Shown piece after piece: positions 1 to 64,000 of a stretch of 64,000 nt of DNA. Source of the stretch: Bixzunavirus cane17 (lineage: Duplodnaviria > Heunggongvirae > Uroviricota > Caudoviricetes); the IMG/VR virus record IMGVR_UViG_2974759174_000001; one strand, given 5' to 3'. The notes beneath the pieces are model-generated. The model had not been told where the DNA came from. It did not search any database and worked only from the letters and a program-made list of their open reading frames with translations. Each line of letters starts with the position of its first letter. Position 1 is the first letter of the stretch. Made by a program: the position numbers and the translations under genes.

Positions 1-14
1 GAGGAGCACGAGCT

Positions 15-269
15 GTGACCCACGAGCCGGTCCGCGTCGAGATCCCGAGCGAGCTGCTGCCCCTGATACACCTGGTGGCCGAGCATCATGGCGTCTCGCC
101 TCAGGCCATCGCTGTCGCCTGGATTACCTACGGCGCCGAGAACGCCTGCACCGAGGACGACATCAGGGACATGGCTGCCAAGCAGGGTGAGCGCATCCAT
201 GCCGGATTCCAGCGCTTCCTCAAAGATCACCTCGTCGGCAATCGCAAGAACCGGCTCGGCGGACGATGA
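15..269 (+). CDS. hypothetical protein (84 aa). GTG start. The frame is open to the window edge, so the gene may begin upstream.
   Basis: GAGGAG at 1-6 upstream of GTG 15; ATGA overlap with next gene; balanced composition unlike the overlapping Arg/Pro-rich frame. Confidence 0.5.
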   Translation: MTHEPVRVEIPSELLPLIHLVAEHHGVSPQAIAVAWITYGAENACTEDDIRDMAAKQGERIHAGFQRFLKDHLVGNRKNRLGGR

Positions 270-466
270 CCATGTCCTGTCAGCAGAAGGTCCAGATCGC
301 CTTCGCCATCGCTGTGTTGGCCCTCGTCATCGGCCTGATCGGGTGGGTGCACGAGACGTGCCTACAGGACGAGACAAATCAGAATCCTGGCGTGCAGCAC
401 ACCGACTACAATTGTCCTGTTGCCACACTGTCACACCCCTACACCCACACTGCAGGAGGACTATAG
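266..466 (+). CDS. small membrane protein (66 aa, one TM helix)
   Basis: hydrophobic stretch IAFAIAVLALVIGLIGWV; ATGA coupling to upstream gene. Confidence 0.5.
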   Translation: MTMSCQQKVQIAFAIAVLALVIGLIGWVHETCLQDETNQNPGVQHTDYNCPVATLSHPYTHTAGGL

Positions 467-469
467 GCT

Positions 470-2335
470 ATGAGTGTCAGGCCCACAGAAGAACTACAGC
501 CCCAGGATGTGCTCCACGAGCCGGTCCAGGGCGCCTTCGAAACCTCGCATTCGTCCTCACATCATCAGCAGATCGCCCTGGACGGGTTGATCTATCTGAG
601 CGAGGTGGGCTCGACCCTGCACGGGGTGAGCACCGATGCGACCAGCGACGATATCGACGAGATGGGCATCGCCATCGAGCCGCCCCGCTGCGTGATCGGC
701 TTCGAGCGCTTCGACCTCTACGAGTACCGGACCAAGCCGGTCAGCGTGCGCTCACAAGCAGGCGATATCGACCGGACCATCTACAGCCTGCGCAAGTACG
801 CCAAGCTGCTGGCCGACGGCAATCCGACCGTGCTCATGCCGATGTTCGCCCCGGCAGACAAGCTGCGCTATGTCCATCCGCTGGGCCAGGTCCTGCGTGA
901 GAACGTGGGGCACTTCCTGAGCAAGCAGACCGGTTGGCGCTTCCTGGGCTACCTCAATCGTCAGCGCTCTCGCTACCTGGACCCCGAGCGCGCCGACTCC
1001 ACCCACGGCGCCCGACCCGAGCTGATCGAGGCCTACGGCTGGGATTGCTACTTGGACGACACCGAGTTCCTCACCCGCCGGGGGTGGATGCTGGCTGATC
1101 AGGTGCAGGACGGCGAGGAGATCGCCACCATCAATCAGGTCACCGGGCGCATGGAGTTTCAGCACTTCACCGAGCGGGTGGACAAGCCCTACACCGGCCC
1201 CATGCTGGTGGGCAGCACCCAGTACAGCCAGTGGGTGGTGACGCCCAATCACCGCATGTGGGTGCAGAAGATGTCTCGCGGCGCGAACGGCAGGAATCCA
1301 CGTGCGTACAGCGTTGAGACCGCAGGGCTGCAGCACTTCCGGCGTGCCGACGAGGTGACCACCTTGGACTGGTACCAGCGGGTGGTTGCCGAGCCTGGCC
1401 AGGTCGAGTTTCCGGTCAGTGATGCGTATCTGGCGCTGGTGGGCGCGTACGTTTCCGAGGGGTACGTGTGCAAGCGTCGTCAGGACGGCACCGCCTCGGT
1501 GTTGCGTTTCGATCAGAAAGACGGTGGCAGGCTTCATGGGACCATGGCGCTCGTCGGCACCGAGTACGCCCTGCGTGCGTACCGCTACCCCGATCGCAGG
1601 CCGGTGACGACCTGGACCCTGGCCGACCGTGATGTCGCACAAGACCTCGACAAGTCCTGTGGTGTAGGTAGCGTCAATAAGCGGCTGCCATCGTGGGTGT
1701 TCGACTTGTCTGGCCGTCAGGCCGACGTGCTGCTGCAGCACCTACTCAACGGCGATGGCACGCTCTCTCCGCGTGGTTGGGTGTACTACACCCAGTCTCC
1801 TGGTTTGGCTGGTGACGTGCAGGCCTTGTCGATCCTGGCGGGACGACGGTCGATCATGCGTGGACCCTACGACCCGGCAGCCATGTACCAGATCTCGGTG
1901 CAGGAGCGAGGAGTCACGCACACCTCATTCCGTGGTCGAGATGTCGCCACCGAGCAGGTGGAGAATCGACGCATCGTGTGCTTCACCGTGCCCAACGAGA
2001 CGCTGGTGACGCGCAGGAACGGCAAGGTGGCCATGCACGGCAACACCAAGACCGGCTATCACGCGCTGCGCCTGGCCATCCAGGGCGCCGAGCTGATGAA
2101 GCATCGCACCATCACGCTGCCGATGGAGCCCGAGCGCCGAGAGTTCCTGCTCAACGTGCGCAATGGGCAGTTCACCAAGGACCAGGTGATCACGTGGCTG
2201 GAGAGCACCTTCGTCCCGCTGCTGGAGCACGAGATTGAGCAGTCCACGCTGCCCGAGCAGCCGGAGTGGCGCTACATCAACCATCTGCTGGTGCACCTGC
2301 ATCAGGAGTACTGGACCGACCACGGGTGGGTCTGA
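470..2335 (+). CDS. Pol-beta superfamily nucleotidyltransferase (RlaP/YcgL-like) interrupted by an intein; 621-aa precursor with an extein of about 288 aa
   Basis: N-extein motif LSEVGSTLHGVSTDATSDDID (GS...G.....SD.D NTase signature); intein starts CYLDDTEF, has two LAGLIDADG motifs (LALVGAYVSEGYV, LQHLLNGDGTLS), ends VAMHGN followed by T. Confidence 0.75.
   Translation: MSVRPTEELQPQDVLHEPVQGAFETSHSSSHHQQIALDGLIYLSEVGSTLHGVSTDATSDDIDEMGIAIEPPRCVIGFERFDLYEYRTKPVSVRSQAGDIDRTIYSLRKYAKLLADGNPTVLMPMFAPADKLRYVHPLGQVLRENVGHFLSKQTGWRFLGYLNRQRSRYLDPERADSTHGARPELIEAYGWDCYLDDTEFLTRRGWMLADQVQDGEEIATINQVTGRMEFQHFTERVDKPYTGPMLVGSTQYSQWVVTPNHRMWVQKMSRGANGRNPRAYSVETAGLQHFRRADEVTTLDWYQRVVAEPGQVEFPVSDAYLALVGAYVSEGYVCKRRQDGTASVLRFDQKDGGRLHGTMALVGTEYALRAYRYPDRRPVTTWTLADRDVAQDLDKSCGVGSVNKRLPSWVFDLSGRQADVLLQHLLNGDGTLSPRGWVYYTQSPGLAGDVQALSILAGRRSIMRGPYDPAAMYQISVQERGVTHTSFRGRDVATEQVENRRIVCFTVPNETLVTRRNGKVAMHGNTKTGYHALRLAIQGAELMKHRTITLPMEPERREFLLNVRNGQFTKDQVITWLESTFVPLLEHEIEQSTLPEQPEWRYINHLLVHLHQEYWTDHGWV
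1046..2044 (+). mobile_element. intein (333 aa) with LAGLIDADG homing-endonuclease domain inside the nucleotidyltransferase gene
   Basis: Cys1 at TGC 1046-1048; block B TPNHRMWV; C-terminal HGN then Thr+1; two LAGLIDADG-like motifs. Confidence 0.7.
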
Positions 2336-2344
2336 TGAAAGGAC

Positions 2345-2530
2345 ATGGAAATGGGTCTGTTCTGGATGGCTTCCGGCGTCGGCTTGGCGTTCTTCTTGGT
2401 GCTCTTGGGCCAAGGCGTTCAGTCCTGGCTGCGGTCAAGAGCCGCGCTGGCCAAGGCGCAGGCACTCAGGGAGCTGCGCGAGGCGGGGTATCCGGTGCCC
2501 GACGGAACGCAGTTCAACTTCCCCCTCTGA
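2345..2530 (+). CDS. small membrane protein (61 aa)
   Basis: AAAGGA upstream; TM segment LFWMASGVGLAFFLVLLGQGV. Confidence 0.45.
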   Translation: MEMGLFWMASGVGLAFFLVLLGQGVQSWLRSRAALAKAQALRELREAGYPVPDGTQFNFPL

Positions 2531-2624
2531 CCACCCGTGACGGCTGGACCGGCCCTGGTCCAGTACTGCATGAACCTGCGCCTGGCCGTGGCCCAGTCGC
2601 CTGCGAGGAAGGACTGACGCCAAC

Positions 2625-2834
2625 ATGAACCCGTTCGAGGTCTATGTCGCCATCGGCGCAATCATCGGCATCATCACCTGGACCGCCATACTCGTGCACG
2701 TGGCCCGTGAGGACGGCTTCGTCGAGACCATGCTCTTGGGCGTGATGCTCAACACGGTGGTCTCGGGGATGGTCGCCTTTGCGTGGCCGCTGTTCGCCTT
2801 CGGTGCCCTGATCTACTTGGGGGCGAACCGGTGA
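2625..2834 (+). CDS. small membrane protein (69 aa, 2 TM)
   Basis: two hydrophobic helices; AGGAAGGA upstream. Confidence 0.5.
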   Translation: MNPFEVYVAIGAIIGIITWTAILVHVAREDGFVETMLLGVMLNTVVSGMVAFAWPLFAFGALIYLGANR

Positions 2835-2926
2835 GCCCGTTCGACACCCTGTGCGTGGCGGTGCTGGTCTTCGGCGTGCTGGTGCAGACCATGCACGCGC
2901 TGGGGAGATGGATGATGAAGCGATGA
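2831..2926 (+). CDS. possible 31-aa membrane micropeptide (VSPFDTLCVAVLVFGVLVQTMHALGRWMMKR)
   Basis: GTGA overlap with upstream stop and ATGA overlap with downstream start; too short for the ORF track. Confidence 0.25.
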   Translation: MSPFDTLCVAVLVFGVLVQTMHALGRWMMKR

Positions 2927-3222
2927 CCGACACCCTGCTGGCGCCGAACCTGGCCGACCTCGTCGACATGAAGTCCCAGCCTGCTTGCGAGTGCAAGAGC
3001 AGTCTCGCCGACGAGGACGAGTGGGAAGAGTGCCCGCACGCGGCCACCTGGTGTGCTGTCAGCAGGTGCTGTGCGCTGACCCTGCTGATATGTGACGACC
3101 ATCGACTCTGGTATCTGGACTACGTCGCGAAGATGTCGGTGCACCAGTCGTGGGTATTCATTTGCGGGCGGTGCCGGGCCGCGATGCAGGGCAATCCGTT
3201 CGCTAGCCTGGAGCGCCTGTGA
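2923..3222 (+). CDS. Cys-rich small protein (99 aa), possible zinc binder
   Basis: 9 Cys including CECK, CPH, CC, CGRC; start chosen at ATG 2923 by ATGA coupling, alternative GTG 2851. Confidence 0.5.
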   Translation: MTDTLLAPNLADLVDMKSQPACECKSSLADEDEWEECPHAATWCAVSRCCALTLLICDDHRLWYLDYVAKMSVHQSWVFICGRCRAAMQGNPFASLERL

Positions 3223-3425
3223 CCGCCGCGATCGTTGTCACCTATCTGGTGGGCATTGTGGCCATGGCCGCGATCGTCCTGGCCACCGGGATACTCGACG
3301 AGCCGGTCTATGCCGACATGAGCGAGCTCAGGAAGCTCTATGCCCTGACCTGCATAGTGCTGGGTTGGCCGTTGATCATCATGGCCGCGCTGGCCCTGAC
3401 GCTGCTCTACTTGCTCAAACGCTGA
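3219..3425 (+). CDS. membrane protein (68 aa, 2 TM)
   Basis: GTGA overlap; hydrophobic helices. Confidence 0.5.
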   Translation: MTAAIVVTYLVGIVAMAAIVLATGILDEPVYADMSELRKLYALTCIVLGWPLIIMAALALTLLYLLKR

Positions 3426-3440
3426 AAACATCGAGCGCTC

Positions 3441-3513
3441 GGGAGTGAAATCCCCTGTAGATGCGCTATAGTAAGGTAGTCTGAACACGCACACACTCAC
3501 CAAGGGAGACCAT
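3441..3513 (+). promoter_or_regulatory. conserved intergenic promoter-leader element (variant box GGGAGTGAAATCCCC, -10 TATAGT, CA-rich leader, AAGGGAG RBS)
   Basis: member of the repeated element family; see findings. Confidence 0.5.
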
Positions 3514-4206
3514 ATGCCCAGACTCATCACGGACAAGCGCGGCGCCAAGCTGGCCCGCGAGATCCTCACCCAGATCGAGGCCGAAGTGGAGGCCCGACTG
3601 GTACGCGAGTCGTCTACTTCTACTGAAGGCCCGGTGTGGAACCAGAGCGTGTGGGTCATGGTCGACCTCGACCTGCTTCCTCCGCGTTCATCGGTCGAGC
3701 TGATCGATCCCGCCACGATCACCGCCCGTCGATCGCTTGACTATGTTCCGAACGGGCACGCCGTTCGGTCAGGCTTGGCGGCGGCGATCGACAGCGGGGT
3801 CGGTCCCTCCTGCGGCACGGCCCTGTGCTTTGCCGGGCATGCCTCGATCATGGCAGGCGACCGGTACCTCATCCCGGTGAGACCGGAGGTCGCCCAGAAG
3901 CTCAGGACCGGAAGGGTCCGGCGCAGTCTGCGGCACTTCGTGAACAACTATCGGCACAAGCTGCCTCCCTCCCTCTCCGACATCCTCGGTTCGACAGTGA
4001 TCACGCCGGACAACGAGGTGACGACGGTCGAGATCCGCGCGCGGGAACTGCTGGGCCTCACTGCAGGAGAGGCAGAAACGCTTTTCGCTGGCGGAAACAC
4101 CCTCTCCGACCTGCGCAGGTACGTGGAGATGATGGAGCGGGGCCAGAACCTGAGCACCGGCAAGCCGAAGCGAGGCGTGCGGCGGCGCACCTCGGGGGAG
4201 GACTGA
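3514..4206 (+). CDS. hypothetical protein (230 aa)
   Basis: long ORF with RBS AAGGGAG; high GC3. Confidence 0.7.
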   Translation: MPRLITDKRGAKLAREILTQIEAEVEARLVRESSTSTEGPVWNQSVWVMVDLDLLPPRSSVELIDPATITARRSLDYVPNGHAVRSGLAAAIDSGVGPSCGTALCFAGHASIMAGDRYLIPVRPEVAQKLRTGRVRRSLRHFVNNYRHKLPPSLSDILGSTVITPDNEVTTVEIRARELLGLTAGEAETLFAGGNTLSDLRRYVEMMERGQNLSTGKPKRGVRRRTSGED

Positions 4207-4373
4207 TGAACTGGCCAGCGGTCCTCGGTGTCCTGGCGGGAGCAGCGGGCATTGTCGCCTTCGTCTTGTTCATTATCAATCCGTTCCTGGAGGAACCCAA
4301 GAAGCGGCGGATGATGATCGTCGCGTTCGGCATCGGCGTGGTCTGTGCGGCGCTGGCCGCAGGCCTGTCATGA
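4206..4373 (+). CDS. small membrane protein (55 aa)
   Basis: TGATG overlap; MNWPAVLGVLAGAAGIVAFVLFII TM helix. Confidence 0.45.
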   Translation: MNWPAVLGVLAGAAGIVAFVLFIINPFLEEPKKRRMMIVAFGIGVVCAALAAGLS

Positions 4374-4389
4374 GGGGAGAGAGGGACGC

Positions 4390-4998
4390 ATGACCAACAC
4401 CATCACCCTGCACCAGGTCTCTGACGACGAGGTGGTGCGTCCGGCCACCGTCGACATCCGGCATATCCGCACCACCCGGTGGAACAAGCAGACCAAGCTC
4501 ACCGAGGTCGGGCTGGAGGCCGGGCTGCACAGCACCGCGCCCATCTGCGTGCTCGAACATCCTCGGCGCATCTCTCTGCTGATCAGGCGGGCCCACCAGG
4601 CCCAGGTTGTCAAGGAGAGCCTGAACAGGGTTGCGCGGACGCAGCCACAGTCAGGCGATACGCTGTTGCAGCGCAAGCTCAAGGAGGCCGTGACACAGGC
4701 TCAGGCGCCTCGTGACGACGCCGATCTGGCCAGCTATGAGGCCTACGCCCAGGACGTGGCCAACCAGCGCGCCGAGCGATCCGCGCGCAAGGCTGCCGCC
4801 GAGGAGCAGTGGAAGACCGATGTGAGCCAGCAGATCCGGGGCGTCATCGAGCGACTGGAGACCCTGCAGGCTGCGCGTCAGGTCGACGCCAACAACAACC
4901 GGGTCATCATGAGCACCATGAGCAACCTGCTGGCCGAGGTCAAGCAGACCAACGGCCTGCTCGCCGAGGTTGTCAAGCACCTGGCCAAGGAGGCCTGA
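4390..4998 (+). CDS. hypothetical coiled-coil protein (202 aa)
   Basis: RBS GGGAGAGAGGGACG before ATG 4390; C-terminal heptad-like region. Confidence 0.65.
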   Translation: MTNTITLHQVSDDEVVRPATVDIRHIRTTRWNKQTKLTEVGLEAGLHSTAPICVLEHPRRISLLIRRAHQAQVVKESLNRVARTQPQSGDTLLQRKLKEAVTQAQAPRDDADLASYEAYAQDVANQRAERSARKAAAEEQWKTDVSQQIRGVIERLETLQAARQVDANNNRVIMSTMSNLLAEVKQTNGLLAEVVKHLAKEA

Positions 4999-5318
4999 TG
5001 AACACCGCAGAGCGGTTTGTCACTCTCGACCGCGACGATGACGGCAAGAGTGTCCGCTTCGAGATGATCGAAGACGAGGACGGCGACGTCTTCTGGGCCT
5101 ACGGCCACGTGCCCAGCGAGTCCATGGTGGCCGAGGTCAACCGCTGGCTGACCCACTGCGAGCTGGAAGCCGACGTCCTGGCGCCCTCGTCGGCGACCGT
5201 CGACCACGTGTGGGCCCGGTTCACCGACAACGAGCGCTTCAGCCTGGAAGAGCCGATCGGCAAGGAGACCGACACCGAGCTGTTCCCCGTGACCCGTCTC
5301 TACTGGTTCGTGGCCTAG
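4998..5318 (+). CDS. hypothetical protein (106 aa)
   Basis: TGATG overlap; balanced composition. Confidence 0.6.
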   Translation: MNTAERFVTLDRDDDGKSVRFEMIEDEDGDVFWAYGHVPSESMVAEVNRWLTHCELEADVLAPSSATVDHVWARFTDNERFSLEEPIGKETDTELFPVTRLYWFVA

Positions 5319-5320
5319 CG

Positions 5321-5425
5321 ATGTCGCAGCCGAGCGAGACCCGCATCCCGCAGGTCCTCGGCTACGCCTGGGGCGAGGTGGACTCGGTGCTGCGCGGCTT
5401 CATCGACACCCTCAAGGGCGACTGA
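5321..5425 (+). CDS. possible small protein (34 aa)
   Basis: ATG right after upstream stop; weak RBS. Confidence 0.3.
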   Translation: MSQPSETRIPQVLGYAWGEVDSVLRGFIDTLKGD

Positions 5426-5460
5426 ATCCGACACGCCGATCGAGGAACAAGCCCGGGCGA

Positions 5461-5479
5461 CTGTAGGTTCACTACAGTA
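5461..5479. promoter_or_regulatory. inverted repeat ACTGTAG-gttca-CTACAGT abutting the start codon of the next gene (operator-like)
   Basis: perfect 7-bp arms seen directly. Confidence 0.4.
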
Positions 5480-5763
5480 TGACTATGAGCCTGGACTTGA
5501 ATTTTGTAGATCTGCCGGAGAAGAAGATGGGTGGCGAGCGCAACCGGTCGCGCATCCGTCTGGAGACTCTGGCCGACGCGCTTCGTGCGCAGCGCGGCAA
5601 GTGGGCCGAATGGCCCTGGCCGTCCTCGTCGCCGTATCAGACCGGCAATCACATCAACCAGGGCCGCTATGCCTCGCTGCCCAGCGAGGAGTTCCAGGCC
5701 ACGGTGCGCAACCGGGTGCTCTACGTACGTGCCCGCACCGAGGAAGAAATGAGGCAGCTGTGA
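5479..5763 (+). CDS. hypothetical protein (94 aa)
   Basis: ORF with high GC3 preceded by palindrome. Confidence 0.6.
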   Translation: MTMSLDLNFVDLPEKKMGGERNRSRIRLETLADALRAQRGKWAEWPWPSSSPYQTGNHINQGRYASLPSEEFQATVRNRVLYVRARTEEEMRQL

Positions 5764-5987
5764 TCAGACTCCTGCTCCGAGGCATCACCGTCGGCCTGTT
5801 CGGCATCGCGCTGGCCTTCAGCCTGCTCGCCATCTTTGCCGAGCTGACCGACTACAACCTGCCGCGTCCCGGCGGCTCGTCGTCCGGCATTGGCATCACG
5901 CGTAACGGCATCGGCATCGACATGGGCGGCGGCATCATGCTCGACCCGTCGTCCGGTCGGCTCACACCCGGGATTCCGCTGCCATGA
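5760..5987 (+). CDS. membrane protein (75 aa) with Gly-rich tail
   Basis: GTGA overlap; TM helix ITVGLFGIALAFSLLAIFA. Confidence 0.5.
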   Translation: MIRLLLRGITVGLFGIALAFSLLAIFAELTDYNLPRPGGSSSGIGITRNGIGIDMGGGIMLDPSSGRLTPGIPLP

Positions 5988-6012
5988 CCGCGTTGATCGC
6001 AGGCGGTGAGTG

Positions 6013-6156
6013 ATGGCCATGACCAATCCCCTGGTCGTCCCGATCCAGCGCGACTGCCCGCGCGCGGCCTGCGCGGCCATGGGCATCCAGTGCAAGGACC
6101 GCCGCGAGGGCCGGACGTGCGAGTCCGGCTACCAGCCGCCCGAGGAGGAGCCGTAG
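6013..6156 (+). CDS. possible small Cys-containing protein (47 aa)
   Basis: ATG after GTGAG; the competing 101-aa frame is Arg/Pro-rich and looks like an off-frame artefact. Confidence 0.25.
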   Translation: MAMTNPLVVPIQRDCPRAACAAMGIQCKDRREGRTCESGYQPPEEEP

Positions 6157-6290
6157 CCATGGACGCCGACGACCTCTGTCGCTTCCGCCGCCGCCGGACC
6201 GGGCATCACACCGCCTGGCAGTCCAGGCCGCACCGGGTCGACCCTCACCCGCAGACCGACGACAACACGCCTCAAGGCGAAATAAAACAG

Positions 6291-6378
6291 CCTGTAGTAC
6301 CGTTACAGTAGATGTAGTAAACTCCCAGGTATGGGAACACAAATCGCCCCACACACGCACACAGAAAGGCACACACAC
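6291..6378 (+). promoter_or_regulatory. AT-rich promoter-like region (CCTGTAGTACCGTTACAGTAGATGTAG, -10 TACAGT) with CA-rich leader
   Basis: local AT richness; the ACACACGCACACAGAAAGG leader resembles the element family. Confidence 0.4.
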
Positions 6379-6672
6379 ATGAAGAGCGCATTGGTGGCCG
6401 TCCTGGCCGCACCCGCACTGACCATCACCGGTCTGTTCTTCGTCGCACCGGCCAGCGCGAGCCCCAACTGGCAGAACGACGTCCTCTGTTCGTCCAACAT
6501 CGCCTACCGCAACGCACACAAGGCGCTGTGCACGGACATCTCCATCGGCAGCCACGGCGGCGGTGGTGGCTACCAGGAGCCCGAGGCAGAACCTGCCTCA
6601 GGCGGTGACACTGGCGGCGGTGACACTGGGGGCAGCACGGGCTCCGGAGGTGGAGGTGGGGACAGCGAGTAG
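6379..6672 (+). CDS. secreted Gly-rich protein (97 aa) with N-terminal signal peptide
   Basis: MKSALVAVLAAPALTITGLFFVAPASA then SPNW; start at ATG 6379 with RBS GAAAGG. Confidence 0.55.
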   Translation: MKSALVAVLAAPALTITGLFFVAPASASPNWQNDVLCSSNIAYRNAHKALCTDISIGSHGGGGGYQEPEAEPASGGDTGGGDTGGSTGSGGGGGDSE

Positions 6673-6751
6673 TTTGCTGTCCGCCCAGGGAGGCTGATTC
6701 CCTCCCTGGGTCCACATTCCCACCCACCTGCACAGAAGGAAACACGCCCAC

Positions 6752-7108
6752 ATGAAGAAAACCTTTGCTGCACTGGCCCTGGCCGCAGCCGCTGTCCTAT
6801 CTTCCGCCCCGATCGCCACCGCCGACGAGTACGTCCCGGGCTGCGAGCGCATCCGCTGGGGCTTCTTGGCCTCGGGCTACCGCACCATCTGCGACGGCCC
6901 GCGTCAGCCCGACGGCTCGTGGCTGCGCTGGCGCCGCGAGTGGACCCCGGCGGGCTACGTGCCCGGCTGGTGCTCGCGCTACTCCTGCTCGTCGGGCTAC
7001 TACCGCAGCGAGACCACCCAGCGCCAAGAGACCTACCCGGTCACCGACGCCACCGTGCTGCCCGGCGAACCTGGTTGGATTCCCCCTGGCACCATCCGCA
7101 TTCTCTGA
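6752..7108 (+). CDS. secreted Cys-containing protein (118 aa) with signal peptide
   Basis: MKKTFAALALAAAAVLSSAPIATA then DEY; RBS AGAAGGAAA. Confidence 0.65.
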   Translation: MKKTFAALALAAAAVLSSAPIATADEYVPGCERIRWGFLASGYRTICDGPRQPDGSWLRWRREWTPAGYVPGWCSRYSCSSGYYRSETTQRQETYPVTDATVLPGEPGWIPPGTIRIL

Positions 7109-7118
7109 GAGGCCGCAC

Positions 7119-7226
7119 ATGAACCGCCACGACCCCGAGCAGGACGAGCAGCAGTCCTCCGACGCCACCGCCTTCACCATCCCGCGCTGGGAGACCTTCA
7201 GCGTCGGCGAGGAGGACAGCAACTAG
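7119..7226 (+). CDS. small acidic protein (35 aa)
   Basis: RBS GAGAGG 6 nt upstream. Confidence 0.4.
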   Translation: MNRHDPEQDEQQSSDATAFTIPRWETFSVGEEDSN

Positions 7227-7426
7227 TGAGCTGGCATCTGACCCGCAGGGGCATCAAGCGCGTGCGCACCGGCTGGACCATCGTCGGCGAGGACCCGACT
7301 CCTGACGGTTACCGCGACCACCTGCTCTACAAGGGCATCTCGCGCTGGCAGGCCTTCAAGGCGGTGCGGGCCGCTCTCAAGGAGGACATGATCGTCACCA
7401 TCACCCCCTATCTCGTCACCAAGTAG
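7226..7426 (+). CDS. hypothetical protein (66 aa)
   Basis: GTG overlapping upstream TAG. Confidence 0.55.
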   Translation: MSWHLTRRGIKRVRTGWTIVGEDPTPDGYRDHLLYKGISRWQAFKAVRAALKEDMIVTITPYLVTK

Positions 7427-7458
7427 CTCCACCCCATCTCGACAGGAAAGAGATCCCC

Positions 7459-8403
7459 ATGGCAATGCTTGCCACTGTCGTACTGGCCCTGCTGGCCCTT
7501 GTCGTCATCGGAGCCGTCATCATCCTGCTGCTCACCAACGACAAGGACACCTGGGCCGGTTCGTTTCTCACCGCCGCTGGCGCCCTGGTGCTGTTCCTGA
7601 TCGTCGCCTTCTTCGCCACCTTCACCGTGGTCTCGACCCGCAACATCGGCGTGGTCACCACTTTCGGTCGCCCGGTCGGCACCCTGAGCAATGGCCCGCA
7701 CTTCGTCTGGCCCTGGCAGAGTGTCGAGGAGCTCGACGGCGCCATCCAGATCGACTGGCACAAGGACAACGATCCCAATGGGGACAACCATGACGGCGCG
7801 ATCGTGGTCCGTTTGGCCAACAACTCCAACGCTTGGGCCGACACCTCGGTGAGCTGGGAGATGAAGCAGGACAAGGCCGACGAGCTGTTCCTGCAGTACA
7901 AGACGTTCGACAACATCCGGACCAATCTGGTCACCCGCAACCTGCAGACCGCGATGAACGAGGTCTTCGCGACCTACAACCCGCTGGGTCAGATCAAGAC
8001 CGAGCAGACGCCCGAGGGTCCGAAGACCACCGTCGTGCCGGTGACCGAGTCGCAGCTGCCCACGCTGGCCACCCGGGTCCGCGACATCATGCAGAGCAAG
8101 GTCGGCGACTACGTCTCGATCAAGGAGGTCCAGATCCCCACGATCGCCTTCGACGGCAACACCCAGCAGCGCATCGACGAGCTCAACCAGCAGAAGGCCG
8201 CGACAGCGGTAGCCATCGAGAAGCAGGCCACGGCCAGCGCCGAGTCTCAGGCCAACGCCGAGATCGCCGCGTCGATCAACAAGGACCCCAACGTGCTGGT
8301 CAACAAGTGCCTCGACATCGTGCGCGAGAAGGGCGGCAACGTGCTGGGCTGCTGGCCGGGCACCAACGTCGTGCCGACCGTCCCGGCCAACCCGCAGGGA
8401 TGA
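7459..8403 (+). CDS. SPFH/band-7 (stomatin/prohibitin-like) membrane protein (314 aa)
   Basis: N-terminal TM helices then SPFH core STRNIGVVTTFGRPVGTLSNGPHFVWPWQSVEELD and a C-terminal coiled coil. Confidence 0.8.
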   Translation: MAMLATVVLALLALVVIGAVIILLLTNDKDTWAGSFLTAAGALVLFLIVAFFATFTVVSTRNIGVVTTFGRPVGTLSNGPHFVWPWQSVEELDGAIQIDWHKDNDPNGDNHDGAIVVRLANNSNAWADTSVSWEMKQDKADELFLQYKTFDNIRTNLVTRNLQTAMNEVFATYNPLGQIKTEQTPEGPKTTVVPVTESQLPTLATRVRDIMQSKVGDYVSIKEVQIPTIAFDGNTQQRIDELNQQKAATAVAIEKQATASAESQANAEIAASINKDPNVLVNKCLDIVREKGGNVLGCWPGTNVVPTVPANPQG

Positions 8404-8759
8404 TCATGGGTATCTCCAGGGGTGCGGTCGTCCAGATCGATGGCGCGTTCAGTATCGATCATCTGTCGGCTCTGGTGGACCGGATGAAGATGTCGGGCGT
8501 CGGCACGACGACGCCGATCGAACTCTGGGGTCAGGGCGATCAGTTAGTCCTGGTCCCGGCGTTCGTCGAGATGCATCTGCGTGAGCAGGGGTGGACGCTG
8601 CTGGTCGGCGTGCATGGTCCCGTCGGCGTCAGAGCTGCGGACCAGGCCAAGGCCAGAGCCCAGGACTCGAAGAAGACCACGACCACGCGTCGTGGCCCGA
8701 TCGGCTGGTTCCAGCGACACTGGAGCGGCGAGGCCTTCAAGGAGAAAGAGTCGTCATGA
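8400..8759 (+). CDS. hypothetical protein (119 aa)
   Basis: ATGA overlap with band-7 gene. Confidence 0.65.
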   Translation: MIMGISRGAVVQIDGAFSIDHLSALVDRMKMSGVGTTTPIELWGQGDQLVLVPAFVEMHLREQGWTLLVGVHGPVGVRAADQAKARAQDSKKTTTTRRGPIGWFQRHWSGEAFKEKESS

Positions 8760-8887
8760 ACTGTCCGAACTGCGACACCGAGCTGACCGACACCACTGAG
8801 AACACCATCATCGACGGCAAGGAGGCCCGTATGCGGGTGCTCGCCTGTCCCAACGGCTGTTTCCGCAGCGCCACACCCGCCCAGTAG
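8756..8887 (+). CDS. zinc-ribbon protein (43 aa)
   Basis: CPNC ... CPNGC; ATGA overlap. Confidence 0.5.
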   Translation: MNCPNCDTELTDTTENTIIDGKEARMRVLACPNGCFRSATPAQ

Positions 8888-9042
8888 CAAACAACCACCC
8901 GGACGAGGATGCCCAGGTCGCTGGGCAACTCGCTCCAGCAAACATGATGTGGATGAATAATCCGAGGTCGAATCCATTATGAGTTACCATTTAAAGATGG
9001 CCCGGATCAAACTGCCACCCACTCAGGCCGGGCGCCGACCGG

Positions 9043-9150
9043 ATGGACGAGGCTGCCAGCTGGACCTACAACCGGATCGGCTACGCCCTGACCGACGTCC
9101 GCAAGGACCTCAAGCGCTGGGACCAGACCGGCGAGTGGCTGGAGGACTGA
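9043..9150 (+). CDS. possible small protein (35 aa, MDEAASWTYNRIGYALTDVRKDLKRWDQTGEWLED)
   Basis: balanced composition versus the overlapping Arg/Pro-rich 8979 frame. Confidence 0.35.
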   Translation: MDEAASWTYNRIGYALTDVRKDLKRWDQTGEWLED

Positions 9151-9311
9151 TGCCCCACACCCCCGACTTTCGCGACCTCGTGATCGCCGACCTCTCCCAG
9201 TACCTGCGTGAGCGCTGTGGCATGAGCGAGGAGACGGCACGGAAGAAGGCCGACCAGCTGCTCGACCAGGCCGTGAAAGATTTTGAGAAATCTTTGGAAT
9301 CCGGGGAATGA
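9150..9311 (+). CDS. small protein (53 aa)
   Basis: RBS GGAGGA, TGATG coupling. Confidence 0.45.
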   Translation: MPHTPDFRDLVIADLSQYLRERCGMSEETARKKADQLLDQAVKDFEKSLESGE

Positions 9312-9375
9312 TCTCTCATACCGCTCCGTTATACTAGGTGTAAGACACAGACACACTCACACAAGGAGCCCCCAA
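9304..9375 (+). promoter_or_regulatory. conserved promoter-leader element (GGGGAATGA box, -10 TATACT, GTGTAAGAC, ACACTCAC leader, AGGAGCC RBS)
   Basis: family member; the box includes the stop codon of the upstream gene. Confidence 0.55.
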
Positions 9376-9624
9376 ATGAACGCCAAGACCGCCACCATCG
9401 TCCAGATCGACGAACTCGCCGCCGCCAACGGCTGGGTCCGCACCGACGAGTGGGACTCCCCCGGATTCCGCACCTGGCAGCGTGGCGAGGACAAGCTGTT
9501 CGTCTCGATCGGCGGCGACTACAGCAAGGTCCGCCCCGTGGTCATCTCGGGCATCCGCTTCAACAAGGCGCCGGTGCGCGGCGGCGACCGCCGGGCCAAG
9601 ATCATCGAGATCCTGAGCGCCTGA
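9376..9624 (+). CDS. hypothetical protein (82 aa)
   Basis: strong RBS AAGGAGCC. Confidence 0.7.
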   Translation: MNAKTATIVQIDELAAANGWVRTDEWDSPGFRTWQRGEDKLFVSIGGDYSKVRPVVISGIRFNKAPVRGGDRRAKIIEILSA

Positions 9625-9627
9625 CCC

Positions 9628-9699
9628 GGGAATGAATCCCCATAACGCGCCGTTATACTGAGTACACCACCACCACCACTCACCCACACAGGAGCCGAA
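9628..9699 (+). promoter_or_regulatory. conserved promoter-leader element (GGGAATGAATCCCC, TATACT)
   Basis: family member. Confidence 0.55.
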
Positions 9700-9963
9700 A
9701 TGTCCAAGGTCATCGTCAACAAGGTCGCCATCGCCCGCTTCCTGCGCGAGCGCGGCATCCCCGCCCGCGAGGCCATCTTCGCCTCGGTCATCCTGGGCGA
9801 CGCGGGCATCGACCTGCCCGAGATCGCCGACTCCTTCGACGTCGCGGTCGAGAACCCGCCCCGCTTCCAGGCGGTCTACGACGCCCTGGAGGCCGCGCAC
9901 GTGCAGGCCCAGTCCCCGACCGCGCTGGCCGACGAACTGGCGCTGAACCGAGTGGAGGTCTGA
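9700..9963 (+). CDS. hypothetical protein (87 aa)
   Basis: RBS CAGGAGCC. Confidence 0.7.
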   Translation: MSKVIVNKVAIARFLRERGIPAREAIFASVILGDAGIDLPEIADSFDVAVENPPRFQAVYDALEAAHVQAQSPTALADELALNRVEV

Positions 9964-10253
9964 TGCCTAACCAGATCCTGCGCAATCGCATCACCGTGGC
10001 CGGACCGGGCCAGCTGTTCGGCGCTATCGACGTCTCGACCGCCGACGCCAACAACTGGATGGTCTTCACCCCCGAGACCTGCCTGTTCTGGGGTCACGGC
10101 AACACCCTGGTCGTCGAGCGCTATGAGACCTGGGACGAGGCGATTTCCGGCCACAGCCGCTGGTACAACAACCCGGCGCGCTGCGTCGAACGCATCCTGG
10201 CCTACAACGCCGAGCGCGATCGGGCCTACCGAGAGGAGTACGAGAATGCGTGA
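9963..10253 (+). CDS. hypothetical protein (96 aa)
   Basis: TGATG coupling. Confidence 0.65.
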   Translation: MPNQILRNRITVAGPGQLFGAIDVSTADANNWMVFTPETCLFWGHGNTLVVERYETWDEAISGHSRWYNNPARCVERILAYNAERDRAYREEYENA

Positions 10254-10491
10254 ATGCAGCTGCCCGGTGCCGGTGATGAACTTCGCTATCCGGTGCTCGG
10301 AGACGGAGGGCCCGTACGGCGAGGATGAGAACTGCGAGGCGTCCTGGCACGCCGAGCCGCCGGTGATCCGGCACTCCTCCAGCGAGGAGGCCATGGCCGA
10401 GGACCTGGAGAACGACGGCTGGCTGGTGCTGCGCGAGCGGAATGGCTGGAGTCTGATCTGCCCGAACTGCCGCAAGCGAGAGGGCCTGTGA
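10246..10491 (+). CDS. Cys-rich zinc-ribbon-like protein (81 aa)
   Basis: CSCPVP ... CPNC; RBS GAGGAG 7 nt upstream. Confidence 0.55.
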   Translation: MRECSCPVPVMNFAIRCSETEGPYGEDENCEASWHAEPPVIRHSSSEEAMAEDLENDGWLVLRERNGWSLICPNCRKREGL

Positions 10492-10673
10492 TGGAAGGGA
10501 TGCATATCGGGCGCAGCTGGGTCGACCACCCTGTGGAAGACGCCTGCTCCTGCCCCAAGGCGCCGTGTGGCCTGGTCATCGCCAGCCAGGCTGTCTGCGA
10601 TGAGCACCGACTCGACGGCGGCAAGACCATGCGTCAGGGCCACTCGGCTGATCATTGCCCCGGGGAGTCCTGA
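10488..10673 (+). CDS. Cys/His-rich small protein (61 aa)
   Basis: GTGA overlap. Confidence 0.5.
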   Translation: MMEGMHIGRSWVDHPVEDACSCPKAPCGLVIASQAVCDEHRLDGGKTMRQGHSADHCPGES

Positions 10674-10924
10674 TGCGCTGGCCCTGGCAGAAGCGCCCGC
10701 TGACACCCGAGCAGCTGGAAGAGGATCGCCGGGTTGCAGTGATCCGGGAGCGATGCCCCCACGTCTCGCGCGCGACGGCCCTGCGCTGGTACGAGGAGGA
10801 CGTCGCGTTCGGACGTTTCGCCGCCGCCGTACTCGACGCCGCCAGCCGGGGCGTGGACACCTCGTTCCTGCACTCCTGCCCGGACCTGCACGCCCTGGCC
10901 CTCATGCACGCGAAAGGCCTGTGA
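10673..10924 (+). CDS. hypothetical protein (83 aa)
   Basis: TGATG overlap, RBS GGGGAG. Confidence 0.55.
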   Translation: MRWPWQKRPLTPEQLEEDRRVAVIRERCPHVSRATALRWYEEDVAFGRFAAAVLDAASRGVDTSFLHSCPDLHALALMHAKGL

Positions 10925-10942
10925 CGCAGAACACACCAGGTC

Positions 10943-11012
10943 GGGAATGATCTGCGGGCATATCCCGTTGATATGAGTGTAAGCGAAACACTCACTCACC
11001 CAGGAGCCCGAA
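10943..11012 (+). promoter_or_regulatory. conserved promoter-leader element (GGGAATGATCTGCGGGCATATCCC, TTGATAT, GTGTAAGCGAAACACTCACTCAC)
   Basis: near-identical to the copy at 11461. Confidence 0.55.
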
Positions 11013-11441
11013 ATGTCCAGCACCCGCAAGGTCCAGGCCACCAACCCCCACACCGGCGCCACCACCGTTCGCACCAGTAAGAGCAAGGTCTACACCCACG
11101 CGCTGGTCGTCAAGCAGAGTGCCCAGGAGTCCTTCATCCTCCCTGCCGGGACCTACACCGTGCCTGCCAAGCGTGTTCGGGGTCGTCACATCCGCTCCTA
11201 CCAGACCACTCTCAGCTTCGACGAGGTCGTGGAGGCCCGCGAGGAGAGCTGGGCCGTGTGGAGCTTCCACACCAGCTATGACGCCGCCGCCAAGGCCGGA
11301 CGCAGCGAGGTCTCGCAGTCTGTGACCCGCAACGACGAGGAGAAGGCCATCTACGGCGACCTGGCTGCCAAGCGGACCCCGTTCATCGGCGACTTCGAGG
11401 TCGTCGAGGTCGAGGTCCTCGACGAGGGCTTCAATGCCTGA
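11013..11441 (+). CDS. hypothetical protein (142 aa)
   Basis: RBS CAGGAGCC. Confidence 0.7.
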   Translation: MSSTRKVQATNPHTGATTVRTSKSKVYTHALVVKQSAQESFILPAGTYTVPAKRVRGRHIRSYQTTLSFDEVVEAREESWAVWSFHTSYDAAAKAGRSEVSQSVTRNDEEKAIYGDLAAKRTPFIGDFEVVEVEVLDEGFNA

Positions 11442-11460
11442 GACGCGGATCACATGCCCC

Positions 11461-11532
11461 GGGGAATGATCCTGAGGCATATCCCGTTGATATAAGTGTA
11501 AGCGAAACACTCACTCACTCAAGGAGCTCACG
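11461..11532 (+). promoter_or_regulatory. conserved promoter-leader element
   Basis: family member. Confidence 0.55.
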
Positions 11533-11820
11533 ATGATCACTCTCGCCGCCGCCCCCGCCAGCATCAACCTCGCCGACTACAACGAGGTCCGCCTCGTCGG
11601 CAACGTCCGCACCGGCGACATCCTGAGCCGCGATGGTCACCTGCTGGTGGTCACCAAGGTGGTCCGCACCGCCAAGACCATCGAGATCCGCGCCGAGAAC
11701 GCCAATGGCGAGGCCGAGTACGGCAAGCGCCTGTGGACCAGCAAGCACCGCAGCTCGACCCCGGTCGCCCGGGCCCTCGGCGACACCACTCACATCTTCC
11801 GGAAGGCGGTATGGGCGTGA
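11533..11820 (+). CDS. hypothetical protein (95 aa)
   Basis: RBS AAGGAGC. Confidence 0.7.
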   Translation: MITLAAAPASINLADYNEVRLVGNVRTGDILSRDGHLLVVTKVVRTAKTIEIRAENANGEAEYGKRLWTSKHRSSTPVARALGDTTHIFRKAVWA

Positions 11821-12086
11821 GCACCAAGACCAACACCGAACTGGCTCAGATGATCGACGCGTTCGCCCTGAACGCCGTCACGACCTCCGACGCTCTCGAC
11901 AACGTCCTGGAGTCCCTCGACGACCTGCTCTACCAGGCCGCGTATGCCAGCGACACCGGCCTGCCGATCAACCGCGACCAGGCTGGCGGCGCCGTCATCG
12001 AGGTCCAGGACGGCCTGACCCGGCTGCGCCAGGCGATGGAGCAGCTGCGCGACGAGCTGCGGCCCCACCTCGGGGACCGGTCCTGA
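11811..12086 (+). CDS. hypothetical protein (91 aa)
   Basis: 10-nt overlap with upstream gene. Confidence 0.6.
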   Translation: MGVSTKTNTELAQMIDAFALNAVTTSDALDNVLESLDDLLYQAAYASDTGLPINRDQAGGAVIEVQDGLTRLRQAMEQLRDELRPHLGDRS

Positions 12087-12262
12087 TGGCCCTCAAGAAC
12101 CTCCAGCACTACAGTCCGGAGGAGTTACGCCTGATTCTCGACGTGCTCGTCGACGTCCACGAGTACGGTCAGCAGAACGACCGTGAGGAGATCATGGGAT
12201 ACCTGACCCAGCGCAAGCGCACCGTGCGCAACCGGCTCAAGGCCGTCAAGAATCGGGAATGA
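12086..12262 (+). CDS. hypothetical protein (58 aa)
   Basis: TGATG overlap; its stop lies inside the next GGGAATGA box. Confidence 0.55.
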   Translation: MALKNLQHYSPEELRLILDVLVDVHEYGQQNDREEIMGYLTQRKRTVRNRLKAVKNRE

Positions 12263-12326
12263 ATACCCATACCACTGCGTTATATTCAGTGTAAGACACA
12301 CTCAGTCACCCAGAAAGGCCAGAGCC
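12255..12326 (+). promoter_or_regulatory. conserved promoter-leader element (GGGAATGAATACCC, -10 TATATT)
   Basis: family member. Confidence 0.55.
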
Positions 12327-12692
12327 ATGACCCAGACCTTCGTCCGCATCAACGCCCGTCGCGCCGAGCTCCGCGAGTTCGCCGAGGCCCACGGCTGGAC
12401 CAACGTGAGCATCTACCAGTACCACGACCGGTTCGAGCGGACGATCACTCTCGACGCCGACGAGCCGATGGCCAGGGTTGCCGCGTCCATGGGCTGGGAG
12501 CTCAAGGAGTCGCTCTACGTCGGCTACACCCACGACAACCGCGTTCACGACGTCGCCTACCACTCGCCCGCCGACCAGGCCGCACTCGACGGCAGCTTCG
12601 TCACCAGCCACGTCGCCAAGGGCACCAACAAGCGCGACAAGGCCTTCGCCCACCTGGCCCAGCCCGCCTGGACCCCCGCGCGAGACGCCTAG
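12327..12692 (+). CDS. hypothetical protein (121 aa)
   Basis: ORF after element. Confidence 0.7.
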   Translation: MTQTFVRINARRAELREFAEAHGWTNVSIYQYHDRFERTITLDADEPMARVAASMGWELKESLYVGYTHDNRVHDVAYHSPADQAALDGSFVTSHVAKGTNKRDKAFAHLAQPAWTPARDA

Positions 12693-12728
12693 CCCACACA
12701 TCACTCATTCACGCAGTCAGGAGTCATC

Positions 12729-12989
12729 ATGAAGGTCACCGTCACTGCCGAATGGCAGGAGTTTCATCGCAACGACGTCCACGGTCATAGGATCGAAGTC
12801 GCCGGATACACCGCCGTCGTCGAGCAGGTGTCCAAGGCTGACTGGAAGAACGGTGACTACTCGCCGGTCTGGCAGTTCACCGTACTGCAAGACCATCTGC
12901 GCATCGTCGAGGTCGGACAGCGTGACGCCCTGCAGGACGCCAAGAGCGCCGCCGAGGCCGTCATTCAGGCTGACATCCAGAGGAATTAA
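12729..12989 (+). CDS. hypothetical protein (86 aa)
   Basis: RBS CAGGAG. Confidence 0.65.
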   Translation: MKVTVTAEWQEFHRNDVHGHRIEVAGYTAVVEQVSKADWKNGDYSPVWQFTVLQDHLRIVEVGQRDALQDAKSAAEAVIQADIQRN

Positions 12990-13052
12990 CTGAGATACCC
13001 ACGTGTTATACTCAGTGCACACCACCACACAGACACCCACAGGAGAATGACA
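12982..13052 (+). promoter_or_regulatory. promoter-leader element variant (GGAATTAA box, TATACT)
   Basis: family member. Confidence 0.45.
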
Positions 13053-13292
13053 ATGGCGCTCCCTACCCTCACCTGGCGCACCGAGACCAACGGGCGCAAG
13101 AAGGTCGCCACCACCCACCTGCGCACCAAGTACATCCTGGAGAAGATCGACGGCACCTGGGTCGCCCTGGTAACCGTCCCCCAGACCCGCAACCGCATCG
13201 GCGGAGGCACCGAGACCCTGGTGTCCGGCGTGACCTTCGCCCAGGCCCGCGCTGCCGCTCTGGACGACTACAAGCGCAACGGAGGCAACTGA
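13053..13292 (+). CDS. hypothetical protein (79 aa)
   Basis: second ATG chosen (AGGAGA spacing 6); the first ATG at 13047 abuts the RBS. Confidence 0.65.
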   Translation: MALPTLTWRTETNGRKKVATTHLRTKYILEKIDGTWVALVTVPQTRNRIGGGTETLVSGVTFAQARAAALDDYKRNGGN

Positions 13293-13293
13293 G

Positions 13294-13599
13294 ATGGCCA
13301 AGATCACCGAGAGCCCGCTGGGCATCTACCTCAAGCGTGGCGTGAGCGTCAGCATGGACGTCTTCTACCACGACCTGGGTCTGGTGATTCCGCAGAAGCA
13401 TGTCGGCCAGCCCAAGCACGACTGGGTCGAGGTGTCCCGAGCCCGTGTCTTCCGCCCCCGCATCGTCACGATGCCCCAGGGGGAGGACTGGGTGCCGGTC
13501 GGCGGTGTCGAGCACGCCCGCACCGATGCCACCATCACCACCGACGAGCTGGCCTACCAGCTTCGTCGGGTCGCGCGCGCCCTGATGCCCAAACACTGA
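13294..13599 (+). CDS. hypothetical protein (101 aa)
   Basis: RBS GGAGGC. Confidence 0.65.
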   Translation: MAKITESPLGIYLKRGVSVSMDVFYHDLGLVIPQKHVGQPKHDWVEVSRARVFRPRIVTMPQGEDWVPVGGVEHARTDATITTDELAYQLRRVARALMPKH

Positions 13600-13613
13600 A
13601 AGGACTTACCCAC

Positions 13614-14054
13614 ATGGCTTACTATCGACTGCCCGCCGACGCCGACCCTGAGACTCGAATGGTCCCCGGCCCGGTCTACTACAAGATCAACAAGACCCCG
13701 GCCAGCTATCGGGACGATTACAACCTGTTCTACATGGACCTCGGTCGGCTCGACGGCTACAAGAATCCCAGTGCCTGGCTGGGCTTTGACACCCGCGCCG
13801 AGGCCGTCGAGTACGCCGAGAGCCGGGGCTGGATCAAGGTGGACAGCTGGAAGCAGGCCAGGGAGCTGGCCAAGCCCCACCTCGAAGAGCGGGCCCGGCT
13901 GCGGGAGGAGCGTGCCCGCGAGCGCGACCGTCAGACCTTCACCAATCCTGCTGCCGTCGGCATCGCCGTGAGCGACCTGGTCGCCGGAGGCCCCGGGATC
14001 AGGGTCTGGGTCGGCGCGGACGGCCAGATGCGCATGATCAAGGAGAAGAGCTGA
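13614..14054 (+). CDS. hypothetical protein (146 aa)
   Basis: RBS GAAAGGA. Confidence 0.7.
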   Translation: MAYYRLPADADPETRMVPGPVYYKINKTPASYRDDYNLFYMDLGRLDGYKNPSAWLGFDTRAEAVEYAESRGWIKVDSWKQARELAKPHLEERARLREERARERDRQTFTNPAAVGIAVSDLVAGGPGIRVWVGADGQMRMIKEKS

Positions 14055-14269
14055 TGCCCAAGCTGTCCGAGCTGTCCAACGAATCGGTCTACCATGCCGC
14101 CGAGGTCGCGCTGAAGCAGTACCGGCTGCTGACTGAGGGGGGATCTTCCTCGCCGCGCCTCTGGGAGGCCTACCGCGTCAGCGCCGAGGAGTGGACCGCG
14201 CTGGCCCTGGAGCGGCTGCGTGCGGCCAAGGACGGCGGCACGATCGATCTACCCACCAGGGAGACCTGA
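14054..14269 (+). CDS. hypothetical protein (71 aa)
   Basis: TGATG overlap. Confidence 0.6.
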   Translation: MPKLSELSNESVYHAAEVALKQYRLLTEGGSSSPRLWEAYRVSAEEWTALALERLRAAKDGGTIDLPTRET

Positions 14270-14466
14270 TGCCCGCCACGAGGATGCAGATGGTTCGGGG
14301 CGGCAGGACCGTCCTGAAGTACTCGGTCAGCATCCCGGGACACTGGGACCAGGTCGACGATGAGGTGCGTGCGGCCTGGAACCGGGCCACCCACGCCCTG
14401 GGCGAACTGGCCGCACTGATCGAAGAACGCGCTGCCGACGAAGCTGAGGAGGAGTTCAACTCATAG
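14269..14466 (+). CDS. hypothetical protein (65 aa)
   Basis: TGATG overlap. Confidence 0.55.
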   Translation: MPATRMQMVRGGRTVLKYSVSIPGHWDQVDDEVRAAWNRATHALGELAALIEERAADEAEEEFNS

Positions 14467-14471
14467 CATCC

Positions 14472-14538
14472 GGGAATGGATGCGGCTATAGTCGCGTTAC
14501 GCATCACGTATCGCCCACCACACACGCAGGAGCACCCC
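14472..14538 (+). promoter_or_regulatory. promoter-leader element variant (GGGAATGG, -10 TATAGT)
   Basis: family member. Confidence 0.5.
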
Positions 14539-14769
14539 ATGTTCGTTCTCTCCCTCACCCCGACCGGCACCGTCGACACTCAGCGCACCGAGCACCCCAA
14601 CCTCGTCGAGGCCCGCCGGGCCCTGACCGAGTTCGCCCGGGCGCGCGGGCTGCGCCTCAACACCAACGACACCGGCGCCGGTGTGGGCCGGGGCTCGCTG
14701 AGCTACTCGCCCTCCGGCACCTTCCACCAGGCCACCCATACCTGGGTCATCGACGAGAAGGAGGCCTGA
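14539..14769 (+). CDS. hypothetical protein (76 aa)
   Basis: RBS GCAGGAGC before ATG 14539. Confidence 0.65.
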   Translation: MFVLSLTPTGTVDTQRTEHPNLVEARRALTEFARARGLRLNTNDTGAGVGRGSLSYSPSGTFHQATHTWVIDEKEA

Positions 14770-14868
14770 GCACCGCGAGGTCCTCAACCGGATGGCTCGC
14801 GAGCTGCGCGAGCGGTTCGTTCCCGACGAGACCGCCTGACCCCTCACCCACGAGAGAAGGAGAAACTC

Positions 14869-15171
14869 ATGGCCCGATCCAAGGTGGTGTCCATCCAGGC
14901 CACCCCGCGCCGGTCCTACAAGTCCTCGACGGCCAAGATCCAGGCCGAGACCCTGCGTAAGGCCTCGCGCGCCGGGCTGCCCTGGGAGGACGACGAGGTC
15001 GCCCGCCTGGCCCAGGGCATCGCTGCCGACGAGACCAGCCGCGAGATCGCGCTGTCGCTCGGGCGCACCTATTACGGCGTGATGGGCGCGCGCACCCACG
15101 TGCGCTTCGCGCTGGACCACTGGGACGCGCTGGCGCCGGTGGCCAAGGACGCCCGGAAGAAGGTGCGCTAG
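14869..15171 (+). CDS. hypothetical protein (100 aa)
   Basis: RBS GAGAGAAGGAGAAA. Confidence 0.7.
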   Translation: MARSKVVSIQATPRRSYKSSTAKIQAETLRKASRAGLPWEDDEVARLAQGIAADETSREIALSLGRTYYGVMGARTHVRFALDHWDALAPVAKDARKKVR

Positions 15172-15311
15172 TGGACCCGAACCAAACCCTCGGCGACCTG
15201 CGCGACTGCATCGAAGGCGAGCGCTGGGACGAGGCTGCCGAGTACTTCCAGGCCCTCGACACCTGGCTGACTCAGGGCGGCTTTCTGCCGACAGATTGGG
15301 CGCGTCGATGA
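15171..15311 (+). CDS. small protein (46 aa)
   Basis: GTG overlapping TAG; ATGA coupling downstream. Confidence 0.4.
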   Translation: MDPNQTLGDLRDCIEGERWDEAAEYFQALDTWLTQGGFLPTDWARR

Positions 15312-15559
15312 CCATCACCAATCCCAAGCATCAGTTTCGCCTGGTCTTCAAGACCTGGCTGGGCAACTACAAGGGCGAGCAGCCGTTCACCAGCGCGCCG
15401 CAACGCAACCTCGACGAGGTGATCGACCTGGTCCGCCAGACTCAGGCCAGCGCGCTGCATCCGCACATCCGCAGCTATGTCGTGCAGGAGAACCTCGGCA
15501 CTACCCACGCCCCGCACTGGGTCACCCTGGACCTCTCAGACTGGATGGACCTGCTGTGA
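15308..15559 (+). CDS. hypothetical protein (83 aa)
   Basis: ATGA coupling. Confidence 0.6.
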   Translation: MTITNPKHQFRLVFKTWLGNYKGEQPFTSAPQRNLDEVIDLVRQTQASALHPHIRSYVVQENLGTTHAPHWVTLDLSDWMDLL

Positions 15560-15882
15560 GTAAACCCCCACTTCGCTACATCACCGCCGACGGCGTCCTT
15601 TGGTACCCGGTCAGTGCCGAGCACGGCGGTTCGATGGCTTTCGCCCGGGTGAGTGACGTCGACGCAGGCCTGGGGCCGGGTTACCTGTCGCTCAACGAGG
15701 TCCTTCGACAACATGGCGCCCTGGAGATCTATGACCCGATCGTGCATACAGCGCGAATCCTGATGGCCGCTGCCGAGGAGGTCGGTCGCGAGATGTCGCA
15801 GTCAACTGCCGAGGACCTCGTCGTAGGCCTGAAGAACCTGGGCCGGGAGATCGTCAAAGTGACCGACGACACGCCGGATTAG
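15556..15882 (+). CDS. hypothetical protein (108 aa)
   Basis: GTGA coupling. Confidence 0.6.
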   Translation: MSKPPLRYITADGVLWYPVSAEHGGSMAFARVSDVDAGLGPGYLSLNEVLRQHGALEIYDPIVHTARILMAAAEEVGREMSQSTAEDLVVGLKNLGREIVKVTDDTPD

Positions 15883-15894
15883 GTCATGGCAGCG

Positions 15895-15962
15895 GGGAAT
15901 GAACCCAGGTAAAGTGTGGTTGTAGAAGGTGTAAGGCACTCACACACACAAGGAGCCCCGAA
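15895..15962 (+). promoter_or_regulatory. conserved promoter-leader element (GGGGAATGAACCC, TAAAGT)
   Basis: family member. Confidence 0.5.
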
Positions 15963-16250
15963 ATGAACGCCACCACCACCTCCCCCGCCGTCACCATCAA
16001 CGCGCTGCAGGTTGCCGCAACTGCCTTTGGCTGGCACGCGCAGTCTGCCCGTTTCGACAGCTACTACGAGGAGACCTCCTACGGATTCGTCCGGGGGGCC
16101 GAGAAGGTCGTGGTGATCGTCAACGGTTCCGACGTGGTCACCCACTACAGCTGGACCGACAGCGCCAGCGATAGCTGGACGGTCGCTGGCGAGAACAGCG
16201 ACGTCCCGCCCTCCCATCTGGCGCTGGTTCGACTGAGCCAGGTCGACTGA
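15963..16250 (+). CDS. hypothetical protein (95 aa)
   Basis: RBS AAGGAGCC. Confidence 0.7.
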   Translation: MNATTTSPAVTINALQVAATAFGWHAQSARFDSYYEETSYGFVRGAEKVVVIVNGSDVVTHYSWTDSASDSWTVAGENSDVPPSHLALVRLSQVD

Positions 16251-16256
16251 TCTCCG

Positions 16257-16295
16257 CCTCCCCACCCCGGGTGATACGGCCCCGGGGCGGGGAGG
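16257..16295 (+). terminator. GC-rich hairpin (CCTCCCCACCCCGGG-loop-CCCCGGGGCGGGGAGG), likely an intrinsic terminator without a U-tract
   Basis: 15-bp stem with one mismatch. Confidence 0.5.
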
Positions 16296-16340
16296 TCACC
16301 AACCTACCGAATACCCACTTCACACGAAGGAGCCACCACC

Positions 16341-17036
16341 ATGGGCGCACGAGCCAACTTCCTCCAGACCGTCCGGGTCCACGGCTGGGAGCCCGACCCC
16401 CGCCAGACCGTCACGCGTAACTGGTCGGACCGGGAGCGGGTGCAGGACCCGCATGCGTTCACCAAGCCCGCCGCCCACGGCGGCACCTGGCACATCTACC
16501 TGGACTACCGCAATCGGTCCAGCTACCACCAGAACTACGACGACACGCTGCGCAAGGTCGAGGTCCGTCACCGCGATGCCGAAGGCGAGGTCACCCTGCA
16601 ACGCACGCTGGTGCGGCCTGACAGCTACTACACCTCTGTCCCGTTGTGGACGGCCACCGATGACCCGGCCAAGCCCAATGGCGGGTCGCTGCGCGAGCAT
16701 GCCACCCTGCTGGTGGCCGACGTCGACCTGGTGGCGTGGCTGGCCGAGGAGGTCCAGCACAGGATCGAACTGCAAGACCGGGCCGAGCGGGAGCGCCGCA
16801 AGCAGGATCGCCGTGAGCGCGCACGTCCGCTGCCGCTGACCCCGGAGGGCCAGCAGGACTGGCGGCGACGCAAGAGCGAGTTCAAGGACGCCGCCAGCAA
16901 GATCTGGGATGCCGACGGCAAGAGCGATCTGGCCGAGCTGATCGTGGCCGCGCGCCGGGCCCTGGCCCGCGTCGAGGACGCCGTTGACGCCGACGTGCAG
17001 GCGCGCATCGAGGCCCTGGAGACGGTGAACGTCTAG
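16341..17036 (+). CDS. hypothetical protein (231 aa)
   Basis: RBS GAAGGAGCC. Confidence 0.75.
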   Translation: MGARANFLQTVRVHGWEPDPRQTVTRNWSDRERVQDPHAFTKPAAHGGTWHIYLDYRNRSSYHQNYDDTLRKVEVRHRDAEGEVTLQRTLVRPDSYYTSVPLWTATDDPAKPNGGSLREHATLLVADVDLVAWLAEEVQHRIELQDRAERERRKQDRRERARPLPLTPEGQQDWRRRKSEFKDAASKIWDADGKSDLAELIVAARRALARVEDAVDADVQARIEALETVNV

Positions 17037-17347
17037 TGGGCGCCCAGCTGACCTCCGACGAGCTGGCAGGAGCGGCGATGAGGCCGCGCTACCAGCAGTT
17101 GACGCCGGTGATCGACTACGAGGCCGCGCTGCGCCGGTTTCTCGCCGAGGAACTGCCGCCGGACACCATCTTCGACGCCGAACACCTCAACCTGGGCCTG
17201 CAGCTCGTCATCGAGTTCAATCGCGACATCTGGCAGCACCGCGTCCCGAGCACCTGGGAGATGGTGCTCGCCGACCGGGCCGGACGTCTCGAAGAGCACA
17301 TCGCCGAGATCGAGGCCGAGTACCAACGAAGCAAGGAGAAGAAATGA
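17036..17347 (+). CDS. hypothetical protein (103 aa)
   Basis: GTG overlapping TAG. Confidence 0.6.
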   Translation: MGAQLTSDELAGAAMRPRYQQLTPVIDYEAALRRFLAEELPPDTIFDAEHLNLGLQLVIEFNRDIWQHRVPSTWEMVLADRAGRLEEHIAEIEAEYQRSKEKK

Positions 17348-17550
17348 CAACCAGCGTTGTCCACAATCAGCTGCAGGTCGAGCTGATCCACAAGGTCACC
17401 GAGGGCATGGAGGCCAACGGGTGGTCTCAGGGCGATCTGGAGCGCCATTCGGGCGTGGCCCAGCCCAACATCAGCAACCTGCTGTCCGGCAAGCGTCTGG
17501 GCACCCTGAGCACGTGGAATAAGTTGCTCAGAGCGGTCGAGGCGCCATGA
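17344..17550 (+). CDS. helix-turn-helix (XRE-like) DNA-binding protein (68 aa)
   Basis: GWSQGDLERHSGVAQPNISNLLSGKR is a typical HTH_3 signature. Confidence 0.7.
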   Translation: MTTSVVHNQLQVELIHKVTEGMEANGWSQGDLERHSGVAQPNISNLLSGKRLGTLSTWNKLLRAVEAP

Positions 17551-17855
17551 GCGGGCTGACACCGACCCAGGAGCTCGTCCTGGAGGTGCTCGCCGCCCGC
17601 ACCCGGCTGGGAGAGCAGGCCTGGACCTTCCTGTCCCGCCCGGCGGTCGTGAGCGCGGCCAAGGCTCTGGACGAGCGGGGTCTGGTCTGGTGGAAGTACG
17701 CCTCGACGCCGCACGCCATCCTGGTCGGGCTCACCGACCAGGGCAGGCTGGCCTGCATCGATCCCGGTTACGTTCCGCCCGTCGAGCGCACCGACCGCGA
17801 GGCCATCCGTAAGCGGATGCACGAGATGATCGACAACGTCTTGGACGGTGTCTGA
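17547..17855 (+). CDS. hypothetical protein (102 aa), possible winged-helix
   Basis: ATGA coupling to the HTH gene. Confidence 0.6.
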   Translation: MSGLTPTQELVLEVLAARTRLGEQAWTFLSRPAVVSAAKALDERGLVWWKYASTPHAILVGLTDQGRLACIDPGYVPPVERTDREAIRKRMHEMIDNVLDGV

Positions 17856-18190
17856 TGGTGGAGCTTGTCCTCTTCGACGAGTTGACCCCGCAGCAGCAGG
17901 AGGCCTGGCTGCACGACGAGGCCCTGGATATGGCGCACCGCTGGCTGCGCGGTCGGCGCCAGCGCGAGATGCTGGCCAAGATGTACCGCCACGAGCGCGT
18001 CTACGGCCCGCGCGGCTCGCGCTGGGGCTACAGTGCCGACCCGCGTCGGATACTCATCGCGCTGCTCAGCCGTGGTCTGGTGATCAAGTGCGACAGCGCG
18101 GTCCCGCCGCCGCGTCCGGGCCTGCAGCTCTGGCGTCTGAGCGACATGGGCCGTCGCACTGCCAAGATCATCGTCGAGGAGAAACTGTGA
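17855..18190 (+). CDS. hypothetical protein (111 aa)
   Basis: TGATG coupling. Confidence 0.6.
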   Translation: MVELVLFDELTPQQQEAWLHDEALDMAHRWLRGRRQREMLAKMYRHERVYGPRGSRWGYSADPRRILIALLSRGLVIKCDSAVPPPRPGLQLWRLSDMGRRTAKIIVEEKL

Positions 18191-18216
18191 AGATGTGGCA
18201 CGGGTCACATAACTCC

Positions 18217-18260
18217 GAGGAATGAGTCGCCCTACAGCAAGGTTATAGTGGGTGTAGCAC
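18217..18260 (+). promoter_or_regulatory. orphan copy of the promoter element (GAGGAATGAGTCGCCC, -10 TATAGT) with no CA-rich leader, RBS or ORF behind it
   Basis: family box plus TANNNT; downstream 450 bp is non-coding. Confidence 0.5.
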
Positions 18261-18700
18261 CGAACATCGACAACTCAAGAGAGCATCTGGACCACCGAGG
18301 CACCGTGCAAGTACCCCTGTGAAACATCCCCTGACGGCTAACGACCACGACCTCACCCCAGAGACCGGACCGAAAGGCCCCATCGCGATATACCCCAGCC
18401 ACGTGTGGCGGGGCCGGTGGGAACCAGCCCCAGAGAAGCCGGAGACGGGTGTGAGGCGACCCCTGAACGAAGGGATGTGGAGGGCGAAATCCGCCGCGAG
18501 AGAAGGTGAGGCCAAGAGCCATCGAGCGCGCCGACGGGCGCGGGAAGGATGGACAAGCGCCGCGTCAAACAGACAGGTCTAGTACCGATGGGAACCGGGG
18601 AGTGCGCACGAACCGGGGAGACTAGGGAACGAAACCGGCTGGCCAGATGCCCCCTTGGGTTGTCGATGTCGGCACCCACTACCACCACCCACCGAAAGGA
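18260..18700 (+). ncRNA. candidate non-coding RNA: 440-bp purine-rich non-coding stretch downstream of the orphan promoter
   Basis: the only ORF here (18319-18582) has about 24% A at codon position 3 versus under 10% in flanking genes; GA-rich with repeated GAACCGGGGAG units. Confidence 0.35.
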
Positions 18701-18707
18701 GGGCCGC

Positions 18708-18938
18708 ATGGCCCACAATGATCTGGTCAAGCTGGCCAGCGACCTCAACGAGAAGGCGTTCTCGGTCCGCGAGGACCTCGAACACCGGGTCGGCGACGTT
18801 CCTGCCGATCTGCTCGCCCTGCTGGCCGCTGTCGACGCCCTGACCGGCGCCGTGGTCGAGCTGGCCGCGACTGACGACGTCGCCACCGAACTCGAAGAGC
18901 TCAAGGCCAAGTTCGATCGCGTGCGGACCTGTCGGTGA
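18708..18938 (+). CDS. hypothetical protein (76 aa)
   Basis: RBS GAAAGGAGGG before ATG 18708. Confidence 0.6.
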   Translation: MAHNDLVKLASDLNEKAFSVREDLEHRVGDVPADLLALLAAVDALTGAVVELAATDDVATELEELKAKFDRVRTCR

Positions 18939-19402
18939 GAGTCTTCTTCGGCGCCCGCGAGGTTACCGAGGAGGAGGCCAAGGCCCTCGAAGCCGAGGGC
19001 CGGGCCCACTTCTCCTACGTCGACGACGAGGGCAACTTCATCCTGGAGCGTGGGCCGGGCAACAAGTGGCTGGAGACCCAGCCCACCTGGGAGGAGACCA
19101 ATGCGCCGGGCACGATGCTCTACCACGTCCGGCTCAACAGTGGCCGCGTGGTGACCATCACCGACAGTGCCGACGGACGTGTGGCTGTCCGGGTGGATCA
19201 TCAGCACGTCTACCGGGAGACCAACCGGATGCGCAACGGCCAGCGTGAGCGGGCCGTCACCCAACTGCAGTCACAAGAAGCCTACGAGCGCGAGCTCGCT
19301 CAGGAGGAGCGCAGGGAGGCCCTGCGGGCCAAGCTGGGCACCGACATCATTCACTCACCCACACAGGAGCATCATGACCAAGATCCTCGCCACGATCGCT
19401 AG
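18935..19402 (+). CDS. hypothetical protein (155 aa)
   Basis: GTGA coupling. Confidence 0.55.
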   Translation: MRVFFGAREVTEEEAKALEAEGRAHFSYVDDEGNFILERGPGNKWLETQPTWEETNAPGTMLYHVRLNSGRVVTITDSADGRVAVRVDHQHVYRETNRMRNGQRERAVTQLQSQEAYERELAQEERREALRAKLGTDIIHSPTQEHHDQDPRHDR

Positions 19403-19580
19403 CGTGGCCGTCCTCTCCGCCTGCGCCGTCCAGGCGCCCGCTGCCCCGGAAGTCTCGACCCCGCAGGGCAGGCCGTTCATCGAGAAGCTGATCGAAGACC
19501 TCAAGAACCCGCCGACGACCACCGTGGTCCAGCCGACCACCATCGCCGACATGCTGTTGCCGCCCGACTACAAAGGTTGA
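19374..19580 (+). CDS. lipoprotein (68 aa)
   Basis: MTKILATIASVAVLSAC lipobox; RBS CAGGAG. Confidence 0.6.
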   Translation: MTKILATIASVAVLSACAVQAPAAPEVSTPQGRPFIEKLIEDLKNPPTTTVVQPTTIADMLLPPDYKG

Positions 19581-19598
19581 GTTCAGAAGAAAAACTTG

Positions 19599-19690
19599 CC
19601 TATAGCGGAATTAAAGTCGTAGAGTCTCGGTTGTACGGTTTGTACGACGCTCACCCAGAGCACCACCACCCACCCACACAAGGAGTACCT
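19599..19690 (+). promoter_or_regulatory. promoter-leader element variant (CCTATAGCGGAATTAA, -10 TAGAGT, CACCCACACAAGGAG leader)
   Basis: shares the 10-mer CCTATAGCGG with the copy at 22411. Confidence 0.45.
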
Positions 19691-20926
19691 ATGAGCACCA
19701 TCACCAACCTCCCCGAGGTCCCCGCCCAGGTTCTGCGCAGCGCCGACCTGGCCCAGGCCGTCAAGGTCCTGCGGTCGCGCCGAGCCCAGAAGCTCGACGT
19801 GGTCGTCCCGACCAACCAGCTCTCGCTGCAGAGCGGCAACCTGCTCGTGCAGGGTCTGGACTCGGTCCAGGTTCCCGAGCACACCGTGCTGCGCGAGGAC
19901 GGCGTGGAGACCATCCCGGGCTTCACCTATAACCCCTCGGGCCTGTACCGCCCGACCTCGATCGTCGACCAGCACATCGCCTCGCTGTTCGAGATCCCGG
20001 TCCGCTACATCCGCAAGCTGCGAGACCAGGACGTCGAGCTGCTCGACATCAACGTCAACCGGCACGCCGAGCGGGCGACCGGCTCGAACCTGGTCCGGCT
20101 GATCTGGGGCCAGACCCCCGGTGACGAGGTCACCACCGGCATCGTGCGCGCGGTGCTCTCGGACCGCTACGCGATCATCGACCACCTGGACACGGTGATG
20201 TCGATCCTGGCCGGTCTCGACGAGCTGGGTATCTCCGGCGACAGCCTGATCCGCCTGGATCTCTCCGAGCGCAAGCTCTACATGGAGATCGACGCCCCGC
20301 AGATCGCGGTGCACGGGCGCGAGCTGGTGCAGAACTACCGCTCGCCGTTCACCGGTCAGACCGGCGCCGAGCTGCCGCTGATCAACGCGGGCATCAAGAT
20401 CACCAACTCGGAGATCGGCCACGGCGCCTTCGAGGTCAAGCCTTTCGCCCGGTTCCAGGTCTGCATGAACGGTGCGACCATCGACGCGATCGGTCAGGAC
20501 AAGGTGGGCCTGCGCAAGGTGCACGTCGGCAAGCAGCTGGACTCCGGCGTCATCAACTGGAGCCAGGACACCATGCGCGCAGCCAACGAGCTGGTCCGCA
20601 GCCAGGTCAAGGACGCCGTCGGCCAGTACCTGTCGGTGGACTTCCTGCAGGCCGCTGTCGACGAGTGGCGGGCCCTGGCCGGTGTCGAGGTCAAGCGTCC
20701 CGCCGACACGATCAAGGTCGTCGCCGACGAGCTGTCGTGGACCGAGGCCGAGATGGACAACATCCTCAACAAGTTCACCACCGGTGGGCAGACCCACGCC
20801 TTCGGTGTCGGCCAGGCGGTCACCGCCGCCGTGCAGGACATCACCGACCCCGACCGGGCCCACGAGCTGGGCGAGCAGCACCTCAAGGCTGCAACCATCG
20901 CCGCCCGCGAGGCTGCGAAGGCCTGA
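19691..20926 (+). CDS. hypothetical protein (412 aa)
   Basis: long high-GC3 ORF; start at ATG 19691 with RBS AAGGAG. Confidence 0.8.
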   Translation: MSTITNLPEVPAQVLRSADLAQAVKVLRSRRAQKLDVVVPTNQLSLQSGNLLVQGLDSVQVPEHTVLREDGVETIPGFTYNPSGLYRPTSIVDQHIASLFEIPVRYIRKLRDQDVELLDINVNRHAERATGSNLVRLIWGQTPGDEVTTGIVRAVLSDRYAIIDHLDTVMSILAGLDELGISGDSLIRLDLSERKLYMEIDAPQIAVHGRELVQNYRSPFTGQTGAELPLINAGIKITNSEIGHGAFEVKPFARFQVCMNGATIDAIGQDKVGLRKVHVGKQLDSGVINWSQDTMRAANELVRSQVKDAVGQYLSVDFLQAAVDEWRALAGVEVKRPADTIKVVADELSWTEAEMDNILNKFTTGGQTHAFGVGQAVTAAVQDITDPDRAHELGEQHLKAATIAAREAAKA

Positions 20927-20935
20927 GGCCTGACG

Positions 20936-20963
20936 GGAGGGCCGGAAGATCCCGGCCCTCCCT
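20936..20963 (+). terminator. perfect hairpin GGGAGGGCCGG-aagat-CCGGCCCTCCC
   Basis: 11-bp stem directly after stop. Confidence 0.55.
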
Positions 20964-20997
20964 CCCCTCACCCACTCACACAGGACAGGAATTTCAG

Positions 20998-21243
20998 ATG
21001 GCCACCGAGATCTATATCAACTACCGCATCGAGTGGGACATCCCCGAAGATGACCCCACTGTTCAGCTGGGACGTCCGTCGCACCTGGAGGTCGTCTTCG
21101 ATGGCGCCGAGGGACAGAGTCAAGGCGAAGAGCGCCTGCAGATCCTGCGCGAGGCCGAGAAGCGCGGCATGTGCTCCAACATCAAGGTGGCCCACCGCCG
21201 GGTCACCGTCGAGACCGAAGAGTGGAAGGACGGTCAGCCATGA
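20998..21243 (+). CDS. hypothetical protein (81 aa)
   Basis: ORF after terminator. Confidence 0.6.
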   Translation: MATEIYINYRIEWDIPEDDPTVQLGRPSHLEVVFDGAEGQSQGEERLQILREAEKRGMCSNIKVAHRRVTVETEEWKDGQP

Positions 21244-21923
21244 CCCTCAACACCAACATCGCCGTACGCCTGCCCGCCGAACACAACCTCACCCCGCGTC
21301 AGGTCTTCGACGAACTGGTCAAGGCGCTGATCCACGCCGGTGGCCCCTGGTCCAGAGATCTCTCGGAGAACATCTTCGACCCCGATCCGACCCTGGCCCC
21401 GGCTAGCATCGAAATGCCGAAGACCGAGGAATCCAAGGGCAAGGAGACCGGAAGTATCTACACCGTGCTCGGTCAGGGCTTCCACGGCATCACCGACATC
21501 GAATATCGTGTCGACGGCTCGCCGCTCTACCCCAAGGACGTAACCAACGGGGAGTTGTATCCGGAGGACTACGATCCGAACGACCCCGACGACGTCAGGT
21601 GCGCCCAGAACCTGGCCTATCCGGCCTGCTGGTATCTGCTCTCGGTTGACACCGCTTACGGCTACCGGCCTGATGCGGGCCACATGCCCGGGGTGACCGG
21701 CTGCACCAGCCTGCATGCGGCGGCGATCGGCGTCTTCAACGAGTGGGTGGTCGCCCAGGGTGGCTCGGTGATCTGGGAGAACGAGTACGCCGGGACCTGG
21801 CACACCATGGACGACGAAGAGGGCTGGGTCGACTTCACCGGGAACGGCAGCGAGGCCATGAGCTGGTTCCGTGGCACAGCCCTGCCCGCCATCGCGGCCC
21901 AGATTGCCGCCGACAAAGACTGA
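21240..21923 (+). CDS. hypothetical protein (227 aa)
   Basis: ATGA coupling. Confidence 0.7.
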   Translation: MTLNTNIAVRLPAEHNLTPRQVFDELVKALIHAGGPWSRDLSENIFDPDPTLAPASIEMPKTEESKGKETGSIYTVLGQGFHGITDIEYRVDGSPLYPKDVTNGELYPEDYDPNDPDDVRCAQNLAYPACWYLLSVDTAYGYRPDAGHMPGVTGCTSLHAAAIGVFNEWVVAQGGSVIWENEYAGTWHTMDDEEGWVDFTGNGSEAMSWFRGTALPAIAAQIAADKD

Positions 21924-22053
21924 TCACGTGGTGGTGGTCACAGAGGAGCCCCGGGGCTGCGGCCTCGGGGTCTCCTCGCCTTCACTGGAGACAAGTACGA
22001 CGTGCCGGTCCACGTCATTGTCAGGGTGGAGCGGGCGACTTACAGTTGACGCC

Positions 22054-22428
22054 ATGACCGCCAGCGGCATCGCGTTTCCCGCGACGCACCCGATTCACGA
22101 GAAGGTGCGTGCGTACCGCGAGGAACGCGAGCGTCAAGAACGGGAGCTGGACGAGGCCACCGGAGGGTATGACGCCGACAAGGCCGACTACTTCGCCCGG
22201 GGAGGCCAGCCGCTGATCACGTTCAAGGACTGGCTCAAGAGCACCAAGGCCTCCGACGTCGAGCAGGCCGAGCGCGCCGGACCGGTCACCAACGAGACTT
22301 ACATCCCCGACGTTGACGCCTGGGGGTCCGATGACGACATTCCCGAATGGGCCAAGATGGCGCGTCGTCGTCGTTTCGCCATCCGCATCCGGTCTGCCGA
22401 AACAAATCGCCCTATAGCGGTGTTATAG
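22054..22428 (+). CDS. hypothetical protein (124 aa)
   Basis: ORF with basic C-terminus overlapping the next promoter element. Confidence 0.65.
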   Translation: MTASGIAFPATHPIHEKVRAYREERERQERELDEATGGYDADKADYFARGGQPLITFKDWLKSTKASDVEQAERAGPVTNETYIPDVDAWGSDDDIPEWAKMARRRRFAIRIRSAETNRPIAVL

Positions 22429-22465
22429 TAGAAGTCACTCACTCACTCACTCAAAGGAGCCCGCC
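22411..22465 (+). promoter_or_regulatory. promoter-leader element variant (CCTATAGCGG, -10 TATAGT, CACTCACTCACTCA leader, AAAGGAGCC RBS)
   Basis: family member. Confidence 0.45.
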
Positions 22466-23200
22466 ATGGGACAGTATTACCGCCCGACCGTCGTCGATCA
22501 GCACAACAACATCCTGTTCACCGCCTACAGCCACGAGTTCGACAGCGGACTCAAGCTTATGGAACACAGCTGGATCGGCAATGACTTCGTCCAGGCCTTT
22601 GAGACCCTGCTCGTCGCCGACGGGCCGGTACGCGTGGTGTGGGCCGGTGACTACGCCGACCCCGAGACCGACGCCGAGGGCAACCCACGGAAGGTGACCG
22701 GCACAGATGGCAACGAGTACGACGCCAACCTGCACGACCTGGCCGCACGCGCCGAGGACAAGCACTACCGTCCCGACATACCGGCCTGGAACCGTCGGCG
22801 GAATTACAGCTGGACCTACGCCAACGGCAGGCGCCGCGAGGAGCCCAAGATCACCTACGGTCTGTACGACGAGGACCTCAAGCCCAACGCCTTCCCGGCA
22901 GTGTTGCCCACGATGACCAGCCACCCGTATCTGCTCAACCACGACAAGGGTCTGGCCGTCGACAAGCGCCGGGTCCCCAAGGATGCGAACGGCTGGCGCA
23001 TCCACCCGCTGCCGCTACTCACCGTGGAGGGCAACGGTCGCGGCGGCGGCGACTTTCACGTCGACCCGGACTACTTCCGCACCGGTGGCAATCGGGGCAA
23101 TTTCGACCTGATCGGCTCGTGGTCGCGCGATCGGATCTCGTTGTCCAAGACTCTGCCCAAGGGTTTCGAGCGGACCGACTTCGACTTGGTGGAAGGGTGA
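22466..23200 (+). CDS. hypothetical protein (244 aa)
   Basis: long ORF. Confidence 0.75.
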   Translation: MGQYYRPTVVDQHNNILFTAYSHEFDSGLKLMEHSWIGNDFVQAFETLLVADGPVRVVWAGDYADPETDAEGNPRKVTGTDGNEYDANLHDLAARAEDKHYRPDIPAWNRRRNYSWTYANGRRREEPKITYGLYDEDLKPNAFPAVLPTMTSHPYLLNHDKGLAVDKRRVPKDANGWRIHPLPLLTVEGNGRGGGDFHVDPDYFRTGGNRGNFDLIGSWSRDRISLSKTLPKGFERTDFDLVEG

Positions 23201-23409
23201 TCTTCGCCAGGCCCGTCTGGGCAGACAACAGGAAGTCGCCACTGCCCGATGTCATTCCGCTGCGCGAGGCCCCGTTTGCCGGAGATGGCATTCGGTTGCA
23301 AAACGGGGCCGAGTTGCTCGTAATCCGTCGTACATTCCTGGAGTTGCCTGACGATCCCGCACAGGCGTCCGGCCATGTCGACTTAATTCTGACCGTAAGG
23401 GAGAAGTGA
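23197..23409 (+). CDS. possible small protein (70 aa)
   Basis: GTGA coupling. Confidence 0.4.
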   Translation: MIFARPVWADNRKSPLPDVIPLREAPFAGDGIRLQNGAELLVIRRTFLELPDDPAQASGHVDLILTVREK

Positions 23410-23411
23410 GA

Positions 23412-23606
23412 ATGTCCGACTCTGTCTACAGGTGGGACCAGCGTGTAAAGGAATGGCGTGAGGAGCAGCTGGCGAAAGGACTCTGTCTGACGTCGTACGA
23501 CCATCAGGTGTGCCGTGCCGCCGAGGAGATCATGGACGAGGACGATCCGGCGCCGGACTGGCCCAAGGACATGGACGCCTATCGCAAGCTCACGCAGGAA
23601 GATTGA
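23412..23606 (+). CDS. hypothetical protein (64 aa)
   Basis: RBS AAGGGAG 8 nt upstream. Confidence 0.55.
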   Translation: MSDSVYRWDQRVKEWREEQLAKGLCLTSYDHQVCRAAEEIMDEDDPAPDWPKDMDAYRKLTQED

Positions 23607-23616
23607 CCCTGCACAC

Positions 23617-23657
23617 GGCCCTCCCGGTCCCTCGAATAGGTAGAGGGATGGGAGGGC
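23617..23657 (+). promoter_or_regulatory. stem-loop with conserved loop TCGAATAGGTAGAG (hairpin family B) upstream of GTG 23662
   Basis: GGCCCTCCCGGTCCCTC / GAGGGATGGGAGGGC imperfect stem. Confidence 0.45.
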
Positions 23658-23661
23658 TGTT

Positions 23662-23988
23662 GTGAGCAACGACGACGACAAGGTCAAGGTCTGGGTGCAC
23701 CTGTACGGGGGCGAGCAGGACGGCTGGCGGCGCCAGATCGAGCTCGGCGACACCGACCCGGACAGGGCTCCGCAGATGTTCTACGTGTGCCGGATCAAGG
23801 ATGAGTCCAAGATTGCCGAGGCCGGGTCACAGACCGCCCGGATGGCCCTGCAGAACAAGCTCTCCCAGCTCGCCTACGAGCTCTACGACGACGTCGCGAT
23901 CTCGTGCGCCGGAGGCCGTTCCGAGCGCGAGTTGCGCTATCGCCGCCTGGCGTCCGCCGACAAGGTCGTGCCCAACGCAATGGGATAG
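23662..23988 (+). CDS. hypothetical protein (108 aa)
   Basis: GTG start after hairpin. Confidence 0.6.
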   Translation: MSNDDDKVKVWVHLYGGEQDGWRRQIELGDTDPDRAPQMFYVCRIKDESKIAEAGSQTARMALQNKLSQLAYELYDDVAISCAGGRSERELRYRRLASADKVVPNAMG

Positions 23989-23997
23989 GGTCATTTT

Positions 23998-24020
23998 CCT
24001 CCTCTAACAGGTAGAGGAGG
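23998..24020 (+). promoter_or_regulatory. RBS-sequestering hairpin CCTCCTCTA-acagg-TAGAGGAGG (family B)
   Basis: perfect 9-bp stem; the 3' arm is the Shine-Dalgarno GAGGAGG for ATG 24027. Confidence 0.55.
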
Positions 24021-24026
24021 TCACCC

Positions 24027-24737
24027 ATGTTCCGTTCCGCATCGGTCGTCGAGGCCGAGGCCGCTCAGCGCAAGCTGGACAAGCTGCGCGAGGATTGGCA
24101 ACGCACGGCCAACACCTGGTTTGACGGCTCTGCCGAATCGGTGGAGCGCCGCATCGCCCAGATCGATCGGGTGATCGCGTTCGCATCGCGCACCGCCCAG
24201 CGTTCCGGTGACCCGGCCAAGTTCTGCCTGGCCGCGCTGCCCACGCTCAAGGCCAACCGGGAAGAACTCGTCGAGCTGCACCGCCAGCTGGTCGGCGGGT
24301 CCTGGTACACCGGCCCGGAGGACCACGGGTTCCCCGTGAATCCGCACGACTATCCCAGCATGCGTGAGTGGATGGACGCGTCCAACATGCGCAGCTATAT
24401 CCAGGACGCGCACGAGAAGCACCCGCAAGAGGGCTGGGACCGCGCCAAGGGCGACTATGCCGTCGACGAGAGCTGGATGGACCCGCACGGGCCCATGCTC
24501 AACCACGCCGCGCTCGACTTCATCGCCGAGCAGGACACCACCGACCCCGGAGAGCTCAGAATCCGGGCTCAGCGCCTCGTGGCGGCACGAACTTCCACAT
24601 GGTCACGTGAGGCATCGGCCCGGGCAGTCCAGGCCTTTGTGAAGGCCGTGGAGGACAACAGTCCCCGACCGGTTCGGACAGCATCGGCTCCAGTACGGCA
24701 GCTGCCCGACTTCGAGGACCACCTCATGTTCAGTTGA
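24027..24737 (+). CDS. hypothetical protein (236 aa)
   Basis: ORF after hairpin-RBS. Confidence 0.75.
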   Translation: MFRSASVVEAEAAQRKLDKLREDWQRTANTWFDGSAESVERRIAQIDRVIAFASRTAQRSGDPAKFCLAALPTLKANREELVELHRQLVGGSWYTGPEDHGFPVNPHDYPSMREWMDASNMRSYIQDAHEKHPQEGWDRAKGDYAVDESWMDPHGPMLNHAALDFIAEQDTTDPGELRIRAQRLVAARTSTWSREASARAVQAFVKAVEDNSPRPVRTASAPVRQLPDFEDHLMFS

Positions 24738-24750
24738 GCCAGAGAGGCTG

Positions 24751-24960
24751 GTGGGTCCGATGATGTCACCAGAAGAAAAGTGGGAGATCAAGCAACTGGT
24801 CCACCAGGAGCTTGCCGCCATCGAGTACGAGATTGCGCACAACGCGGGGAGCTATCGGTACCTGTGTGCGCTGGGCGGAGTCACGTTTTTTAGTCACACC
24901 CCCGTCGGGACGGTAGTGCGCAGCATTCCGCCCCGAACGCACTTGCCGGTCAATGTGTGA
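24751..24960 (+). CDS. hypothetical protein (69 aa)
   Basis: GAGAGG upstream of GTG. Confidence 0.5.
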   Translation: MGPMMSPEEKWEIKQLVHQELAAIEYEIAHNAGSYRYLCALGGVTFFSHTPVGTVVRSIPPRTHLPVNV

Positions 24961-24997
24961 CCGAGCTAAGTGAGTGTCGTGATAAGGAGAAACCGTA

Positions 24998-25294
24998 GTG
25001 GCGAGCTGGCGCAATCCGCTCCGAGACATCAGGCCGCTGACCGTCACGATGTTTCTGATCCTTGGCATGTGGGCGACCTTCCAGGCTCTGGACCCCACGC
25101 CTCCGCCCGTGCTGGACCAGATTCTCATCGCCATCTTCGGCGCCTGGATTGCTCGTGAGACGGTTGATCGGAAAAACGAGCGGACAAAGGGCGACGAGCC
25201 GAAAGATGATACCGCTGCTCCCGCGTCAATAAGTAATGATGGGGAGAAGGGCAAAGTCGGGGACAAGCAGACCGAAGAGGATGAGACGGGCTGA
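24998..25294 (+). CDS. membrane protein (98 aa) with charged C-terminus, holin-like
   Basis: RBS TAAGGAGAAA; TM helix PLTVTMFLILGMWATF and IAIFGAWIA. Confidence 0.6.
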   Translation: MASWRNPLRDIRPLTVTMFLILGMWATFQALDPTPPPVLDQILIAIFGAWIARETVDRKNERTKGDEPKDDTAAPASISNDGEKGKVGDKQTEEDETG

Positions 25295-25455
25295 TGATCG
25301 AGCTGGTCGCAGATCTCTTGGGCGGGTTGTGGACATGGCAGACGCCAGTCTCCTTCCTGGCCGGTATTGGGGCGACCAAGATTTACGACGCTTGCCTCGA
25401 CGCCTACCGACGACGCCCTGAGGGGGAGCAAATTCATGTTCAGAAGGAAGAGTGA
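25294..25455 (+). CDS. possible small membrane-associated protein (53 aa)
   Basis: TGATG coupling; not in track. Confidence 0.4.
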   Translation: MIELVADLLGGLWTWQTPVSFLAGIGATKIYDACLDAYRRRPEGEQIHVQKEE

Positions 25456-25924
25456 CGGCACCTACGCGCTGTCGGCGCGGTTCTGGACCTACGCCGTCAT
25501 CGCGACGCTGATCATCGTCTGGATCGGTATCCGGACTCAGCGCACGGCCAACATGCAAGAAGAGCAGGCCAAGAGCACCACGGCCTTCGCCGAGGCCACC
25601 AACAAATGCCTCAACCAGGTGATCGACGTACTGACCACCCGTGTGGGGTACAACGACCAGATCGCCGAGCTCGACCGCCGGTGGTCGGTGCTCGACGCCC
25701 GCCGTCAGGCCATCTGGGACCAGCTGGTGTTCGACCTGGCCCAGGCCAACAACTCCGACGGCCTCAACAAGCAGGCTCTCGACCGCTTTCTGACCTCCAA
25801 CGCCCAGCTCAAGGACGAGATCGGCGCCATCCGCAGCGAGCAGGCCAAGCTCGGCGACCGCCGCGAAGAGGTCCAGTACCCTGACTGCGCAGCGGCGCTG
25901 GCAGCCGACGGCCCCGGGAAGTAA
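25436..25924 (+). CDS. membrane-anchored coiled-coil protein (162 aa)
   Basis: RBS GAGGGGGAG; TM FWTYAVIATLIIVWIGI. Confidence 0.65.
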   Translation: MFRRKSDGTYALSARFWTYAVIATLIIVWIGIRTQRTANMQEEQAKSTTAFAEATNKCLNQVIDVLTTRVGYNDQIAELDRRWSVLDARRQAIWDQLVFDLAQANNSDGLNKQALDRFLTSNAQLKDEIGAIRSEQAKLGDRREEVQYPDCAAALAADGPGK

Positions 25925-25926
25925 CG

Positions 25927-27441
25927 ATGTGCTACGGCTGCCAGCAGGTCCTCGCTGACTTGCAGGACTACTACGAGGGCGCACGGATCACCGCCGCCGA
26001 GTGCCAGGTCCCGCCGGAGTGGCAGCGCTACTACGACCACATGAGCGGTCAGCCGGATCGCTCGCAGGCCGCGCACCTGATGATGCCGACCGAGCTGGTG
26101 CACCACTACCGCGAGTACGACCGTGACCCTGCCGACCCGAACTACCAGGTGCTCAAGAAGGTCATCCGGGAGCACGGCAATCAGATCCGTCAGCCGCTGG
26201 TAATCAACGCCGACGACACCCACGGCGTGCTAACCGAGGGCAATCACCGCGCGGCCATCGCGCGCGAGCTGGGCATCACTCATCTGCCAGTGCGGGTCCA
26301 GTACGGCCCCAAAGCCCAGGCCAACGAGGGCACCCCGGTGCCGCACCATCCTGCATTCAAGCAGTGGCTGGACGCTAACATCGGAGGACTGCAGCGTCAG
26401 GCTGGGGCCAATGGCGATATGCCTGCGGGCATCAGGATTCAGCAATTGCCCCGGATTCAACGCAAGCAACAGATTGAACCGTGGCTCGGGTTGAAAGAGA
26501 ATGGCGTTCACGCCTTGCATCCGGACGGAACTGAGTTGGGTCACTTGACCTGGTGGGAGCCGGATGGCGAAATTGCCGGAGTTGAAGTTCATCCCGATTA
26601 CCGTCGACGCGGCATTGCCGACGCGCTGTTAGACTACGCACGGTCAAACTTCAATCCGGAGGTGCATCATTCAGAGACTCTGACAGCTGATGGCAGAGCT
26701 TGGTCCAAGCAACGCCAGGCCGGTGTCGACCCGGAGATGACGTCGCTGGTGCACTTCACCAAGCCGCACATCCGCGACAAGATCATCCAGGAGCAGCGGT
26801 TCCAGCAGCATCCGCAGGGTGCTCACAACGACCATTCGTTCTTCACCACCTATGACAACCGTCACGACCCCGACTTCCGGGGCAAGTGGGGATACGGCGA
26901 TGTCGGCGTTGTCGTGGACGTCCCGTCGCACCTGGTGAAGCCGGACGGAGACTGGCCGCATCCCAAGTCGTTCATGGTGCATCGGGACGACTTGGCCGGA
27001 CTGCCGATCCGTTCGCTGGACCGACACGCCGCCGAGGACCGGTGGGACCACCCTGCCGAGGGTGAGGGCTTTGACGCCTGGCGCAACCGGCTGTGGGACG
27101 GTCTGGCCGAGGGTAAGACCTTCCACCCGAACGCCCCGGGCAGCCACTACCGGGCGATGAGCGACGAGGAGTTCAAGGCCGGTATTGCCAACGGCGGCTT
27201 TCACACCCTGCCGGGCAACAAGAGCCTGTTCGTCACCGACGACCCCGATCGGCTGGCCGGTGGCGCCTACGGCGGCAAGGGTGGCGGACACATCGTCGAG
27301 TTCGCCCCGCAGGAGACTCACGACGTCTCCAGCTACTACGTCAACGGCCTCAACGAGAAGGGCGTCAGTCACATCCCGCTCGACGCGGTGCGCCGGGTCT
27401 GGAGCTGGAACGGATCGGACCACCATCCGGCCCCCTACTGA
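25927..27441 (+). CDS. ParB-like nuclease (sulfiredoxin-fold) and GNAT acetyltransferase fusion protein with a 230-aa C-terminal domain of unknown function (504 aa)
   Basis: ParBc motif QPLVINADDTHGVLTEGNHRAAIARELGITHLPV; GNAT motif A VEVHPDYRRRGIADALLDYA. Confidence 0.8.
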   Translation: MCYGCQQVLADLQDYYEGARITAAECQVPPEWQRYYDHMSGQPDRSQAAHLMMPTELVHHYREYDRDPADPNYQVLKKVIREHGNQIRQPLVINADDTHGVLTEGNHRAAIARELGITHLPVRVQYGPKAQANEGTPVPHHPAFKQWLDANIGGLQRQAGANGDMPAGIRIQQLPRIQRKQQIEPWLGLKENGVHALHPDGTELGHLTWWEPDGEIAGVEVHPDYRRRGIADALLDYARSNFNPEVHHSETLTADGRAWSKQRQAGVDPEMTSLVHFTKPHIRDKIIQEQRFQQHPQGAHNDHSFFTTYDNRHDPDFRGKWGYGDVGVVVDVPSHLVKPDGDWPHPKSFMVHRDDLAGLPIRSLDRHAAEDRWDHPAEGEGFDAWRNRLWDGLAEGKTFHPNAPGSHYRAMSDEEFKAGIANGGFHTLPGNKSLFVTDDPDRLAGGAYGGKGGGHIVEFAPQETHDVSSYYVNGLNEKGVSHIPLDAVRRVWSWNGSDHHPAPY

Positions 27442-27553
27442 TCGGCCCGATAGGCGCGACTCGCAGATACCCGCAGACAAGCTCGACAAAGCCTGATACA
27501 GTCATCCCTATGTTCGCTTTCCGCCTGAGTTTGTCCTCATCGCTACTTAGCTA

Positions 27554-27574
27554 GCGGAGGGCTCACTCCTCCGC
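27554..27574 (+). other. hairpin GCGGAGG-gctcact-CCTCCGC immediately 5' of tRNA-Ser (acceptor-stem-like remnant or processing signal)
   Basis: perfect 7-bp stem; the CCTCCGC motif recurs four times in the tRNA region. Confidence 0.35.
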
Positions 27575-27580
27575 GTCTAA

Positions 27581-27663
27581 GGAGGGTGAGCATCAGGTGA
27601 TGCAGCGAGATTGCTAATCCCGTACGGTAACCACCCCGTGAGGTTCGAATCCTCCTCCCTCCG
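27581..27663 (+). tRNA. tRNA-Ser (anticodon GCU) with long variable arm
   Basis: acceptor GGAGGGT/TCCCTCC, T-arm GAGG-TTCGAAT-CCTC, anticodon loop TTGCTAA, variable arm ACGG-taaccacc-CCGT. Confidence 0.6.
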
Positions 27664-27689
27664 CGTAGTACATCCATGGAGGATGAAGC

Positions 27690-27735
27690 AGCCGCGTAGT
27701 GCGGCGACCGGATTCGAAACCCGGGTAGCGCGTCA
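27690..27735 (+). other. tRNA-like remnant (T-arm-like CCGGATTCGAAACCCGG) without a foldable acceptor stem
   Basis: T-loop-like sequence seen; no complementary acceptor found on either strand. Confidence 0.25.
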
Positions 27736-27856
27736 TGGCGCTTGGGGAGCGTGCCCTCCTTCCTCCGCTTGGGAGAAGAAACCGTCAAGGCTGACGGGAC
27801 CGCTTGGAAAGCGGCTCGTGGGTAACACCATGAGGATCGTGCCCTCTCTTCTCCGC

Positions 27857-27942
27857 GCCTCGGTGACGTAATGGAAGCCGTGCTGCACTCAGACTGCAGT
27901 GTCCGAAAGGGCGTGAGGGTTCGACTCCCTCCCGAGGTACCA
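27857..27942 (+). tRNA. tRNA-Leu (anticodon CAG) with long variable arm and encoded CCA
   Basis: acceptor GCCTCGG/CCGAGGT (G-U at 1-72), anticodon stem CTGCA/TGCAG perfect, loop CTCAGAC, T-arm GAGGG-TTCGACT-CCCTC, 3' ACCA. Confidence 0.7.
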
Positions 27943-27943
27943 A

Positions 27944-28016
27944 GCCCCTGTATCCCAACGGCAGAGGAAGCGGTCTGAGAGGCCGTTCAGTGAGGGTTCG
28001 AATCCCTCTGGGGGCA
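27944..28016 (+). tRNA. tRNA, type I (short variable arm); the anticodon loop reads CTGAGAG (GAG), so the isotype is ambiguous
   Basis: acceptor GCCCCTG/TGGGGGC, T-arm GAGGG-TTCGAAT-CCCTC; a Leu anticodon without a long arm is anomalous. Confidence 0.5.
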
Positions 28017-28017
28017 C

Positions 28018-28091
28018 GCCGCAGTATGCAAACCGGAAAAGCAGCCGTACTCAAAATGCGGTGCGTGCGGGTTCGATCCCCGCCTGCGGTA
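28018..28091 (+). tRNA. tRNA, type I; the anticodon loop reads CTCAAAA (CAA), so the isotype is ambiguous
   Basis: acceptor GCCGCAG/CTGCGGT, T-arm GCGGG-TTCGATC-CCCGC. Confidence 0.5.
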
Positions 28092-28458
28092 CTTTGGCTC
28101 GTTGACGTTGCTGCGCCTGGGTGTTGGCGGCAGTGCAGGCCTTGCACCGGCACTTGATCTTGGGGTTGCGATACCTCCCCACAGTTCCATGCTGGTGATA
28201 TCCCATGTCGTTCGCCGTCTTCTCCTGATGACAGGGCTCGCAAAGCACCTGACACTTGGTCAGCTCAGCTTCTCGCCGTGCGGCGCTCCAAGACCAGATC
28301 TTGTGGTCGACTTTCTGAGTCGGGTCGATGTGATCAAGTCGGAGATCTTCTGTGGCACCGCACTCCACACAGGACTTCCCTGCGAAGTACTCGGTTCGCC
28401 GTCGCGCCACCCATTCACGTTGATACTGGCGCTGGGCTTCGGGGTCCTTGTAGGGCAC
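28051..28458 (-). CDS. HNH homing endonuclease (135 aa); its 3' end overlaps the last tRNA on the opposite strand
   Basis: CVECG ... LDHIDP ... KCQVLCEPCH HNH motif; GTG start with GGGATAGGA RBS. Confidence 0.8.
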   Translation of the reverse strand: MPYKDPEAQRQYQREWVARRRTEYFAGKSCVECGATEDLRLDHIDPTQKVDHKIWSWSAARREAELTKCQVLCEPCHQEKTANDMGYHQHGTVGRYRNPKIKCRCKACTAANTQAQQRQRAKVPQAGIEPARTAF

Positions 28459-28504
28459 GGGTTCATCCTATCCCTGAGTACACATGGCGCAGTGCCGGTC
28501 TACA

Positions 28505-28514
28505 ACCTGTAGAA
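28505..28514 (+). promoter_or_regulatory. copy 1 of conserved motif tCAACCTGTAG, 68 bp upstream of the giant acidic-protein gene
   Basis: identical 10-mer also at 36596 and 39576. Confidence 0.35.
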
Positions 28515-28572
28515 AACCTACCGACCTGTTCTAACCAGTAGGAGCAACACCTTCTATCTGGCAGGAGCAGGG

Positions 28573-31500
28573 ATGAGTGACTTTGGTCTGTTCGAGGCGG
28601 CAGCTGACGCCGAACAGGAGCCGAGCCGTAAGCACCGGATCGCCGCGCGCAAAATGGCCGCAGCGCTGGTCGACGTGCACGCCAAGTTCGGGTCGTTCAT
28701 GACCAACGCTGACGGCGTCGACAACTTCGAGGACCGGTTCTCGATGAGTCGTCGTGACATCGCCAAGGTCATGGTGGCCCACGGTGTGGGCGCCTATCCG
28801 GCGGTGATGCGTGAGGTCCACGGCAGCCTCAAGAGCGCTTGGTACGAGAAGCACGCTGAGTTCGACGAAGACGCGGGCACCACCGAGGAGTCCAACTTCG
28901 AGGACGGCGATGACTCCGGCTCGGACAAGCCCGGCGGCAAGGAGGCCCGGCGCCGCAAGGTCGCTGAGGACCGCGACGCCCCGGTACAGGCCATCCAGGA
29001 GACCTACGCCCCGTCGGGCGGCAACTTGGTCCCCGAGGGTGACTTCGACGGCTACCTGGACCGAGTTGACCAGGGTGGTCCTGAGAACGTCAGTGGCCAC
29101 GACTTCACCCCCGGCGGCGACTCGGGTGTGGACTCCCACCACCACGAGGCCCGCCAGCTGGTGGCCGACCTCTACACCGACTGGGCCGAGAGCAATGGCC
29201 TCCGTGTCGCGTCGATGAACACCCTCGACGTCTACGCGGCCAACGGCCTGCACGACGACGACTACTACCTGCTGGCCGCGATGATCCGCAAGGCCGAGTG
29301 CGAGTGCGAGGACGACGACAAGGAAGAGTCCGACTCGGACGATTCCGACTCGGACAGCGATAGTGACTCGGACAGCGACTCGGACGACGACGTCGACGAG
29401 GACGGCCCCGAGGGTCCGGACACCGACAGCGACGGCCCGCCTGCGGGTGCTGCCGAGAAGGGCGGCGAGATCTCCGACGAGGGCGGATCCGAGGACGACT
29501 CCAATCCGTTCGACGGCGAGGATGAGGCCCCCGAAGAGGATGGCGAGGACTTCCCGGCAGACCCCAATGGCCTGGAGGACGCCGGTCCTCAGGACGCGCC
29601 CGTCGACGACGGCAGCGCTGGTGGCCAGGAGTTCACCGTCCCCGAGCAGGCCCCTGAGCTGCCACAGGACGAGATGAGCCAGCTGCAGGACTCCGGTCCA
29701 CAGAGCGTGCCGCCGGAGGTTATCGACGACATCCTGGGCCTGCCTCCGGGCACCCTGGAGCAGCTCATCGCCGAGGAACTCGGTCAGGCTGGCGGCGGCA
29801 CTCCGCCGCAAGGGTCGCCTCCGCAGTTGGCCCGCCGACGTCGTCAGGCGGCAGAGGACCCCACCGGGGCCGCTGAGTCTGCCGACCAGGGTGACGCAGC
29901 GGCGGCAGCAGCCCCGGCAGCCGCAGGCGCGGGCAGTGCTGGAGCCATCCCGCCGCCTGGATCGGCCTCGGTCGCTCCTCCGCCCGCACCGGCGCCGCTG
30001 GAGAACCAGCCCGCCGAGGACGCACTGCTGGACACCGCCGTCCAGTCGGTCACCCAGATGATCGACCGCGAGACCCAGGAGTACCAGCAGATCATCGACC
30101 CGCTGACGCAGGCCCTGCAGGCGATCGAGTTCGCCCAGCAGGTCGAGCAGGCCGAGAATCCGCTCGACGTCACCCCGCCCGAGGGCACCGTCGATGCCAG
30201 CCCGGCAGCAGCCCCTGGTGGCGCCAACAGCCTGCAGCAGCAGGCCAGCCACGCGCGGCGCATGATGGCGCGCACGGCAGGCATCGCCAAGCAGTTCGGC
30301 CTGACCAAGCGGGCCGAGGCCATGATGATCCACGCGATGAGCCGCAAGCACTACGAGCACGTGGCCGAGGCCATCCGTATGGTGCCGCCGGAGATGCGCG
30401 GTCCGGTCGCCGAGCACATTGGCGCGATGTTCCGTGAGGACAACCCCCGGTTCAACCACGACCTGTGGATGCAGCACGTCGCCGGAAACAGGCGCGCCAA
30501 GAGCACCGACGACTTCCACACCTACAACGACCGTGGCGGCGAGCCGGGTGATTACGAGCGCAACAACCGGGGCTACAGCGAGATCGGCAACGGCATGGTG
30601 CAGGACTGGGAGACCGGCGAGGTCTACCCGCACCCCGGACGCACTGCGGGCCGCTGGAACACCCCGCCGGGCGGGACGCCGTGGCTGGATGCCACCCCAG
30701 CGAGCCGCCGCCCTTTCGTCGTTAGCCGTACCGCCGGGGAGACCTGGAAGAACACGCCCACCATGGACGCGTTCGAGTTCCCCGGCCACGGCGAGACGCC
30801 GGAGATCTCCGACAACATGAAGATCAACGACCTGCCGAAGACGACCAAGAACGCCGCCCTCGACGTCGAGGCCAAGGGCGTGCTCGACATGTTCGACGAC
30901 TTCACCAAGAAGCGCACCGACAAGGGCCTGAACCTGGGCCCTGCGGCCAACGTCGAGACGTTCAAGCAGGAGAAGGGCGACAAGGTCGGTCCCAAGGCTC
31001 TCGACAAACTGGAGAAGACCATCGAGGCCAACCGCAAGGCGGCGTCGTTCTTCACCCGCAAGGTGCCGGGTTGGACCTGGAACGACCACCTGGCCGGGTA
31101 TGTCACCGACGCCCGTCGGCAGTTCATCTGCTCGTGCGGCGCCGGTATTGAGACGCCGAGCTATACCATGTGCCACTGCGGCAAGATCTGGAACAGCTAC
31201 GCGATCGGCGACACCCAGCACCTGGCCAGCGACTCCGCCGAGCAGTTCATCACCCGCGAGATCCCGGTCCGCAAGGACGTGATCCTGGCCAACCGTCAGA
31301 TGGCCGATGGGCCGCTTACCGGCGACGAGAGGCTGCCTCAGGACGACCCTGAGAGTCTGGCCTATCAGGACCGCCAGGGGATCTCGAACGCCCCTGGGTG
31401 GGGCACCTGGCCGCAGCATCAGATGAAGATGATCGTCGACAGCCCGGAGTTCCGTGTCCCGGAGCACTACTTGCCGGGTCGTGACCGAATGAGCCACAAG

Positions 31501-31995
31501 CAGGCCTGGACCTCTGACAGTGGCTGGACCCCGCCGGACCAGCGCGACGTCGACTGGGTCGAGGACGAGGACCGCGAGGACGCCGATGGCCCGCAGGCCC
31601 CGGGCAAGACTGCCGGTGCCTTCGACACCTACATGAACGGCCTGTCGCAGCTGCCGGAGTTCGACGAGTGGGCCATGGGCAGTGATCATGTCCCGGCGCC
31701 GGAGTCCACACCTGCTCCTCCAGCACCAGCACCGGCTCCCTCGCTCAAGGACCGGGTCCGCCAGCATCTGATCGACCGGATGAACCGCACCGGTCCTCCC
31801 GGAGGCTTCGCCGGTGGCCGCTCGGCCAAGCTCAAGGACGAGGACTACATCGTCAAGTACACCGACGATGAAGATCCGGCGCGTCGGTCCGGCCCAAAGA
31901 AGCCTCCGTCCACCACGATCAAGGGTGGAGATCAGAAGTGGCACTCTCGCGGTGATGGAGGGAAGTTCACGTCCACTTCTCCATTCGGTGAGTGA
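28573..31995 (+). CDS. giant acidic low-complexity protein (1140 aa) with an (SD)n repeat, Pro/Ala-rich linkers and a C-terminal SWIM-type zinc finger
   Basis: DSDDSDSDSDSDSDSDSDDD at about 29330-29390; CSCGAGIETPSYTMCHCG fits CxCxnCxH; high GC3; the opposite-strand 1190-aa ORF is a shadow. Confidence 0.8.
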   Translation: MSDFGLFEAAADAEQEPSRKHRIAARKMAAALVDVHAKFGSFMTNADGVDNFEDRFSMSRRDIAKVMVAHGVGAYPAVMREVHGSLKSAWYEKHAEFDEDAGTTEESNFEDGDDSGSDKPGGKEARRRKVAEDRDAPVQAIQETYAPSGGNLVPEGDFDGYLDRVDQGGPENVSGHDFTPGGDSGVDSHHHEARQLVADLYTDWAESNGLRVASMNTLDVYAANGLHDDDYYLLAAMIRKAECECEDDDKEESDSDDSDSDSDSDSDSDSDDDVDEDGPEGPDTDSDGPPAGAAEKGGEISDEGGSEDDSNPFDGEDEAPEEDGEDFPADPNGLEDAGPQDAPVDDGSAGGQEFTVPEQAPELPQDEMSQLQDSGPQSVPPEVIDDILGLPPGTLEQLIAEELGQAGGGTPPQGSPPQLARRRRQAAEDPTGAAESADQGDAAAAAAPAAAGAGSAGAIPPPGSASVAPPPAPAPLENQPAEDALLDTAVQSVTQMIDRETQEYQQIIDPLTQALQAIEFAQQVEQAENPLDVTPPEGTVDASPAAAPGGANSLQQQASHARRMMARTAGIAKQFGLTKRAEAMMIHAMSRKHYEHVAEAIRMVPPEMRGPVAEHIGAMFREDNPRFNHDLWMQHVAGNRRAKSTDDFHTYNDRGGEPGDYERNNRGYSEIGNGMVQDWETGEVYPHPGRTAGRWNTPPGGTPWLDATPASRRPFVVSRTAGETWKNTPTMDAFEFPGHGETPEISDNMKINDLPKTTKNAALDVEAKGVLDMFDDFTKKRTDKGLNLGPAANVETFKQEKGDKVGPKALDKLEKTIEANRKAASFFTRKVPGWTWNDHLAGYVTDARRQFICSCGAGIETPSYTMCHCGKIWNSYAIGDTQHLASDSAEQFITREIPVRKDVILANRQMADGPLTGDERLPQDDPESLAYQDRQGISNAPGWGTWPQHQMKMIVDSPEFRVPEHYLPGRDRMSHKQAWTSDSGWTPPDQRDVDWVEDEDREDADGPQAPGKTAGAFDTYMNGLSQLPEFDEWAMGSDHVPAPESTPAPPAPAPAPSLKDRVRQHLIDRMNRTGPPGGFAGGRSAKLKDEDYIVKYTDDEDPARRSGPKKPPSTTIKGGDQKWHSRGDGGKFTSTSPFGE

Positions 31996-32002
31996 GGGAC
32001 GA

Positions 32003-32473
32003 ATGACAGCTGTCGAGGATCGCTTTTGGTCCAAGATCGATGCATCTGATGGATGTTGGCTCTGGACGGGGTCTCTCACGCACAACGGATACGGTCGATT
32101 CAAGGTTGACGGGAAGATGGTCCGAGCACATAGGTTCGCCTATCAGATGATGATCGGCGACATCCCTGAAGGCATGGAGCTGGACCATCGGCACACCTGT
32201 CCCAAGAGGTGCGTCAATCCAGAACACCTGCGACTTGTAACGCACAAACGCAATCAGGAGAACCGGTCAGGAGCCATGAGAAACAGCTCCACCGGCATTC
32301 AAGGGGTGTATTGGGACAAGAGGAACTCCTGCTGGCATGCGCGGGTGGGACATCACGGCAAGCGCGTCCACGTGGGGCGTTTCTTGACCTCGGAAGAGGC
32401 TGAGGCTGCCGTTGTTGCCAAGAGGCTGGAACTCTTCACTCATAACGACGCAGACCGGTTGGTGACCGTATGA
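32003..32473 (+). CDS. HNH endonuclease with C-terminal AP2 DNA-binding domain (156 aa)
   Basis: DGCWLWTGSLTHNGYGRF ... ELDHRHTCPKRCVNPEHLRLVTHKRNQ (HNH_3); GIQGVYWDKRNSCWHARVGHHGKRVHVGRF (AP2). Confidence 0.8.
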   Translation: MTAVEDRFWSKIDASDGCWLWTGSLTHNGYGRFKVDGKMVRAHRFAYQMMIGDIPEGMELDHRHTCPKRCVNPEHLRLVTHKRNQENRSGAMRNSSTGIQGVYWDKRNSCWHARVGHHGKRVHVGRFLTSEEAEAAVVAKRLELFTHNDADRLVTV

Positions 32474-32838
32474 GGGACTTGTGCTTCGGGTGTAAGGGCT
32501 TCAAGGAGATCGTCCACACCGAGGGTGGGACGGGCCATCCTTACTGCCAGGACTGCGCCCTGATGCAGCCGCCGACGTCTGACGAGTGGGCGCTGGTCTT
32601 GCTCAACGCCCCTTGGTCGCCGTACTCGGCCCCGTTCAAGCCGGGCGACAAGGTGGAGGCCCGCACTGCGGGTCAGATCTTCGACGGGGTCGGCGAAGTC
32701 GTCGACATGTCCGTCTCGCTGGAACACGGGGGAACTCCCGTGTATCCGACGTTCAAAGTGGTCCTGGCAGAGAAGGCACACGACTTGGCCCCGGATGAGG
32801 CTTGGTACACCGAATGCTGCCTTACACGAGTGGAGTGA
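32470..32838 (+). CDS. hypothetical zinc-ribbon protein (122 aa)
   Basis: CFGCKG ... CQDC; ATGA coupling. Confidence 0.65.
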   Translation: MRDLCFGCKGFKEIVHTEGGTGHPYCQDCALMQPPTSDEWALVLLNAPWSPYSAPFKPGDKVEARTAGQIFDGVGEVVDMSVSLEHGGTPVYPTFKVVLAEKAHDLAPDEAWYTECCLTRVE

Positions 32839-32841
32839 TAC

Positions 32842-35800
32842 GTGAGTAGCCCCATCTACAAGGCCGGGTCCAACTGGTCGGCAGAGGTCAATCGCCTGCG
32901 CAAGGCGGGCGTGAACATGCCGAACAGCCCCACCATGGCCCGCGCCCAGGCTGCTGCGCTCCAGAACACCGTGGACAACAAGCCGCTGATCGACTACTTC
33001 CAGGGGCGCCGCCGCGCCGCCGAGGCCAACCGCCAGCGCCTGGCCAGCTACCGCAAGCAGGGCAACTTCGGCTCCAACATGCAGATCGCCATGCCCAAGA
33101 TCCGCCAGCCGCTGGGCACGCTGGCCGACAAGGGCATTCCGTTCAATGTCGAGGACGAAGAAGAGCTTCGGGTCATCAGACACTGGTGCAGACTCTTCTA
33201 TGCCACCCACGACCTGGTCCCGCTGCTCATCGACATCTACTCGAAGTTTCCGGTCGTCGGCATGGAGTTCGACTCCAAGGACCCGCTGATCAAGACGTTC
33301 TACGAGGACCTGTTCTTCGGCGAAGACCTCAACTACCTGGAGTTCCTGCCCGACCAGTTCGCGCGCGAGTACTTCACCGTCGGTGAGGTCACCTCGCTGG
33401 CGCACTTCAACGAGTCACTTGGCGTCTGGAGCTCCGAGGAGATCCTTAACCCCGACATGCTGCGTGTCAGCCGGTCGATGTTCGTCCAGCGCGAGCGTGT
33501 GCAGCTCATGGTCAAGGACCTCGTCGACCACCTGCGTCAGGGGCCGACCACGGCGGGCGGCAACATGTCGACCGTCGAGGAGACGCCGTCGGAGCGTGAG
33601 CAGCGGATGCGCGAGTTCCAGGACCTGCAGCGCCGCTACCCCGAGATCATCCAGGCCGCGATGCAGAACGACGGCCTCGACATCTCCGAGGCCCTGATCA
33701 GCCGCGTGGTCAACCGGCCCACCGCCTGGGCCACCCGGGGCGCCCCGCACCTGCTGCGCAGCTTCCGGACCCTGATGGCCGAAGAGTCGCTCAACGCCGC
33801 CCAGGACGCGGTGGCCGATCGCCTCTACAGCCCGCTGGTGCTGGCCACCCTGGGCATCGAGGACATGGGCGACGGCGAGCCGTGGATTCCCGACCAGGGC
33901 GAGCTCGACGAGGTCCGCGACGACATGCAGTCGCTGCTGGCCGCTGACTTCCGCCTGATGGTGCACAACTTCGGCCTCAAGGTCGAGAACGTGTTCGGGC
34001 GCGAGAGCGTGCCCAACCTCGACGCCGACTACGACCGCATCGAGCGCAAGCTGCTGCAGGCCTGGGGCATCGGTGAGGCGCTGATCTCCGGCGGCACCGG
34101 TGGCGCCTACGCCTCCAGCGCGCTCAACCGTGAGTTCGTCACCCAGATCATGACAGGCTTCCAGAACGCTCTCAAGCGCCACATCCGGCGCCGGTGCGAG
34201 GTGGTCGCCGAGGCGCAGGGTCACTATGACTACGACCTCAAGGGCGGGGTCCGCGTCCCGATCTACCGCGAGATCGTCGAGTACGACGAGGAGACCGGCC
34301 AGGAGTACATCCGCAAGGTCCCCAAGCTGCTCATCCCGGAGATCAAGTTCTCCTGCGTGGTTCCTGGCACCCAGGTTCTCACCCCGACCGGCCAGCGCAG
34401 CGTCGAGGACATCCAGCCTGGCGACGAGGTCATCGCCTGGGACGGCACCGGCTACGTCATCGACACCGCCCTACACACCGGCATCGAGCATCGCGACCGT
34501 CTGGTCGAGGTGACCACTGCGACCGGACGCACGGTGCGCTGCACCGCCGATCACCCGTTCTGGACTGACCGGGGATGGGTGCTGGCTGAGAACCTCACTA
34601 CCGACAGTCTGATTCGCACGTCTGCCGGTCAGTTGGCGGCGCACATCGAGTCTGATGACGACCTGGACATGCTGCGGTTTCTGGGTCTGCTGGTTGGTGA
34701 CGGCAACTACTCGACCACCCATGTGTCGCTTTCGGTCAGCGACCCCGAGGTGGATGCGTTCGTCTGCGAGCAGGCCGAGCGGATGGGCCTGACCGCCCGA
34801 CGGAAGGCCGATGCTCGCACCGACAAGGTGTGGTACCGGACGTTCGTCCGGCCCGCGCCGTGGAAGGGCAACGCGCTCCGCAACCCGCTGCACACGCTGC
34901 TGCGCGAGCAGGGCATGTGGGGCAAGAATGCCCACACCAAGCGGGTGCCGCCGATGGTGTGGGCGGCGGGGGCCAAGGGGCGCGCGGCGTTCCTGTCCGG
35001 CTACTTCGACGCGGACGGCTACGCCTGCCGCACCTCCGGCCTCAAGATCACGTCGGTCAACCGCCTCCTGCTGGACGACTGCCAGGTGCTGTTTGAGTCG
35101 CTGGGCATCCGCGCCCAGGTGCGCTCTTACGCCTACCGCTACGACGGCCAGAAGAACCCCGGCGTGCAGTCGGTCAACCACTTGACGGTCAGCAACAACC
35201 ACTACTTCCAGATGCTGCGGGACACCCTGTCGCCGGTAATCGGCAGCAAAACCGCCGCACTAGACGACATGGCCCGCCCGTCCACGCGGGGCCGGAAGGC
35301 TCCGCGCCCGGTGGAGTGGGATCAGGTCACGTCGGTGACCCACCTGGCTGAGGGCGGCGACATCGTCACCCTGGGCATCACCAGCACCCATACTCATGTC
35401 ACGGCGGGCCTGGTGTCGCACAACACGCTCAACCTGCGTGACGAGGCCCAAGAGCGTGCCTTCATCGCCCAGCTCAAGGGCATGGGCGTGCCGGTCAGCG
35501 ACAAGACGCTGGCGGTCAACATCGACATGAAGTTCGACCAGGAGCTGGAACGTCAGGCCGACGAGACCGTGCAGAAGCTCATGGCCACCGCACAGGCCAT
35601 GAAGAAGGTCCAGGACCTGTGCGACGCGCAGAACCTGCCCTACCCGCCGGAGCTGGCCCAGCACCTGCAGTCCACTCTGGCGCTGCGCCAGGGCAAGACC
35701 CAGACCGAGCTGGGCGAGGCCCAGGCGGTCGCGGGCGGGGCTCAGGCCGAACTGCAGACCAAGCAGATCGAGATGCAGGAAATGATGATGGACCAGCAGA

Positions 35801-36537
35801 TGGCCGGTGGGGTGATGCCCGGCCAACCGATGCTGCCCCCGGGCGCTGCCGGTCCGCCTCCGGGTGCTCCCGGCGATCCTGCTGCCGGTGGCCCGCCCCC
35901 GCCCGCCGGTGGTCCGATGGGCGGTCCTCCGGTGGCCCCGGCGCCTGGCGTCGCCGGGCCGGGCAACGCCCCGGCGAGCTTCTACGCGGCCAGCCTGCGC
36001 ACGGCGGACGCCATCAACGGCCCGACCGGCACCGGCCCGTCGGCAGACGGCCCGCTGGGTCCGACCGGCCCCGAGTTGCCGCCCGGTGTGCCCGAGCCGA
36101 CTGAGGTCCCGCGTAACCGTCAGCGTCCGGCGGAGTCCGACGACAACCATCCGGGTGGCAACCTCAAGCCCGCCAGCCGGAACCGCAAGCGCACCCGCAA
36201 AGGCCAGGAGGAGCCCCGTCGGCTCACCCGCTGGGAGAAGGGTCCCTCCAGCTACGGCAAGAGCAAGATGGCTTCCGAGGAGCATGTGGTTGCTCAGATC
36301 CGTCGGCGCGAGGTCGTTGCCAACTGGGACTGGTCACAGTTTGGTAACGCTCCCCGCGTTGCTGACTTGGTAGCTGACCCGCACTTTTACCAGGCCACCA
36401 ACATGCAGGCGTATCAGGGACAGTTGCAGGCTGACTGGCCCGAGATCCAGGCCGGTGGCGCCGAGGAGAGCCGCCGGATTCTGGACGATATGCTCAGCCA
36501 GTTTCAAGAGATCTTTGGTGTCGAACCGCAGTGGTAA
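32842..36537 (+). CDS. putative portal (head-tail connector) protein interrupted by an intein; 1231-aa precursor, 874-aa extein; no Walker A motif, so not a terminase
   Basis: intein starts CVVPGTQVLT after EIKFS and ends VSHN followed by T; Pro/Gly-rich C-terminus; the portal call is an inference from size and position. Confidence 0.6.
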   Translation: MSSPIYKAGSNWSAEVNRLRKAGVNMPNSPTMARAQAAALQNTVDNKPLIDYFQGRRRAAEANRQRLASYRKQGNFGSNMQIAMPKIRQPLGTLADKGIPFNVEDEEELRVIRHWCRLFYATHDLVPLLIDIYSKFPVVGMEFDSKDPLIKTFYEDLFFGEDLNYLEFLPDQFAREYFTVGEVTSLAHFNESLGVWSSEEILNPDMLRVSRSMFVQRERVQLMVKDLVDHLRQGPTTAGGNMSTVEETPSEREQRMREFQDLQRRYPEIIQAAMQNDGLDISEALISRVVNRPTAWATRGAPHLLRSFRTLMAEESLNAAQDAVADRLYSPLVLATLGIEDMGDGEPWIPDQGELDEVRDDMQSLLAADFRLMVHNFGLKVENVFGRESVPNLDADYDRIERKLLQAWGIGEALISGGTGGAYASSALNREFVTQIMTGFQNALKRHIRRRCEVVAEAQGHYDYDLKGGVRVPIYREIVEYDEETGQEYIRKVPKLLIPEIKFSCVVPGTQVLTPTGQRSVEDIQPGDEVIAWDGTGYVIDTALHTGIEHRDRLVEVTTATGRTVRCTADHPFWTDRGWVLAENLTTDSLIRTSAGQLAAHIESDDDLDMLRFLGLLVGDGNYSTTHVSLSVSDPEVDAFVCEQAERMGLTARRKADARTDKVWYRTFVRPAPWKGNALRNPLHTLLREQGMWGKNAHTKRVPPMVWAAGAKGRAAFLSGYFDADGYACRTSGLKITSVNRLLLDDCQVLFESLGIRAQVRSYAYRYDGQKNPGVQSVNHLTVSNNHYFQMLRDTLSPVIGSKTAALDDMARPSTRGRKAPRPVEWDQVTSVTHLAEGGDIVTLGITSTHTHVTAGLVSHNTLNLRDEAQERAFIAQLKGMGVPVSDKTLAVNIDMKFDQELERQADETVQKLMATAQAMKKVQDLCDAQNLPYPPELAQHLQSTLALRQGKTQTELGEAQAVAGGAQAELQTKQIEMQEMMMDQQMAGGVMPGQPMLPPGAAGPPPGAPGDPAAGGPPPPAGGPMGGPPVAPAPGVAGPGNAPASFYAASLRTADAINGPTGTGPSADGPLGPTGPELPPGVPEPTEVPRNRQRPAESDDNHPGGNLKPASRNRKRTRKGQEEPRRLTRWEKGPSSYGKSKMASEEHVVAQIRRREVVANWDWSQFGNAPRVADLVADPHFYQATNMQAYQGQLQADWPEIQAGGAEESRRILDDMLSQFQEIFGVEPQW
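34354..35424 (+). mobile_element. intein (357 aa) with LAGLIDADG homing endonuclease domain inside the putative portal gene
   Basis: Cys1 TGC 34354; block B TADHPFWT; LAGLIDADG motifs LRFLGLLVGDGNYS and AAFLSGYFDADGYA; terminal HN 35419-35424, +1 Thr. Confidence 0.75.
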
Positions 36538-36595
36538 TTGTCTTCCTCGTCAATGAAACTTTAGGGTGACCTGGCCAGGGGTGGAGTGCTATTCT

Positions 36596-36605
36596 CAACC
36601 TGTAG
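36596..36605 (+). promoter_or_regulatory. copy 2 of motif tCAACCTGTAG in the low-GC intergenic island
   Basis: identical 10-mer. Confidence 0.35.
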
Positions 36606-36643
36606 TCGAATCAAAGTGATCGACGGTTCGAGGGGTCAGTTCA

Positions 36644-37003
36644 TTGCACGCAGACGTAGACGTCGTGGCCGAATTTGAGATCGGTCTCGAATTGCCAGAC
36701 GGCACACAGATATTTCCACCCGAAACCTTCCGAGGCAGGTCGCTAGCCACTCCTGAAGACCGAAAGGTCATTCATGACTCTTTGCTGGTGGCCATGGATA
36801 ACATGGGTTATCCCCGGTCTCGAGCCCTGGAGGACTACCACTGGGTCCGGCGCGAGACCGAGGTTGTAACCATCAGGCGCTCTATAGCGATCAACCGGTT
36901 GGCGATCGACGACGGGTTCGTCATCTCCAGTCCCGAGAGCGCCGATGCGATCGTTGAAAACGAGACTTCTGGACCGCCGGGTCCGGACGGAGATAGTGGC
37001 TGA
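36644..37003 (+). CDS. hypothetical protein (119 aa) with atypical codon usage (low GC3); possible recently acquired moron
   Basis: TTG start with GAGGGG RBS; many A/T-ending codons, unlike neighbours. Confidence 0.45.
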   Translation: MHADVDVVAEFEIGLELPDGTQIFPPETFRGRSLATPEDRKVIHDSLLVAMDNMGYPRSRALEDYHWVRRETEVVTIRRSIAINRLAIDDGFVISSPESADAIVENETSGPPGPDGDSG

Positions 37004-37073
37004 GACCCTCCTAACCACTCGCTGAGCGGCTCGAATAGATGTCCACTTCTCCATCTATTTGAGAGGACGACCT

Positions 37074-37229
37074 CATGCTCGTTCTTGGCATCATCCTGCT
37101 GCTCCTGGGCTACCTGCTCGGAGTTCACGTCCTGTTCATCATCGGCGCCATCCTTGCGGCTGTCGGCGCCCTGCTGCTGGTTCTCGGCGGTCTGGGACGC
37201 CCGGTCGGCGGTCGCCGGTACTGGTACTA
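37074..37229 (+). CDS. small membrane protein (51 aa, two TM helices)
   Basis: RBS GAGAGGA; MLVLGIILLLLGYLLGVHVLFIIGAILAAVGALLLVLGGL; the track's alternative frame is Cys/Ser-rich off-frame. Confidence 0.45.
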
Positions 37230-37294
37230 ACCACCGGCCCGGGAATAGTTCCTGGGCCCCTTCCACCCACACCAAGTGAAGAAACGGGAGCAAA

Positions 37295-38761
37295 GTGCTC
37301 GATATTCAGTTCACCGATGAGATTGTCGTCGAGGTGCTCGACAGCAACTTCTCCGACAGCCGGGTCTGCGTGGCAGCCCGGACGTCGACAGCAGGTGCTG
37401 GCGCCGATGACAGCGAGCGCTACGGGCTGATCAACGCCCTGATGCGTGACCGTCACGGCACGCCGTTCGAGCACATGAACGCGACCTTCCGGGTGACCGC
37501 GCCGATCTTCGTCTGGCGCGAGCACCACCGGCACAGGTCGGGCTTCTGCGTTGCAGGGTCCACCCGCGTGCCTGTTGGTTCCGGCAAGGACGGCAGGACC
37601 AAGACCATCGAGGACATCTACCGTGACTGGCACCTGGGGGTCCCCGATTCGTTGGGGAGGAACAGGAAGCTGCCAAGCTGTCGCAACCTTGCTACCCGAA
37701 CGGTCAACCTCGACACCGGATTGGTGGAAGCCGCCCGCATGGTCGACGTCTTCCAGTCAGGCGTCAAGCCGATGATCTGGCTGCGGTGGGAGAACGGCAA
37801 GGGGCTCCGGTGTACTCGGGAGCATCGAGTGTGGACTCCCGAGGGTTGGGTCAAAGCGGGCGACCTGCAGGTCGGTGACTTGGTCGGTCGCATCGGTCTG
37901 GTCGCCTACGGCGAGGCTCCCCGCTTCTACTCCAAGAAGCTGCGCGAGGGTATCGGCATCTGGACTTCGCAGCAGCGCGATCTGATCCAGGAGGTGGACA
38001 CCTGTCATCGCTGCGAGGGGGTGTTCTCCAAGAGTGATCTGGAACTCGATCATGTCATTCCGGTCTGTGAAGACCTCAAGCTGGCGCTGGACAGGGATAA
38101 TCTCGCTCCGATCTGTGCTCCCTGCCATGACGTCAAGTCTCGTGAGGAGACGTCACGCAATTACGAGAACCGCCGCCAGCGTGCCAATGGTGTGCGATTC
38201 GAGAAGGTGACGTCCATCGAGGACGGCGGCGAGGAGATGACTTACGACCTGGAGATGCCGGGTCCGTATCACAACTTCATTGCCAATGGTCTGGTTGTTC
38301 ACAACAGCTACAACGAGGAGTCCGGGCGCTACAAGCAGCTCGATCCGGTCTTCTACGTCCCCGGAGAGACCCGACCGATCGCCAAGGTCGAGGGCACCCG
38401 AAACATGGACTACGTCCTGGAGAAGGGCACTGCCGACCAGCACGCCCTGATCGCCAACGCGATGTGGGCCACCTGTTCTGGTGCCTATCGCCAGTACGAG
38501 GCCATGCTCGACGCGGGCATCGTGCGCGAGGTCGCACGCATGGTCCTCCCGGTGAACATCATGAGCACCTGCATCGTGACCTGCAACGCGCGGTCGCTGA
38601 TGCACTTCCTGTCGTTGCGGCAGCGCCACGACGACGCCAAGTTCCCCAGCAAGCCCCAGTACGAGATCAACTTGGTCGCCAATGGGTACGAGCGGCTGCT
38701 GGCCGAAGAAGCACCGTTGGTGCACCGCAGTTATGTCGAAAACGGGCGAGTCGCCCCGTAG
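37295..38761 (+). CDS. thyX: flavin-dependent thymidylate synthase ThyX interrupted by an HNH-type intein (488-aa precursor, 235-aa extein)
   Basis: ThyX signature REHHRHRSGF then intein then SYNEESGRY (RHR-x7-S motif split by the intein). Confidence 0.85.
   Translation: MLDIQFTDEIVVEVLDSNFSDSRVCVAARTSTAGAGADDSERYGLINALMRDRHGTPFEHMNATFRVTAPIFVWREHHRHRSGFCVAGSTRVPVGSGKDGRTKTIEDIYRDWHLGVPDSLGRNRKLPSCRNLATRTVNLDTGLVEAARMVDVFQSGVKPMIWLRWENGKGLRCTREHRVWTPEGWVKAGDLQVGDLVGRIGLVAYGEAPRFYSKKLREGIGIWTSQQRDLIQEVDTCHRCEGVFSKSDLELDHVIPVCEDLKLALDRDNLAPICAPCHDVKSREETSRNYENRRQRANGVRFEKVTSIEDGGEEMTYDLEMPGPYHNFIANGLVVHNSYNEESGRYKQLDPVFYVPGETRPIAKVEGTRNMDYVLEKGTADQHALIANAMWATCSGAYRQYEAMLDAGIVREVARMVLPVNIMSTCIVTCNARSLMHFLSLRQRHDDAKFPSKPQYEINLVANGYERLLAEEAPLVHRSYVENGRVAP
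37547..38305 (+). mobile_element. mini-intein with HNH endonuclease domain (253 aa) inserted in the ThyX active-site motif
   Basis: Cys1 TGC 37547; HNH CHRCEGVFSKSDLELDHVIPV ... CAPCH; ends LVVHN then Ser+1. Confidence 0.8.
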
Positions 38762-38781
38762 CCGCTTTGGAGGACACAGTC

Positions 38782-39030
38782 ATGCCTATCATCCGCAACA
38801 TCAGCTACCACACCATCCAGACTCACCATGCCGACGAAGCCGAGTCCCTGGCGTTCTATCTCAACGAGCACGGAGTTTGTGCTCAAGCCAAGGGTGACGC
38901 CATCGACGTCCCGGTGCCGGACCGAGAGACCTTCGACAAAGTCGAGAAGCTCAAGGAGACCTGGGAGATGTTCTGGGAGACCTCGGACTCGGGTTTGTTC
39001 GGCCTGCCTCTTTATGTAAAGGAGGGCTAG
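38782..39030 (+). CDS. hypothetical protein (82 aa)
   Basis: RBS GGAGGA. Confidence 0.6.
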   Translation: MPIIRNISYHTIQTHHADEAESLAFYLNEHGVCAQAKGDAIDVPVPDRETFDKVEKLKETWEMFWETSDSGLFGLPLYVKEG

Positions 39031-39585
39031 GTGGAGTTCGTTGCCGACGACCGAATCCCGCCGGGCTATCACATCCCATCATCGTGGATGTTGCGTTCTG
39101 CCGACGCCGAACAGGCCAAGCAGACCGGCGGCATGGTCGCGCTCTATCCCTCGACGGAGTCGGCGCAGAAGATCGTGGTGCCCGGCGGGGAACCGATCGA
39201 CGACCTGCACCTGACGGTCACCTACTTCGGGCAGGACGTCACCGGGCAGGACCCGACCGAGCTGGTCGACTTCCTGTACTACCTGGCCCCGCAGTTCCCG
39301 CCGATCGAGGCGAACATCTTCGGCACGGCGGTGTTCAACTCGACCGGCGAGGACCCCTGCATCGTCTACCTGGTCGGCAACTCTCCGCACCTGACGCCGC
39401 TCTTCCAGCAACTCAAGCGGTTCGCGCTGGAACACTACCCCGGCGCTGCCGAGCAGCACGATCCGTGGATTCCGCACATCACTGCGGCCTACGGCTCAGG
39501 GGCGATGATCGACTACGAGGGCCCGGTGGTCTTCGACCGCATCGGCATCCGCTGGCCTGGCGCTGATCAGGACTTCAACCTGTAG
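39031..39585 (+). CDS. 2H-phosphoesterase superfamily protein (LigT-like 2'-5' RNA ligase / cyclic phosphodiesterase), 184 aa
   Basis: two H-x-T/S-x motifs HLTVTY and HITAAY at the expected spacing; RBS AAAGGAGGG. Confidence 0.7.
   Translation: MEFVADDRIPPGYHIPSSWMLRSADAEQAKQTGGMVALYPSTESAQKIVVPGGEPIDDLHLTVTYFGQDVTGQDPTELVDFLYYLAPQFPPIEANIFGTAVFNSTGEDPCIVYLVGNSPHLTPLFQQLKRFALEHYPGAAEQHDPWIPHITAAYGSGAMIDYEGPVVFDRIGIRWPGADQDFNL
39576..39585 (+). promoter_or_regulatory. copy 3 of motif tCAACCTGTAG (overlaps the LigT stop codon)
   Basis: identical 10-mer. Confidence 0.35.
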
Positions 39586-39595
39586 TAGGCCCAAG

Positions 39596-39631
39596 TTCCT
39601 CCTCGAATGGATAGGAGCCTTCGAGGAGGAA
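39596..39631 (+). promoter_or_regulatory. RBS-sequestering hairpin TTCCTCCTCGAA-tggataggagcc-TTCGAGGAGGAA (family B) upstream of ATG 39634
   Basis: 12-bp perfect stem; the 3' arm is the SD. Confidence 0.5.
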
Positions 39632-39633
39632 CA

Positions 39634-42600
39634 ATGGCGACGGTTTACACCGATTACGGTCCGGGCGAGATCATCGCATCGGAGACCGTGCGGGGCCGCA
39701 CTCAGTACCAGGTTCGAGTGGCCGGGTACGGGGAGTTCTGGCTGGACGCGACCAAGGTGGGCAGCGTCCACGAAGCGTGGGCCCCGCTGGACACCGACAA
39801 CTCGGTCAACCTTCCGTACGACCCCTCTCCGCAGTACCCCGCGCTGCCGGGCGACACCGAGAGCACCATTCAGCCGATCCACGAGATCGACGCCGACGAG
39901 CGGCTGTCCCCGGCGGACTCGATCACCTTCGAGGACCGCAGTGACGACGAGTCGATCATCGACGGCCACAGCGACAACTTCGCCAAGAGCGCTGCCTACG
40001 GCGACCCCACCACAAGCGAGCCCGGCTACAGCCACGGCCTGGAATGGGACGCCCCGGAGCGCAGCGAGTACGCGCACCCCGACTTCAAGCACTTTCACGA
40101 CGACCAGTACGAGGAAGAGGACCCGCTTCAGCAGGCCATGGCCGAAGAAGACGGCGCCCCCGACTGGCACCCCAGCGACCAGTACGGCGACCTGAACAAG
40201 CCGTACCCGGCGGACACCTGGCGCGGGTCGCATCCGGACCTGCCCGGCCACATGGCCAGCTCACACGAGGCCGCTGCCTTCCTCATCCCGCTCATGGGCG
40301 CCGGAGCCGGTGCTGCCGCTGGTGGAGCCGGGGCCGGTCTGGGCGGCGCGGTCGCCGGAGGCGTGGCCCGTGGCGTCGGCATGGGCGTGGCTCAGGACAT
40401 GCTCGGTGGTGGCGGCGACGGTCAGCAGGAGCCCGGCATGGTCGACCAGGCGATCGACACCATTCAGCCCGGACCCGGCTGGGGAGAGCTGCAGAAGGGC
40501 GCCGCTCTGGATCGGTGGCTGTCCGGACAGGACCAGGGGACCGGCACTGCTGCTGGACTCGGCGATCGCTACATCGACGTCACCGCTGCCGTCGACCCCA
40601 GCGACCCGATCTCGATGTTCCGGCACGACCCGGTCGCCTACATCAGCCGCACCGGCCACGTCCACGACGAGCCGGTCAGCGAAGAGATGCAGCACTACGG
40701 CCAGCTGGTCGAGGCCAACCCGCAGATCCGCGAGGCCGCGTGGAAGGACGTCCGGGCCAAGGCGATGCGTCTGCGCCGCGAGGGCCGGGTGCATGTCAAG
40801 GACGTCGCGCCGGACCGGATCTACGCCAGTGTCGACGGCGACCACGGCACCTATGAGGTGATGATCGCCAAGGGCGGTGCCTTCGGTGGCCTCGGTGGCG
40901 GTCACGCGATCAGCAACTGGCGTTGCGCGTGCGAGTGGGGCAAGTGGGCCTTCCAGCGCCGGATGACCTACGTCGGTCGTCTGTGCAGCCACGGCTACGC
41001 CGCTTACCTCACCATGCAGTCCGAGCACATGAAGGGCAAGCCGAGCCAGCGTCGTCGCTCGCCGTACCGCAAGCGTGCCGACGCGCTGCAGAACGGCCCG
41101 CAGCGCTTGGTGCCCGAGCTGGCCGTCAACGACCTCGACGACGCGCACACCTTCCTCGACGTCACCGAGGACGAGCGCAAGGAGACCGGGCCGGACGACA
41201 TCGTCAGCGAGAAGGACATCGTCCACTTCTCCCGGCTGATGGCCAAGTGCGACGCCGAACGTCTGCCCTACCCCCGGACCCTGGTGGCCTTCCTGGAGCG
41301 TTACGCCGACGACCAGTCCAAGGAGGACTGGAAGATCGAGGACACCGGCAAGGCGGGACCGGCGCTCGAAGAGCTGCGCGACTGGGCCGACACCTCGCAG
41401 GAGGACTACCTCGGCAACATGGAGGAGCGCGTCGAGGACATCCGCGACGCCGTCGACACCGCGCGCGAGCACGGCGTGGACGCCTCGCAGCTGACCGCCG
41501 GAGTGCACTTCCGCACCGCCGCCCCGAAGCCCGAGGTGACCTCGGATGGTTCGGGCGGCAAGATTCAGCAGACCCGGCAGTTCTCCCGTGACCCGGGAAC
41601 CTCGATCAGCGACTGGCTGGGTGTCGGCGGGACCCCCGGTGCCGCTGGCACCCGGTCCAACGGCGCAGGCCAGTCGATGAACCAGAGCCGTGACTCCGGA
41701 GGAGTTCAGGACACCGATTCCACCCAGGCCAAGTCGAGCGGCGGTGGCTTCGACCCGAACATGAACGACCGCAGCAACCGTCCGGTCTCCGAGGGCGGCG
41801 GTGCCACCAACGGCACTCCGGCAGGATGGTCGGCGGCTGACGCGGCCAGCCCGGGCAGCAACAACGGCCCGCATGGTGCGGCAGGCAGCGCGACCAACCC
41901 GACACCGGGCCAGCCGGGCAACAACACCCCGGCTGTGCCGGGTGCGGCCCCGAAGAACAACCTGGCCGGACCGGCAGGGACCAACACCCCCAGCGCTACC
42001 CCTCCCGGCGGCGGACAGATCGGCCAGGGTGAGTACCAGATCCAGTCCGGCGACACCCTGAGCGACATCGCGCAGCGTGCCGGATACGGCGGCGATTACA
42101 ACTCGCTGGCTCAGCAGAACAACATCGCCGACCCCGACAAGATCTTTGCGGGCGACACGATCAACATCGGCACCCCGGGCGGCGGAGCGACGACACCGGA
42201 CGTCGACCTCTCGGCAGCGACGCCGGGCGGCGGAGCGGATGCCAACAACACCGCCTCGGACTTCGCGGGCACGAGCACCAGCGGCGCGACCGACTCCATG
42301 GGGACGAACAACACCCCGACCGACAACGCGGCGGCGCAGACCACCACCGAGACCAACAAGACAGGCCGTCGTCGGCGCCAGGCGGCGCCGTCGGGCAGCT
42401 CGGCCACTCCGGCTCCGTCCACCACGCCGGATGACGAGGGTCTGGTCGACTCGATGGACAACCCGGCAGCGCCGACCGGAGGCACCCCGGCCAGCAACAC
42501 CGCGCTCAGCTCGCCGAACAACGATCTGGGTGACCCGAGCAGTGCGATCGACACCGGAGCGACCACCGGCGGTACGCCGGACGCCACCGGTGCGGGCACA

Positions 42601-43437
42601 GACGCCTCCACTCCGGGCGGGTTCGACCTGAGCCAGTTCAACGACACCATCAGCGGTGTCGGGGACGCGGTGAACACCGGCGTCGGTATCGCCAGCGACA
42701 TCGCCGGTGGTGTGGGTGACGTGGTCAGCGGCATCGGCTCGATCTTCAGCTCGCGTCAGGACTACGACGACTGGCACCGCTACGCCTACCCCGAGGCGGG
42801 CGACCACAAGCCGTTCGCCGGTTCGGGCCCGCAGGAGCCGCTGAAGTTCACCCCGTCGACCGAGTACGCCGACAAGGCCCGCCGGAAGATGGACGACGTC
42901 ACCGACCTGGACTACGACCACAGCAAGCCGGTCAATCCCCGACAGTCGTCGGCGGGCGGCGGCATCCAGCGCGCCGGACGTGGCGCGCGCCGGACGGTCG
43001 AGCCGGTGGTGGTCCGCGAGCAGCGTCCGGGTGGGCGTGTAGCCGCGCAGCAGCCCCACGTGCCGGACGACTTCGACCCACTGGCCCCGCGCACGGCGGC
43101 GAGCTTCGACGACCCGTACGACGCTCCTGATGTCGATCAGGCCGCAATGCGCATCGCGGCCAACACCGAGGGCGACATCGTCGCGGCCTTCCAGCGCAGC
43201 GCCGGAGCCGAAGCCATCATGTCCAGCTCGGGTGGCGGCGCAGCGAGCCAGTACGACGACTTCTCCTCGTCGCCTGCGGTGATCGCGGCCATGCAGCGCA
43301 CCGCCGGACGGCACTACTCGCCATCGGAGCAGGCCGAGCTGATCCGCGAGGGCGACCGTGGCGGGGCCGGAAACCTCGACGCGCTGGACCTGCGCGGAAC
43401 TCACTACGAGGCAGAGCACAGCGTCGGCCTGTGGTGA
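39634..43437 (+). CDS. giant virion-associated-like protein (1267 aa) with Gly/Ala-rich hydrophobic segment, SWIM zinc finger and LysM peptidoglycan-binding domain; candidate internal/ejection protein
   Basis: SWIM CACEWGKW ... RLCSHGYAA; LysM YQIQSGDTLSDIAQRAGYGGDYNSLAQQNNIADPDKIFAGDTINIG; GAGAGAAAGGAGAGLGGAVAGG. Confidence 0.8.
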   Translation: MATVYTDYGPGEIIASETVRGRTQYQVRVAGYGEFWLDATKVGSVHEAWAPLDTDNSVNLPYDPSPQYPALPGDTESTIQPIHEIDADERLSPADSITFEDRSDDESIIDGHSDNFAKSAAYGDPTTSEPGYSHGLEWDAPERSEYAHPDFKHFHDDQYEEEDPLQQAMAEEDGAPDWHPSDQYGDLNKPYPADTWRGSHPDLPGHMASSHEAAAFLIPLMGAGAGAAAGGAGAGLGGAVAGGVARGVGMGVAQDMLGGGGDGQQEPGMVDQAIDTIQPGPGWGELQKGAALDRWLSGQDQGTGTAAGLGDRYIDVTAAVDPSDPISMFRHDPVAYISRTGHVHDEPVSEEMQHYGQLVEANPQIREAAWKDVRAKAMRLRREGRVHVKDVAPDRIYASVDGDHGTYEVMIAKGGAFGGLGGGHAISNWRCACEWGKWAFQRRMTYVGRLCSHGYAAYLTMQSEHMKGKPSQRRRSPYRKRADALQNGPQRLVPELAVNDLDDAHTFLDVTEDERKETGPDDIVSEKDIVHFSRLMAKCDAERLPYPRTLVAFLERYADDQSKEDWKIEDTGKAGPALEELRDWADTSQEDYLGNMEERVEDIRDAVDTAREHGVDASQLTAGVHFRTAAPKPEVTSDGSGGKIQQTRQFSRDPGTSISDWLGVGGTPGAAGTRSNGAGQSMNQSRDSGGVQDTDSTQAKSSGGGFDPNMNDRSNRPVSEGGGATNGTPAGWSAADAASPGSNNGPHGAAGSATNPTPGQPGNNTPAVPGAAPKNNLAGPAGTNTPSATPPGGGQIGQGEYQIQSGDTLSDIAQRAGYGGDYNSLAQQNNIADPDKIFAGDTINIGTPGGGATTPDVDLSAATPGGGADANNTASDFAGTSTSGATDSMGTNNTPTDNAAAQTTTETNKTGRRRRQAAPSGSSATPAPSTTPDDEGLVDSMDNPAAPTGGTPASNTALSSPNNDLGDPSSAIDTGATTGGTPDATGAGTDASTPGGFDLSQFNDTISGVGDAVNTGVGIASDIAGGVGDVVSGIGSIFSSRQDYDDWHRYAYPEAGDHKPFAGSGPQEPLKFTPSTEYADKARRKMDDVTDLDYDHSKPVNPRQSSAGGGIQRAGRGARRTVEPVVVREQRPGGRVAAQQPHVPDDFDPLAPRTAASFDDPYDAPDVDQAAMRIAANTEGDIVAAFQRSAGAEAIMSSSGGGAASQYDDFSSSPAVIAAMQRTAGRHYSPSEQAELIREGDRGGAGNLDALDLRGTHYEAEHSVGLW

Positions 43438-43472
43438 CCACGACGACCGCCTAGAAGAAGAGAGGAGGTGTC

Positions 43473-46400
43473 GTGGCTACCAAGCACGTACTGCACGCCG
43501 AACGCCGGGATGTGACGACCCGGCCTACGGACAAGGCGATCCGGCGCAAGCTGAAGCACGCCGAGACTCTCGGCGACTTCAAGATGCGCCCGGGTTACCT
43601 CTACACCGTGGTCAGGGCCATCTCGGCGCGAGTTAACCAGAACTACGATGGTTGGCCATCAGACGAGCTAAAGAAGGCCGCGCACACCTTCATCGGAAAG
43701 CCGGTCTTCGTCAACCACGAGAACTACGACCCCAAGAAGGCCCGGGGAGTTGTTGTCGCGGCTCGTTACGTCGAGAACGGCAATGACAAGTTCATCGAGG
43801 TCATTCAGGAAATCGATGCCAAGCGTTTCCCAAAGCTGGCCCACGAGATCCGCACCGGCGGACTTGACTCTGTGTCGATGGGCGCCGAGGCCGGATTCAC
43901 GATCTGCTCGTACTGCGGCAACAAGGCGACCGATGTCCCCGAGATGTGCGACCACGTCCTGTACCACAAGGGCGAGCGTTTGCCACGGCACAACCGCAAG
44001 ACGGGCAAGGTCGAGGACGTTCTCGTCTACGAGTCCTGCCACAAGATCAGCTTCTTCGAGTTGAGCTACGTCTTCGACCCCGCCGACGAGACCGCTGTGG
44101 CTTCGCGCGTGCTGGTGGCCAACAACAAGACCGCCGGTGACTGCCCGCCCGGCCAGGACTGCACGGTCGGCGGCAATCCCGAGGACCAGATCACTCCGGA
44201 CTCGGCCAACAATCCGGTCAACGGCGGCAGCAACGACAGCAGCAGCACCGGCGGCGGTGCTGGAGCGAGCGCGGCCACCACGGTTTCTGGCGGCGAATTG
44301 GGCGAGCCTGGCGAGTCGGTGTCCGCCGGAGGAGGAGCCGGGGCCGACGGCATCATGGACGCCTCGCGCCCGCTCTATGACCAGCTCAAGACGATCGACC
44401 CGAACGCCGATATCGGCGGCTACCGCCCTGGCGGCGACGGCTACGACGAGCACAACAACGGCGCGCTCGACTACATGACCACCGATCCGGCAGTGGCCGA
44501 GCAGGTCAAGCAGAAGGCGTTCGAGAACGGCGCTCCGTACGTCATCTGGCAGCAGCAGCTGCACTACCCCGACGGCTCCACCAAAGCGATGGAGGACCGA
44601 GGTAGTCCGACGCAGAACCACATGGACCACGTGCACACGGGCCCGCTGACCGGACCGAAGGCTGCCCGGATCGAGCACACGGTTCTGGTTACCGCCGGGT
44701 TCGTCGATCCGGCTGTCGACTGCACCGTGTGCCGTCAGGCCCGGGTGGCCACCAAGTGCCACTACTGCGCCGGAGACGCCGAGGAGGGCTTCTCCTCGTG
44801 TGCCGCGCATCGGCCCATGGAAGAGAAGAAGTTCAGGGCCGCACAGCGAGAGGAGGCCGCGATGACATTCGAGGCTAGCGTGATTCGTGAGTTCCTCGGT
44901 GGCCCGCCACCCCCGGCCCGTCCGATGACCGGCATCGAGCACCAGCCTGGTCTCAATCCCGAGGACTATGTCGTGCCGTACAAGGGGCGCGGCTACCAGC
45001 CCGGCATGCCGGTAGACGTCTACCGCAACTTGCACTCGGAGAAGACCGGCACCGGTCTGTGGTCAGTCCGGCACAAGGGTCAGGTGGTCGGTCACGCCGA
45101 CTTCATCCACATGCCGCAGGGCAAGTTCTTCGTGGGCGAGGGCGGCAACGCCAAGGTTCAGGAGACCGGCCAGAAGAACGTGCACGCCGGTGCGCGTGGC
45201 GTGCTGGGCCCGGTCCCGCACGACCACGACCCGTCGCAGTACGTCGGCATCACCTACAACCCCAAGGCCGGAGACACCAGCTTCTACCAGCGCGAGACCA
45301 AGGAGCCGGTCTGGGAGGCCGATCATGTGCACCTGGGTCCCGACGGCAAGGCCTACACCCTCGGTCCGCGCAGCGGCATGGCCAGCGCCGACCAGAAGGT
45401 GTTCGAGGCCATGGTCCTGCAGGCCTACGGCGAGACCGAGGCGCCCACCCGTGTGGACACCCTGCGTGAAGAGGGCTCGGCGCCCGAGGACGACAACAAC
45501 GACTTCTACCACTACGTCGAGCCGCCCAAGGAGCTGCAGACCCCGGATCTGTCCGAGGCCGCACAGATCGACCGTCAGCAGGCCGAGAACCAGGGCGACA
45601 CGATGGACGTCGACGGCGACCCCGGACCGCACAGCGTGATGAACCAGGAGCCCGTCCCGGGCGCCGGTGGGGCCCCGCAGCAGCAGTTCATGACGCTGCA
45701 GATCCCGATCCCGCCACAGGGCCAGGCGCCCGGCGTGCCGATGCAGTCGTTCGCGCCGCCCGCGCCCGCCCCGGCGCCACCCATGCCTCCCCAGCAGATC
45801 GCCGCGTCGACGCTGGACTTCTTCGACCGGTACTACGGGCGCCGCGTGGCCAACTGGCTCGACGCCATTGAGGCCGGACGCGAGTTCACCGCCGAGGAGG
45901 CCTCGGACTACAGGCGGGAAGCAATGAAGCTGTCGACCCTGCAAAAAGCACCCTCAGCTTCAACAACAAGTAGGAACCCCATGAAAGGAACCGCCAACAT
46001 GGCACGCAGCAATCTCGCCTCGCGCGGCAAGGTGGTGACGGCTGGTCGTCGGCAGCACTTCGCCGAGGGTCCGTTGGTGGACTCGGGCGACCAGAGCCGT
46101 AACGACCAGGGCGAGCAGGAAGAGGCCTTCATCTCGACCACGCCGCCCGAGGAGTCCGTGGTGGCTCCCACCGACGACACCCCCAACATCTCGAACACCG
46201 AGCAGAACCTCGTCGCCCGCGTGAAGCGAGGCCGTGCCCAGCTCATGGCCGACGCGCAGAAGCTGGCTCAGCTCCAGGCTCAGCGCCAGCGCCGCATGGC
46301 CAACGAGGCCGGTGGCCCGGTGGCTACCGAGGTCAACCCGACGGTGAACTCGGGCCCCGGCGCCGAGGAGCTCACCGGCGATGACTTCGAGTCGGCCAAC

Positions 46401-47195
46401 CCCAACGACGGTGTCGTCGAGACTCAGCCCAAGGATGCGAGCCTGCATGCGTTCCGCACCTTCGACTCGTGGCTGAAGCGCAAGACGGGCAAGTCGGCGC
46501 GGTACCACACCAGCGCGACCATTCGCCGTGCGGCGGACGACTTCAGCCGTCAGTCGAACGTCTCGGTCCAGGCCCTGTTCCCGGCCCTGGGAATCGTGCT
46601 GCGAGAAGCACGAAAGAACGAAAAGGCAGCAGCCAACACCAAGGGAGCCAACATGCGCAAGCGTGCCGACGAGAAGCTGGAAGTCGCAGCTCCGGATGGA
46701 CGTGTTGACGTCGAGGCTCCGACCCGAGGAACGACTGACGCCGAGGCGCAGGCCTCGCAGTTCGACCTCAACGACTTCGGCAACAACGCCGGAGACGACA
46801 TCGCCGATCCGGATCTGAGCACCGATCAGAACTGGGCCCCCGGTGAGGCCAAGAAGTCCAGCAAGGTCAAGACGGCAGGTGGCGTTCTCGCCTTCCGTCT
46901 GGCGGAAGCCATGATCGCTGCTGGCATCGAGCCGAACACCGTCGAGCGGAAGTATGCGCTGGCGGCAGAGTTCGAAAACATGAATCGCGGTGCGGTCCAG
47001 GACCGTATCGCACTGTGCGAGCGCTTCGTGCCGGTTCTGGCCGCAGCTCGCCGACAGGTCGCCAGCGGTAGTACTCGCGGGGCCGCACTGAAGTCCCCCA
47101 TCCCTTCGGGCCTGGTGCAGGGCGCACAGCGCACCGCCGGACGCGCAGTGGTGGCGGCAAACGACCCCCGTAACGACGCTTCGCTCTTCATCTAA
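43473..47195 (+). CDS. giant fusion protein (1240 aa): N-terminal prohead-protease-like domain (S78/U35-like), M15-family zinc peptidase domain, zinc ribbons, Pro-rich and coiled-coil C-terminus
   Basis: VNHENYDPKKARGVVV ... GGLDSVSMGAEAGF (His/Ser protease-like); GGYRPGGDGYDEHNNGALDYMTTD ... DHVHTG (M15 SxHxxGxAxD ... DHxH); GTG with GAGGAGG RBS. Confidence 0.8.
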   Translation: MATKHVLHAERRDVTTRPTDKAIRRKLKHAETLGDFKMRPGYLYTVVRAISARVNQNYDGWPSDELKKAAHTFIGKPVFVNHENYDPKKARGVVVAARYVENGNDKFIEVIQEIDAKRFPKLAHEIRTGGLDSVSMGAEAGFTICSYCGNKATDVPEMCDHVLYHKGERLPRHNRKTGKVEDVLVYESCHKISFFELSYVFDPADETAVASRVLVANNKTAGDCPPGQDCTVGGNPEDQITPDSANNPVNGGSNDSSSTGGGAGASAATTVSGGELGEPGESVSAGGGAGADGIMDASRPLYDQLKTIDPNADIGGYRPGGDGYDEHNNGALDYMTTDPAVAEQVKQKAFENGAPYVIWQQQLHYPDGSTKAMEDRGSPTQNHMDHVHTGPLTGPKAARIEHTVLVTAGFVDPAVDCTVCRQARVATKCHYCAGDAEEGFSSCAAHRPMEEKKFRAAQREEAAMTFEASVIREFLGGPPPPARPMTGIEHQPGLNPEDYVVPYKGRGYQPGMPVDVYRNLHSEKTGTGLWSVRHKGQVVGHADFIHMPQGKFFVGEGGNAKVQETGQKNVHAGARGVLGPVPHDHDPSQYVGITYNPKAGDTSFYQRETKEPVWEADHVHLGPDGKAYTLGPRSGMASADQKVFEAMVLQAYGETEAPTRVDTLREEGSAPEDDNNDFYHYVEPPKELQTPDLSEAAQIDRQQAENQGDTMDVDGDPGPHSVMNQEPVPGAGGAPQQQFMTLQIPIPPQGQAPGVPMQSFAPPAPAPAPPMPPQQIAASTLDFFDRYYGRRVANWLDAIEAGREFTAEEASDYRREAMKLSTLQKAPSASTTSRNPMKGTANMARSNLASRGKVVTAGRRQHFAEGPLVDSGDQSRNDQGEQEEAFISTTPPEESVVAPTDDTPNISNTEQNLVARVKRGRAQLMADAQKLAQLQAQRQRRMANEAGGPVATEVNPTVNSGPGAEELTGDDFESANPNDGVVETQPKDASLHAFRTFDSWLKRKTGKSARYHTSATIRRAADDFSRQSNVSVQALFPALGIVLREARKNEKAAANTKGANMRKRADEKLEVAAPDGRVDVEAPTRGTTDAEAQASQFDLNDFGNNAGDDIADPDLSTDQNWAPGEAKKSSKVKTAGGVLAFRLAEAMIAAGIEPNTVERKYALAAEFENMNRGAVQDRIALCERFVPVLAAARRQVASGSTRGAALKSPIPSGLVQGAQRTAGRAVVAANDPRNDASLFI

Positions 47196-47225
47196 GCGAA
47201 GCAAGGACCCAGGAGGACAACGGAA

Positions 47226-47768
47226 ATGACTTTCCGTCCACCAGCGTCCAATCCCGGCCAGAAGCGGACGCTCGTTCCGCGCTACGCCAACACTCAGGCC
47301 ACGCCCTGGGCAGGCTTTCTGGACCCGGATCTGGACGTTGACTTCGACATCCTGCCCGGCACCGTGATGCAGCGGCTGTACGGCGACGTGTTCGCTCCGT
47401 ACACCGGTGAAGCGGGCACCGTGCCCTTCGGCCTGTCGGCCCTGTTCCACGCTCCTCGTCTGGGCGTGACCGAGGTCTCCAGCGCGGGCACCGGCCTGTT
47501 CACCGTGTGGGTGGGCGACAGCCAGGCCGTCTTCGACGTGCTGGCACCAGCATTCGACGTGGAAGCCGACTGGCCCGCCGCAGGCGAGACCGGCCCGGCC
47601 CGCGTCATGTTGACGGCGAACAGCAAGGGACGACTGACTCCCGAGGGCGTGACCCCGGAGAACGTCATCGCCGAGCTGATCGACATCCCGTCGACGGACA
47701 AGATCACCATCCGCCTCAACCGCCTCGACCTGGCGGCGACCGGCGGTGGTCTGGCGGGAGGCAGCTAA
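47226..47768 (+). CDS. hypothetical structural protein (180 aa), possible scaffold or decoration protein
   Basis: RBS CAGGAGGA; position just upstream of the capsid gene. Confidence 0.65.
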   Translation: MTFRPPASNPGQKRTLVPRYANTQATPWAGFLDPDLDVDFDILPGTVMQRLYGDVFAPYTGEAGTVPFGLSALFHAPRLGVTEVSSAGTGLFTVWVGDSQAVFDVLAPAFDVEADWPAAGETGPARVMLTANSKGRLTPEGVTPENVIAELIDIPSTDKITIRLNRLDLAATGGGLAGGS

Positions 47769-47771
47769 GCC

Positions 47772-48773
47772 ATGACTCTTCCAGTTGCAGTCGGTAGCGG
47801 CCTCGGTCGCTTCGCCAAGGCATCCGACGACTACGTGGCCGACATTGTCGAGGCCAAGCAGCGCATGGGCGGACGCAAGCTCAGCGCTCGCGAGAAGCAG
47901 GCCAAGCTCGCTCACATCCTGAGCGACAAGGTCGGCGGCATCCAGCGCCTGGGCCAGTCGATGATCGGCCCGATCCAGCTCCAGCTGCGTTACCAGGGCA
48001 TCCTGCGTAACGTCCTGCTGGAGGACACGCTGACCCCCGGCGTGCCGATCCAGTACGACGTGCTGGACGACCTGGGCCAGGCCTACATGCTGCACGGCAA
48101 CGAGGGCGAGATCCGCATCACCCCCTTCGAGGGCAAGCGCATCGAGGTCCAGCTGTTCCGCATCGCGAGCTTCCCGCAGATCAAGAAGGAAGACCTGTAC
48201 TACCTCCGCAGCAACATCGTGGAGTACACGCAGGACATGACCAAGCAGGCCATCATGCGCCAGGAGGACTCGCGCCTCGTGACGCTGCTGGAAGCTGCAG
48301 CGGTCTCCTACCGCGTCGTGGACAGCTCGGCTCAGCCGGGCGTCGGCGCACTGCCCAACGAGATCACCATCGCAGGCTCGCACCTGATGCCCGATGATCT
48401 CTACACGGCGGTGACCTACACCGACCAGCGTCAGCTGGACAGCTCGCGCCTGCTGGCGAACCCGCAGGAGTACCGCGACCTGTACCGGTGGGACATCAAC
48501 ACGACCGGTTGGGCCTTCAAGGACTCGGTGGTCGCTGGCGAGCGCATCGTCCAGTTCGGCGAGTTCCAGATCGGCAAGTCGATCATCATCCCGCGTGGCA
48601 CCGTCTACCTGACCCCGGAGCCCGAGTTCCTCGGCGTCTTCCCGGTCATGTACTCCCTCGATGTCGAGGAGGACAACAAGGTGGAGCGGTTCAACAAGGG
48701 CTGGGTCATGGACGAGCTGGTCGGCATGGCCGTGCTCAATCCAAGAGGCATAGTCATCCTTAGGAAAGCCTGA
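47772..48773 (+). CDS. putative major capsid protein (333 aa, HK97-fold-like)
   Basis: size, position after protease/scaffold, followed by the strongest terminator in the window; fold assignment is an inference. Confidence 0.6.
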   Translation: MTLPVAVGSGLGRFAKASDDYVADIVEAKQRMGGRKLSAREKQAKLAHILSDKVGGIQRLGQSMIGPIQLQLRYQGILRNVLLEDTLTPGVPIQYDVLDDLGQAYMLHGNEGEIRITPFEGKRIEVQLFRIASFPQIKKEDLYYLRSNIVEYTQDMTKQAIMRQEDSRLVTLLEAAAVSYRVVDSSAQPGVGALPNEITIAGSHLMPDDLYTAVTYTDQRQLDSSRLLANPQEYRDLYRWDINTTGWAFKDSVVAGERIVQFGEFQIGKSIIIPRGTVYLTPEPEFLGVFPVMYSLDVEEDNKVERFNKGWVMDELVGMAVLNPRGIVILRKA

Positions 48774-48820
48774 CCTAACCGGTCATAGGTGAATCCTACA
48801 GGAACACCTGGTCAAAGACT

Positions 48821-48850
48821 AGACCCCCTCCTTCGGGAGGGGGTCTTTTC
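48821..48850 (+). terminator. rho-independent terminator AGACCCCCTCC-ttcg-GGAGGGGGTCT plus TTTTC
   Basis: perfect 11-bp stem with U-tract. Confidence 0.8.
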
Positions 48851-48993
48851 TTATGCAGTAGGTACGCTTTACTTAACAAACCCAAACCCAGATTAGGAAT
48901 GACCATAACGACCAGTTCATTCTTGTTTGCCCCAAAAAGAATCTCCCTGCATACTGAGGATTGTTCAGGTCCATCAGCAGCAGGGAGATCTTC

Positions 48994-49932
48994 GTGAGTG
49001 TATGCGCCAACCCCGAGTGCGGCAAAGAGTTCGAGCAGCCCAACAAGTACCGCACCACCAAGACATGCTCCAAGGAGTGCCGATACGCGGTCTCGGCCAG
49101 CACCACCAAGGCCTCCAGTGGCCGGTGGGAGACCAAGGTCTGCCCATGTGGAGTCGAGTTCCAGAGCGCCGTCAATAAGCCCAAGACGTATCACGACTGG
49201 GACTGCATGATGAAGCATCGGCAGGAAGACGCTCGGGCGTCTCGGACGTGCGAGAATCCTGAATGCGGCAAGGAGTTCACTTACTTCAAGCGCCAGAATC
49301 AGCGGACCTGCTCGCCGGAGTGCCGCAACAAAGTCACCGCCATGAAGCGTGAGAACAACTATCCCGAGTGCCAGACGTGCGGTGTCTCCACCGGCTCCTA
49401 CAACCGGATCTACTGCGACGAGCACCGCCCTAATCGTCCGGGCCGCAAGCCCGCACCTCGGATCACTGCGACCTGCCTGTGCTGTGGTGAGGAGTTCACT
49501 CGCCCGGAGAACTACCCCGGCAAGATGAAGTACTGCTCGAACGCCTGCAGTCATCGTCAGGTGAAGAAAGTCCGGGACAAGTTCATCGCCGACCTCCCCG
49601 AGGGTGCGATCGTCTTCCACAGCATGTGGGAGGTGCGCTTCGTCGCTGCCTGTGAGCGGTTCGACATCCCCTGGCGCTCCTACGACGGTCCCGACATCGA
49701 GACCTCTCAAGGCGTCTACCGTCCTGACTTCATCATCGGCAAGCCGGGCGAGGAGCGCGTGGTCGACGTCAAGGGATGGCTGCGGCCTGAGTCCGAGGTC
49801 AAGTGCCGCGAGGCCGGGGTGCATCTGGTGACCAAGCAGGAGCTGCTGCGGCTGGAGTCCGGTGACAGCTTGGACGCGCATCGCGCATTGCTATGGAACT
49901 CGGGAATGAATGCCCATACCGGTCTGTTATGA
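48994..49932 (+). CDS. zinc-ribbon-repeat protein with C-terminal PD-(D/E)XK nuclease-like domain (313 aa)
   Basis: four repeats of C.NPECGKEF ... RTCS.ECR; C-terminal PDFIIGKPGEERVVDVKGW (D ... E.K); GTG 48994 with AGGGAG RBS. Confidence 0.7.
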   Translation: MSVCANPECGKEFEQPNKYRTTKTCSKECRYAVSASTTKASSGRWETKVCPCGVEFQSAVNKPKTYHDWDCMMKHRQEDARASRTCENPECGKEFTYFKRQNQRTCSPECRNKVTAMKRENNYPECQTCGVSTGSYNRIYCDEHRPNRPGRKPAPRITATCLCCGEEFTRPENYPGKMKYCSNACSHRQVKKVRDKFIADLPEGAIVFHSMWEVRFVAACERFDIPWRSYDGPDIETSQGVYRPDFIIGKPGEERVVDVKGWLRPESEVKCREAGVHLVTKQELLRLESGDSLDAHRALLWNSGMNAHTGLL

Positions 49933-49971
49933 TGAGTACACGACACGCACTCACACACGAAAGGCAGACCG
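49902..49971 (+). promoter_or_regulatory. conserved promoter-leader element (GGGAATGAATGCCC, -10 TATGAT, CACTCACACACGAAAGG leader), partly inside the upstream coding sequence
   Basis: family member. Confidence 0.5.
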
Positions 49972-50604
49972 ATGAACACCTACCCCGCCTCCGACGCCCA
50001 GATCCGCTTCATCAACACCCTGCTCGCCGAGCGCGACGTCCCGCAGGCCTCCCGCGACTACGTCGCTCACCTGCTGGACACCGGCATCAGCAGTAAGCGT
50101 GCCAGCGACGCCATCGCCCACCTGAAGGGCTTCGTCAAGATCCAGGCCCAGCAGGAGCTGGCCGTCGCGGCCATCGCTCGTCCCCGTCCCACCGAGCCCG
50201 GCTTCTACCTGGTCGACGGCGAGGTCTTCAAGGTCGTCGAGACCCGTGACGGCGAGCGGCTCTACGCCAAAAAGACCACCGCCCACGGCCTGGAGTACGT
50301 CCCCGGCGCCATGGCCCGGATCTTCGCCGACCAGAAGCTCTCGCCCGAGCAGATCGCCGAGCAGGGTCTGACCCAGGGCTTCTGCATCGTGTGCTCCTCG
50401 GAGTTCGAGGACCCGACCTCCAAGCACATCGGCATCGGCCCGGTCTGCGGCAAGAAGATCCTGGGCGCCGAGGCCTACAAGGACCTGCGCCTGAGCGTGG
50501 CCGATCGTCCCGACGTCATCGCCTTCGAGGCGGCGAAGAAGGCAGCGGCCAAGGCCCGCCGCGAGGCCAAGAAGGCCGAGAGCGAGCAGCTCTCCCTGGT
50601 GTGA
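49972..50604 (+). CDS. hypothetical protein (210 aa), possible tail component
   Basis: ORF after element; followed by terminator. Confidence 0.75.
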   Translation: MNTYPASDAQIRFINTLLAERDVPQASRDYVAHLLDTGISSKRASDAIAHLKGFVKIQAQQELAVAAIARPRPTEPGFYLVDGEVFKVVETRDGERLYAKKTTAHGLEYVPGAMARIFADQKLSPEQIAEQGLTQGFCIVCSSEFEDPTSKHIGIGPVCGKKILGAEAYKDLRLSVADRPDVIAFEAAKKAAAKARREAKKAESEQLSLV

Positions 50605-50615
50605 CCCACCAGCCC

Positions 50616-50645
50616 AGAGGCCCCTTCTCCGGAGGGGGTCTCTTC
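50616..50645 (+). terminator. hairpin AGAGGCCCC-ttctccgga-GGGGGTCTCT then TTCG
   Basis: 9-bp stem. Confidence 0.55.
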
Positions 50646-50686
50646 GCATGTCCGAGGTCCATGAATAGGTGAGGAGGACTTTCCCC

Positions 50687-52300
50687 ATGACTTTGCCTGG
50701 ACCGCCGCTGACCCCGCCGGGCGCGGACTCCCCCGCATGGCCTCCGGTCATTCGCGGCAACCCGGACCACGTCCCGCCGGAGAGCATCCCCACCCACAAG
50801 GAGATTCCGATCTCGGCTGTCGACGGCCTCCAGGAGGCCCTGGAGAGCCTGCAGGGCGGCACGGACAGCGGCGTGCAGCCGCGAGTTCTGTACGGACCGC
50901 GCGTTGTTCTCGATGGCGATTCGATTACTCTTGGCTCGACTACTACAGGAACCTGGAATCAAGGTCGCGGCGGCTGGGGGATGGAGCTGGCCCGACTGTC
51001 CGGCGGACGCATCGACATCGTCTACAACGCAGCCATCGGCGGCACGGGCATCGACACGCGGCTGGAGAACTTCGACAGCAAAGTCGCACCACATAACCCG
51101 CAGACGGTCATCTTGTCCAACGGGACAAACGATGTGGCCAGCATGCCTCTGACCGAATATCTGACCAAGCTGACGACCTACTATCAGAAGGCGCGGGCCA
51201 TCGGTGCCCACCTGGTGTTAGGCGGCATCTATCCGAAGAACACGAATGCCTCGACCATCGCTCGGTGGAATGTCGCCCTGCAGGAGTGGGCTGCATCGCG
51301 GGGCGTGGTCGTGATTCCGTTCTGGAGTCTGGCAGACCCGGCCACCGGAGCCTGGCCATCCGGATGGAGTTCGGACGGCACGCACCCTCTGCGAGAGACG
51401 CCCGCGTACGCCGCTCTCGGGCGGCTGGCCTGGGACACTCTGGCCTCCTCGTTCACCGAGCCGGTGGCGCCGACGGCCTTCTATGCGGGCGAGGGCCTCT
51501 ACACGAACTTCTTCACCGACCTCGCGGCGACGATCACCGGCACGGCCACGATCTCGGTGATCGCGACGACGACAGGGTCCCTGGCGCCCGGAGAGTATTC
51601 GTACCGGGTGGTTCCGAGGAACTACTGGGGCAAGAACAACAACTTCGACGACGACACCATCACGCTTTCAGAAACAGGCGGGGTGTCGCTCACGGTGACC
51701 GGATCGGGCACGTACACACGCCGCGCGGTGTACCGCAAGGGGCCTGGCGACACGACGTTCCGATACATCGGTCAGATCACCGCCACTGGCACGCAGACGT
51801 TCACCGACGGCGGTCTGACGGCAGGGTACGACTGGGAGGACGGAGACAGCTCCCGCATTCCCAACGGACTGGCCAACGGCGCCACTCAGGACCTCCGCAC
51901 CCTGGCGTACGGTCCGCCGGTCCGACCCGGCAACGGCGAGGTCCGGGGAAACATTCTGCGACTCACACGGCACGAGGGATCAGGCGTCTCGCACATCGAC
52001 CGATTCACCGTCACCGGCCTGACGGCAGGGCAGAAGATCACTGTCTCCTGCAAGTGTCGAGGAGCGAACACCACAAACGCGACAGAGCGCATTCAGGTGT
52101 ACTTCCGCGACCCCGCCGATGCCACCAACGTCGAACTGGTCCCCCTGATCTTTCATCGACTCTCGGCGGACTGGGGCCTGGTGTTCAAGACCATGGTCGT
52201 TCCCGCCGGATCGGACCGTCTTCGAGTTTCGTTCGAGGGGGACGCGACGTCGCCGTACATCGACGTCGCCGAGCTGTATGTAGCCCAGACCGCTGTCTAA
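50687..52300 (+). CDS. tail-fibre-like protein with SGNH/GDSL hydrolase (esterase) domain (537 aa)
   Basis: GDSL blocks VVLDGDSITLG, ILSNGTNDVAS, DGTHP; N-terminal MTLPGPPLTPPGADSPAWPPV module shared with the next gene; RBS GAGGAGGA. Confidence 0.8.
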   Translation: MTLPGPPLTPPGADSPAWPPVIRGNPDHVPPESIPTHKEIPISAVDGLQEALESLQGGTDSGVQPRVLYGPRVVLDGDSITLGSTTTGTWNQGRGGWGMELARLSGGRIDIVYNAAIGGTGIDTRLENFDSKVAPHNPQTVILSNGTNDVASMPLTEYLTKLTTYYQKARAIGAHLVLGGIYPKNTNASTIARWNVALQEWAASRGVVVIPFWSLADPATGAWPSGWSSDGTHPLRETPAYAALGRLAWDTLASSFTEPVAPTAFYAGEGLYTNFFTDLAATITGTATISVIATTTGSLAPGEYSYRVVPRNYWGKNNNFDDDTITLSETGGVSLTVTGSGTYTRRAVYRKGPGDTTFRYIGQITATGTQTFTDGGLTAGYDWEDGDSSRIPNGLANGATQDLRTLAYGPPVRPGNGEVRGNILRLTRHEGSGVSHIDRFTVTGLTAGQKITVSCKCRGANTTNATERIQVYFRDPADATNVELVPLIFHRLSADWGLVFKTMVVPAGSDRLRVSFEGDATSPYIDVAELYVAQTAV

Positions 52301-52317
52301 GCGAAGGAAACGTCTCC

Positions 52318-52857
52318 ATGACCATGCCTGGACCCCCGCACACCCCGCCCGGCGCCGATTCTCCGGCCTGGCCTCCGGTCGTCTCTGCCAACGGTTACGT
52401 GCCGCCCGAGAGCATTCCGACCCGCACCACGGTGACCTCGGTCGAGGGTCGGTCCGGTGATGTCGACGTCACCATGGACGACATCGAGGGTCTGCAGGAA
52501 GCGCTGGACGAAGCGAGCGCCCCGGCGACGTGGGACACCCTGTCCGGCAAGCCTGCCGTGATCGCTGCTGGGGCCACCCAGGCCGCTGCTCGGTCGGCCA
52601 TCGGCGCGGGTACTTCCAGCCTGGCCCTGGGCACCACGGCCTCCACCGCACTGGCGGGCAACACCGCGCTGGTGCCGCCCACGCGCACCGTCAACGGCAA
52701 GGCCCTCAGTGCCAACGTGACGCTCGGTGGTGGTGATGTGGCACTGACTGGCTACGCCGCCGGGACCGCCGAACCGGTGTCCGCCACCGACACGGTCAAC
52801 GCGGCCATCGCCAAGCTGGAGGCGAGGATCGCCGCCCTGGAGGCCGGACAGCCGTAA
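52318..52857 (+). CDS. tail-fibre-like protein (179 aa) sharing the N-terminal anchor module, Ala/Gly-rich with C-terminal coiled coil
   Basis: MTMPGPPHTPPGADSPAWPPV ... VPPESIPT paralogous to the 50687 gene N-terminus. Confidence 0.7.
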   Translation: MTMPGPPHTPPGADSPAWPPVVSANGYVPPESIPTRTTVTSVEGRSGDVDVTMDDIEGLQEALDEASAPATWDTLSGKPAVIAAGATQAAARSAIGAGTSSLALGTTASTALAGNTALVPPTRTVNGKALSANVTLGGGDVALTGYAAGTAEPVSATDTVNAAIAKLEARIAALEAGQP

Positions 52858-52859
52858 GT

Positions 52860-52926
52860 GGGAATGAATCCCCATATCCCTGTGTTATACTAGGTGCACA
52901 TTCACCCACACACAGAGGAGTCCGGC
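52860..52926 (+). promoter_or_regulatory. conserved promoter-leader element (GGGAATGAATCCCC, TATACT, CACCCACACACAGAGGAG)
   Basis: near-consensus copy. Confidence 0.55.
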
Positions 52927-53145
52927 ATGATCATCGACGATCTCAACGGAGAACTGGTCGACATCGAGGACGGCGGCGTCTCGAACGAGAAGCTCGTCGA
53001 AATGGAGCGCGAGTACTTCTCGCACCTGATCGATCCGCACACCGCGCGCTACTGGGGCAAGGACTACCTGCGCCACTTGGGCCAGGACTACGACTCGATC
53101 GTCGAGGAGATCGGCTACCGTCGACGCGACCGGGAATGGGTGTGA
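52927..53145 (+). CDS. hypothetical protein (72 aa)
   Basis: RBS AGAGGAG. Confidence 0.6.
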   Translation: MIIDDLNGELVDIEDGGVSNEKLVEMEREYFSHLIDPHTARYWGKDYLRHLGQDYDSIVEEIGYRRRDREWV

Positions 53146-53160
53146 GGAGGTGACCATGAG

Positions 53161-53325
53161 ATGGAGCGCTACCTGTTCGCCGGAAGCGAGTTGACCCGCG
53201 ACGAACTGGAGAAGGCTTTGGCTCCAGAGCTGGACGAACTTAACGCCGCCCAGGGCACCAAGATCGGCTTCGACGAATACCTGGCCGCAGCTCTGAACAC
53301 CGGCACCATCACCGAGATCCTGTAA
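53161..53325 (+). CDS. possible small protein (54 aa)
   Basis: GAGGAGG upstream; not in track. Confidence 0.4.
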   Translation: MERYLFAGSELTRDELEKALAPELDELNAAQGTKIGFDEYLAAALNTGTITEIL

Positions 53326-53337
53326 GGCGGGGCGGGA

Positions 53338-53359
53338 CCTCCTCTAATAGGTGAGGAGG
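53338..53359 (+). promoter_or_regulatory. RBS-sequestering hairpin CCTCCTCTA-atagg-TGAGGAGG (family B) upstream of ATG 53369
   Basis: stem plus conserved loop. Confidence 0.55.
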
Positions 53360-53368
53360 CCTGTCCTG

Positions 53369-55252
53369 ATGCGAATCACCACTGCTCGCGAGCAGTTCGA
53401 AATGCTCTTGCCCTGGCGAGAGGCCGACGTCGCTATTCGCCCAGACGCCGTTCCGCCAGGAGTTCCTGGTGCTGGCAATCAGCCTCAGATCCCGGCCCGA
53501 GGGAAGAACATCGGCGAAAACACGCCATGGTCGCAGGTCGACTGGCGTACCGCCGACGATTACGGGGCGCATCGGTCCACCAGTCGACCACCGATGTCTT
53601 CCGACATCCCGCACCCGACCGAGCTGCTCGATCCCCGCAAGGCCGGTCATCGTGCACGCTTGGAGCGTGCGACGGCCAGCGAAGACCCGGTGAACGATCC
53701 ATGGAACGTCCTCGGCGGCACACCCTGGACATTCGAAGACCTGGTCCAGAACCACATGAGCCACCACCAGAACATGAATCCCGAGCAGGAGTTTCAGGGG
53801 CGTGTCTGGTACCCAGCGGCCCATGACTCCACCAAGGACGTGGCCCAGCGGACCATCGGTGACCACGAGCGCACGGTGGCCGTCGATTCGGCGCTGTCGC
53901 CGGTCAAGGACTGGGACCTCAACAACGAGCAGATGATCCACTACCTGACCAACTACGAGGGCCAGGAGGGATACAAGTCTCCGACGAAGAACTGGAAGGG
54001 ATTCAGCCGCGACGCGCCCGAGCGCGACCCTGAGAACCGGTTCCGGATCAAGGCGCCCGACGATCAGAACGAGAAGGCTCATCGGCTGATGGACGCCCCG
54101 GCAGGATCGCTGGGGCGAGAGGACTACCTCAACATCCTGTCCGGCCCCAAGACCAGCTCCTTCTTCAACAACATCCTCGACGAGACCCCGCTGCGCGAAC
54201 CGCGCTCAGGCGTGCCGGACGACGAGGGGTTCTACGAGCACCAGATCAATCCGAACACCGGCAAGCCGGACTGGCGCTACGGCGATCAGGACGTCACCGT
54301 GGACACCCATCACGCCCGGGTTCAGACGATCCCGCACGGCGCCGATCTCAGCCAGGTGGGGTACGTGGTGCCCGACCACTTCGGCGAGAAGCTCACGGTC
54401 AACAAGAAGGCCTACCACCCCGGTTACGACCTGCACGCTCGTGCGTCGGCGGAAGCAACCCGTCGGCTCAACGCCATGCAGGAGGACGACCTGCGGACTT
54501 TGAAGCCCAAGCAGGCTCAGGCCGGTCCGTGGGTCAAGTTCAAGAAGGACGTCGTCGACGCCGGTGTGTCGCCGAACATGCCCGAGCCCGGCCAGATGCC
54601 CAAGTCTTTCAATCCCGACAAGCCGACCCAGCTGAGGGGCCCGTATCCGAACACTCCGGACCAGCCTCGTTATCAGCGTGACGTTGGCGACTTCTGGGTA
54701 CATCCAGACCGTCCGGACCCGGACCTGCGCCGGGCTCCGAACTGGAACAACCGCACGCCCAGCTGGCGTAGTGAGAAGAATCGTCGACAATCGTCGGTGC
54801 GAGTGGGCTTCGTCGAGGAATGGATCGCTCAGCACTTCCCGCATCGGGCTCATAGTCCCGAAGACGGCAGCGTCCAGCAGGTGGTTCAGGCCAGCTTCAG
54901 CGACGACTTCGAACCGATCGCGATTCATCCCGAGCCGCACAAGATCCACCCGGACTGGGGCGGCGGAGAGCCAGACATCGAACATCGTGGCTACTGGCAG
55001 CACGGCCCGTCCGAGATGTCGGTGATGAGCGACTGGGGTGACGAGAACGGGAACATCAACTACTCGCTCATCCACCAGGGCGACACGATCGACGTCGCGC
55101 AGGACCCGCACGAGTTCCTCTCGCGGTCTCCGCAGGAGCTGGCTGACATGTTCGGCCTGAATCCGGAGACGCACGACGATCGCGGTCACTACGGGTCTCG
55201 GCTGACTGCTGAGACTCTCTCCTTCGCCGATGAGGTGCTCAAGAATGTGTAA
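53369..55252 (+). CDS. hypothetical large protein (627 aa) with conserved N-terminal RITTAREQFEMLLPW module
   Basis: long ORF; N-terminus paralogous to the next gene. Confidence 0.8.
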   Translation: MRITTAREQFEMLLPWREADVAIRPDAVPPGVPGAGNQPQIPARGKNIGENTPWSQVDWRTADDYGAHRSTSRPPMSSDIPHPTELLDPRKAGHRARLERATASEDPVNDPWNVLGGTPWTFEDLVQNHMSHHQNMNPEQEFQGRVWYPAAHDSTKDVAQRTIGDHERTVAVDSALSPVKDWDLNNEQMIHYLTNYEGQEGYKSPTKNWKGFSRDAPERDPENRFRIKAPDDQNEKAHRLMDAPAGSLGREDYLNILSGPKTSSFFNNILDETPLREPRSGVPDDEGFYEHQINPNTGKPDWRYGDQDVTVDTHHARVQTIPHGADLSQVGYVVPDHFGEKLTVNKKAYHPGYDLHARASAEATRRLNAMQEDDLRTLKPKQAQAGPWVKFKKDVVDAGVSPNMPEPGQMPKSFNPDKPTQLRGPYPNTPDQPRYQRDVGDFWVHPDRPDPDLRRAPNWNNRTPSWRSEKNRRQSSVRVGFVEEWIAQHFPHRAHSPEDGSVQQVVQASFSDDFEPIAIHPEPHKIHPDWGGGEPDIEHRGYWQHGPSEMSVMSDWGDENGNINYSLIHQGDTIDVAQDPHEFLSRSPQELADMFGLNPETHDDRGHYGSRLTAETLSFADEVLKNV

Positions 55253-56546
55253 CCGCCGTCGCATCATCACCGCCCGCGAGCAGTTCGAGATGCTGCAACC
55301 CTGGCACCGCGAAGCTGCTGCGCACCCGGAGGCTCACCCGGATCTGCACCACAGCTTCGCCACGCACGGCTCGGTGCACACCACCGGTGGCCGCGTGCTG
55401 CCGCAGCGCACCGCCAACTCGCCGACCTTCCAGGATCCGGCGGGATGGACCTTCCATAAGTCCTTCGAGCCCAGCCAGCACGCATTGCAGGGCGCACGGG
55501 CCTACGCCTCGCTGGTCGGCCTGCCGGACCCGCACTCCGGTCATGTGGACTACCTCAACGCCCGCCGGACGCCCGACAGCGTGGCCAAAGTGGCCAAGGC
55601 CTACGACAGCCTGCCGGACATGGACCGCAGTGCCGTCCCGCACTTCCAGGCGATGGCCGACGAGGTGGCCAAGCAGCACGACTTCATGACCAATCGTCTG
55701 GGCATCAAGACCCAGTCGGTGGACTACGACCCGTACACCGACGTGCACGAGATGCTGCACGACATCAACCACAACAAGACCCTCAAGGTGATGGGCACCC
55801 ATGTCACCGGCGGGCATCCCTTGTTCAGCAACAAGCAGAACGACATGTTCCGCGCTGTGCACGACTTCTTCGGTCATGCCGCGACCGGGCGCAGCTTTGA
55901 CCGACATGGCGAGCAGGCTGCATACCTGGCGCACGCGCAGATGTTCTCTCCGCACGCGCTGCCCGCGCTGGCCAGCGAGACCAAGGGTCAGAACAGCTCG
56001 CTGATCTACAACGGCCAGTTCGGTCCGCAGAAGGTCGGCATCATGTCGCCGGAGCACTACACCGACGGCCTGGCGCTGCATCGACCGCGTGTGTCATCCT
56101 ATAGAACAGCTGTAGGAGATCCACAGTGGCAGAACGAGGTAGAGAAGGCCGTGCGCGAGACGGGCGGGTACACCTTCCGCGATCGTCCTGGTGACGGCCC
56201 GCAGAGCGGATTCATGGTGGCCCTGCCGGGCGCCGAGAAGATCGTTCCGCGTGACGAGTTCTCCGGGGAGGATGCCGCCCGCTACCGCCAGGAGTGGGAC
56301 GACAGGATCCGGGAGGATCCCGATCGCTATCAGGGTGGCTGGGACGACGTCGAGTCGGGCAACTTCTACCACGACGTGGCCAAGCACTACGACGACCTCT
56401 GGGAGTCGGGTGTGGCCGGACGCGCCGAGAACGACGAAGATGCCCAGCACGGTATCTACCATCTCGACTCCGACACCACGTTCAGCCCTCTGGAGGTCAA
56501 CTACGGCGGCACGCCGGGATACATGATGGCCAGGAGGGAAGACTGA
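55245..56546 (+). CDS. hypothetical protein (433 aa) with paralogous N-terminal RIITAREQFEMLQPW module, His-rich
   Basis: 8-nt overlap with the upstream gene. Confidence 0.75.
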   Translation: MCNRRRIITAREQFEMLQPWHREAAAHPEAHPDLHHSFATHGSVHTTGGRVLPQRTANSPTFQDPAGWTFHKSFEPSQHALQGARAYASLVGLPDPHSGHVDYLNARRTPDSVAKVAKAYDSLPDMDRSAVPHFQAMADEVAKQHDFMTNRLGIKTQSVDYDPYTDVHEMLHDINHNKTLKVMGTHVTGGHPLFSNKQNDMFRAVHDFFGHAATGRSFDRHGEQAAYLAHAQMFSPHALPALASETKGQNSSLIYNGQFGPQKVGIMSPEHYTDGLALHRPRVSSYRTAVGDPQWQNEVEKAVRETGGYTFRDRPGDGPQSGFMVALPGAEKIVPRDEFSGEDAARYRQEWDDRIREDPDRYQGGWDDVESGNFYHDVAKHYDDLWESGVAGRAENDEDAQHGIYHLDSDTTFSPLEVNYGGTPGYMMARRED

Positions 56547-56758
56547 TGGCGCTGGACATGGAGAAGCTGCGCGCGTTCGCCAGCGAGGTGGGTTACTGGC
56601 CTGCCACCGACGATGACGATGAGCTGGAGGCCCGGCGCCAGGCGCACGCTGCCGACACCGGCTCGCTGGAGCGCACTCACGCCAAGTACGGCCATCTGCG
56701 TGAACACAAGCGTCAGGTCGAGGCTGAGGCTGCCGCGCGGCGCGATCTCAAGGACTGA
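56546..56758 (+). CDS. hypothetical protein (70 aa)
   Basis: RBS CAGGAGGGAAG; TGATG coupling. Confidence 0.6.
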   Translation: MALDMEKLRAFASEVGYWPATDDDDELEARRQAHAADTGSLERTHAKYGHLREHKRQVEAEAAARRDLKD

Positions 56759-56760
56759 CC

Positions 56761-57132
56761 ATGACGATGCCCACCGAGGAAAGCGGCAAGCCGGGTCTGT
56801 TCGACCGGTTTGCCGACCTCATCAACCAGTTCACCTCGCGCGCGTGGTTCTTCCTCGCTTGCGTTTTGCTCGTGCTGATATGGGCACCCAGCTTTCTGGT
56901 GGTGGGCAACATCGACACCTGGCAGCTGCTGATCAACACCCCGACGACGGTGATCACGTTTCTGCTGGTGGCCCTGCAGGCCAACACCTCCAAGCGCTCC
57001 GACGCGTCGGAGCAGGCCAAGCTCAACGCGATCGCCGACGGACTGGCCGACCTCATGGAGCACTTCGAGGTCACTGAGCACGCCCACGAACTACGAGAGG
57101 CCGTGGGACTGGAAGAGAAGGAGTCCACCTGA
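56761..57132 (+). CDS. membrane protein (123 aa, two TM helices), holin-like candidate
   Basis: WFFLACVLLVLIWAPSFLVVG and TTVITFLLVALQ. Confidence 0.65.
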   Translation: MTMPTEESGKPGLFDRFADLINQFTSRAWFFLACVLLVLIWAPSFLVVGNIDTWQLLINTPTTVITFLLVALQANTSKRSDASEQAKLNAIADGLADLMEHFEVTEHAHELREAVGLEEKEST

Positions 57133-57362
57133 TGCCGAACGAGACTGATACCGTCCGGGGAATCCAGGGCCACCCGGAGCTTCCGGGTCCGCCCAACACC
57201 CCGCCGACGACCCAGGTCCCGCCGGAGTACTGGCGCAAGAACCCCGAGGGCGACCCTGACCACGGCCAGTACCAGACCGTGGAGCGTGGCCGCGACGACG
57301 TCGTCAAGGTGCCGGTCGAGCCGGGCTGGGACAACAACGTGGTCATCGGCGGATTCGAGTAG
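57132..57362 (+). CDS. small protein (76 aa) with VRGIQGHPELPGPP motif
   Basis: paralogue of next gene. Confidence 0.6.
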   Translation: MPNETDTVRGIQGHPELPGPPNTPPTTQVPPEYWRKNPEGDPDHGQYQTVERGRDDVVKVPVEPGWDNNVVIGGFE

Positions 57363-57364
57363 CC

Positions 57365-57586
57365 ATGCCCGAGATCGATCACGTGCGGGGCATCGAGGGA
57401 CATCCGGAGCTCCCCGGCCCGCCGTACGACCCGCCGACCCACACCTGGGCGGTGCCGGTCAACGACCTGGTGCGGACCCCGAAGGGTGACCCCGACGGTA
57501 AGCGCAAGCAGTACATCGAGATCCGTGGACCGCAGCTGGAGTTCATCGAGGCGCGCGACGACGCGCCCGAGGACGACGGAAACTGA
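57365..57586 (+). CDS. small protein (73 aa) with VRGIEGHPELPGPP motif
   Basis: tandem paralogue. Confidence 0.6.
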   Translation: MPEIDHVRGIEGHPELPGPPYDPPTHTWAVPVNDLVRTPKGDPDGKRKQYIEIRGPQLEFIEARDDAPEDDGN

Positions 57587-57848
57587 CGATCCTCCCCGAC
57601 GGGGCTACACTGTTTTTGCAGCACTCCTTTGCGAGTGCAAAGTCTTCTCATGTGGGTGAGAAGTGGTGGAGGGCAAAGGGACTCAATTCCCCGTCAGCCC
57701 CCAGAGGATCTGTGCTGGCTAGGGCGTGGCTGGCACAGGTCCTCTTACTTTTTGTACCGTTCGACACCAGCGGTTTCCGCTTCCTTGCCAATCTCCTGCA
57801 AACAAACAACAATGAGTTATAGACGACCTACAGGAGACTGACCTCACG

Positions 57849-58115
57849 ATGGGAGGACCACGGGTGAACACCTATCTTGTCCGCCTGGCCGACCGCCACA
57901 CCGGCGAGGGCCAGCGGATTCTTGTCCAGGACCGTAACCCGAGCACCGACCCCGCGACGGCGCTCGATGACATGCAGCGCTGGGTGGACGCTCACAAGGA
58001 GAGCTTCGACCCGCCGCTGCAGATCGCCGATCCCATGGTGATCGACATCCATCTGCTCAAGATGAAGCGTCCGGCGCGGACGGTCCTGCCGACCGCGACC
58101 CGTGTTCCTCTGTGA
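57849..58115 (+). CDS. hypothetical protein (88 aa)
   Basis: RBS CAGGAGA. Confidence 0.6.
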   Translation: MGGPRVNTYLVRLADRHTGEGQRILVQDRNPSTDPATALDDMQRWVDAHKESFDPPLQIADPMVIDIHLLKMKRPARTVLPTATRVPL

Positions 58116-58134
58116 GCGCGATCACATAACGGAG

Positions 58135-58203
58135 CGGAATGATCCTCCACCGGGTGCGGTTGTAAGGAGTGTTCGACACTCACACAATCACCCAGGAGGA
58201 ATC
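58135..58203 (+). promoter_or_regulatory. promoter-leader element variant (CGGAATGATCC, GTTGTAAGGAG, ACACTCACACAATCACCCAGGAGG)
   Basis: family member. Confidence 0.45.
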
Positions 58204-58323
58204 ATGAACCCCAAGGCCCAGATGATGAGCGCCACCGGCTACGTGAAGCGACCCAACAAGGCCACCCGCGCCAAGGAGGCTCGCGCCTGGAAGCGTGATC
58301 AGGAGGTCGCCCGCTACCGCTGA
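58204..58323 (+). CDS. small basic protein (39 aa)
   Basis: strong RBS CAGGAGGAA; follows the element. Confidence 0.5.
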   Translation: MNPKAQMMSATGYVKRPNKATRAKEARAWKRDQEVARYR

Positions 58324-58331
58324 ACACCCTG

Positions 58332-58380
58332 CCGAAGGCCCCTTCAGCCACTCGAATTAATGAGTGGAAGGAGGGGCCTT
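58332..58380 (+). terminator. nested hairpins GAAGGCCCCTTC ... CCACTC-gaattaat-GAGTGG ... GAAGGAGGGGCCTTC whose 3' arm carries the next RBS
   Basis: inverted repeats. Confidence 0.4.
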
Positions 58381-58384
58381 CGTC

Positions 58385-58879
58385 GTGTCTGACCAGCAGC
58401 AGATCATCGAGGTCGAACTCGACCCGATCGGGTACGTGCCGCGACCCGATCTTTTCGTGCGCAACCTCTCCCCGCAAACGATCACCTTCAACATGGGCAA
58501 GATCCGGTGGACCCTACCACCGTTCCCCAACCCGGACTACGAACAGCCGCTGCCCTGGACTGTCGCACGCTCGTCTGGCTTTGGTCGACTCTGGGCCCGA
58601 GGGCAAGTCCTGGTTGCTGGCGATGAAGAGTTCACCCTCATCGTCAACGACCTGCCTGAGGGCGGATCGCTCTTCCGTCCCTTCGTGCACCGCCAGGAGG
58701 TCGCACAGTCTGTCGTCGACATTGACCACGACTTGAACCGCCGGGGTCCGGTCATGGTCTCGGTCTTCAGCCTTGACGGACAGACCGAGTACTTCAACTT
58801 CCACACCGAGATGCTCACCGAGAACCGGTGCCGCGTCTCGTTCGACGACCCGATCTCGTTCGTGGCCACCATTTTCTAA
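58385..58879 (+). CDS. hypothetical protein (164 aa)
   Basis: GTG 58385 chosen over GTG 58364, which lies inside the RBS. Confidence 0.65.
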   Translation: MSDQQQIIEVELDPIGYVPRPDLFVRNLSPQTITFNMGKIRWTLPPFPNPDYEQPLPWTVARSSGFGRLWARGQVLVAGDEEFTLIVNDLPEGGSLFRPFVHRQEVAQSVVDIDHDLNRRGPVMVSVFSLDGQTEYFNFHTEMLTENRCRVSFDDPISFVATIF

Positions 58880-58896
58880 GAGGGAGATAGCCCAGC

Positions 58897-59802
58897 ATGA
58901 CTGCACGCAGGTCCGCTTCGCAGCTGGACATGAACAGCAAGAAGATCATCGAAGTCGGTGCTCCTTCGAACCCCAACGACGCAGCCCGCAAGGCCGACGT
59001 CGACACCTCCTACAACAACGCGATCTCGCGTGCCAACCACACCGGCACGCAGACCGCGTCGACCATCAGCAACTTCGACACCCAGGTCCGGGCCAACCGG
59101 CTCGACCAGATGAGCGCGCCGACGGCGCCGGTGTCGATGAACAGTCAGCGGGTGACCTCGGTGGCCGCGCCTACCGTCGACGGCGACGCGGCCAACAAGA
59201 AGTACGTCGACGACGCGCTGGCCGGTCTGGTCTCCGGCATGGAGCGCAAGGGCGGCGTCAAGGTGGCCGTCGGGGAGAACGTCAACATTGCCAACCCGGG
59301 CACCTCGACCCTCGACGGCGTCAGCGTGAGCAGTGGCGACATCGTCCTGCTCTACGGCCAGACCGACGGCACTCAGAACGGCCCGTACGTCTTCAACGGC
59401 TCCGGTGTGGGCATGACCCGCGCGGCCAACTGGGACACCGCCGGTGAGGCCGTCATCGGCTCGTTCTGGATCGTGGCGCAAGGGTCCAAGGCCGACCACT
59501 TCGCCCTGATGACCAATGACAGCTTCGTGCTGGGCAGCGATGAGATGGACGTCCAGTTCGTCGGCGTGGCCCCGACGGCCAGCGCGCCGTTCGAGGCCGA
59601 CCTCGGCGACGGCTCGGCGACGGTCTTCAACTGCGATCACAACTTCAACACCCGCGCGGTGCACGTGACCGTCTACCGCAATGCCAGCCCGTACGACGAG
59701 CCGCTGGTCTACATCGCCCACCCGACAGTCAACCGGGTGACCATCGAGCCTGACGACGTCTGGTCCAGCGGCCAGTATCACGTGGTGATTTCTCGCGCGT
59801 GA
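58897..59802 (+). CDS. tail fibre protein (301 aa)
   Basis: repeated fibre motifs KKIIEVGAPSNPNDAARKADVD and QRVTSVAAPTVDGDAANKKYVDDA. Confidence 0.8.
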   Translation: MTARRSASQLDMNSKKIIEVGAPSNPNDAARKADVDTSYNNAISRANHTGTQTASTISNFDTQVRANRLDQMSAPTAPVSMNSQRVTSVAAPTVDGDAANKKYVDDALAGLVSGMERKGGVKVAVGENVNIANPGTSTLDGVSVSSGDIVLLYGQTDGTQNGPYVFNGSGVGMTRAANWDTAGEAVIGSFWIVAQGSKADHFALMTNDSFVLGSDEMDVQFVGVAPTASAPFEADLGDGSATVFNCDHNFNTRAVHVTVYRNASPYDEPLVYIAHPTVNRVTIEPDDVWSSGQYHVVISRA

Positions 59803-59833
59803 CCTGGGCAAATAGAGCGAAAGCAGGCTCTTC

Positions 59834-60652
59834 ATGACAACTCGCGCCAGTGCGTCGCGGCTCTCGGTCACCCACGCCCCCACCGCCAATGAGCACGTCG
59901 CCAACAAGCAGTACGTCGACCAGGCAATCGCGGCGGTGCTGGCCAACGACGGCATCACCATGGGTGCCATCGACGGCCTCGAGGAGGCCCTCAACACCAA
60001 GATGGACAAGTCGCTGGTCGACGCCAAGGGTGACCTCGTCATCGGCACGGCGAACAACTCCCCGGGCATCTTGTCCGTCGGCGCCGACCGGACGTTCCTG
60101 ACGCCCAAGGCGGCGAATCCGACCGGCCTGGAGTGGACAACCATTCAGGCCTCCGACATCTCCGGCCTGAGCGACCTGTTGGCCCTGCGTGCCCCGATCA
60201 ACAACCCGACGTTCACCGGCACCGTCTCGGGCATCACCAAGGCCATGGTGGGTCTGGGCAACGTCGACAACACCTCCGACGCCACCAAGAACTCCGCCAC
60301 GGCCACCCTGACCAATAAGCGGATCACCAAGCGGGTCCACGATCAGAACGCGCCGGGCGCCACGCCCACGTTGGCCTGGAACTCCTACGACATGATCGTG
60401 CTGCGTGGCATCAACGCGGCCATCACGTCGTTGTCCTCGGGCATCACCGGCACGCCGACCCAGGGCCAGCCCTGGCTGCTGCGGTTCAAGGACGACGGCA
60501 CCGCTCGGGCGCTTACTTGGGGCGCCTCCTATCGGGCGATCGGAGTCGCTCTGCCTACCACAACCACGGTCGGCAAGACGCTCTACGTGGGCGGCTTCTA
60601 CAACGCCACGGACTCGCTTTACGACGTGCTCGCCGTCGGTCAGGAGGCCTGA
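59834..60652 (+). CDS. tail fibre protein (272 aa)
   Basis: ANEHVANKQYVDQA; PTFTGTVSGITKAMVGLGNVDNTSD classic fibre motif. Confidence 0.8.
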   Translation: MTTRASASRLSVTHAPTANEHVANKQYVDQAIAAVLANDGITMGAIDGLEEALNTKMDKSLVDAKGDLVIGTANNSPGILSVGADRTFLTPKAANPTGLEWTTIQASDISGLSDLLALRAPINNPTFTGTVSGITKAMVGLGNVDNTSDATKNSATATLTNKRITKRVHDQNAPGATPTLAWNSYDMIVLRGINAAITSLSSGITGTPTQGQPWLLRFKDDGTARALTWGASYRAIGVALPTTTTVGKTLYVGGFYNATDSLYDVLAVGQEA

Positions 60653-61260
60653 TGCCGGTCACCTTCTCCCGGTCCAACGGCAACTGGGGCGCCAGCAACC
60701 CCGGTCACGCCATCACGGTCGAGCCCGGAGAGTCCATCGTGGTCTGGCAGTCCTGCCAGAACCCGAACGCCAACCCGCACACCTGCACGATTGCCGGAGT
60801 GTCCGTCCCCTTGATCGGCCAGGATCTCAACGGCTCGCTGTCCAACACCTACTGCTTTGCTCTGCTCAATCCCCCGGTGGGCACCAATCTGACGGTCGCC
60901 TTCCCGGTCATCGGCTCCTACGACGCTGCCTGCACGATCGTGCTCAAGGGCGTGGGCAGCTTCGGCACATCGGTGCAGCACACCACCGGCAACAGTATTA
61001 CGGCGTCAACCGAGGCCGGATGGTACCTCACCTCCGGCTGGTGCAACCGTGGTTCGTTCACCGCCACCAACGGCGTGCAGCGGTTCCGACGTGACACGGC
61101 GGGCTTCGTCAACCTGGCACTGTATGTCGCCGACTTGACCTCAACGACCAGTCCGACGTCGACCATTGAAATTACGGCGTCGGACACCACTATCACCGGC
61201 CTTGCGCTTCCGGTTTTGCCCAAAGCCGAGCAGAACTTCTTCCCGCTCATCGCAGCGTGA
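60652..61260 (+). CDS. tail fibre-associated protein (202 aa)
   Basis: TGATG coupling to the fibre gene. Confidence 0.7.
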   Translation: MPVTFSRSNGNWGASNPGHAITVEPGESIVVWQSCQNPNANPHTCTIAGVSVPLIGQDLNGSLSNTYCFALLNPPVGTNLTVAFPVIGSYDAACTIVLKGVGSFGTSVQHTTGNSITASTEAGWYLTSGWCNRGSFTATNGVQRFRRDTAGFVNLALYVADLTSTTSPTSTIEITASDTTITGLALPVLPKAEQNFFPLIAA

Positions 61261-61331
61261 ACCCTGTGGGAAGCGGTCGCAGGATTCTGAACCAGTGAGG
61301 GCAGTAAACCCCCACTAGTGAAGGAGTCAAG

Positions 61332-61958
61332 GTGACTACACCTACTGCGCAGCGGAAGTCCCTGCGCGAACTGCGTGAATCGACCGGCACCCTGTTCGCC
61401 AAGAACAACACCAGGAACAAGATCACGTGCAACACCGACAAGATCCGCTTTGAGCTGGAGCCCGCCGGTACGGACGACTCGATCCGCATCGTGCCCAAGG
61501 AGTGCCTCAACGAGCCCGGCTTCCAGCGCCTGTGGATGCGCGGACGCATCTCAATCTCCGACGACGAGGCCATGGAGAATGAGGTCATCCTGCTCATGAG
61601 CGGGCAGGTCGAGACCAAGCCCAAGATCTACTCGACCGACAAGGACGGCAATCAGATCGAGGTTGCCCCGCAGCTCACCGAGTCGGCGGAGAGCCGCGAC
61701 ATCGTCTTCCGCGAGCAGGGCGATCCCACCCAGCGCGGCTACACCATCCAGAGCGGCAACACCTGCATCTGGACCGGCTGTGGGGCGCCTGTGCTCATCG
61801 CACAGAAGTTCCTGGACCAGGGCGAGCCGCCGCTGTGCCAGGATCATTCAGACCGTAAGGGCCAGGTGGCATCGACGCCGCAGCCCGACGGCACCTGGAC
61901 CCACCAGGTGATCAGCATGCAGCCGGTACAGAAGAGCGATCTTCCCGCCGGGGGCTAA
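61332..61958 (+). CDS. hypothetical protein (208 aa)
   Basis: GTG with GAAGGAG RBS. Confidence 0.7.
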   Translation: MTTPTAQRKSLRELRESTGTLFAKNNTRNKITCNTDKIRFELEPAGTDDSIRIVPKECLNEPGFQRLWMRGRISISDDEAMENEVILLMSGQVETKPKIYSTDKDGNQIEVAPQLTESAESRDIVFREQGDPTQRGYTIQSGNTCIWTGCGAPVLIAQKFLDQGEPPLCQDHSDRKGQVASTPQPDGTWTHQVISMQPVQKSDLPAGG

Positions 61959-61976
61959 CGAGGAGAAGAGAACACC

Positions 61977-62267
61977 ATGGCAAACGACCTGCCACTCGGA
62001 CCGTTCAGTGACTCGGTGTACGCCCGACCGGGCATGACGCACCAGGTCCGTCAGTTCGACCGCAATCCCGGCAAGGGGGAGACCATCCTCACCGCCGTGG
62101 CCAATCCGTCGGAGATGGCACTGCAGGCCGAGCAGGACTCGCTGGACCGCGCGCGGGAGACCGGCGTCGACGAGCCGCGCAACCCGCGTCCCGAGGTGTA
62201 CGCGCATCGGGATTACTACAAGGAGCAGATGGAGTCGACCTCCATCGACCGCAGCTACGACGGCTGA
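61977..62267 (+). CDS. hypothetical protein (96 aa)
   Basis: RBS GAGGAGAAGAG. Confidence 0.6.
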   Translation: MANDLPLGPFSDSVYARPGMTHQVRQFDRNPGKGETILTAVANPSEMALQAEQDSLDRARETGVDEPRNPRPEVYAHRDYYKEQMESTSIDRSYDG

Positions 62268-62353
62268 GTTCACCTGCTCTCGTTATTCCCCCGACCCCGT
62301 CCGCCCTCGCTCTGAGGGCGGCGGGGAGCGTCGCTGCAATCTAGGAGGGCGGC

Positions 62354-63964
62354 ATGCCAACCGGTTACCCCGAGGACTTCGACACCTTCATCGAGCCCAC
62401 CCTGCCCGAGGAGACCACCCTGTCGTCGTCGGGCACCGGCGACCGCAACCACGTCGAGCACCACCGCGACATGGGCGACGCGATCGAGGCACTGCAGCGC
62501 GGCGCGGCCTACCGTGACCACGACCACGGCGGCGATCCCGACGACATCCGGCACGGTCGCAAGCTCGATCAGGCCAACACCCACGAGAACGCCGACACCG
62601 ACACCGTCGAGGGCATCCACCACACCCTCGGTGAGGGCGCAGGCCAGGCCGCGCCGGGCAACCACACCCACGACTACGCCGGGCCCTCGATCATCAACAA
62701 GGCCCTGGAGATCTGCACCTCCAGCTCGCGTCCGCCGAATCCGAACCCGGGCAAGCTGATCTGGGAGGTCGACACCAACCGGATGCGCGTCTGGGCCCAG
62801 TTCCCCGGCGAGCGCCAGGCGGTGCAGGGCCTGTACTCGATCGACAAGCTGGAGCGGACCAGCAGTGTCGACCTCGGCCCCACCCTGTGGGACCAGTGGT
62901 ACCAGTTCCCCACCGGCAAGGGTGTGATGGCCACCCCCAGCGGACATTCGGCCAGCTGGATCAAGGCCAGCGCTGACGCCAACCGCTGCATCGCGCGGCG
63001 CATCTTCCCGGCGGACCGCTACACCCAGAGCTACGACCAGGTCATCACCTTCACCACCAACGACCACGTCGCCGACTGGACCAACCCGAGTGCGGACAAC
63101 CCGGCCACCAACGACGCCTACTTCCGGATGTCCGACGACGGCCAGTCCTATGTCCGGGCGGCGCTGACCTGGTGGAAAGGCTCGACCGGCGCCATCATGC
63201 TGACCTACACCACCACCGGCCCGACCGGTGAGGTGCTCATCGGCCAGCTTCCGGCGCAGACCAACGCGGCCAACATCATGTGGCAGCTGCGCCTGGTCGG
63301 CAACAAGTTCGAGGTCTACCGAGGTGTTGAGTACATCGGCAGCATCCTCGATAACGAGGGTGTGACCACGCTGCCGTACAAGGGCTGGGGCTTTGGCATG
63401 CAGGCCGGTGACGGCGGCTCGCAGCAGTCGCTGCCCAACGAGATCTCTGAGGTCGGCATCGCCGATGCGACCTACTACACCAGCAACGCGGCCTGGCAGC
63501 TGCTCACGGCGGGCGACATCCCGCGCGTGGGCCTCGGCGCGGCGCGGGCCCAGCCGATCAACCCCACCGGCACCATGATCGAGTGGACTGAGATCGGCGA
63601 AGACAACTTCGACATGTTCAAGCTGGAGAACCCGACTCACGTGGTGATTAAGGAGGCGGGCATCTACCACGTGCACGCCTCGGTCGCCTGGGCCACCCAG
63701 CTGCGCGGCGACCGTGCGGCCACCATCATCACGGTCAACGATCAGCCGACCCCGCACATGCACTGGGAGTTCGTGCGCGGCCAGAACTACGTGCCCGGCT
63801 TCTCCCAGACTGTCGACGTCACGGCCTTCCTGCGCCTCAAGGAAGGTGACCGGGTCGGCGTCGCAGCAGCGCACAACGGTCCGGTCCCTCAGCATACCGG
63901 GGCCAAGAAGAACGCCGAGATCACCCAGGTGAGCCGGTTCTTCCTGTGCTTCCAGAGCCCGTAA
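62354..63964 (+). CDS. tail fibre / receptor-binding protein (536 aa) with C-terminal jelly-roll-like (C1q/TNF-like) domain
   Basis: His-rich N-terminus; the C-terminal 140 aa, AGIYHVHASVAWAT ... RVGVAAAHN, resembles C1q-like domains; RBS AGGAGGG. Confidence 0.75.
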   Translation: MPTGYPEDFDTFIEPTLPEETTLSSSGTGDRNHVEHHRDMGDAIEALQRGAAYRDHDHGGDPDDIRHGRKLDQANTHENADTDTVEGIHHTLGEGAGQAAPGNHTHDYAGPSIINKALEICTSSSRPPNPNPGKLIWEVDTNRMRVWAQFPGERQAVQGLYSIDKLERTSSVDLGPTLWDQWYQFPTGKGVMATPSGHSASWIKASADANRCIARRIFPADRYTQSYDQVITFTTNDHVADWTNPSADNPATNDAYFRMSDDGQSYVRAALTWWKGSTGAIMLTYTTTGPTGEVLIGQLPAQTNAANIMWQLRLVGNKFEVYRGVEYIGSILDNEGVTTLPYKGWGFGMQAGDGGSQQSLPNEISEVGIADATYYTSNAAWQLLTAGDIPRVGLGAARAQPINPTGTMIEWTEIGEDNFDMFKLENPTHVVIKEAGIYHVHASVAWATQLRGDRAATIITVNDQPTPHMHWEFVRGQNYVPGFSQTVDVTAFLRLKEGDRVGVAAAHNGPVPQHTGAKKNAEITQVSRFFLCFQSP

Positions 63965-63975
63965 GGAGCACGACG

Positions 63976-64000
63976 TGACCACCATGGAGATGCCTGGCAG
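63976..64000 (+). CDS. start of next gene, truncated by the window edge
   Basis: GTG after AAGGAGCACGAC. Confidence 0.3.

What the first reader, a model, noticed from the sequence alone, without database searches (positions are those of the whole stretch)
18217..18707. Orphan copy of the promoter element driving a 450-bp purine-rich non-coding region: candidate phage ncRNA
The element at 18217-18260 has the box and a TATAGT -10, but no CA leader, no RBS and no ORF follows it. The next real gene starts at 18708, so about 500 bp of a very compact genome is non-coding. The only ORF in the track here (18319-18582) has about a quarter of its codons ending in A and an Arg/Glu-rich product, unlike every neighbouring gene. 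The + strand is GA-rich and contains repeated GAACCGGGGAG units. This fits a structured regulatory RNA or an origin-like region expressed from an early promoter.
Basis: partly seen in the sequence, partly recalled or inferred. Interest (0 to 1): 0.75.

Follow-up and report, generated by a model that had tools for sequence, protein, structure and literature searches.

The report
New self-pairing structured phage RNA
The apparently empty 500 bp of this mycobacteriophage genome encode a large, intricately folded RNA from a family that matched nothing in Rfam 15 or the papers I could search; it occurs in about 90 different phage sequences, carries a conserved self-complementary loop that suggests two copies pair with each other, and has no known function.

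Summary
The window is Mycobacterium phage Cane17 (cluster C1), nt 1-64000. A phage-type promoter element (one of 10 in the window) sits at 18219-18249, and the sequence from there to the ATG at 18708 is non-coding. The annotated gp55 ORF and the long gp56 start are artefacts.

Positions 18264-18669 encode a structured RNA. A covariance model finds one copy in Cane17 and 103 matches (89 distinct) in viral and metagenome contigs. Over 200 cluster C mycobacteriophage records also carry the region by BLAST. Among 185,579 cellular genomes the core pattern hit only one contig.

In the core helices 94.5% of cells are paired, and 28 of 32 pairs show compensatory changes. No Rfam 15 family matches.

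The architecture has five main features:
- a roughly 24-bp closing helix;
- a three-way junction;
- an invariant internal loop;
- a 5S-type loop E-like motif;
- a hairpin loop holding an 8-nt perfect palindrome whose sequence changes but which stays self-complementary.

The palindrome implies intermolecular kissing, most simply a homodimer.

The promoter is not orphan. The usual CA-rich leader, RBS and gp56 follow directly after the RNA.

Function is unknown. My best guess is a stable, trans-acting, self-associating RNA made early in infection. Interest is high.

The parts
18219..18249 (+). Phage-type promoter element: box GGAATGA (18219-18225), 16-nt spacer, extended -10-like GTTATAGT (18242-18249). 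The inferred transcription start is about 18255-18258.
   Evidence: One of 10 copies on the + strand against 0.06 expected. The start site is inferred only from the distance to the -10.
18264..18290 (+). P1 closing helix, 5' arm (ACAUCGACAACUCAAGAGAGCAUCUGG). It contains a boxA/boxC-like stretch, CGACAACUCAAGAG.
   Evidence: Inverted repeat I1. Compensatory changes against ScoobyDoobyDoo. Median 24 bp in 74 of 89 members, with unrelated sequences.
18293..18307 (+). 5' strands of P2 (18293-18296) and P2a (18303-18307), separated by the conserved GAGGC loop.
   Evidence: Covariance model match 18293-18508, 97 bits, E 2e-23. Pair counts.
18324..18330 (+). P3 5' strand (ACAUCCC). It pairs with 18472-18478.
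   Evidence: Helix 4: 7 of 7 pairs with compensatory changes, 95.8% paired.
18331..18347 (+). Invariant internal-loop strand J3/4, CUGACGGCUAACGACCA.
   Evidence: Invariant columns in A3, A4 and A5. This was the anchor of the collection scans.
18348..18458 (+). P4 arm: base helix CGACCUCAC / GUGAGGCG, plus a lineage-specific insertion of about 90 nt (18358-18446). In short family members this arm is a 5-8 bp hairpin, often capped by UGAGAA (GNRA-like).
   Evidence: Helix 6 (7 of 8 pairs compensatory). The cmsearch alignment shows a 92-nt insert here. Loop sequences.
18459..18471 (+). Invariant internal-loop strand J4/3, ACCCCUGAACGAA.
   Evidence: Invariant columns. Independent scan with this block.
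18472..18508 (+). P3 3' strand (18472-18478), small hairpin GGCGAAAUCCGCC, P2a 3' strand (18495-18500), conserved GAGAGAA, and P2 3' strand (18505-18508).
18509..18566 (+). Lineage-specific insertion between P2 and the 3' domain, with a G+C-rich hairpin. In ScoobyDoobyDoo and L013 this position carries a second palindromic-loop hairpin (GGGGAGUCAUGACCC).
   Evidence: The cmsearch hit stops at 18508 and the 3' domain resumes near 18567.
18570..18641 (+). 3' domain: P6 (18570-18574 / 18637-18641), loop E-like 7/7 internal loop (GAUGGGA 18587-18593 / GAGACUA 18618-18624), and P5 stem (18595-18598 / 18613-18616).
   Evidence: On alignment A8, P5 is 94% paired, P7 88% and P6 64%, with compensatory changes in 11 of 12 pairs. 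The family loop consensus is GAGAGUA/GAGGGUA.
18599..18612 (+). P5 loop GGA-GUGCGCAC-GAA. The 8-nt perfect palindrome (18602-18609) is the proposed intermolecular kissing (dimerisation) site.
   Evidence: 81% of 81 distinct loops carry a self-complementary run of at least 8 nt, against 9% of shuffled loops. At least 12 different palindromes occur. Self-duplex energy is -13.7 kcal/mol.
18643..18669 (+). P1 closing helix, 3' arm (CCAGAUGCCCCCUUGGGUUGUCGAUGU).
   Evidence: C18651 is specific to Cane17. Relatives have U there, which restores an A-U pair.
18673..18710 (+). CA-rich leader, RBS (GAAAGGAGG, 18695-18703) and the true ATG of gp56 (18708).
   Evidence: Same layout as the leaders behind the other 9 promoter copies. 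Codon periodicity resumes here.
18319..18582 (+). GenBank 'gp55' ORF. It is not a gene; it overlaps the RNA.

Best explanation
Positions 18264-18669 encode a member of a family of large (about 225-410 nt) structured RNAs of actinobacterial phages that I could not find described anywhere.

Shown:
- The fold is conserved by covariation. It comprises a roughly 24-bp closing helix P1 and a three-way junction (P1/P2/P6). One long arm (P2-P2a-P3-P4) has an invariant 17/13-nt internal loop. A second arm has a loop E-type 7/7 internal loop and a hairpin P5.
- The P5 loop always holds a perfect palindrome.
- The + strand is the functional strand.
- There is one copy per genome.
- A promoter lies directly upstream in unrelated phages.

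Inferred:
- In Cane17 the RNA is transcribed from the phage-type promoter at 18219-18249 as the first 410 nt of the gp56 transcript.
- The long P1 helix insulates the RNA and probably serves as a double-strand-specific (RNase III-type) processing stem that releases it from the mRNA.
- Two molecules join through the palindromic P5 loops into a symmetric homodimer.
- The particle acts in trans, early in infection, on a conserved host component through its invariant internal loop and loop E motif.

The target and the benefit to the phage are unknown.
For: That the RNA is real:
- 94.5% of cells are paired against 31-44% when the partners are slid.
- 28 of 32 pairs have double changes, and 0 of 500 shuffles reach the observed values.
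- RNAalifold finds 48 of 55 pairs with compensatory changes.
- P1 is 12-38 bp (median 24) with unrelated sequences.
- G-U to A-C ratio is 159:47.
- The Cane17 sequence folds better than shuffles, z -3.7.
- The region is at least 99% identical in 201 cluster C1 phage records, while the surrounding 1.6 kb is 95-99% identical in most.

Phage-specific family:
- 103 covariance-model matches, 89 distinct.
- 0 and 1 hits in 185,579 cellular genomes.
- The one cellular hit has a core-model match of identical score and length to those in two IMG/VR viral contigs and the same flanking ORFs.

Trans-acting stable RNA rather than a leader tied to one gene:
- Downstream genes are unrelated.
- Two members are followed by intrinsic terminators.
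- One is followed by a new promoter.
- Some sit next to tRNA or tmRNA genes.
- Tandem copies occur.

Dimerisation:
- Palindromes covary at all four pair positions, including the central dinucleotide, which cannot pair within one hairpin.
- A second type of 3' domain also keeps a palindromic loop: GUGCAC, GUAUAC, GUUAAC.
- Self-duplexes are worth -9 to -17 kcal/mol.
- Palindromic and kissing contacts are the usual basis of natural RNA homodimers (PMC12990946; PMC12286853).
Against: - There are no expression data. I found no transcriptome of any cluster C phage.
- The transcription start site, RNase III cleavage, dimerisation and trans action are all inferences.
- About one third of members have an SD and start codon within 30 nt of P1, which also fits a cis-acting leader.
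- No partner protein is encoded nearby, so the target is a guess.
- The covariance-model alignment leans towards its own structure.
- P6 is only 64% paired on an unguided alignment.
Confidence: 0.55

Rival explanations
1. It is a cis-acting 5' leader. The RNA modifies the transcribing polymerase (processive antitermination of the rrn/nut or put type) or otherwise controls gp56 and the genes downstream of it.
For: - The element always lies directly after a promoter, and in about a third of members directly before an SD and ATG.
- In Cane17 it is inserted between the promoter and the normal CA leader.
- 19 of 89 members match a boxA-like pattern (YUYGAMAAC or UYGAVAACY) in the 60 nt upstream of the core, where the P1 5' arm lies. 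More carry ACAACUSAAYAG.
- This resembles the E. coli rrn boxA UGCUCUUUA (PMC2724277). As I recall it, it also resembles the mycobacterial rrn boxA/boxC.
- No terminator separates it from gp56.
Against: - A conserved palindromic loop has no obvious role in a co-transcriptional cis element.
- Some members end at terminators or new promoters, or lie among tRNA/tmRNA genes.
- Tandem copies exist.
- Most members lack the boxA-like stretch.
- I could not check the mycobacterial boxA sequence because the papers are not held.
Confidence: 0.2
2. It is a ligand-binding or catalytic RNA. The invariant 17/13-nt internal loop would be an aptamer (for example a sponge for a host metabolite or an immune second messenger) or a ribozyme core.
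For: The two loop strands are invariant or nearly so across 89 distinct members, while all the helices around them vary freely. From general knowledge, that pattern is typical of ligand pockets and active sites. P4 often ends in a GNRA-type loop.
Against: There is no match to any riboswitch or ribozyme family in Rfam 15. There is no conserved gene context that would point to a ligand. Invariant loops fit protein binding equally well.
Confidence: 0.12
3. It is a DNA-level element: a replication origin, a packaging site, a protein-binding palindrome, or a miniature transposon whose terminal inverted repeats are the P1 arms.
For: 27-34-nt inverted repeats flank about 350 bp. The central 8-mer is palindromic in DNA as well. 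The element sits in different gene contexts in Cane17 and ScoobyDoobyDoo.
Against: - Six internal helices also covary.
- G-U pairs outnumber A-C 3.4 to 1, which only makes sense for the + strand RNA.
- The arm sequences are unrelated between members, unlike transposase-bound repeats.
- Cane17 has a single copy.
- There are no iterons and no AT-rich stretch.
Confidence: 0.04
4. It codes for protein: gp55 (18319-18582) and/or the long form of gp56 starting at 18549, as annotated in GenBank.
For: ORFs of 87 and 129 codons exist and are annotated in many records.
Against: - There is no codon periodicity.
- 23% of codons end in A, against 2-6% in neighbouring genes.
- Dandelion carries a frameshifting 1-nt insertion.
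- Nothing is annotated there in Bxz1, Rizal, ET08, Nappy or ScoobyDoobyDoo.
- Substitutions follow base pairing rather than codons.
Confidence: 0.02
5. It is a packaging-motor RNA analogous to phi29 pRNA.
For: The two share a long 5'/3' helix, a three-way junction, loops for intermolecular pairing, and an early-transcribed location. The pRNA features are from my own knowledge, and PMC12990946 mentions pRNA assemblies.
Against: There is no Rfam pRNA match. A single palindromic loop gives dimers, not rings. Cane17 is a myovirus with a conventional large terminase.
Confidence: 0.02

Closest known systems
Large 'ornate' bacterial and phage RNAs that self-assemble (OLE, ROOL, GOLLD; Kretsch et al. 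2025, PMC12286853)
   Same: Both are large non-coding RNAs of unknown function. Both have many conserved helices, and both have intermolecular contacts (kissing loops) that are themselves conserved by covariation. From my own knowledge, ROOL and GOLLD are often phage-borne and lie near tRNA genes, as a few members do here.
   Different: There is no sequence or structure homology, and no Rfam hit. This RNA is two to three times smaller (225-410 nt) and occurs in high-G+C phage contigs; the only cultured carriers are mycobacteriophages. It has a single palindromic loop, which predicts a dimer rather than a cage. Assembly is not shown.
Palindrome-mediated RNA homodimers (HIV-1 dimerisation initiation site; HYER1/HYER5 ribozymes; review PMC12990946)
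   Same: A self-complementary stretch exposed in a loop and flanked by purines. In the HYER family, members with the palindrome dimerise and members without it do not.
   Different: Here the palindrome is 8 nt in a 13-14-nt loop (GGA-N8-GAW). The rest of the RNA is unrelated. The comparison is one of mechanism only.
5S rRNA loop E arm (bacterial loop E motif)
   Same: Both have a 7/7 symmetric internal loop with the G-A-N-R-G-U-A signature on both strands (family GAGAGUA/GAGGGUA; E. coli 5S GAUGGUA/GAGAGUA, from memory). In both, the loop sits between a short helix and a terminal hairpin in one arm of a three-way junction whose third helix joins the 5' and 3' ends. Exact 13-mers GAGAGUAGGGAAC are shared with E. 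coli 5S in two members.
   Different: The 5S covariance model gives no match even at E = 10. Similarity to the rrn operon is no better than for shuffled sequences. The RNA is two to three times longer, and its other arm is unrelated.
rRNA operon leader and phage lambda nut sites (boxA) with RNase III processing stems
   Same: A promoter is followed at once by a boxA-like sequence that forms the 5' strand of a helix of at least 20 bp enclosing a structured RNA. This is the layout of pre-16S and pre-23S rRNA. The boxA 9-mer is quoted in PMC2724277.
   Different: The boxA-like stretch is present in only about a quarter to a third of members. Binding of NusB/NusE and cleavage by RNase III are not tested.
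phi29 prohead RNA (pRNA)
   Same: A phage-encoded, early-transcribed RNA with a long terminal helix, a three-way junction, and loop-loop pairing between copies.
   Different: In pRNA two different loops pair to form rings, and pRNA is confined to phi29-like podoviruses. There is no homology.
6S RNA and mycobacterial Ms1 RNA
   Same: Abundant RNAs of about 200-300 nt whose ends form a long helix. From my own knowledge, Ms1 is the RNA-polymerase-binding RNA of the host genus.
   Different: Those RNAs are rods with a central bubble, whereas this one is a branched three-way junction. The invariant core pattern was not found in any Mycobacterium genome among the 185,579 species scanned. I could not compare the Ms1 sequence itself.

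Membership tests
Any Rfam 15 family (4227 models) | Covariance-model score at or near the family's gathering threshold | tested here: not met
   The whole window at gathering threshold gives only 3 tRNAs. Region 18100-18800 at E up to 10 gives two chance-level hits of 14 bits. The 3' domain alone and member L026 give nothing relevant. Twenty other loci at gathering threshold give only a tmRNA elsewhere in L035.
5S rRNA | Match to RF00001; about 120 nt | tested here: not met
   No hit at E up to 10. Element length is 223-406 nt. blastn against E. coli rrnH scores 26 bits at best, against 24-28 bits in shuffles.
5S rRNA | Three-way junction closed by the 5'/3' helix, with a loop E internal loop in one arm | tested here: met
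   P1/P2/P6 junction, P7, the 7/7 loop and P5. The loop E assignment rests on the sequence signature only, because the non-canonical pairs cannot be tested here.
New family defined here (model R1) | Match to the core model (P2-P5) with the two invariant loop strands | tested here: met
   Window 18293-18508, 97.3 bits, E 2e-23, both invariant strands identical to the consensus. The P5 hairpin lies after a 58-nt insertion and was located by eye.
New family defined here (model R1) | Long closing helix and a palindromic P5 loop | tested here: met
   P1 is 27 nt per arm with 3 non-Watson-Crick positions. The palindrome GUGCGCAC lies at 18602-18609.
ROOL / GOLLD / OLE ornate RNAs | Homology to RF03087, RF01998 or RF01071 (accessions from memory) | tested here: not met
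   No Rfam hits.
ROOL / GOLLD / OLE ornate RNAs | Protein-free homo-oligomer shown by mass photometry or cryo-EM | not testable with these tools
   I have only the sequence signature of an intermolecular contact.
phi29 pRNA | Homology to the Rfam pRNA family; two mutually complementary loops; a phi29-like podovirus | tested here: not met
   No Rfam hit. There is one self-complementary loop. The host virus is a myovirus with a tail sheath, a baseplate and a large terminase.
rrn-type / nut-type antitermination site | boxA consensus near the 5' end of the transcript | tested here: inconclusive
   19 of 89 members match YUYGAMAAC or UYGAVAACY, and Cane17 has AUCGACAACU. These resemble UGCUCUUUA. 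The actinobacterial consensus could not be verified.
rrn-type / nut-type antitermination site | Binding of NusB/NusE and termination-resistant transcription | not testable with these tools
   This needs biochemistry or reporter assays.
Miniature transposable element (for example mycobacteriophage MPME) | Several near-identical copies per genome; conserved terminal repeats | tested here: not met
   Cane17 has one copy. The arm sequences are unrelated between members and covary as RNA helices. I did not look for target-site duplications.
Protein-coding gene (gp55) | Codon periodicity, codon usage like the neighbours, and a reading frame kept in relatives | tested here: not met

The most novel reading that the evidence does not exclude
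A new class of phage RNA is matured like a miniature rRNA: promoter, boxA-like signal, then an RNase III-length stem. It assembles without protein into a symmetric dimer through a palindromic kissing loop. It then uses a 5S-type loop E and an invariant internal loop to capture a conserved host factor early in infection. That factor could be a ribosomal or RNA-processing protein, RNA polymerase, or a small-molecule immune signal. This would be an RNA-based host-takeover or anti-defence device.
Probability: 0.15. Interest if true: 0.92.

Novelty: categorically new. Interest (0 to 1): 0.82.

Why it matters
Cluster C mycobacteriophages (Bxz1, I3 and about 200 others) are among the most sequenced phages. 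Even so, this locus is annotated either as a hypothetical protein or as nothing.

Showing that it is a conserved, complex RNA has three consequences.
- It corrects about 200 genome annotations.
- It adds a class to the very short list of large structured phage RNAs; this class matched nothing in Rfam 15 or the searchable literature.
- It provides a genetically tractable model (M. smegmatis, with established phage engineering) for asking what such RNAs do.

The conserved palindromic loop makes a testable prediction of RNA-only dimerisation. That is directly relevant to current work on natural RNA quaternary structure. The invariant internal loop marks a site that must bind something important in the infected cell.

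Tried and rejected
- Rfam at gathering and at lenient thresholds, on the window, on sub-regions and on 20 related loci. Nothing relevant.
- The idea that the RNA mimics 5S, 16S or 23S rRNA. By eye there are shared 8-14-mers, such as GAGAGUAGGGAAC, AAGUACCCCGA and GCGAGYGAACGGGGAG. blastn-short of 75 members against the E. coli rrnH operon scores no better than shuffled sequences (26 against 24-28 bits). I kept only the loop E motif as a structural resemblance.
- A conserved partner protein. Clustering of all ORFs within 6 kb in 43 and then about 89 loci found no family shared by more than 6 loci. Pfam on the flanking Cane17 and Scooby proteins gave only an RlaP nucleotidyltransferase 2 kb upstream in Scooby.
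- A host or prophage homologue. Two scans of 185,579 genomes gave 0 and 1 hits. The core-model match in the one hit has the same score and length as those in two viral contigs, and the flanking ORFs are the same. These scans need exact matches to the pattern, so a diverged host homologue could be missed.
- Other cultured phages. blastn with three different members finds only cluster C mycobacteriophages among 50,697 records.
- Literature. I found no paper with the motif sequences, no cluster C transcriptome, and no link to Ms1. The mycobacterial boxA/boxC papers are not held, so that comparison rests on memory. One search was wasted on a yeast primer match.
- tRNA linkage. Only 3 of 32 loci have a tRNA or tmRNA call nearby.
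Full report
**Identity of the window.** The 1.6 kb around the finding is 100% identical to Mycobacterium phage Cane17 (NC_054716.1, Bixzunavirus, cluster C1) at the same coordinates. The window is therefore nt 1-64000 of that 160-kb myovirus genome. GenBank annotates gp54 (ending at 18190), gp55 (18319-18582) and gp56 (18549-18938).

**Checking the observation.**
- The motif at 18217-18260 is real. GGAATGA-N15-17-GTTRxxxx occurs 10 times in the window, always on the + strand, against 0.06 expected (the family was also found independently).
- Nine copies are followed by a CA-rich leader of about 20-25 nt, an SD and an ATG.
- The copy at 18219 is followed instead by 406 nt of something else. After that come a typical CA leader (18673 onward), GAAAGGAGG and the ATG at 18708. 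The promoter is therefore not orphan: an element has been placed between the promoter and its leader.
- The interval is non-coding. Third-position GC (0.85-0.95 in neighbouring genes) collapses to about 0.6-0.7 in all three phases from 18190 to 18650.
- The gp55 ORF and the 18549-18707 extension of gp56 both have 23% A-ending codons, against 2-6% in the neighbours.
- Phage Dandelion, 99.4% identical, carries a 1-nt insertion at 18327/18328 that destroys gp55. Many related records leave the region unannotated.
- The region is purine-rich, and the two GAACCGGGGAG units are exact.

**Finding relatives.** The 517-bp gap is at least 99% identical in 201 cluster C1 phage records. That is more conserved than the surrounding 1.6 kb, which is 95-99% identical in most.

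One diverged copy (67% identity) lies in Myrnavirus ScoobyDoobyDoo. It sits in a 540-bp unannotated gap with different flanking genes and its own TTGCAA-17-TACAAT promoter.

The pairwise alignment showed a long terminal helix with compensatory changes and two highly conserved blocks. I used those blocks as search patterns:
- 18 IMG/VR contigs with the 22-mer;
- more with the second and third blocks;
- 27 with a gapped core pattern;
- 99 stretches in metagenome contigs.

In 185,579 bacterial and archaeal genomes the 22-mer has no match. The gapped pattern has one match, in a 126-kb 'Acidimicrobiales MAG' contig. The core-model match in that contig has the same score and length as those in two IMG/VR viral contigs, and the ORFs around it are the same. 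Among 50,697 cultured-phage records only cluster C mycobacteriophages carry it.

**Structure.** RNAalifold on 15 and then 19 members predicts 54-55 pairs, of which 41 and 48 have compensatory changes.

A covariance model of the core (R1, 190 positions) gives these results:
- exactly one hit in the window, and one in the whole Cane17 genome: 18293-18508, 97 bits, E 2e-23;
- 103 hits, 89 distinct, in the fetched loci.

On the model alignment 94.5% of cells are paired, against 31-44% with partners slid. 28 of 32 pairs show double changes, and no shuffle reaches the observed values.

The closing helix P1 is found in 74 of 89 members. Its median is 24 bp and its sequences are unrelated between members.

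In the core helices G-U pairs outnumber A-C 159:47, so the + strand is the one that folds. This comes with the caveat that the alignment is fitted to the model.

A 3' domain alignment supports P5 (94% paired), P7 (88%) and, less firmly, P6 (64%).

The resulting model is a three-way junction of P1, P2 and P6.
- **Arm 1** is P2-P2a-P3-P4. An internal loop between P3 and P4 has invariant strands, CUGACGGYUAACGAYCA and AYCCCUGAAYGAA. P4 is the variable arm. It is a short hairpin often capped by UGAGAA in small members, and it carries a 92-nt insertion in Cane17.
- **Arm 2** is P6, P7, a symmetric 7/7 internal loop (GAGAGUA/GAGGGUA; in Cane17 GAUGGGA/GAGACUA), then the P5 hairpin.

**The palindromic loop.** The P5 loop reads GGA-N8-GA(A/U), and N8 is a perfect palindrome in most members: GUGCGCAC (Cane17, 18602-18609), GUGGCCAC, GGUGCAUC, GGUGCACC, GCGGCCGC, GCUGCAGC, GUUGCAAC, GAUGCAUC, GGCGCGCU, GUCAUGAC and others.
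- 81% of 81 distinct loops have a self-complementary run of at least 8 nt, against 9% of shuffled loops.
- All four pair positions covary, including the two central nucleotides. Adjacent nucleotides cannot pair with each other inside a hairpin, so the selection must be on pairing between two molecules.
- A sub-group with a different 3' domain keeps the property with 6-mers: GUGCAC, GUAUAC, GUUAAC.
- Tandem copies on one contig carry the same palindrome.
- Self-duplexes are worth -9 to -17 kcal/mol.

Palindromic and kissing contacts are the known basis of natural RNA homodimers and of the OLE, ROOL and GOLLD assemblies (PMC12990946; PMC12286853).

**Context.**
- Every member examined has a promoter-like sequence just upstream.
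- About a third have an SD and start codon within 30 nt after P1. Two have intrinsic terminators. One has a new promoter. Three of 32 loci have a tRNA or tmRNA call nearby, of which only the L035 tmRNA reached Rfam's threshold. Some carry two copies in tandem.
- The downstream genes are unrelated, and no protein family is linked to the RNA.
- A quarter to a third of members have a boxA/boxC-like stretch in the 5' arm of P1. It resembles the E. coli rrn boxA quoted in PMC2724277. From memory it also resembles the mycobacterial rrn leader, but I could not verify that.
- Together with a helix of RNase III length, this gives the layout of a miniature rRNA precursor. That is an inference.

**What it is not.**
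- No Rfam 15 family matches.
- Apparent similarities to rRNA segments are no better than chance against E. coli rrnH. Only the loop E signature remains as a structural resemblance to 5S rRNA.
- It is not a transposon-like element: there is a single copy, and the arms are unconserved and covary.
- It is not a gene.
- I found no publication containing its sequences and no cluster C transcriptome. The searchable library lacks most subscription journals, so a prior description cannot be excluded.

**Verdict.**
- That it is a real, conserved RNA of a class absent from Rfam 15 and the literature I could search: about 0.9.
- That it self-pairs through the palindromic loop: about 0.6-0.7.
- That it acts in trans as a stable particle rather than as a cis leader: about 0.55.

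Its target and its benefit to the phage remain unknown.

Noticed in passing
window 9305, 9629, 10944, 11463, 12256, 15896, 18219, 49903, 52861, 58136 (+ strand): A family of 10 promoter-like elements: GGAATGA, 16 nt, GTTATACT-like, then about 6 nt, a CA-rich leader, an SD and an ATG. There is no TTGACA-type -35, which suggests a phage-specific or modified sigma specificity. Several of the mRNAs would start with a small GUGUAAGACAC hairpin.
   Followed up: partly
window 18549-18707 and 18319-18582: The GenBank gp56 start (18549) is probably wrong, and ATG 18708 with RBS GAAAGGAGG fits better. gp55 is probably not a gene. The same applies to about 200 related records.
   Followed up: yes
window 18241-18254 and 18673-18686: The -10 region of the promoter (GGTTATAGTGGGTG) is 86% complementary to the CA leader just after the RNA (CACCCACTACCACC). 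If transcripts from upstream read through, P1 could be extended by a further 14 bp. The significance is unknown.
   Followed up: no
L069 4956-5148 and 5228-5412; L078 2175-2360 and 2443-2634 (= L107); L094 1-90 and 1515-1699: Some metagenome contigs carry two diverged copies of the RNA. They are about 80 nt apart in L069 and L078, and about 1.4 kb apart in L094. In L069 and L078 both copies have the same loop palindrome, so they could form heterodimers.
   Followed up: partly
L003 2720-2760 (ScoobyDoobyDoo) and L013: The Myrnavirus-type members have an extra hairpin between P2 and the 3' domain. Its own loop is palindromic (GGGGAGUCAUGACCC), giving a possible second intermolecular contact.
   Followed up: no
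L087, L070, L060, L088, L093, L061, L116: A sub-family has a different, longer 3' domain (…GCGGCUCAUAGUCACGGU-palindrome-…GUGACAGAGAGGACUGUUAGUAA…). It still keeps a palindromic loop.
   Followed up: partly
L073, L031, L120, L074, L080, L089, L005, L115 (between P6 and P7): A second symmetric internal loop has GAYRAUAG on both strands. It looks like another loop E-type motif stacked under the first.
   Followed up: no
L029 (DATKWD010000002.1, 'Acidimicrobiales MAG', 126 kb): In this MAG contig the core-model match and the flanking ORFs are the same as in IMG/VR viral contigs L030 and L044. It is probably a phage genome binned into the MAG.
   Followed up: partly
L016 284-609 (-), L035 10219-10616 (-), L015 629-712 (+): tmRNA-like genes (L016, L035) and a tRNA gene (L015) lie 100-900 nt downstream of the RNA in three unrelated contigs. 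The L035 tmRNA passes the Rfam threshold. The L016 call, with its odd tag peptide, does not.
   Followed up: partly
window 27581-28092: A cluster of four tRNA genes: Ser-GCT and Leu-CAG, Leu-GAG, Leu-CAA. Rfam reports only three of them at its gathering score.
   Followed up: no
NC_054716.1 132447-134460 (outside the window; L145 19447-21460): A 550-aa 'RNA-binding protein' is followed by a 360-bp gap with no annotated gene. From memory, cluster C phages encode a Ro-like protein, so this gap may hold a Y-RNA-like gene. The genome also encodes a peptidyl-tRNA hydrolase, an RF-1-domain protein, about 30 tRNAs and a tmRNA.
   Followed up: no
L003 7-894 (ScoobyDoobyDoo gene 6): An RlaP-family nucleotidyltransferase (RNA-repair associated, E 4e-21) lies 2 kb upstream of the RNA in ScoobyDoobyDoo. 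It is not linked to the RNA in other loci.
   Followed up: partly

What the first reader, a model, noticed from the sequence alone, without database searches (positions are those of the whole stretch)
23617..53359. Second regulatory family: RBS-sequestering hairpins with a conserved loop (yAAyAGGTrG)
Four gene starts (23662, 24027, 39634, 53369) are directly preceded by a stem-loop. Their stems differ in sequence but their loops are conserved: TCGAATAGGTAGAG, TCTAACAGGTAGAGG, TCGAATGGATAGGAG and TCTAATAGGTGAGG. In three of them the 3' arm of the stem is the Shine-Dalgarno sequence GAGGAGG. A conserved loop on variable stems suggests an RNA element recognised through its loop, for example a translational repressor or activator site or an antiterminator target. 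The three clear copies precede late or large genes, namely the 236-aa, 1267-aa and 627-aa proteins.
Basis: seen in the sequence. Interest (0 to 1): 0.7.

Follow-up and report, generated by a model that had tools for sequence, protein, structure and literature searches.

The report
Late promoter-like motif inside RBS-hiding hairpins
In this large mycobacteriophage (Cane17, Bxz1 group), many late genes are preceded by an RNA hairpin that hides the ribosome-binding site, and its conserved "loop" is most likely half of a phage-specific promoter, so that only late transcripts starting inside the hairpin are translated, as with phage T4 lysozyme.

Summary
The window is bases 1-64000 of Mycobacterium phage Cane17 (cluster C1, Bixzunavirus). 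All four hairpins are real (MFE z -3.6 to -6.8) and sequester the Shine-Dalgarno sequence. The family is larger than reported: about 10 sites in the window and about 15 in the genome, all on the + strand, nearly all 19-43 nt before late (virion or lysis) genes.

The "loop" ([GT]AAT-N-G-R-T) is the downstream half of a bipartite motif. A CCTG(T/C) box sits exactly 26 nt upstream, whatever the stem architecture. Motif copies also occur without a hairpin.

Orthologous genes carry the same motif and spacing on unrelated stems. This holds in Phabba (Myrnavirus), Gordonia phage Pupper, a divergent C1 allele and metagenomic relatives (39-50% protein identity). Arm-swap permutation: 0 of 5000.

Best explanation (confidence 0.55): a phage-specific late promoter lies between an anti-SD arm and the SD arm. 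Read-through transcripts fold and stay silent. Late transcripts lack the 5' arm and are translated. This is the T4 gene e/soc/49/I-TevI logic. No transcription start site has been mapped.

A conserved protein with a sigma region 4 domain (gp208) is a candidate factor.

The parts
23608..23664 (+). gp65 element. Box CCTGCAC 23608-23614. 5' arm 23612-23633 (outer GGCCCTCCC, inner CCCTC). Motif GAATAGGTA 23634-23642. 3' arm 23643-23664, including the SD GGGAGGG at 23650-23656. GTG start at 23662.
   Evidence: z -6.8; PWM 28.2 bits
23988..24029 (+). gp66 element. Stem 23998-24006 pairs with 24012-24020 (CCTCCTCTA/TAGAGGAGG), with an outer stem 23988-23991/24023-24026. Motif TAACAGGTA 24005-24013. 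SD GAGGAGG 24014-24020. ATG at 24027. There is no CCTG box here (AATGGGA), although the Phabba orthologue has one.
   Evidence: z -3.6; 11.6 bits
28506..28575 (+). gp76 (1140 aa) element. Box CCTGTAG 28506-28512. Anti-SD segment 28525-28531 pairs with the SD GGAGCAGG at 28565-28571. Motif TAACCAGTA 28532-28540, here partly inside an inner stem. ATG at 28573.
   Evidence: 27.2 bits; z -3.2
37007..37077 (+). gp81 weak copy. Degenerate box CCTCCTA 37007-37013. Motif GAATAGATG 37033-37041, which pairs with the downstream CATCTATT. The SD is not sequestered by the spacer. ATG at 37075. The Phabba orthologue keeps GAATAGGTGT with no hairpin.
   Evidence: z -1.9; 10.1 bits
39579..39636 (+). gp85 (1267 aa, LysM) element. 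Box CCTGTAG 39579-39585; its TAG is the stop codon of the RNA ligase gene. 5' arm 39595-39607. Motif GAATGGATA 39605-39613. 3' arm 39620-39632, with the SD GAGGAGG at 39623-39629. ATG at 39634.
   Evidence: z -6.1; 31.0 bits
43428..43475 (+). gp86 (1240 aa) weaker copy. Box CCTGTGG 43428-43434. Variant motif GAAGAAGAG 43454-43462. Enclosing hairpin 43439-43452 / 43463-43475 covers the SD and the GTG at 43473. Conserved in Phabba.
   Evidence: (17.6 bits)
45938..46001 (+). Copy inside the gp86 coding sequence. Box CCTGCAA 45938-45944. Motif CAACAAGTA 45964-45972. This is followed by the SD-like GAAAGGAA and an in-frame ATG at 45999, a possible nested 398-aa product. Conserved in Phabba. Membership is tentative.
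   Evidence: (18.1 bits)
50663..50689 (+). gp91 (esterase/lipase) motif-only copy. GAATAGGTG 50663-50671 is followed directly by the SD GAGGAGG. There is no box and no stable hairpin (z +1.2). It is preceded by a GC-rich terminator-like hairpin at 50616-50643. ATG at 50687.
   Evidence: (11.8 bits)
53319..53371 (+). gp95 (627 aa) element. Box CCTGTAA 53319-53325; its TAA is the stop codon of gp94. 5' arm 53328-53344. Motif TAATAGGTG 53345-53353. SD arm GAGGAGG 53353-53359, with an outer arm reaching 53368. ATG at 53369. An early-type promoter-like sequence lies upstream, at gp93.
   Evidence: z -5.6; 32.1 bits
58328..58387 (+). gp104 (164 aa) element. Box CCTGCCG 58328-58334. Double stem with 5' arm 58330-58353 (GGCCCCTTC, CCACTC). 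Motif GAATTAATG 58354-58362. 3' arm 58362-58385, including the SD AAGGAGGGG. GTG at 58385. In 10 other C1 genomes the only change is at motif position +4 (T to C).
   Evidence: z -7.1; 26.5 bits
61263..61334 (+). gp108 (208 aa) element. Box CCTGTGG 61263-61269. Anti-SD segment GGATTC 61283-61288 pairs with the SD GGAGTC at 61323-61328. Motif GAACCAGTG 61289-61297. GTG at 61332.
   Evidence: 26.8 bits; z -2.7

Best explanation
The element has two layers.

DNA layer (inferred). There is a phage-specific, probably late, bipartite promoter: (A/C)CCTG(T/C) - 17 to 19 nt - (C)TC[G/T]AAT-N-G-R-T. The two blocks sit at the centre-to-centre distance of a -35/-10 pair. With G of GAAT as position 0, the predicted transcription start is about +9 to +12.

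RNA layer (shown by folding and comparison). The promoter spacer just 5' of the GAAT block encodes an anti-Shine-Dalgarno arm (typically CCTCCTC). The sequence 3' of the block is the Shine-Dalgarno arm.

How it would work. Transcripts that enter from upstream contain both arms. Such transcripts could come from early promoters, tRNA clusters or upstream late operons. They fold, the ribosome-binding site is hidden, and the late gene stays silent. Transcripts that start at the embedded promoter lack the 5' arm, so the site is open and the gene is translated. The conserved 'loop' is conserved because it is a promoter element. The stems vary because only their complementarity matters.

A conserved phage protein with a sigma region 4 domain (gp208) is a candidate reader of the CCTG box (inference only).

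Shown: the hairpins, the SD sequestration, the bipartite motif and its spacing, and their conservation. Inferred: promoter activity, position of the start site, timing, and the factor.

For: 2. Fixed spacing. In 22 anchored sites, T at -24 is found in 22/22 and CCTG at -26..-23 in 17-19/22. A+1 is 21/22, A+2 is 22/22 and T+7 is 22/22. The pattern CCTG-N22-motif gives 7 hits on the + strand and 0 on the - strand. Every other spacing from 12 to 33 gives 0-3. Phabba gives 8/0 at N22. CCTG at exactly -26 in 18 of 27 sites has a binomial p of about 3e-31.

3. Promoter-like distribution. A PWM scan of the 160-kb genome gives 17 hits on +, 0 on -, and a mean of about 1.8 in shuffles. Fifteen of the 17 lie 19-43 nt before a start. 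They are spread along the virion and lysis genes: gp76, gp85, gp86, gp95, sheath, baseplate, gp163, gp235 and endolysin gp239.

4. The motif works without the hairpin. gp91, gp131 and Phabba gp239 have the motif and no hairpin. gp91 follows a terminator-like hairpin, where read-through would not be a problem.

5. The anti-SD arm always lies in the spacer just 5' of the motif. This holds even when 25-35 nt, including an inner hairpin, separate it from the SD (gp76, gp108, gp163, gp65).

6. Conservation with replaced stems at orthologous genes. This is seen in Phabba, Pupper, Dandelion, and metagenome loci L008, L026, L027, L030 and L031. In the arm-swap test, own arms give -20.5 kcal/mol against -13.7 +/- 0.7 for swapped arms, 0 of 5000.

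7. The hairpin is an RNA-level, sense-strand feature. The sense fold is more stable in 15/23 sites (p 0.025), and 33 of 375 pairs are G.U.

8. Early-type promoter-like sequences sit just upstream of the hairpin-bearing gp95 and gp104.

9. The CCTGTAG box also lies within sigmaA-type promoters, for example Pupper TTGACAaaaCCTGTAGtcgtcCTATAGC. It is therefore a DNA-level element.

11. Precedent: T4 genes e, soc, 49 and I-TevI (PMC3014915).
Against: - No transcript 5' end is known. Promoter activity and late timing rest on sequence logic and gene identity alone. I found no RNA-seq or TSS study of cluster C phages in the searchable literature.
- In the simple hairpins (gp66, gp95, gp239, and the hairpin-less gp131) the SD abuts the motif. 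The start site must therefore fall within about 3 nt of the first SD base. That would leave a 9-15-nt leader with the SD at the very 5' end. If the start were 7 nt after the invariant T+7, the SD would be lost.
- The motif lacks the TANNNT signature of actinobacterial sigmaA -10 elements.
- No sigma region 2-like protein was found among about 35 proteins scanned.
- The box is missing or degenerate at some sites that keep the hairpin and the TAAT motif (gp66, L026, L030).
- Rhodococcus phage Finch has a gp208 homologue but shows no such motif in its late region.
- Invariance of G+5, R+6 and T+7 is not explained by a hexamer ending at +3.
Confidence: 0.55

Rival explanations
1. RNA operator. The hairpin is present in the functional late mRNA, and a phage- or host-encoded factor binds the loop motif, possibly together with the single-stranded CCUG upstream. 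The factor either melts the stem to activate translation, like Mu Com on mom mRNA, or locks it to repress translation, like T4 gp32, gp43 or RegA.
For: - There is a conserved purine-rich AAU..GU string between complementary arms at most sites, and the SD is in the 3' arm.
- The hairpin plus TAAT is retained even where the box is degenerate (gp66, L026, L030).
- Sense-strand bias shows the RNA structure matters.
Against: - The 26-nt linear distance to the box is rigid although the stems vary from 7 to about 21 bp and are single or double. In folded RNA that would put the two motifs in very different spatial relations.
- Loop size varies from 4 to 22 nt, and part of the motif is often paired.
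- Copies without any hairpin exist.
- No covariation supports a CCUGU:AUAGG pseudoknot (my inspection).
- No candidate RNA-binding protein was found other than Ro60/TROVE.
- There is no Rfam match.
Confidence: 0.17
2. The CCTGTAG box is itself the core (-10-like) promoter element and transcription starts about 7 nt downstream of it, near -13. The hairpin is then the 5' leader of the transcript. It could stabilise the mRNA or delay its translation. The GAAT motif would act in the RNA or as a downstream promoter or pause element.
For: - CCTGTAG occurs alone 37-64 nt before several other starts (36599, 105265, 129653, 135045, 153232).
- For double-stem sites, a start near -13 would also remove the outer 5' arm.
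Against: - This does not explain why the GAAT motif keeps a fixed distance from the box.
- It does not explain why GAAT occurs without the box (gp66, gp91, gp131).
- In simple hairpins both arms would be in the transcript, so the SD would be permanently hidden unless a further factor exists.
- In early promoters the box lies in the spacer upstream of a sigmaA-type -10 rather than replacing it.
Confidence: 0.1
3. Translational coupling. The hairpin blocks independent initiation, and the downstream gene is translated only when a ribosome terminating at the upstream stop codon unwinds the 5' arm. That stop codon is often the TAG, TAA or TGA inside the box.
For: The upstream stop codon lies within CCTG-TAG/TAA/TGA at gp85, gp95, gp239, Pupper g166, L008, L027 and L031. 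That places it at a fixed 20-22 nt before the motif.
Against: - Many sites have non-stop triplets at that position (CAC, CCG, TCA, TCC, CTA, TGC, TTG).
- Some have the stop elsewhere (gp65, Dandelion), or have no upstream ORF nearby (gp76 lies after a 1.1-kb tRNA region; gp163 lies after tRNAs).
- A ribosome stopped at -22..-20 would barely reach a 5' arm at -8..-2.
- Coupling does not explain the conserved AAT..T.
Confidence: 0.08
4. The hairpins act as U-tract-less intrinsic terminators or insulators that end upstream transcription units. Alternatively, they act as DNA hairpins or cruciforms recognised in extruded form, like phage N4 virion RNA polymerase promoters.
For: - The hairpins are stable and GC-rich and lie between genes.
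- A conserved loop on variable stems resembles N4 hairpin promoters (my recollection, not tested).
Against: - None is followed by a T-run. The terminator scan lists none of them, although it finds true terminators nearby.
- The 3' arm is systematically the SD, which a terminator does not need.
- G.U pairs and the sense-over-antisense stability bias argue against a DNA structure.
- The hairpin is dispensable at some motif copies.
- Stem and loop sizes are far more variable than in N4 promoters.
- No phage RNA polymerase was detected among the proteins scanned.
Confidence: 0.05

Closest known systems
Phage T4 genes e (lysozyme), soc, 49 and I-TevI: a late promoter embedded in an RBS-sequestering hairpin (PMC3014915, section 29; McPheeters et al. 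1986, PMC311593)
   Same: - The SD or start codon is locked in a helix in longer, earlier transcripts.
- A late promoter lies in the DNA that encodes the 5' strand or loop, so late transcripts lack the 5' arm and are translated.
- It is used on a lysis gene (Cane17 endolysin gp239) and on structural genes.
- The arrangement is conserved across relatives while the stems differ.
   Different: - The promoter-like motif is unrelated to T4's. It is CCTG(T/C)-N-[GT]AATNGRT, bipartite, whereas T4 uses TATAAATA with no -35 element. No gp55 or gp33 homologue was found.
- It is deployed regulon-wide, at 7 or more hairpin sites among about 15 motif sites per genome, against four genes in T4.
- The host is a high-GC actinobacterium.
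- Here the start site, the timing and the read-through are inferred, not measured.
Sigma-70-family bipartite promoters read by phage-directed specificity factors: SPO1 gp28 and gp33/34, T4 MotA/AsiA middle promoters, ECF-type sigma factors (my general knowledge)
   Same: - Two conserved blocks lie at a rigid distance of about 24 bp centre to centre.
- The sites are strand-specific and intergenic, and sit just upstream of gene starts.
- A phage-encoded protein with a sigma region 4 fold is conserved in the same phages.
   Different: - There is no TANNNT and no ECF-type AAC/CGT signature.
- No sigma region 2 partner was identified.
- gp208 has only the region 4-like domain, with extra N- and C-terminal parts.
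- No biochemical evidence exists.
Start-associated sequences (SAS/ESAS) of Cluster K mycobacteriophages (PMC3203893)
   Same: - Short asymmetric repeats lie immediately before start codons of a subset of genes in a mycobacteriophage. They contain or abut the SD and are sometimes flanked by inverted repeats.
- The upstream stop codon is sometimes inside the repeat.
- The gp85 loop TGGATAGGAGCCT matches the SAS consensus GGGATAGGAGCCC at 11 of 13 positions.
   Different: - SAS occupy the RBS position itself (3-7 bp from the start) and are restricted to non-structural genes.
- ESAS inverted repeats have a conserved sequence, and their mismatches do not support RNA pairing.
- Here the motif lies upstream of the SD and the genes are structural or lytic. 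The arms have no conserved sequence but are complementary within each site. An upstream box lies at a fixed distance.
Protein-bound translational operator hairpins: MS2 coat protein, T4 gp32/gp43/RegA, Mu Com (my general knowledge; RegA in PMC3014915)
   Same: A hairpin at the translation initiation region with a conserved unpaired sequence.
   Different: - Loop size and presentation are not constant.
- Copies without a hairpin exist.
- The upstream box lies at a fixed linear, not spatial, distance.
- No cognate RNA-binding protein was identified.

Membership tests
T4-type promoter-in-hairpin translational gating (genes e, soc, 49, I-TevI) | The SD and/or start codon is sequestered in an RNA helix in transcripts that come from upstream. 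| tested here: met
   - MFE hairpins have z-scores of -3.6 to -7.1.
- SD-zone pairing probability is 0.88-1.0 at gp65, gp85, gp95, gp104 and gp163. Motif genes are the top 3 of 217 genes.
- The same is seen in Phabba, Pupper, Dandelion and metagenome orthologues.
T4-type promoter-in-hairpin translational gating (genes e, soc, 49, I-TevI) | A promoter is placed so that its transcripts start between the 5' arm and the SD. | tested here: inconclusive
   A bipartite promoter-like motif sits exactly between the arms at all hairpin sites. The geometry predicts a start at about +9 to +12. In simple hairpins that is the first bases of the SD arm. No 5' ends are available.
T4-type promoter-in-hairpin translational gating (genes e, soc, 49, I-TevI) | Earlier transcription reads through into the gated gene. 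| not testable with these tools
   Only indirect evidence exists. Early-type promoter-like sequences lie before gp93 (leading into gp95) and gp103 (leading into gp104). tRNA genes lie before gp163. A terminator-like hairpin lies before the hairpin-less gp91.
T4-type promoter-in-hairpin translational gating (genes e, soc, 49, I-TevI) | A T4 late promoter TATAAATA read by gp55/gp33 (homology to the T4 system). | tested here: not met
   The motif is [GT]AATNGRT plus a CCTG box. No gp55- or gp33-like or sigma region 2 hit appeared in the proteins scanned. The element is analogous to the T4 system, not homologous.
Sigma-70-family -35/-10 promoter | Two conserved blocks at fixed spacing, strand-specific, upstream of genes. 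| tested here: met
   - The spacing scan peaks only at N22: 7/0 in Cane17 and 8/0 in Phabba.
- PWM hits are 17 on + and 0 on -, and 15 of 17 lie 19-43 nt before a start.
Sigma-70-family -35/-10 promoter | A -10 element of TANNNT type (housekeeping sigma). | tested here: not met
   No register of the motif gives T-A-N-N-N-T (alignment). The sigma-70 consensus scan finds nothing at these sites.
Sigma-70-family -35/-10 promoter | A dedicated sigma or specificity factor encoded by the phage. | tested here: inconclusive
   - gp208 has a weak Sigma70_r4_2 hit (E 7e-5).
- The Finch homologue scores 30.8 bits, above the 25.7 cut-off.
- Only 60-70 residues align, there is no region 2, and nothing links the protein to the box.
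Cluster K SAS/ESAS | A 13-bp GGGATAGGAGCCC 3-7 bp before the start of non-structural genes, in multiple copies. | tested here: not met
   There is one 11/13 match (39608-39620), 13 nt before the start of a structural-region gene. The other copies do not match (PMC3203893).
Described cis-regulatory RNA families (Rfam 15) | A match to a curated covariance model at its gathering score. | tested here: not met
   Only three tRNAs were found in the window.
Protein-bound RNA operator hairpin | A conserved loop presented on a stem with constant geometry, and present at every functional copy. | tested here: not met
   Loops range from 4 to 22 nt. The motif is partly paired at gp66, gp76, gp85, L026 and L027. 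Copies without a hairpin occur at gp91, gp131 and Phabba gp239.
N4-type DNA hairpin promoters | A short 5-7 bp stem with a 3-nt loop, read by a phage-encoded RNA polymerase. | not tested
   Stem and loop sizes do not fit. No RNA polymerase domain was seen in the large proteins gp76, gp85 and gp86. The proteome was not searched exhaustively.

The most novel reading that the evidence does not exclude
The hairpins are present in the mature late mRNAs and form a regulon-wide translational switch. A phage-encoded factor would recognise the AAU-N-G-R-U string, and perhaps the CCUG 26 nt upstream, on about ten late mRNAs. It would open the SD-sequestering stems at the right time. That would be a dedicated late translational activator system in an actinobacteriophage, with no described counterpart of this breadth.
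Probability: 0.15. Interest if true: 0.75.

Novelty: new variant of a known kind. Interest (0 to 1): 0.6.

Why it matters
Late promoters of mycobacteriophages are largely uncharacterised. [quoted passage not shown]

If the reading is right, this work gives three things:
- A concrete, testable consensus for the late promoters of the Bxz1/I3 group (more than 200 sequenced phages) and of its Myrna-like and Gordonia relatives.
- A map of about 15 late transcription units.
- A candidate specificity factor, gp208.

It would also show that the T4 lysozyme trick has arisen independently in a high-GC actinobacteriophage. In T4, a late promoter is placed inside an RBS-hiding hairpin so that early read-through RNA stays silent. 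Here the same arrangement is used across the late regulon rather than on a few genes.

Practically, the element is a compact promoter-plus-translational-gate module for mycobacterial genetics. It also warns annotators that 'conserved loops on variable stems' can be DNA signals.

Tried and rejected
- **Plain sigmaA promoter.** No TANNNT register exists in the motif, and the consensus scan is silent at these sites.
- **Pseudoknot between upstream CCUGU and loop AUAGG.** Five pairs are possible in the canonical copies. Variants (GAATCTGT, GAATTAAT, GAATGGAT) do not covary with the box.
- **Loop as a second, 'standby' SD.** AGGUGA does pair with the 16S 3' end, but this fails for the CTGT, TAAT and GGAT variants, and the best-conserved part (AAT) is not SD-like.
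- **Known RNA family.** Rfam finds only tRNAs.
- **Terminators.** There are no T-tracts, and none is listed by the scan.
- **Rhodococcus phage Finch as an outgroup.** Its late region (1-50 kb) has no PWM hit and no such hairpins. It gave no information on mechanism.
- **IMG/VR search with gp95.** It returned only 3 loci. The metagenome scan was more useful.
- **Transcript ends in public assemblies.** A look-up of gp104 returned only whole-genome DNA contigs. These were used instead for polymorphism.
- **Search for a sigma region 2 or gp55-like protein.** Pfam, PHROGs and PDB sequence searches on about 35 proteins found nothing beyond the region 4-like domain of gp208.
- **Literature.** Searches for cluster C, Bxz1 or I3 transcription data found nothing relevant.
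- **Column-by-column covariation.** It could not be counted because orthologous hairpins differ in architecture. An arm-swap permutation was used instead.

Full report
**Identity of the window.** Megablast places the window at 100% identity on Mycobacterium phage Cane17 (NC_054716.1, 160,330 bp; Bixzunavirus, cluster C1, Bxz1/I3-like myovirus). The window equals bases 1-64000 of that record. I loaded the whole annotated genome.

The four starts named in the finding are:
- gp65 (108 aa)
- gp66 (236 aa)
- gp85 (1267 aa, LysM domain)
- gp95 (627 aa)

All lie in or at the edge of the virion-gene block.

**Checking the observation.** The four stem-loops are there.

| Site | MFE (kcal/mol) | z-score |
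|---|---|---|
| gp65 | -39.1 | -6.8 |
| gp66 | -19.1 | -3.6 |
| gp85 | -30.0 | -6.1 |
| gp95 | -30.7 | -5.6 |

The loop pattern TCKAAYRGRTRG occurs three times against 0.16 expected. The 3' arm is the Shine-Dalgarno sequence in all four. It is GAGGAGG in three and GGGAGGG in the first.

Two details differ from the description. In copy 2 the loop is only ACAGG. In copy 3, TCGAA is part of a 13-bp stem.

**The family is larger.** Scanning the whole genome and reading all upstream regions turned up further clear hairpin copies:
- gp104 (window 58354; loop GAAUUAAU, double stem, z -7.1)
- gp163 (genome 96631; loop GAAUCUGUA)
- the endolysin gp239 (genome 145821; CCTCCTC-GAATAGGT-GAGGAGG)

The same string plus SD occurs with no 5' arm and no stable fold before gp91 (50663) and the baseplate gene gp131.

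**The key new observation is a bipartite motif.** I anchored 22 sites from three phages on the G of GAAT (position 0). A second conserved block then appears exactly 26 nt upstream:
- T at -24 in 22/22 sites
- CCTG at -26..-23 in 17-19/22
- A+1 in 21/22, A+2 in 22/22, T+3 in 19/22 and T+7 in 22/22

As an internal control I varied the spacing. CCTG-N(x)-[GTC]AA[TC]N[GT][GA]T gives 7 hits on the + strand and none on the - strand at x=22. All other x from 12 to 33 give 0-3. The 50-kb Phabba segment gives 8/0 at x=22. CCTG at exactly -26 in 18 of 27 sites that were chosen without reference to it has a binomial p of about 3e-31.

A PWM scan of Cane17 gives 17 hits on the + strand and 0 on the - strand. 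Shuffled genomes give a mean of about 1.8. Fifteen of the 17 lie 19-43 nt upstream of a start codon. The genes are gp65, gp66, gp76, gp81, gp85, gp86, gp91, gp95, gp104, gp108, the tail sheath, a baseplate protein, gp163 (tail protein with lysin activity), gp235 (virion protein) and the endolysin.

This is the distribution expected of late promoters scattered through late genes. It is distinct from the sigmaA-like family (GGAATGA...GTTATACT plus a CA-rich leader) that precedes the many small early genes.

**Architecture.** In every hairpin site the arm complementary to the SD lies in the spacer immediately 5' of the GAAT block (about -9..-1, often CCTCCTC). The SD arm lies 3' of the block. The two may be adjacent (gp66, gp95, gp239) or separated by 25-35 nt that can hold an inner hairpin (gp65, gp76, gp104, gp108, gp163).

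The linear distance from box to motif never changes, although the stems range from 7 to about 21 pairs. A rigid linear distance combined with variable folded geometry points to recognition on DNA, not on folded RNA.

**The hairpin itself is an RNA-level feature.**
- The SD-zone pairing probability of motif genes ranks 1, 2 and 3 among 217 genes (Mann-Whitney p 6e-4).
- It falls from about 1.0 to 0.2-0.5 if the RNA is taken to start at +9.
- Sense-strand folds are more stable than antisense folds in 15 of 23 sites (mean -2.0 kcal/mol, p 0.025). The stems contain 33 G.U pairs of 375.

**Relatives.** Orthologous late genes keep the motif, the spacing and an SD-sequestering hairpin, but on unrelated stems.
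- Phabba (Myrnavirus): orthologues of gp66, gp85, gp95 and gp104, plus gp76, gp86, gp108 and the sheath at lower PWM scores.
- Gordonia phage Pupper (capsid protein 83% identical): g82, g93, g101 and g166, plus g97.
- The C1 phage Dandelion, which carries a divergent gp95 allele (50% aa identity): CCTGTAG-N19-TAATAGATGAAGGAGG on a different stem.
- Metagenomic relatives of gp95 at 39-50% identity (L008, L026, L027, L030, L031). All have a significant hairpin in at least the last four (z -3.6 to -6.5), with TAAT/AAAT after the 5' arm and the SD in the 3' arm. Three (L008, L027 and L031) keep CCTGTAA or CCTGTAG at -26; L026 and L030 do not.

The architectures differ, so column-wise covariation cannot be counted. 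I used an arm-swap permutation instead. Each site's own 5' and 3' segments pair at a mean of -20.5 kcal/mol, against -13.7 +/- 0.7 for swapped partners, 0 of 5000 permutations.

Across 10 further C1 genomes the gp104 element is invariant except at the degenerate motif position +4. The structure is under selection.

Rhodococcus phage Finch, which is more distant, shows neither the motif nor the hairpins in its late region.

**Mechanism.** The combination has a well-documented precedent: a DNA-type bipartite signal, with an RNA hairpin whose 5' arm lies upstream of the signal's downstream half and whose 3' arm is the SD. In phage T4, genes e (lysozyme), soc, 49 and I-TevI are transcribed early as parts of longer RNAs in which the RBS is locked in a helix. 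Late promoters lie in the DNA that encodes the 5' strand, so late transcripts lack that strand and are translated (PMC3014915, section 29).

I propose the same logic here. The two blocks have the centre-to-centre distance of a -35/-10 pair: CCTGTA, 18 nt, TCGAAT. That puts the predicted start at about +9 to +12. Late mRNAs would then begin at or just before the SD.

The context fits. gp95 and gp104 each follow one or two small genes that carry an early-type promoter-like sequence (gp93, gp103). gp163 follows a tRNA cluster. gp91 has the motif but no hairpin, and is preceded by a GC-rich terminator-like hairpin (50616-50643, -23.7 kcal/mol).

The CCTGTAG box is also found in the spacer of sigmaA-type promoters (window 3454 and 6291; Pupper TTGACAaaaCCTGTAGtcgtcCTATAGC). 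This supports the view that it is a protein-binding DNA site.

Homologues are present in C1, Myrna, Pupper-like and Rhodococcus phages. The Finch homologue is annotated as a sigma factor and passes the Pfam cut-off.

Only the region 4-like domain is recognisable. No region 2-like partner was found in about 35 proteins scanned. The link between gp208 and the box is therefore only a lead.

**Weak points.**
- No 5' ends are known, and I found no transcriptomic study of cluster C phages.
- In the simple hairpins the SD abuts the motif. The start must fall in a narrow window or the SD would be lost.
- The motif is unlike any sigmaA -10 element.
- The box is absent from a minority of sites that keep the hairpin and TAAT.

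**Rivals.** These gaps keep several rivals alive:
- an RNA operator bound through the loop (0.17)
- the box as the true core promoter, with the hairpin as a 5' leader (0.10)
- translational coupling through the stop codon that often lies in the box (0.08)
- terminator or DNA-hairpin roles (0.05)

**Comparison with known systems and novelty.** The element works like the T4 e/soc/49/I-TevI arrangement, but it is not homologous to it. The motif differs and there is no gp55 or gp33.

It is not a Cluster K SAS/ESAS, even though the gp85 loop matches that consensus at 11 of 13 positions (PMC3203893). It matches no Rfam family.

I rate it a new variant of a known kind. The regulatory logic is known. 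What is new is an undescribed bipartite promoter-like consensus, used across the late regulon of a large actinobacteriophage group and conserved into Gordonia phages and uncultured relatives.

Interest is 0.6. The central step, transcription starting inside the hairpin, remains an inference.

Noticed in passing
window 3440-3513, 9310-9375, 9630-9699, 10930-11012, 11450-11532, 12265-12326, 12990-13052, 15890-15962, 22430-22465, 49900-49971, 52860-52926, 58130-58203: A second, larger repeat family precedes small genes. It consists of GGAATGA, 16-17 nt, GTTATACT/TATAGT (a sigmaA-like -10), then a CA-rich leader (CACTCACACA) and GGAG. Three copies (before gp90, gp93 and gp103) are embedded in the late region.
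   Followed up: partly
window 3454, 6291, 36599; genome 105265, 129653, 135045, 152273, 153232; Pupper (L005/L009/L010) about 20 sites, e.g. record position 98099: The CCTGTAG box also occurs without the GAAT motif. In some places it lies in the spacer of sigmaA-type promoters, 5-6 nt before TATAGT. In others it stands alone, 37-64 nt before a start. It may be an operator or activator site shared by several promoter classes.
   Followed up: partly
window 45938-46001 (inside gp86, 43473-47195): A box-plus-motif copy lies inside the gp86 coding sequence. It is followed by the SD-like GAAAGGAA and an in-frame ATG at 45999, which could give a nested 398-aa C-terminal product. It is conserved in Phabba (L012 28230). 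gp86 lies just upstream of the capsid gene, so a nested scaffold- or protease-type arrangement is conceivable.
   Followed up: partly
window 32842-36537: The annotated portal gene encodes 1231 aa in Cane17, against about 836-864 aa in Phabba and Pupper. tblastn aligns only 509 residues. This suggests a large insertion, possibly an intein or an inserted domain.
   Followed up: no
window 39608-39620: The loop of the gp85 hairpin, TGGATAGGAGCCT, matches the Cluster K start-associated sequence GGGATAGGAGCCC at 11 of 13 positions. It lies 13 nt from the start and is a single copy. The match is probably coincidental, since it overlaps the GAATGGATAGGAG motif variant.
   Followed up: partly
genome 124781-125650 (L003 24781-25650), outside the window: gp208 and its homologues form a conserved family with a sigma region 4-like domain. 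They occur in Myrna, Pupper, Finch (annotated as a sigma factor) and many metagenomic large phages. They lie next to the recombination genes. There is also a shorter form of 180-200 aa.
   Followed up: partly
window 48821-48846 and 50616-50643: A strong canonical terminator (11-bp GC stem followed by TTTCTT) lies right after the major capsid gene. A GC-rich hairpin without a full T-tract lies between gp90 and gp91.
   Followed up: partly
Phabba L012 31180-31224 and 35465-35508: Two near-identical sequences, TTCTAG-N3-GCTAGAATAGAATC-ATG, have a perfect TANNNT hexamer (TAGAAT) 6 nt before the ATG. This is the layout of leaderless mRNAs in mycobacteria.
   Followed up: no
genome 132447-134099 with flanking gaps of 484 and 360 nt (outside the window): The annotated 'RNA-binding protein' is a Ro60/TROVE plus vWA protein, flanked by long non-coding stretches that may encode Y-RNA-like RNAs. 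It is unrelated to the hairpins as far as I can see.
   Followed up: no
window 25927-27441: gp71 (504 aa, annotated hypothetical) has a GNAT acetyltransferase domain (Pfam Acetyltransf_1, 26 bits, above the cut-off).
   Followed up: no
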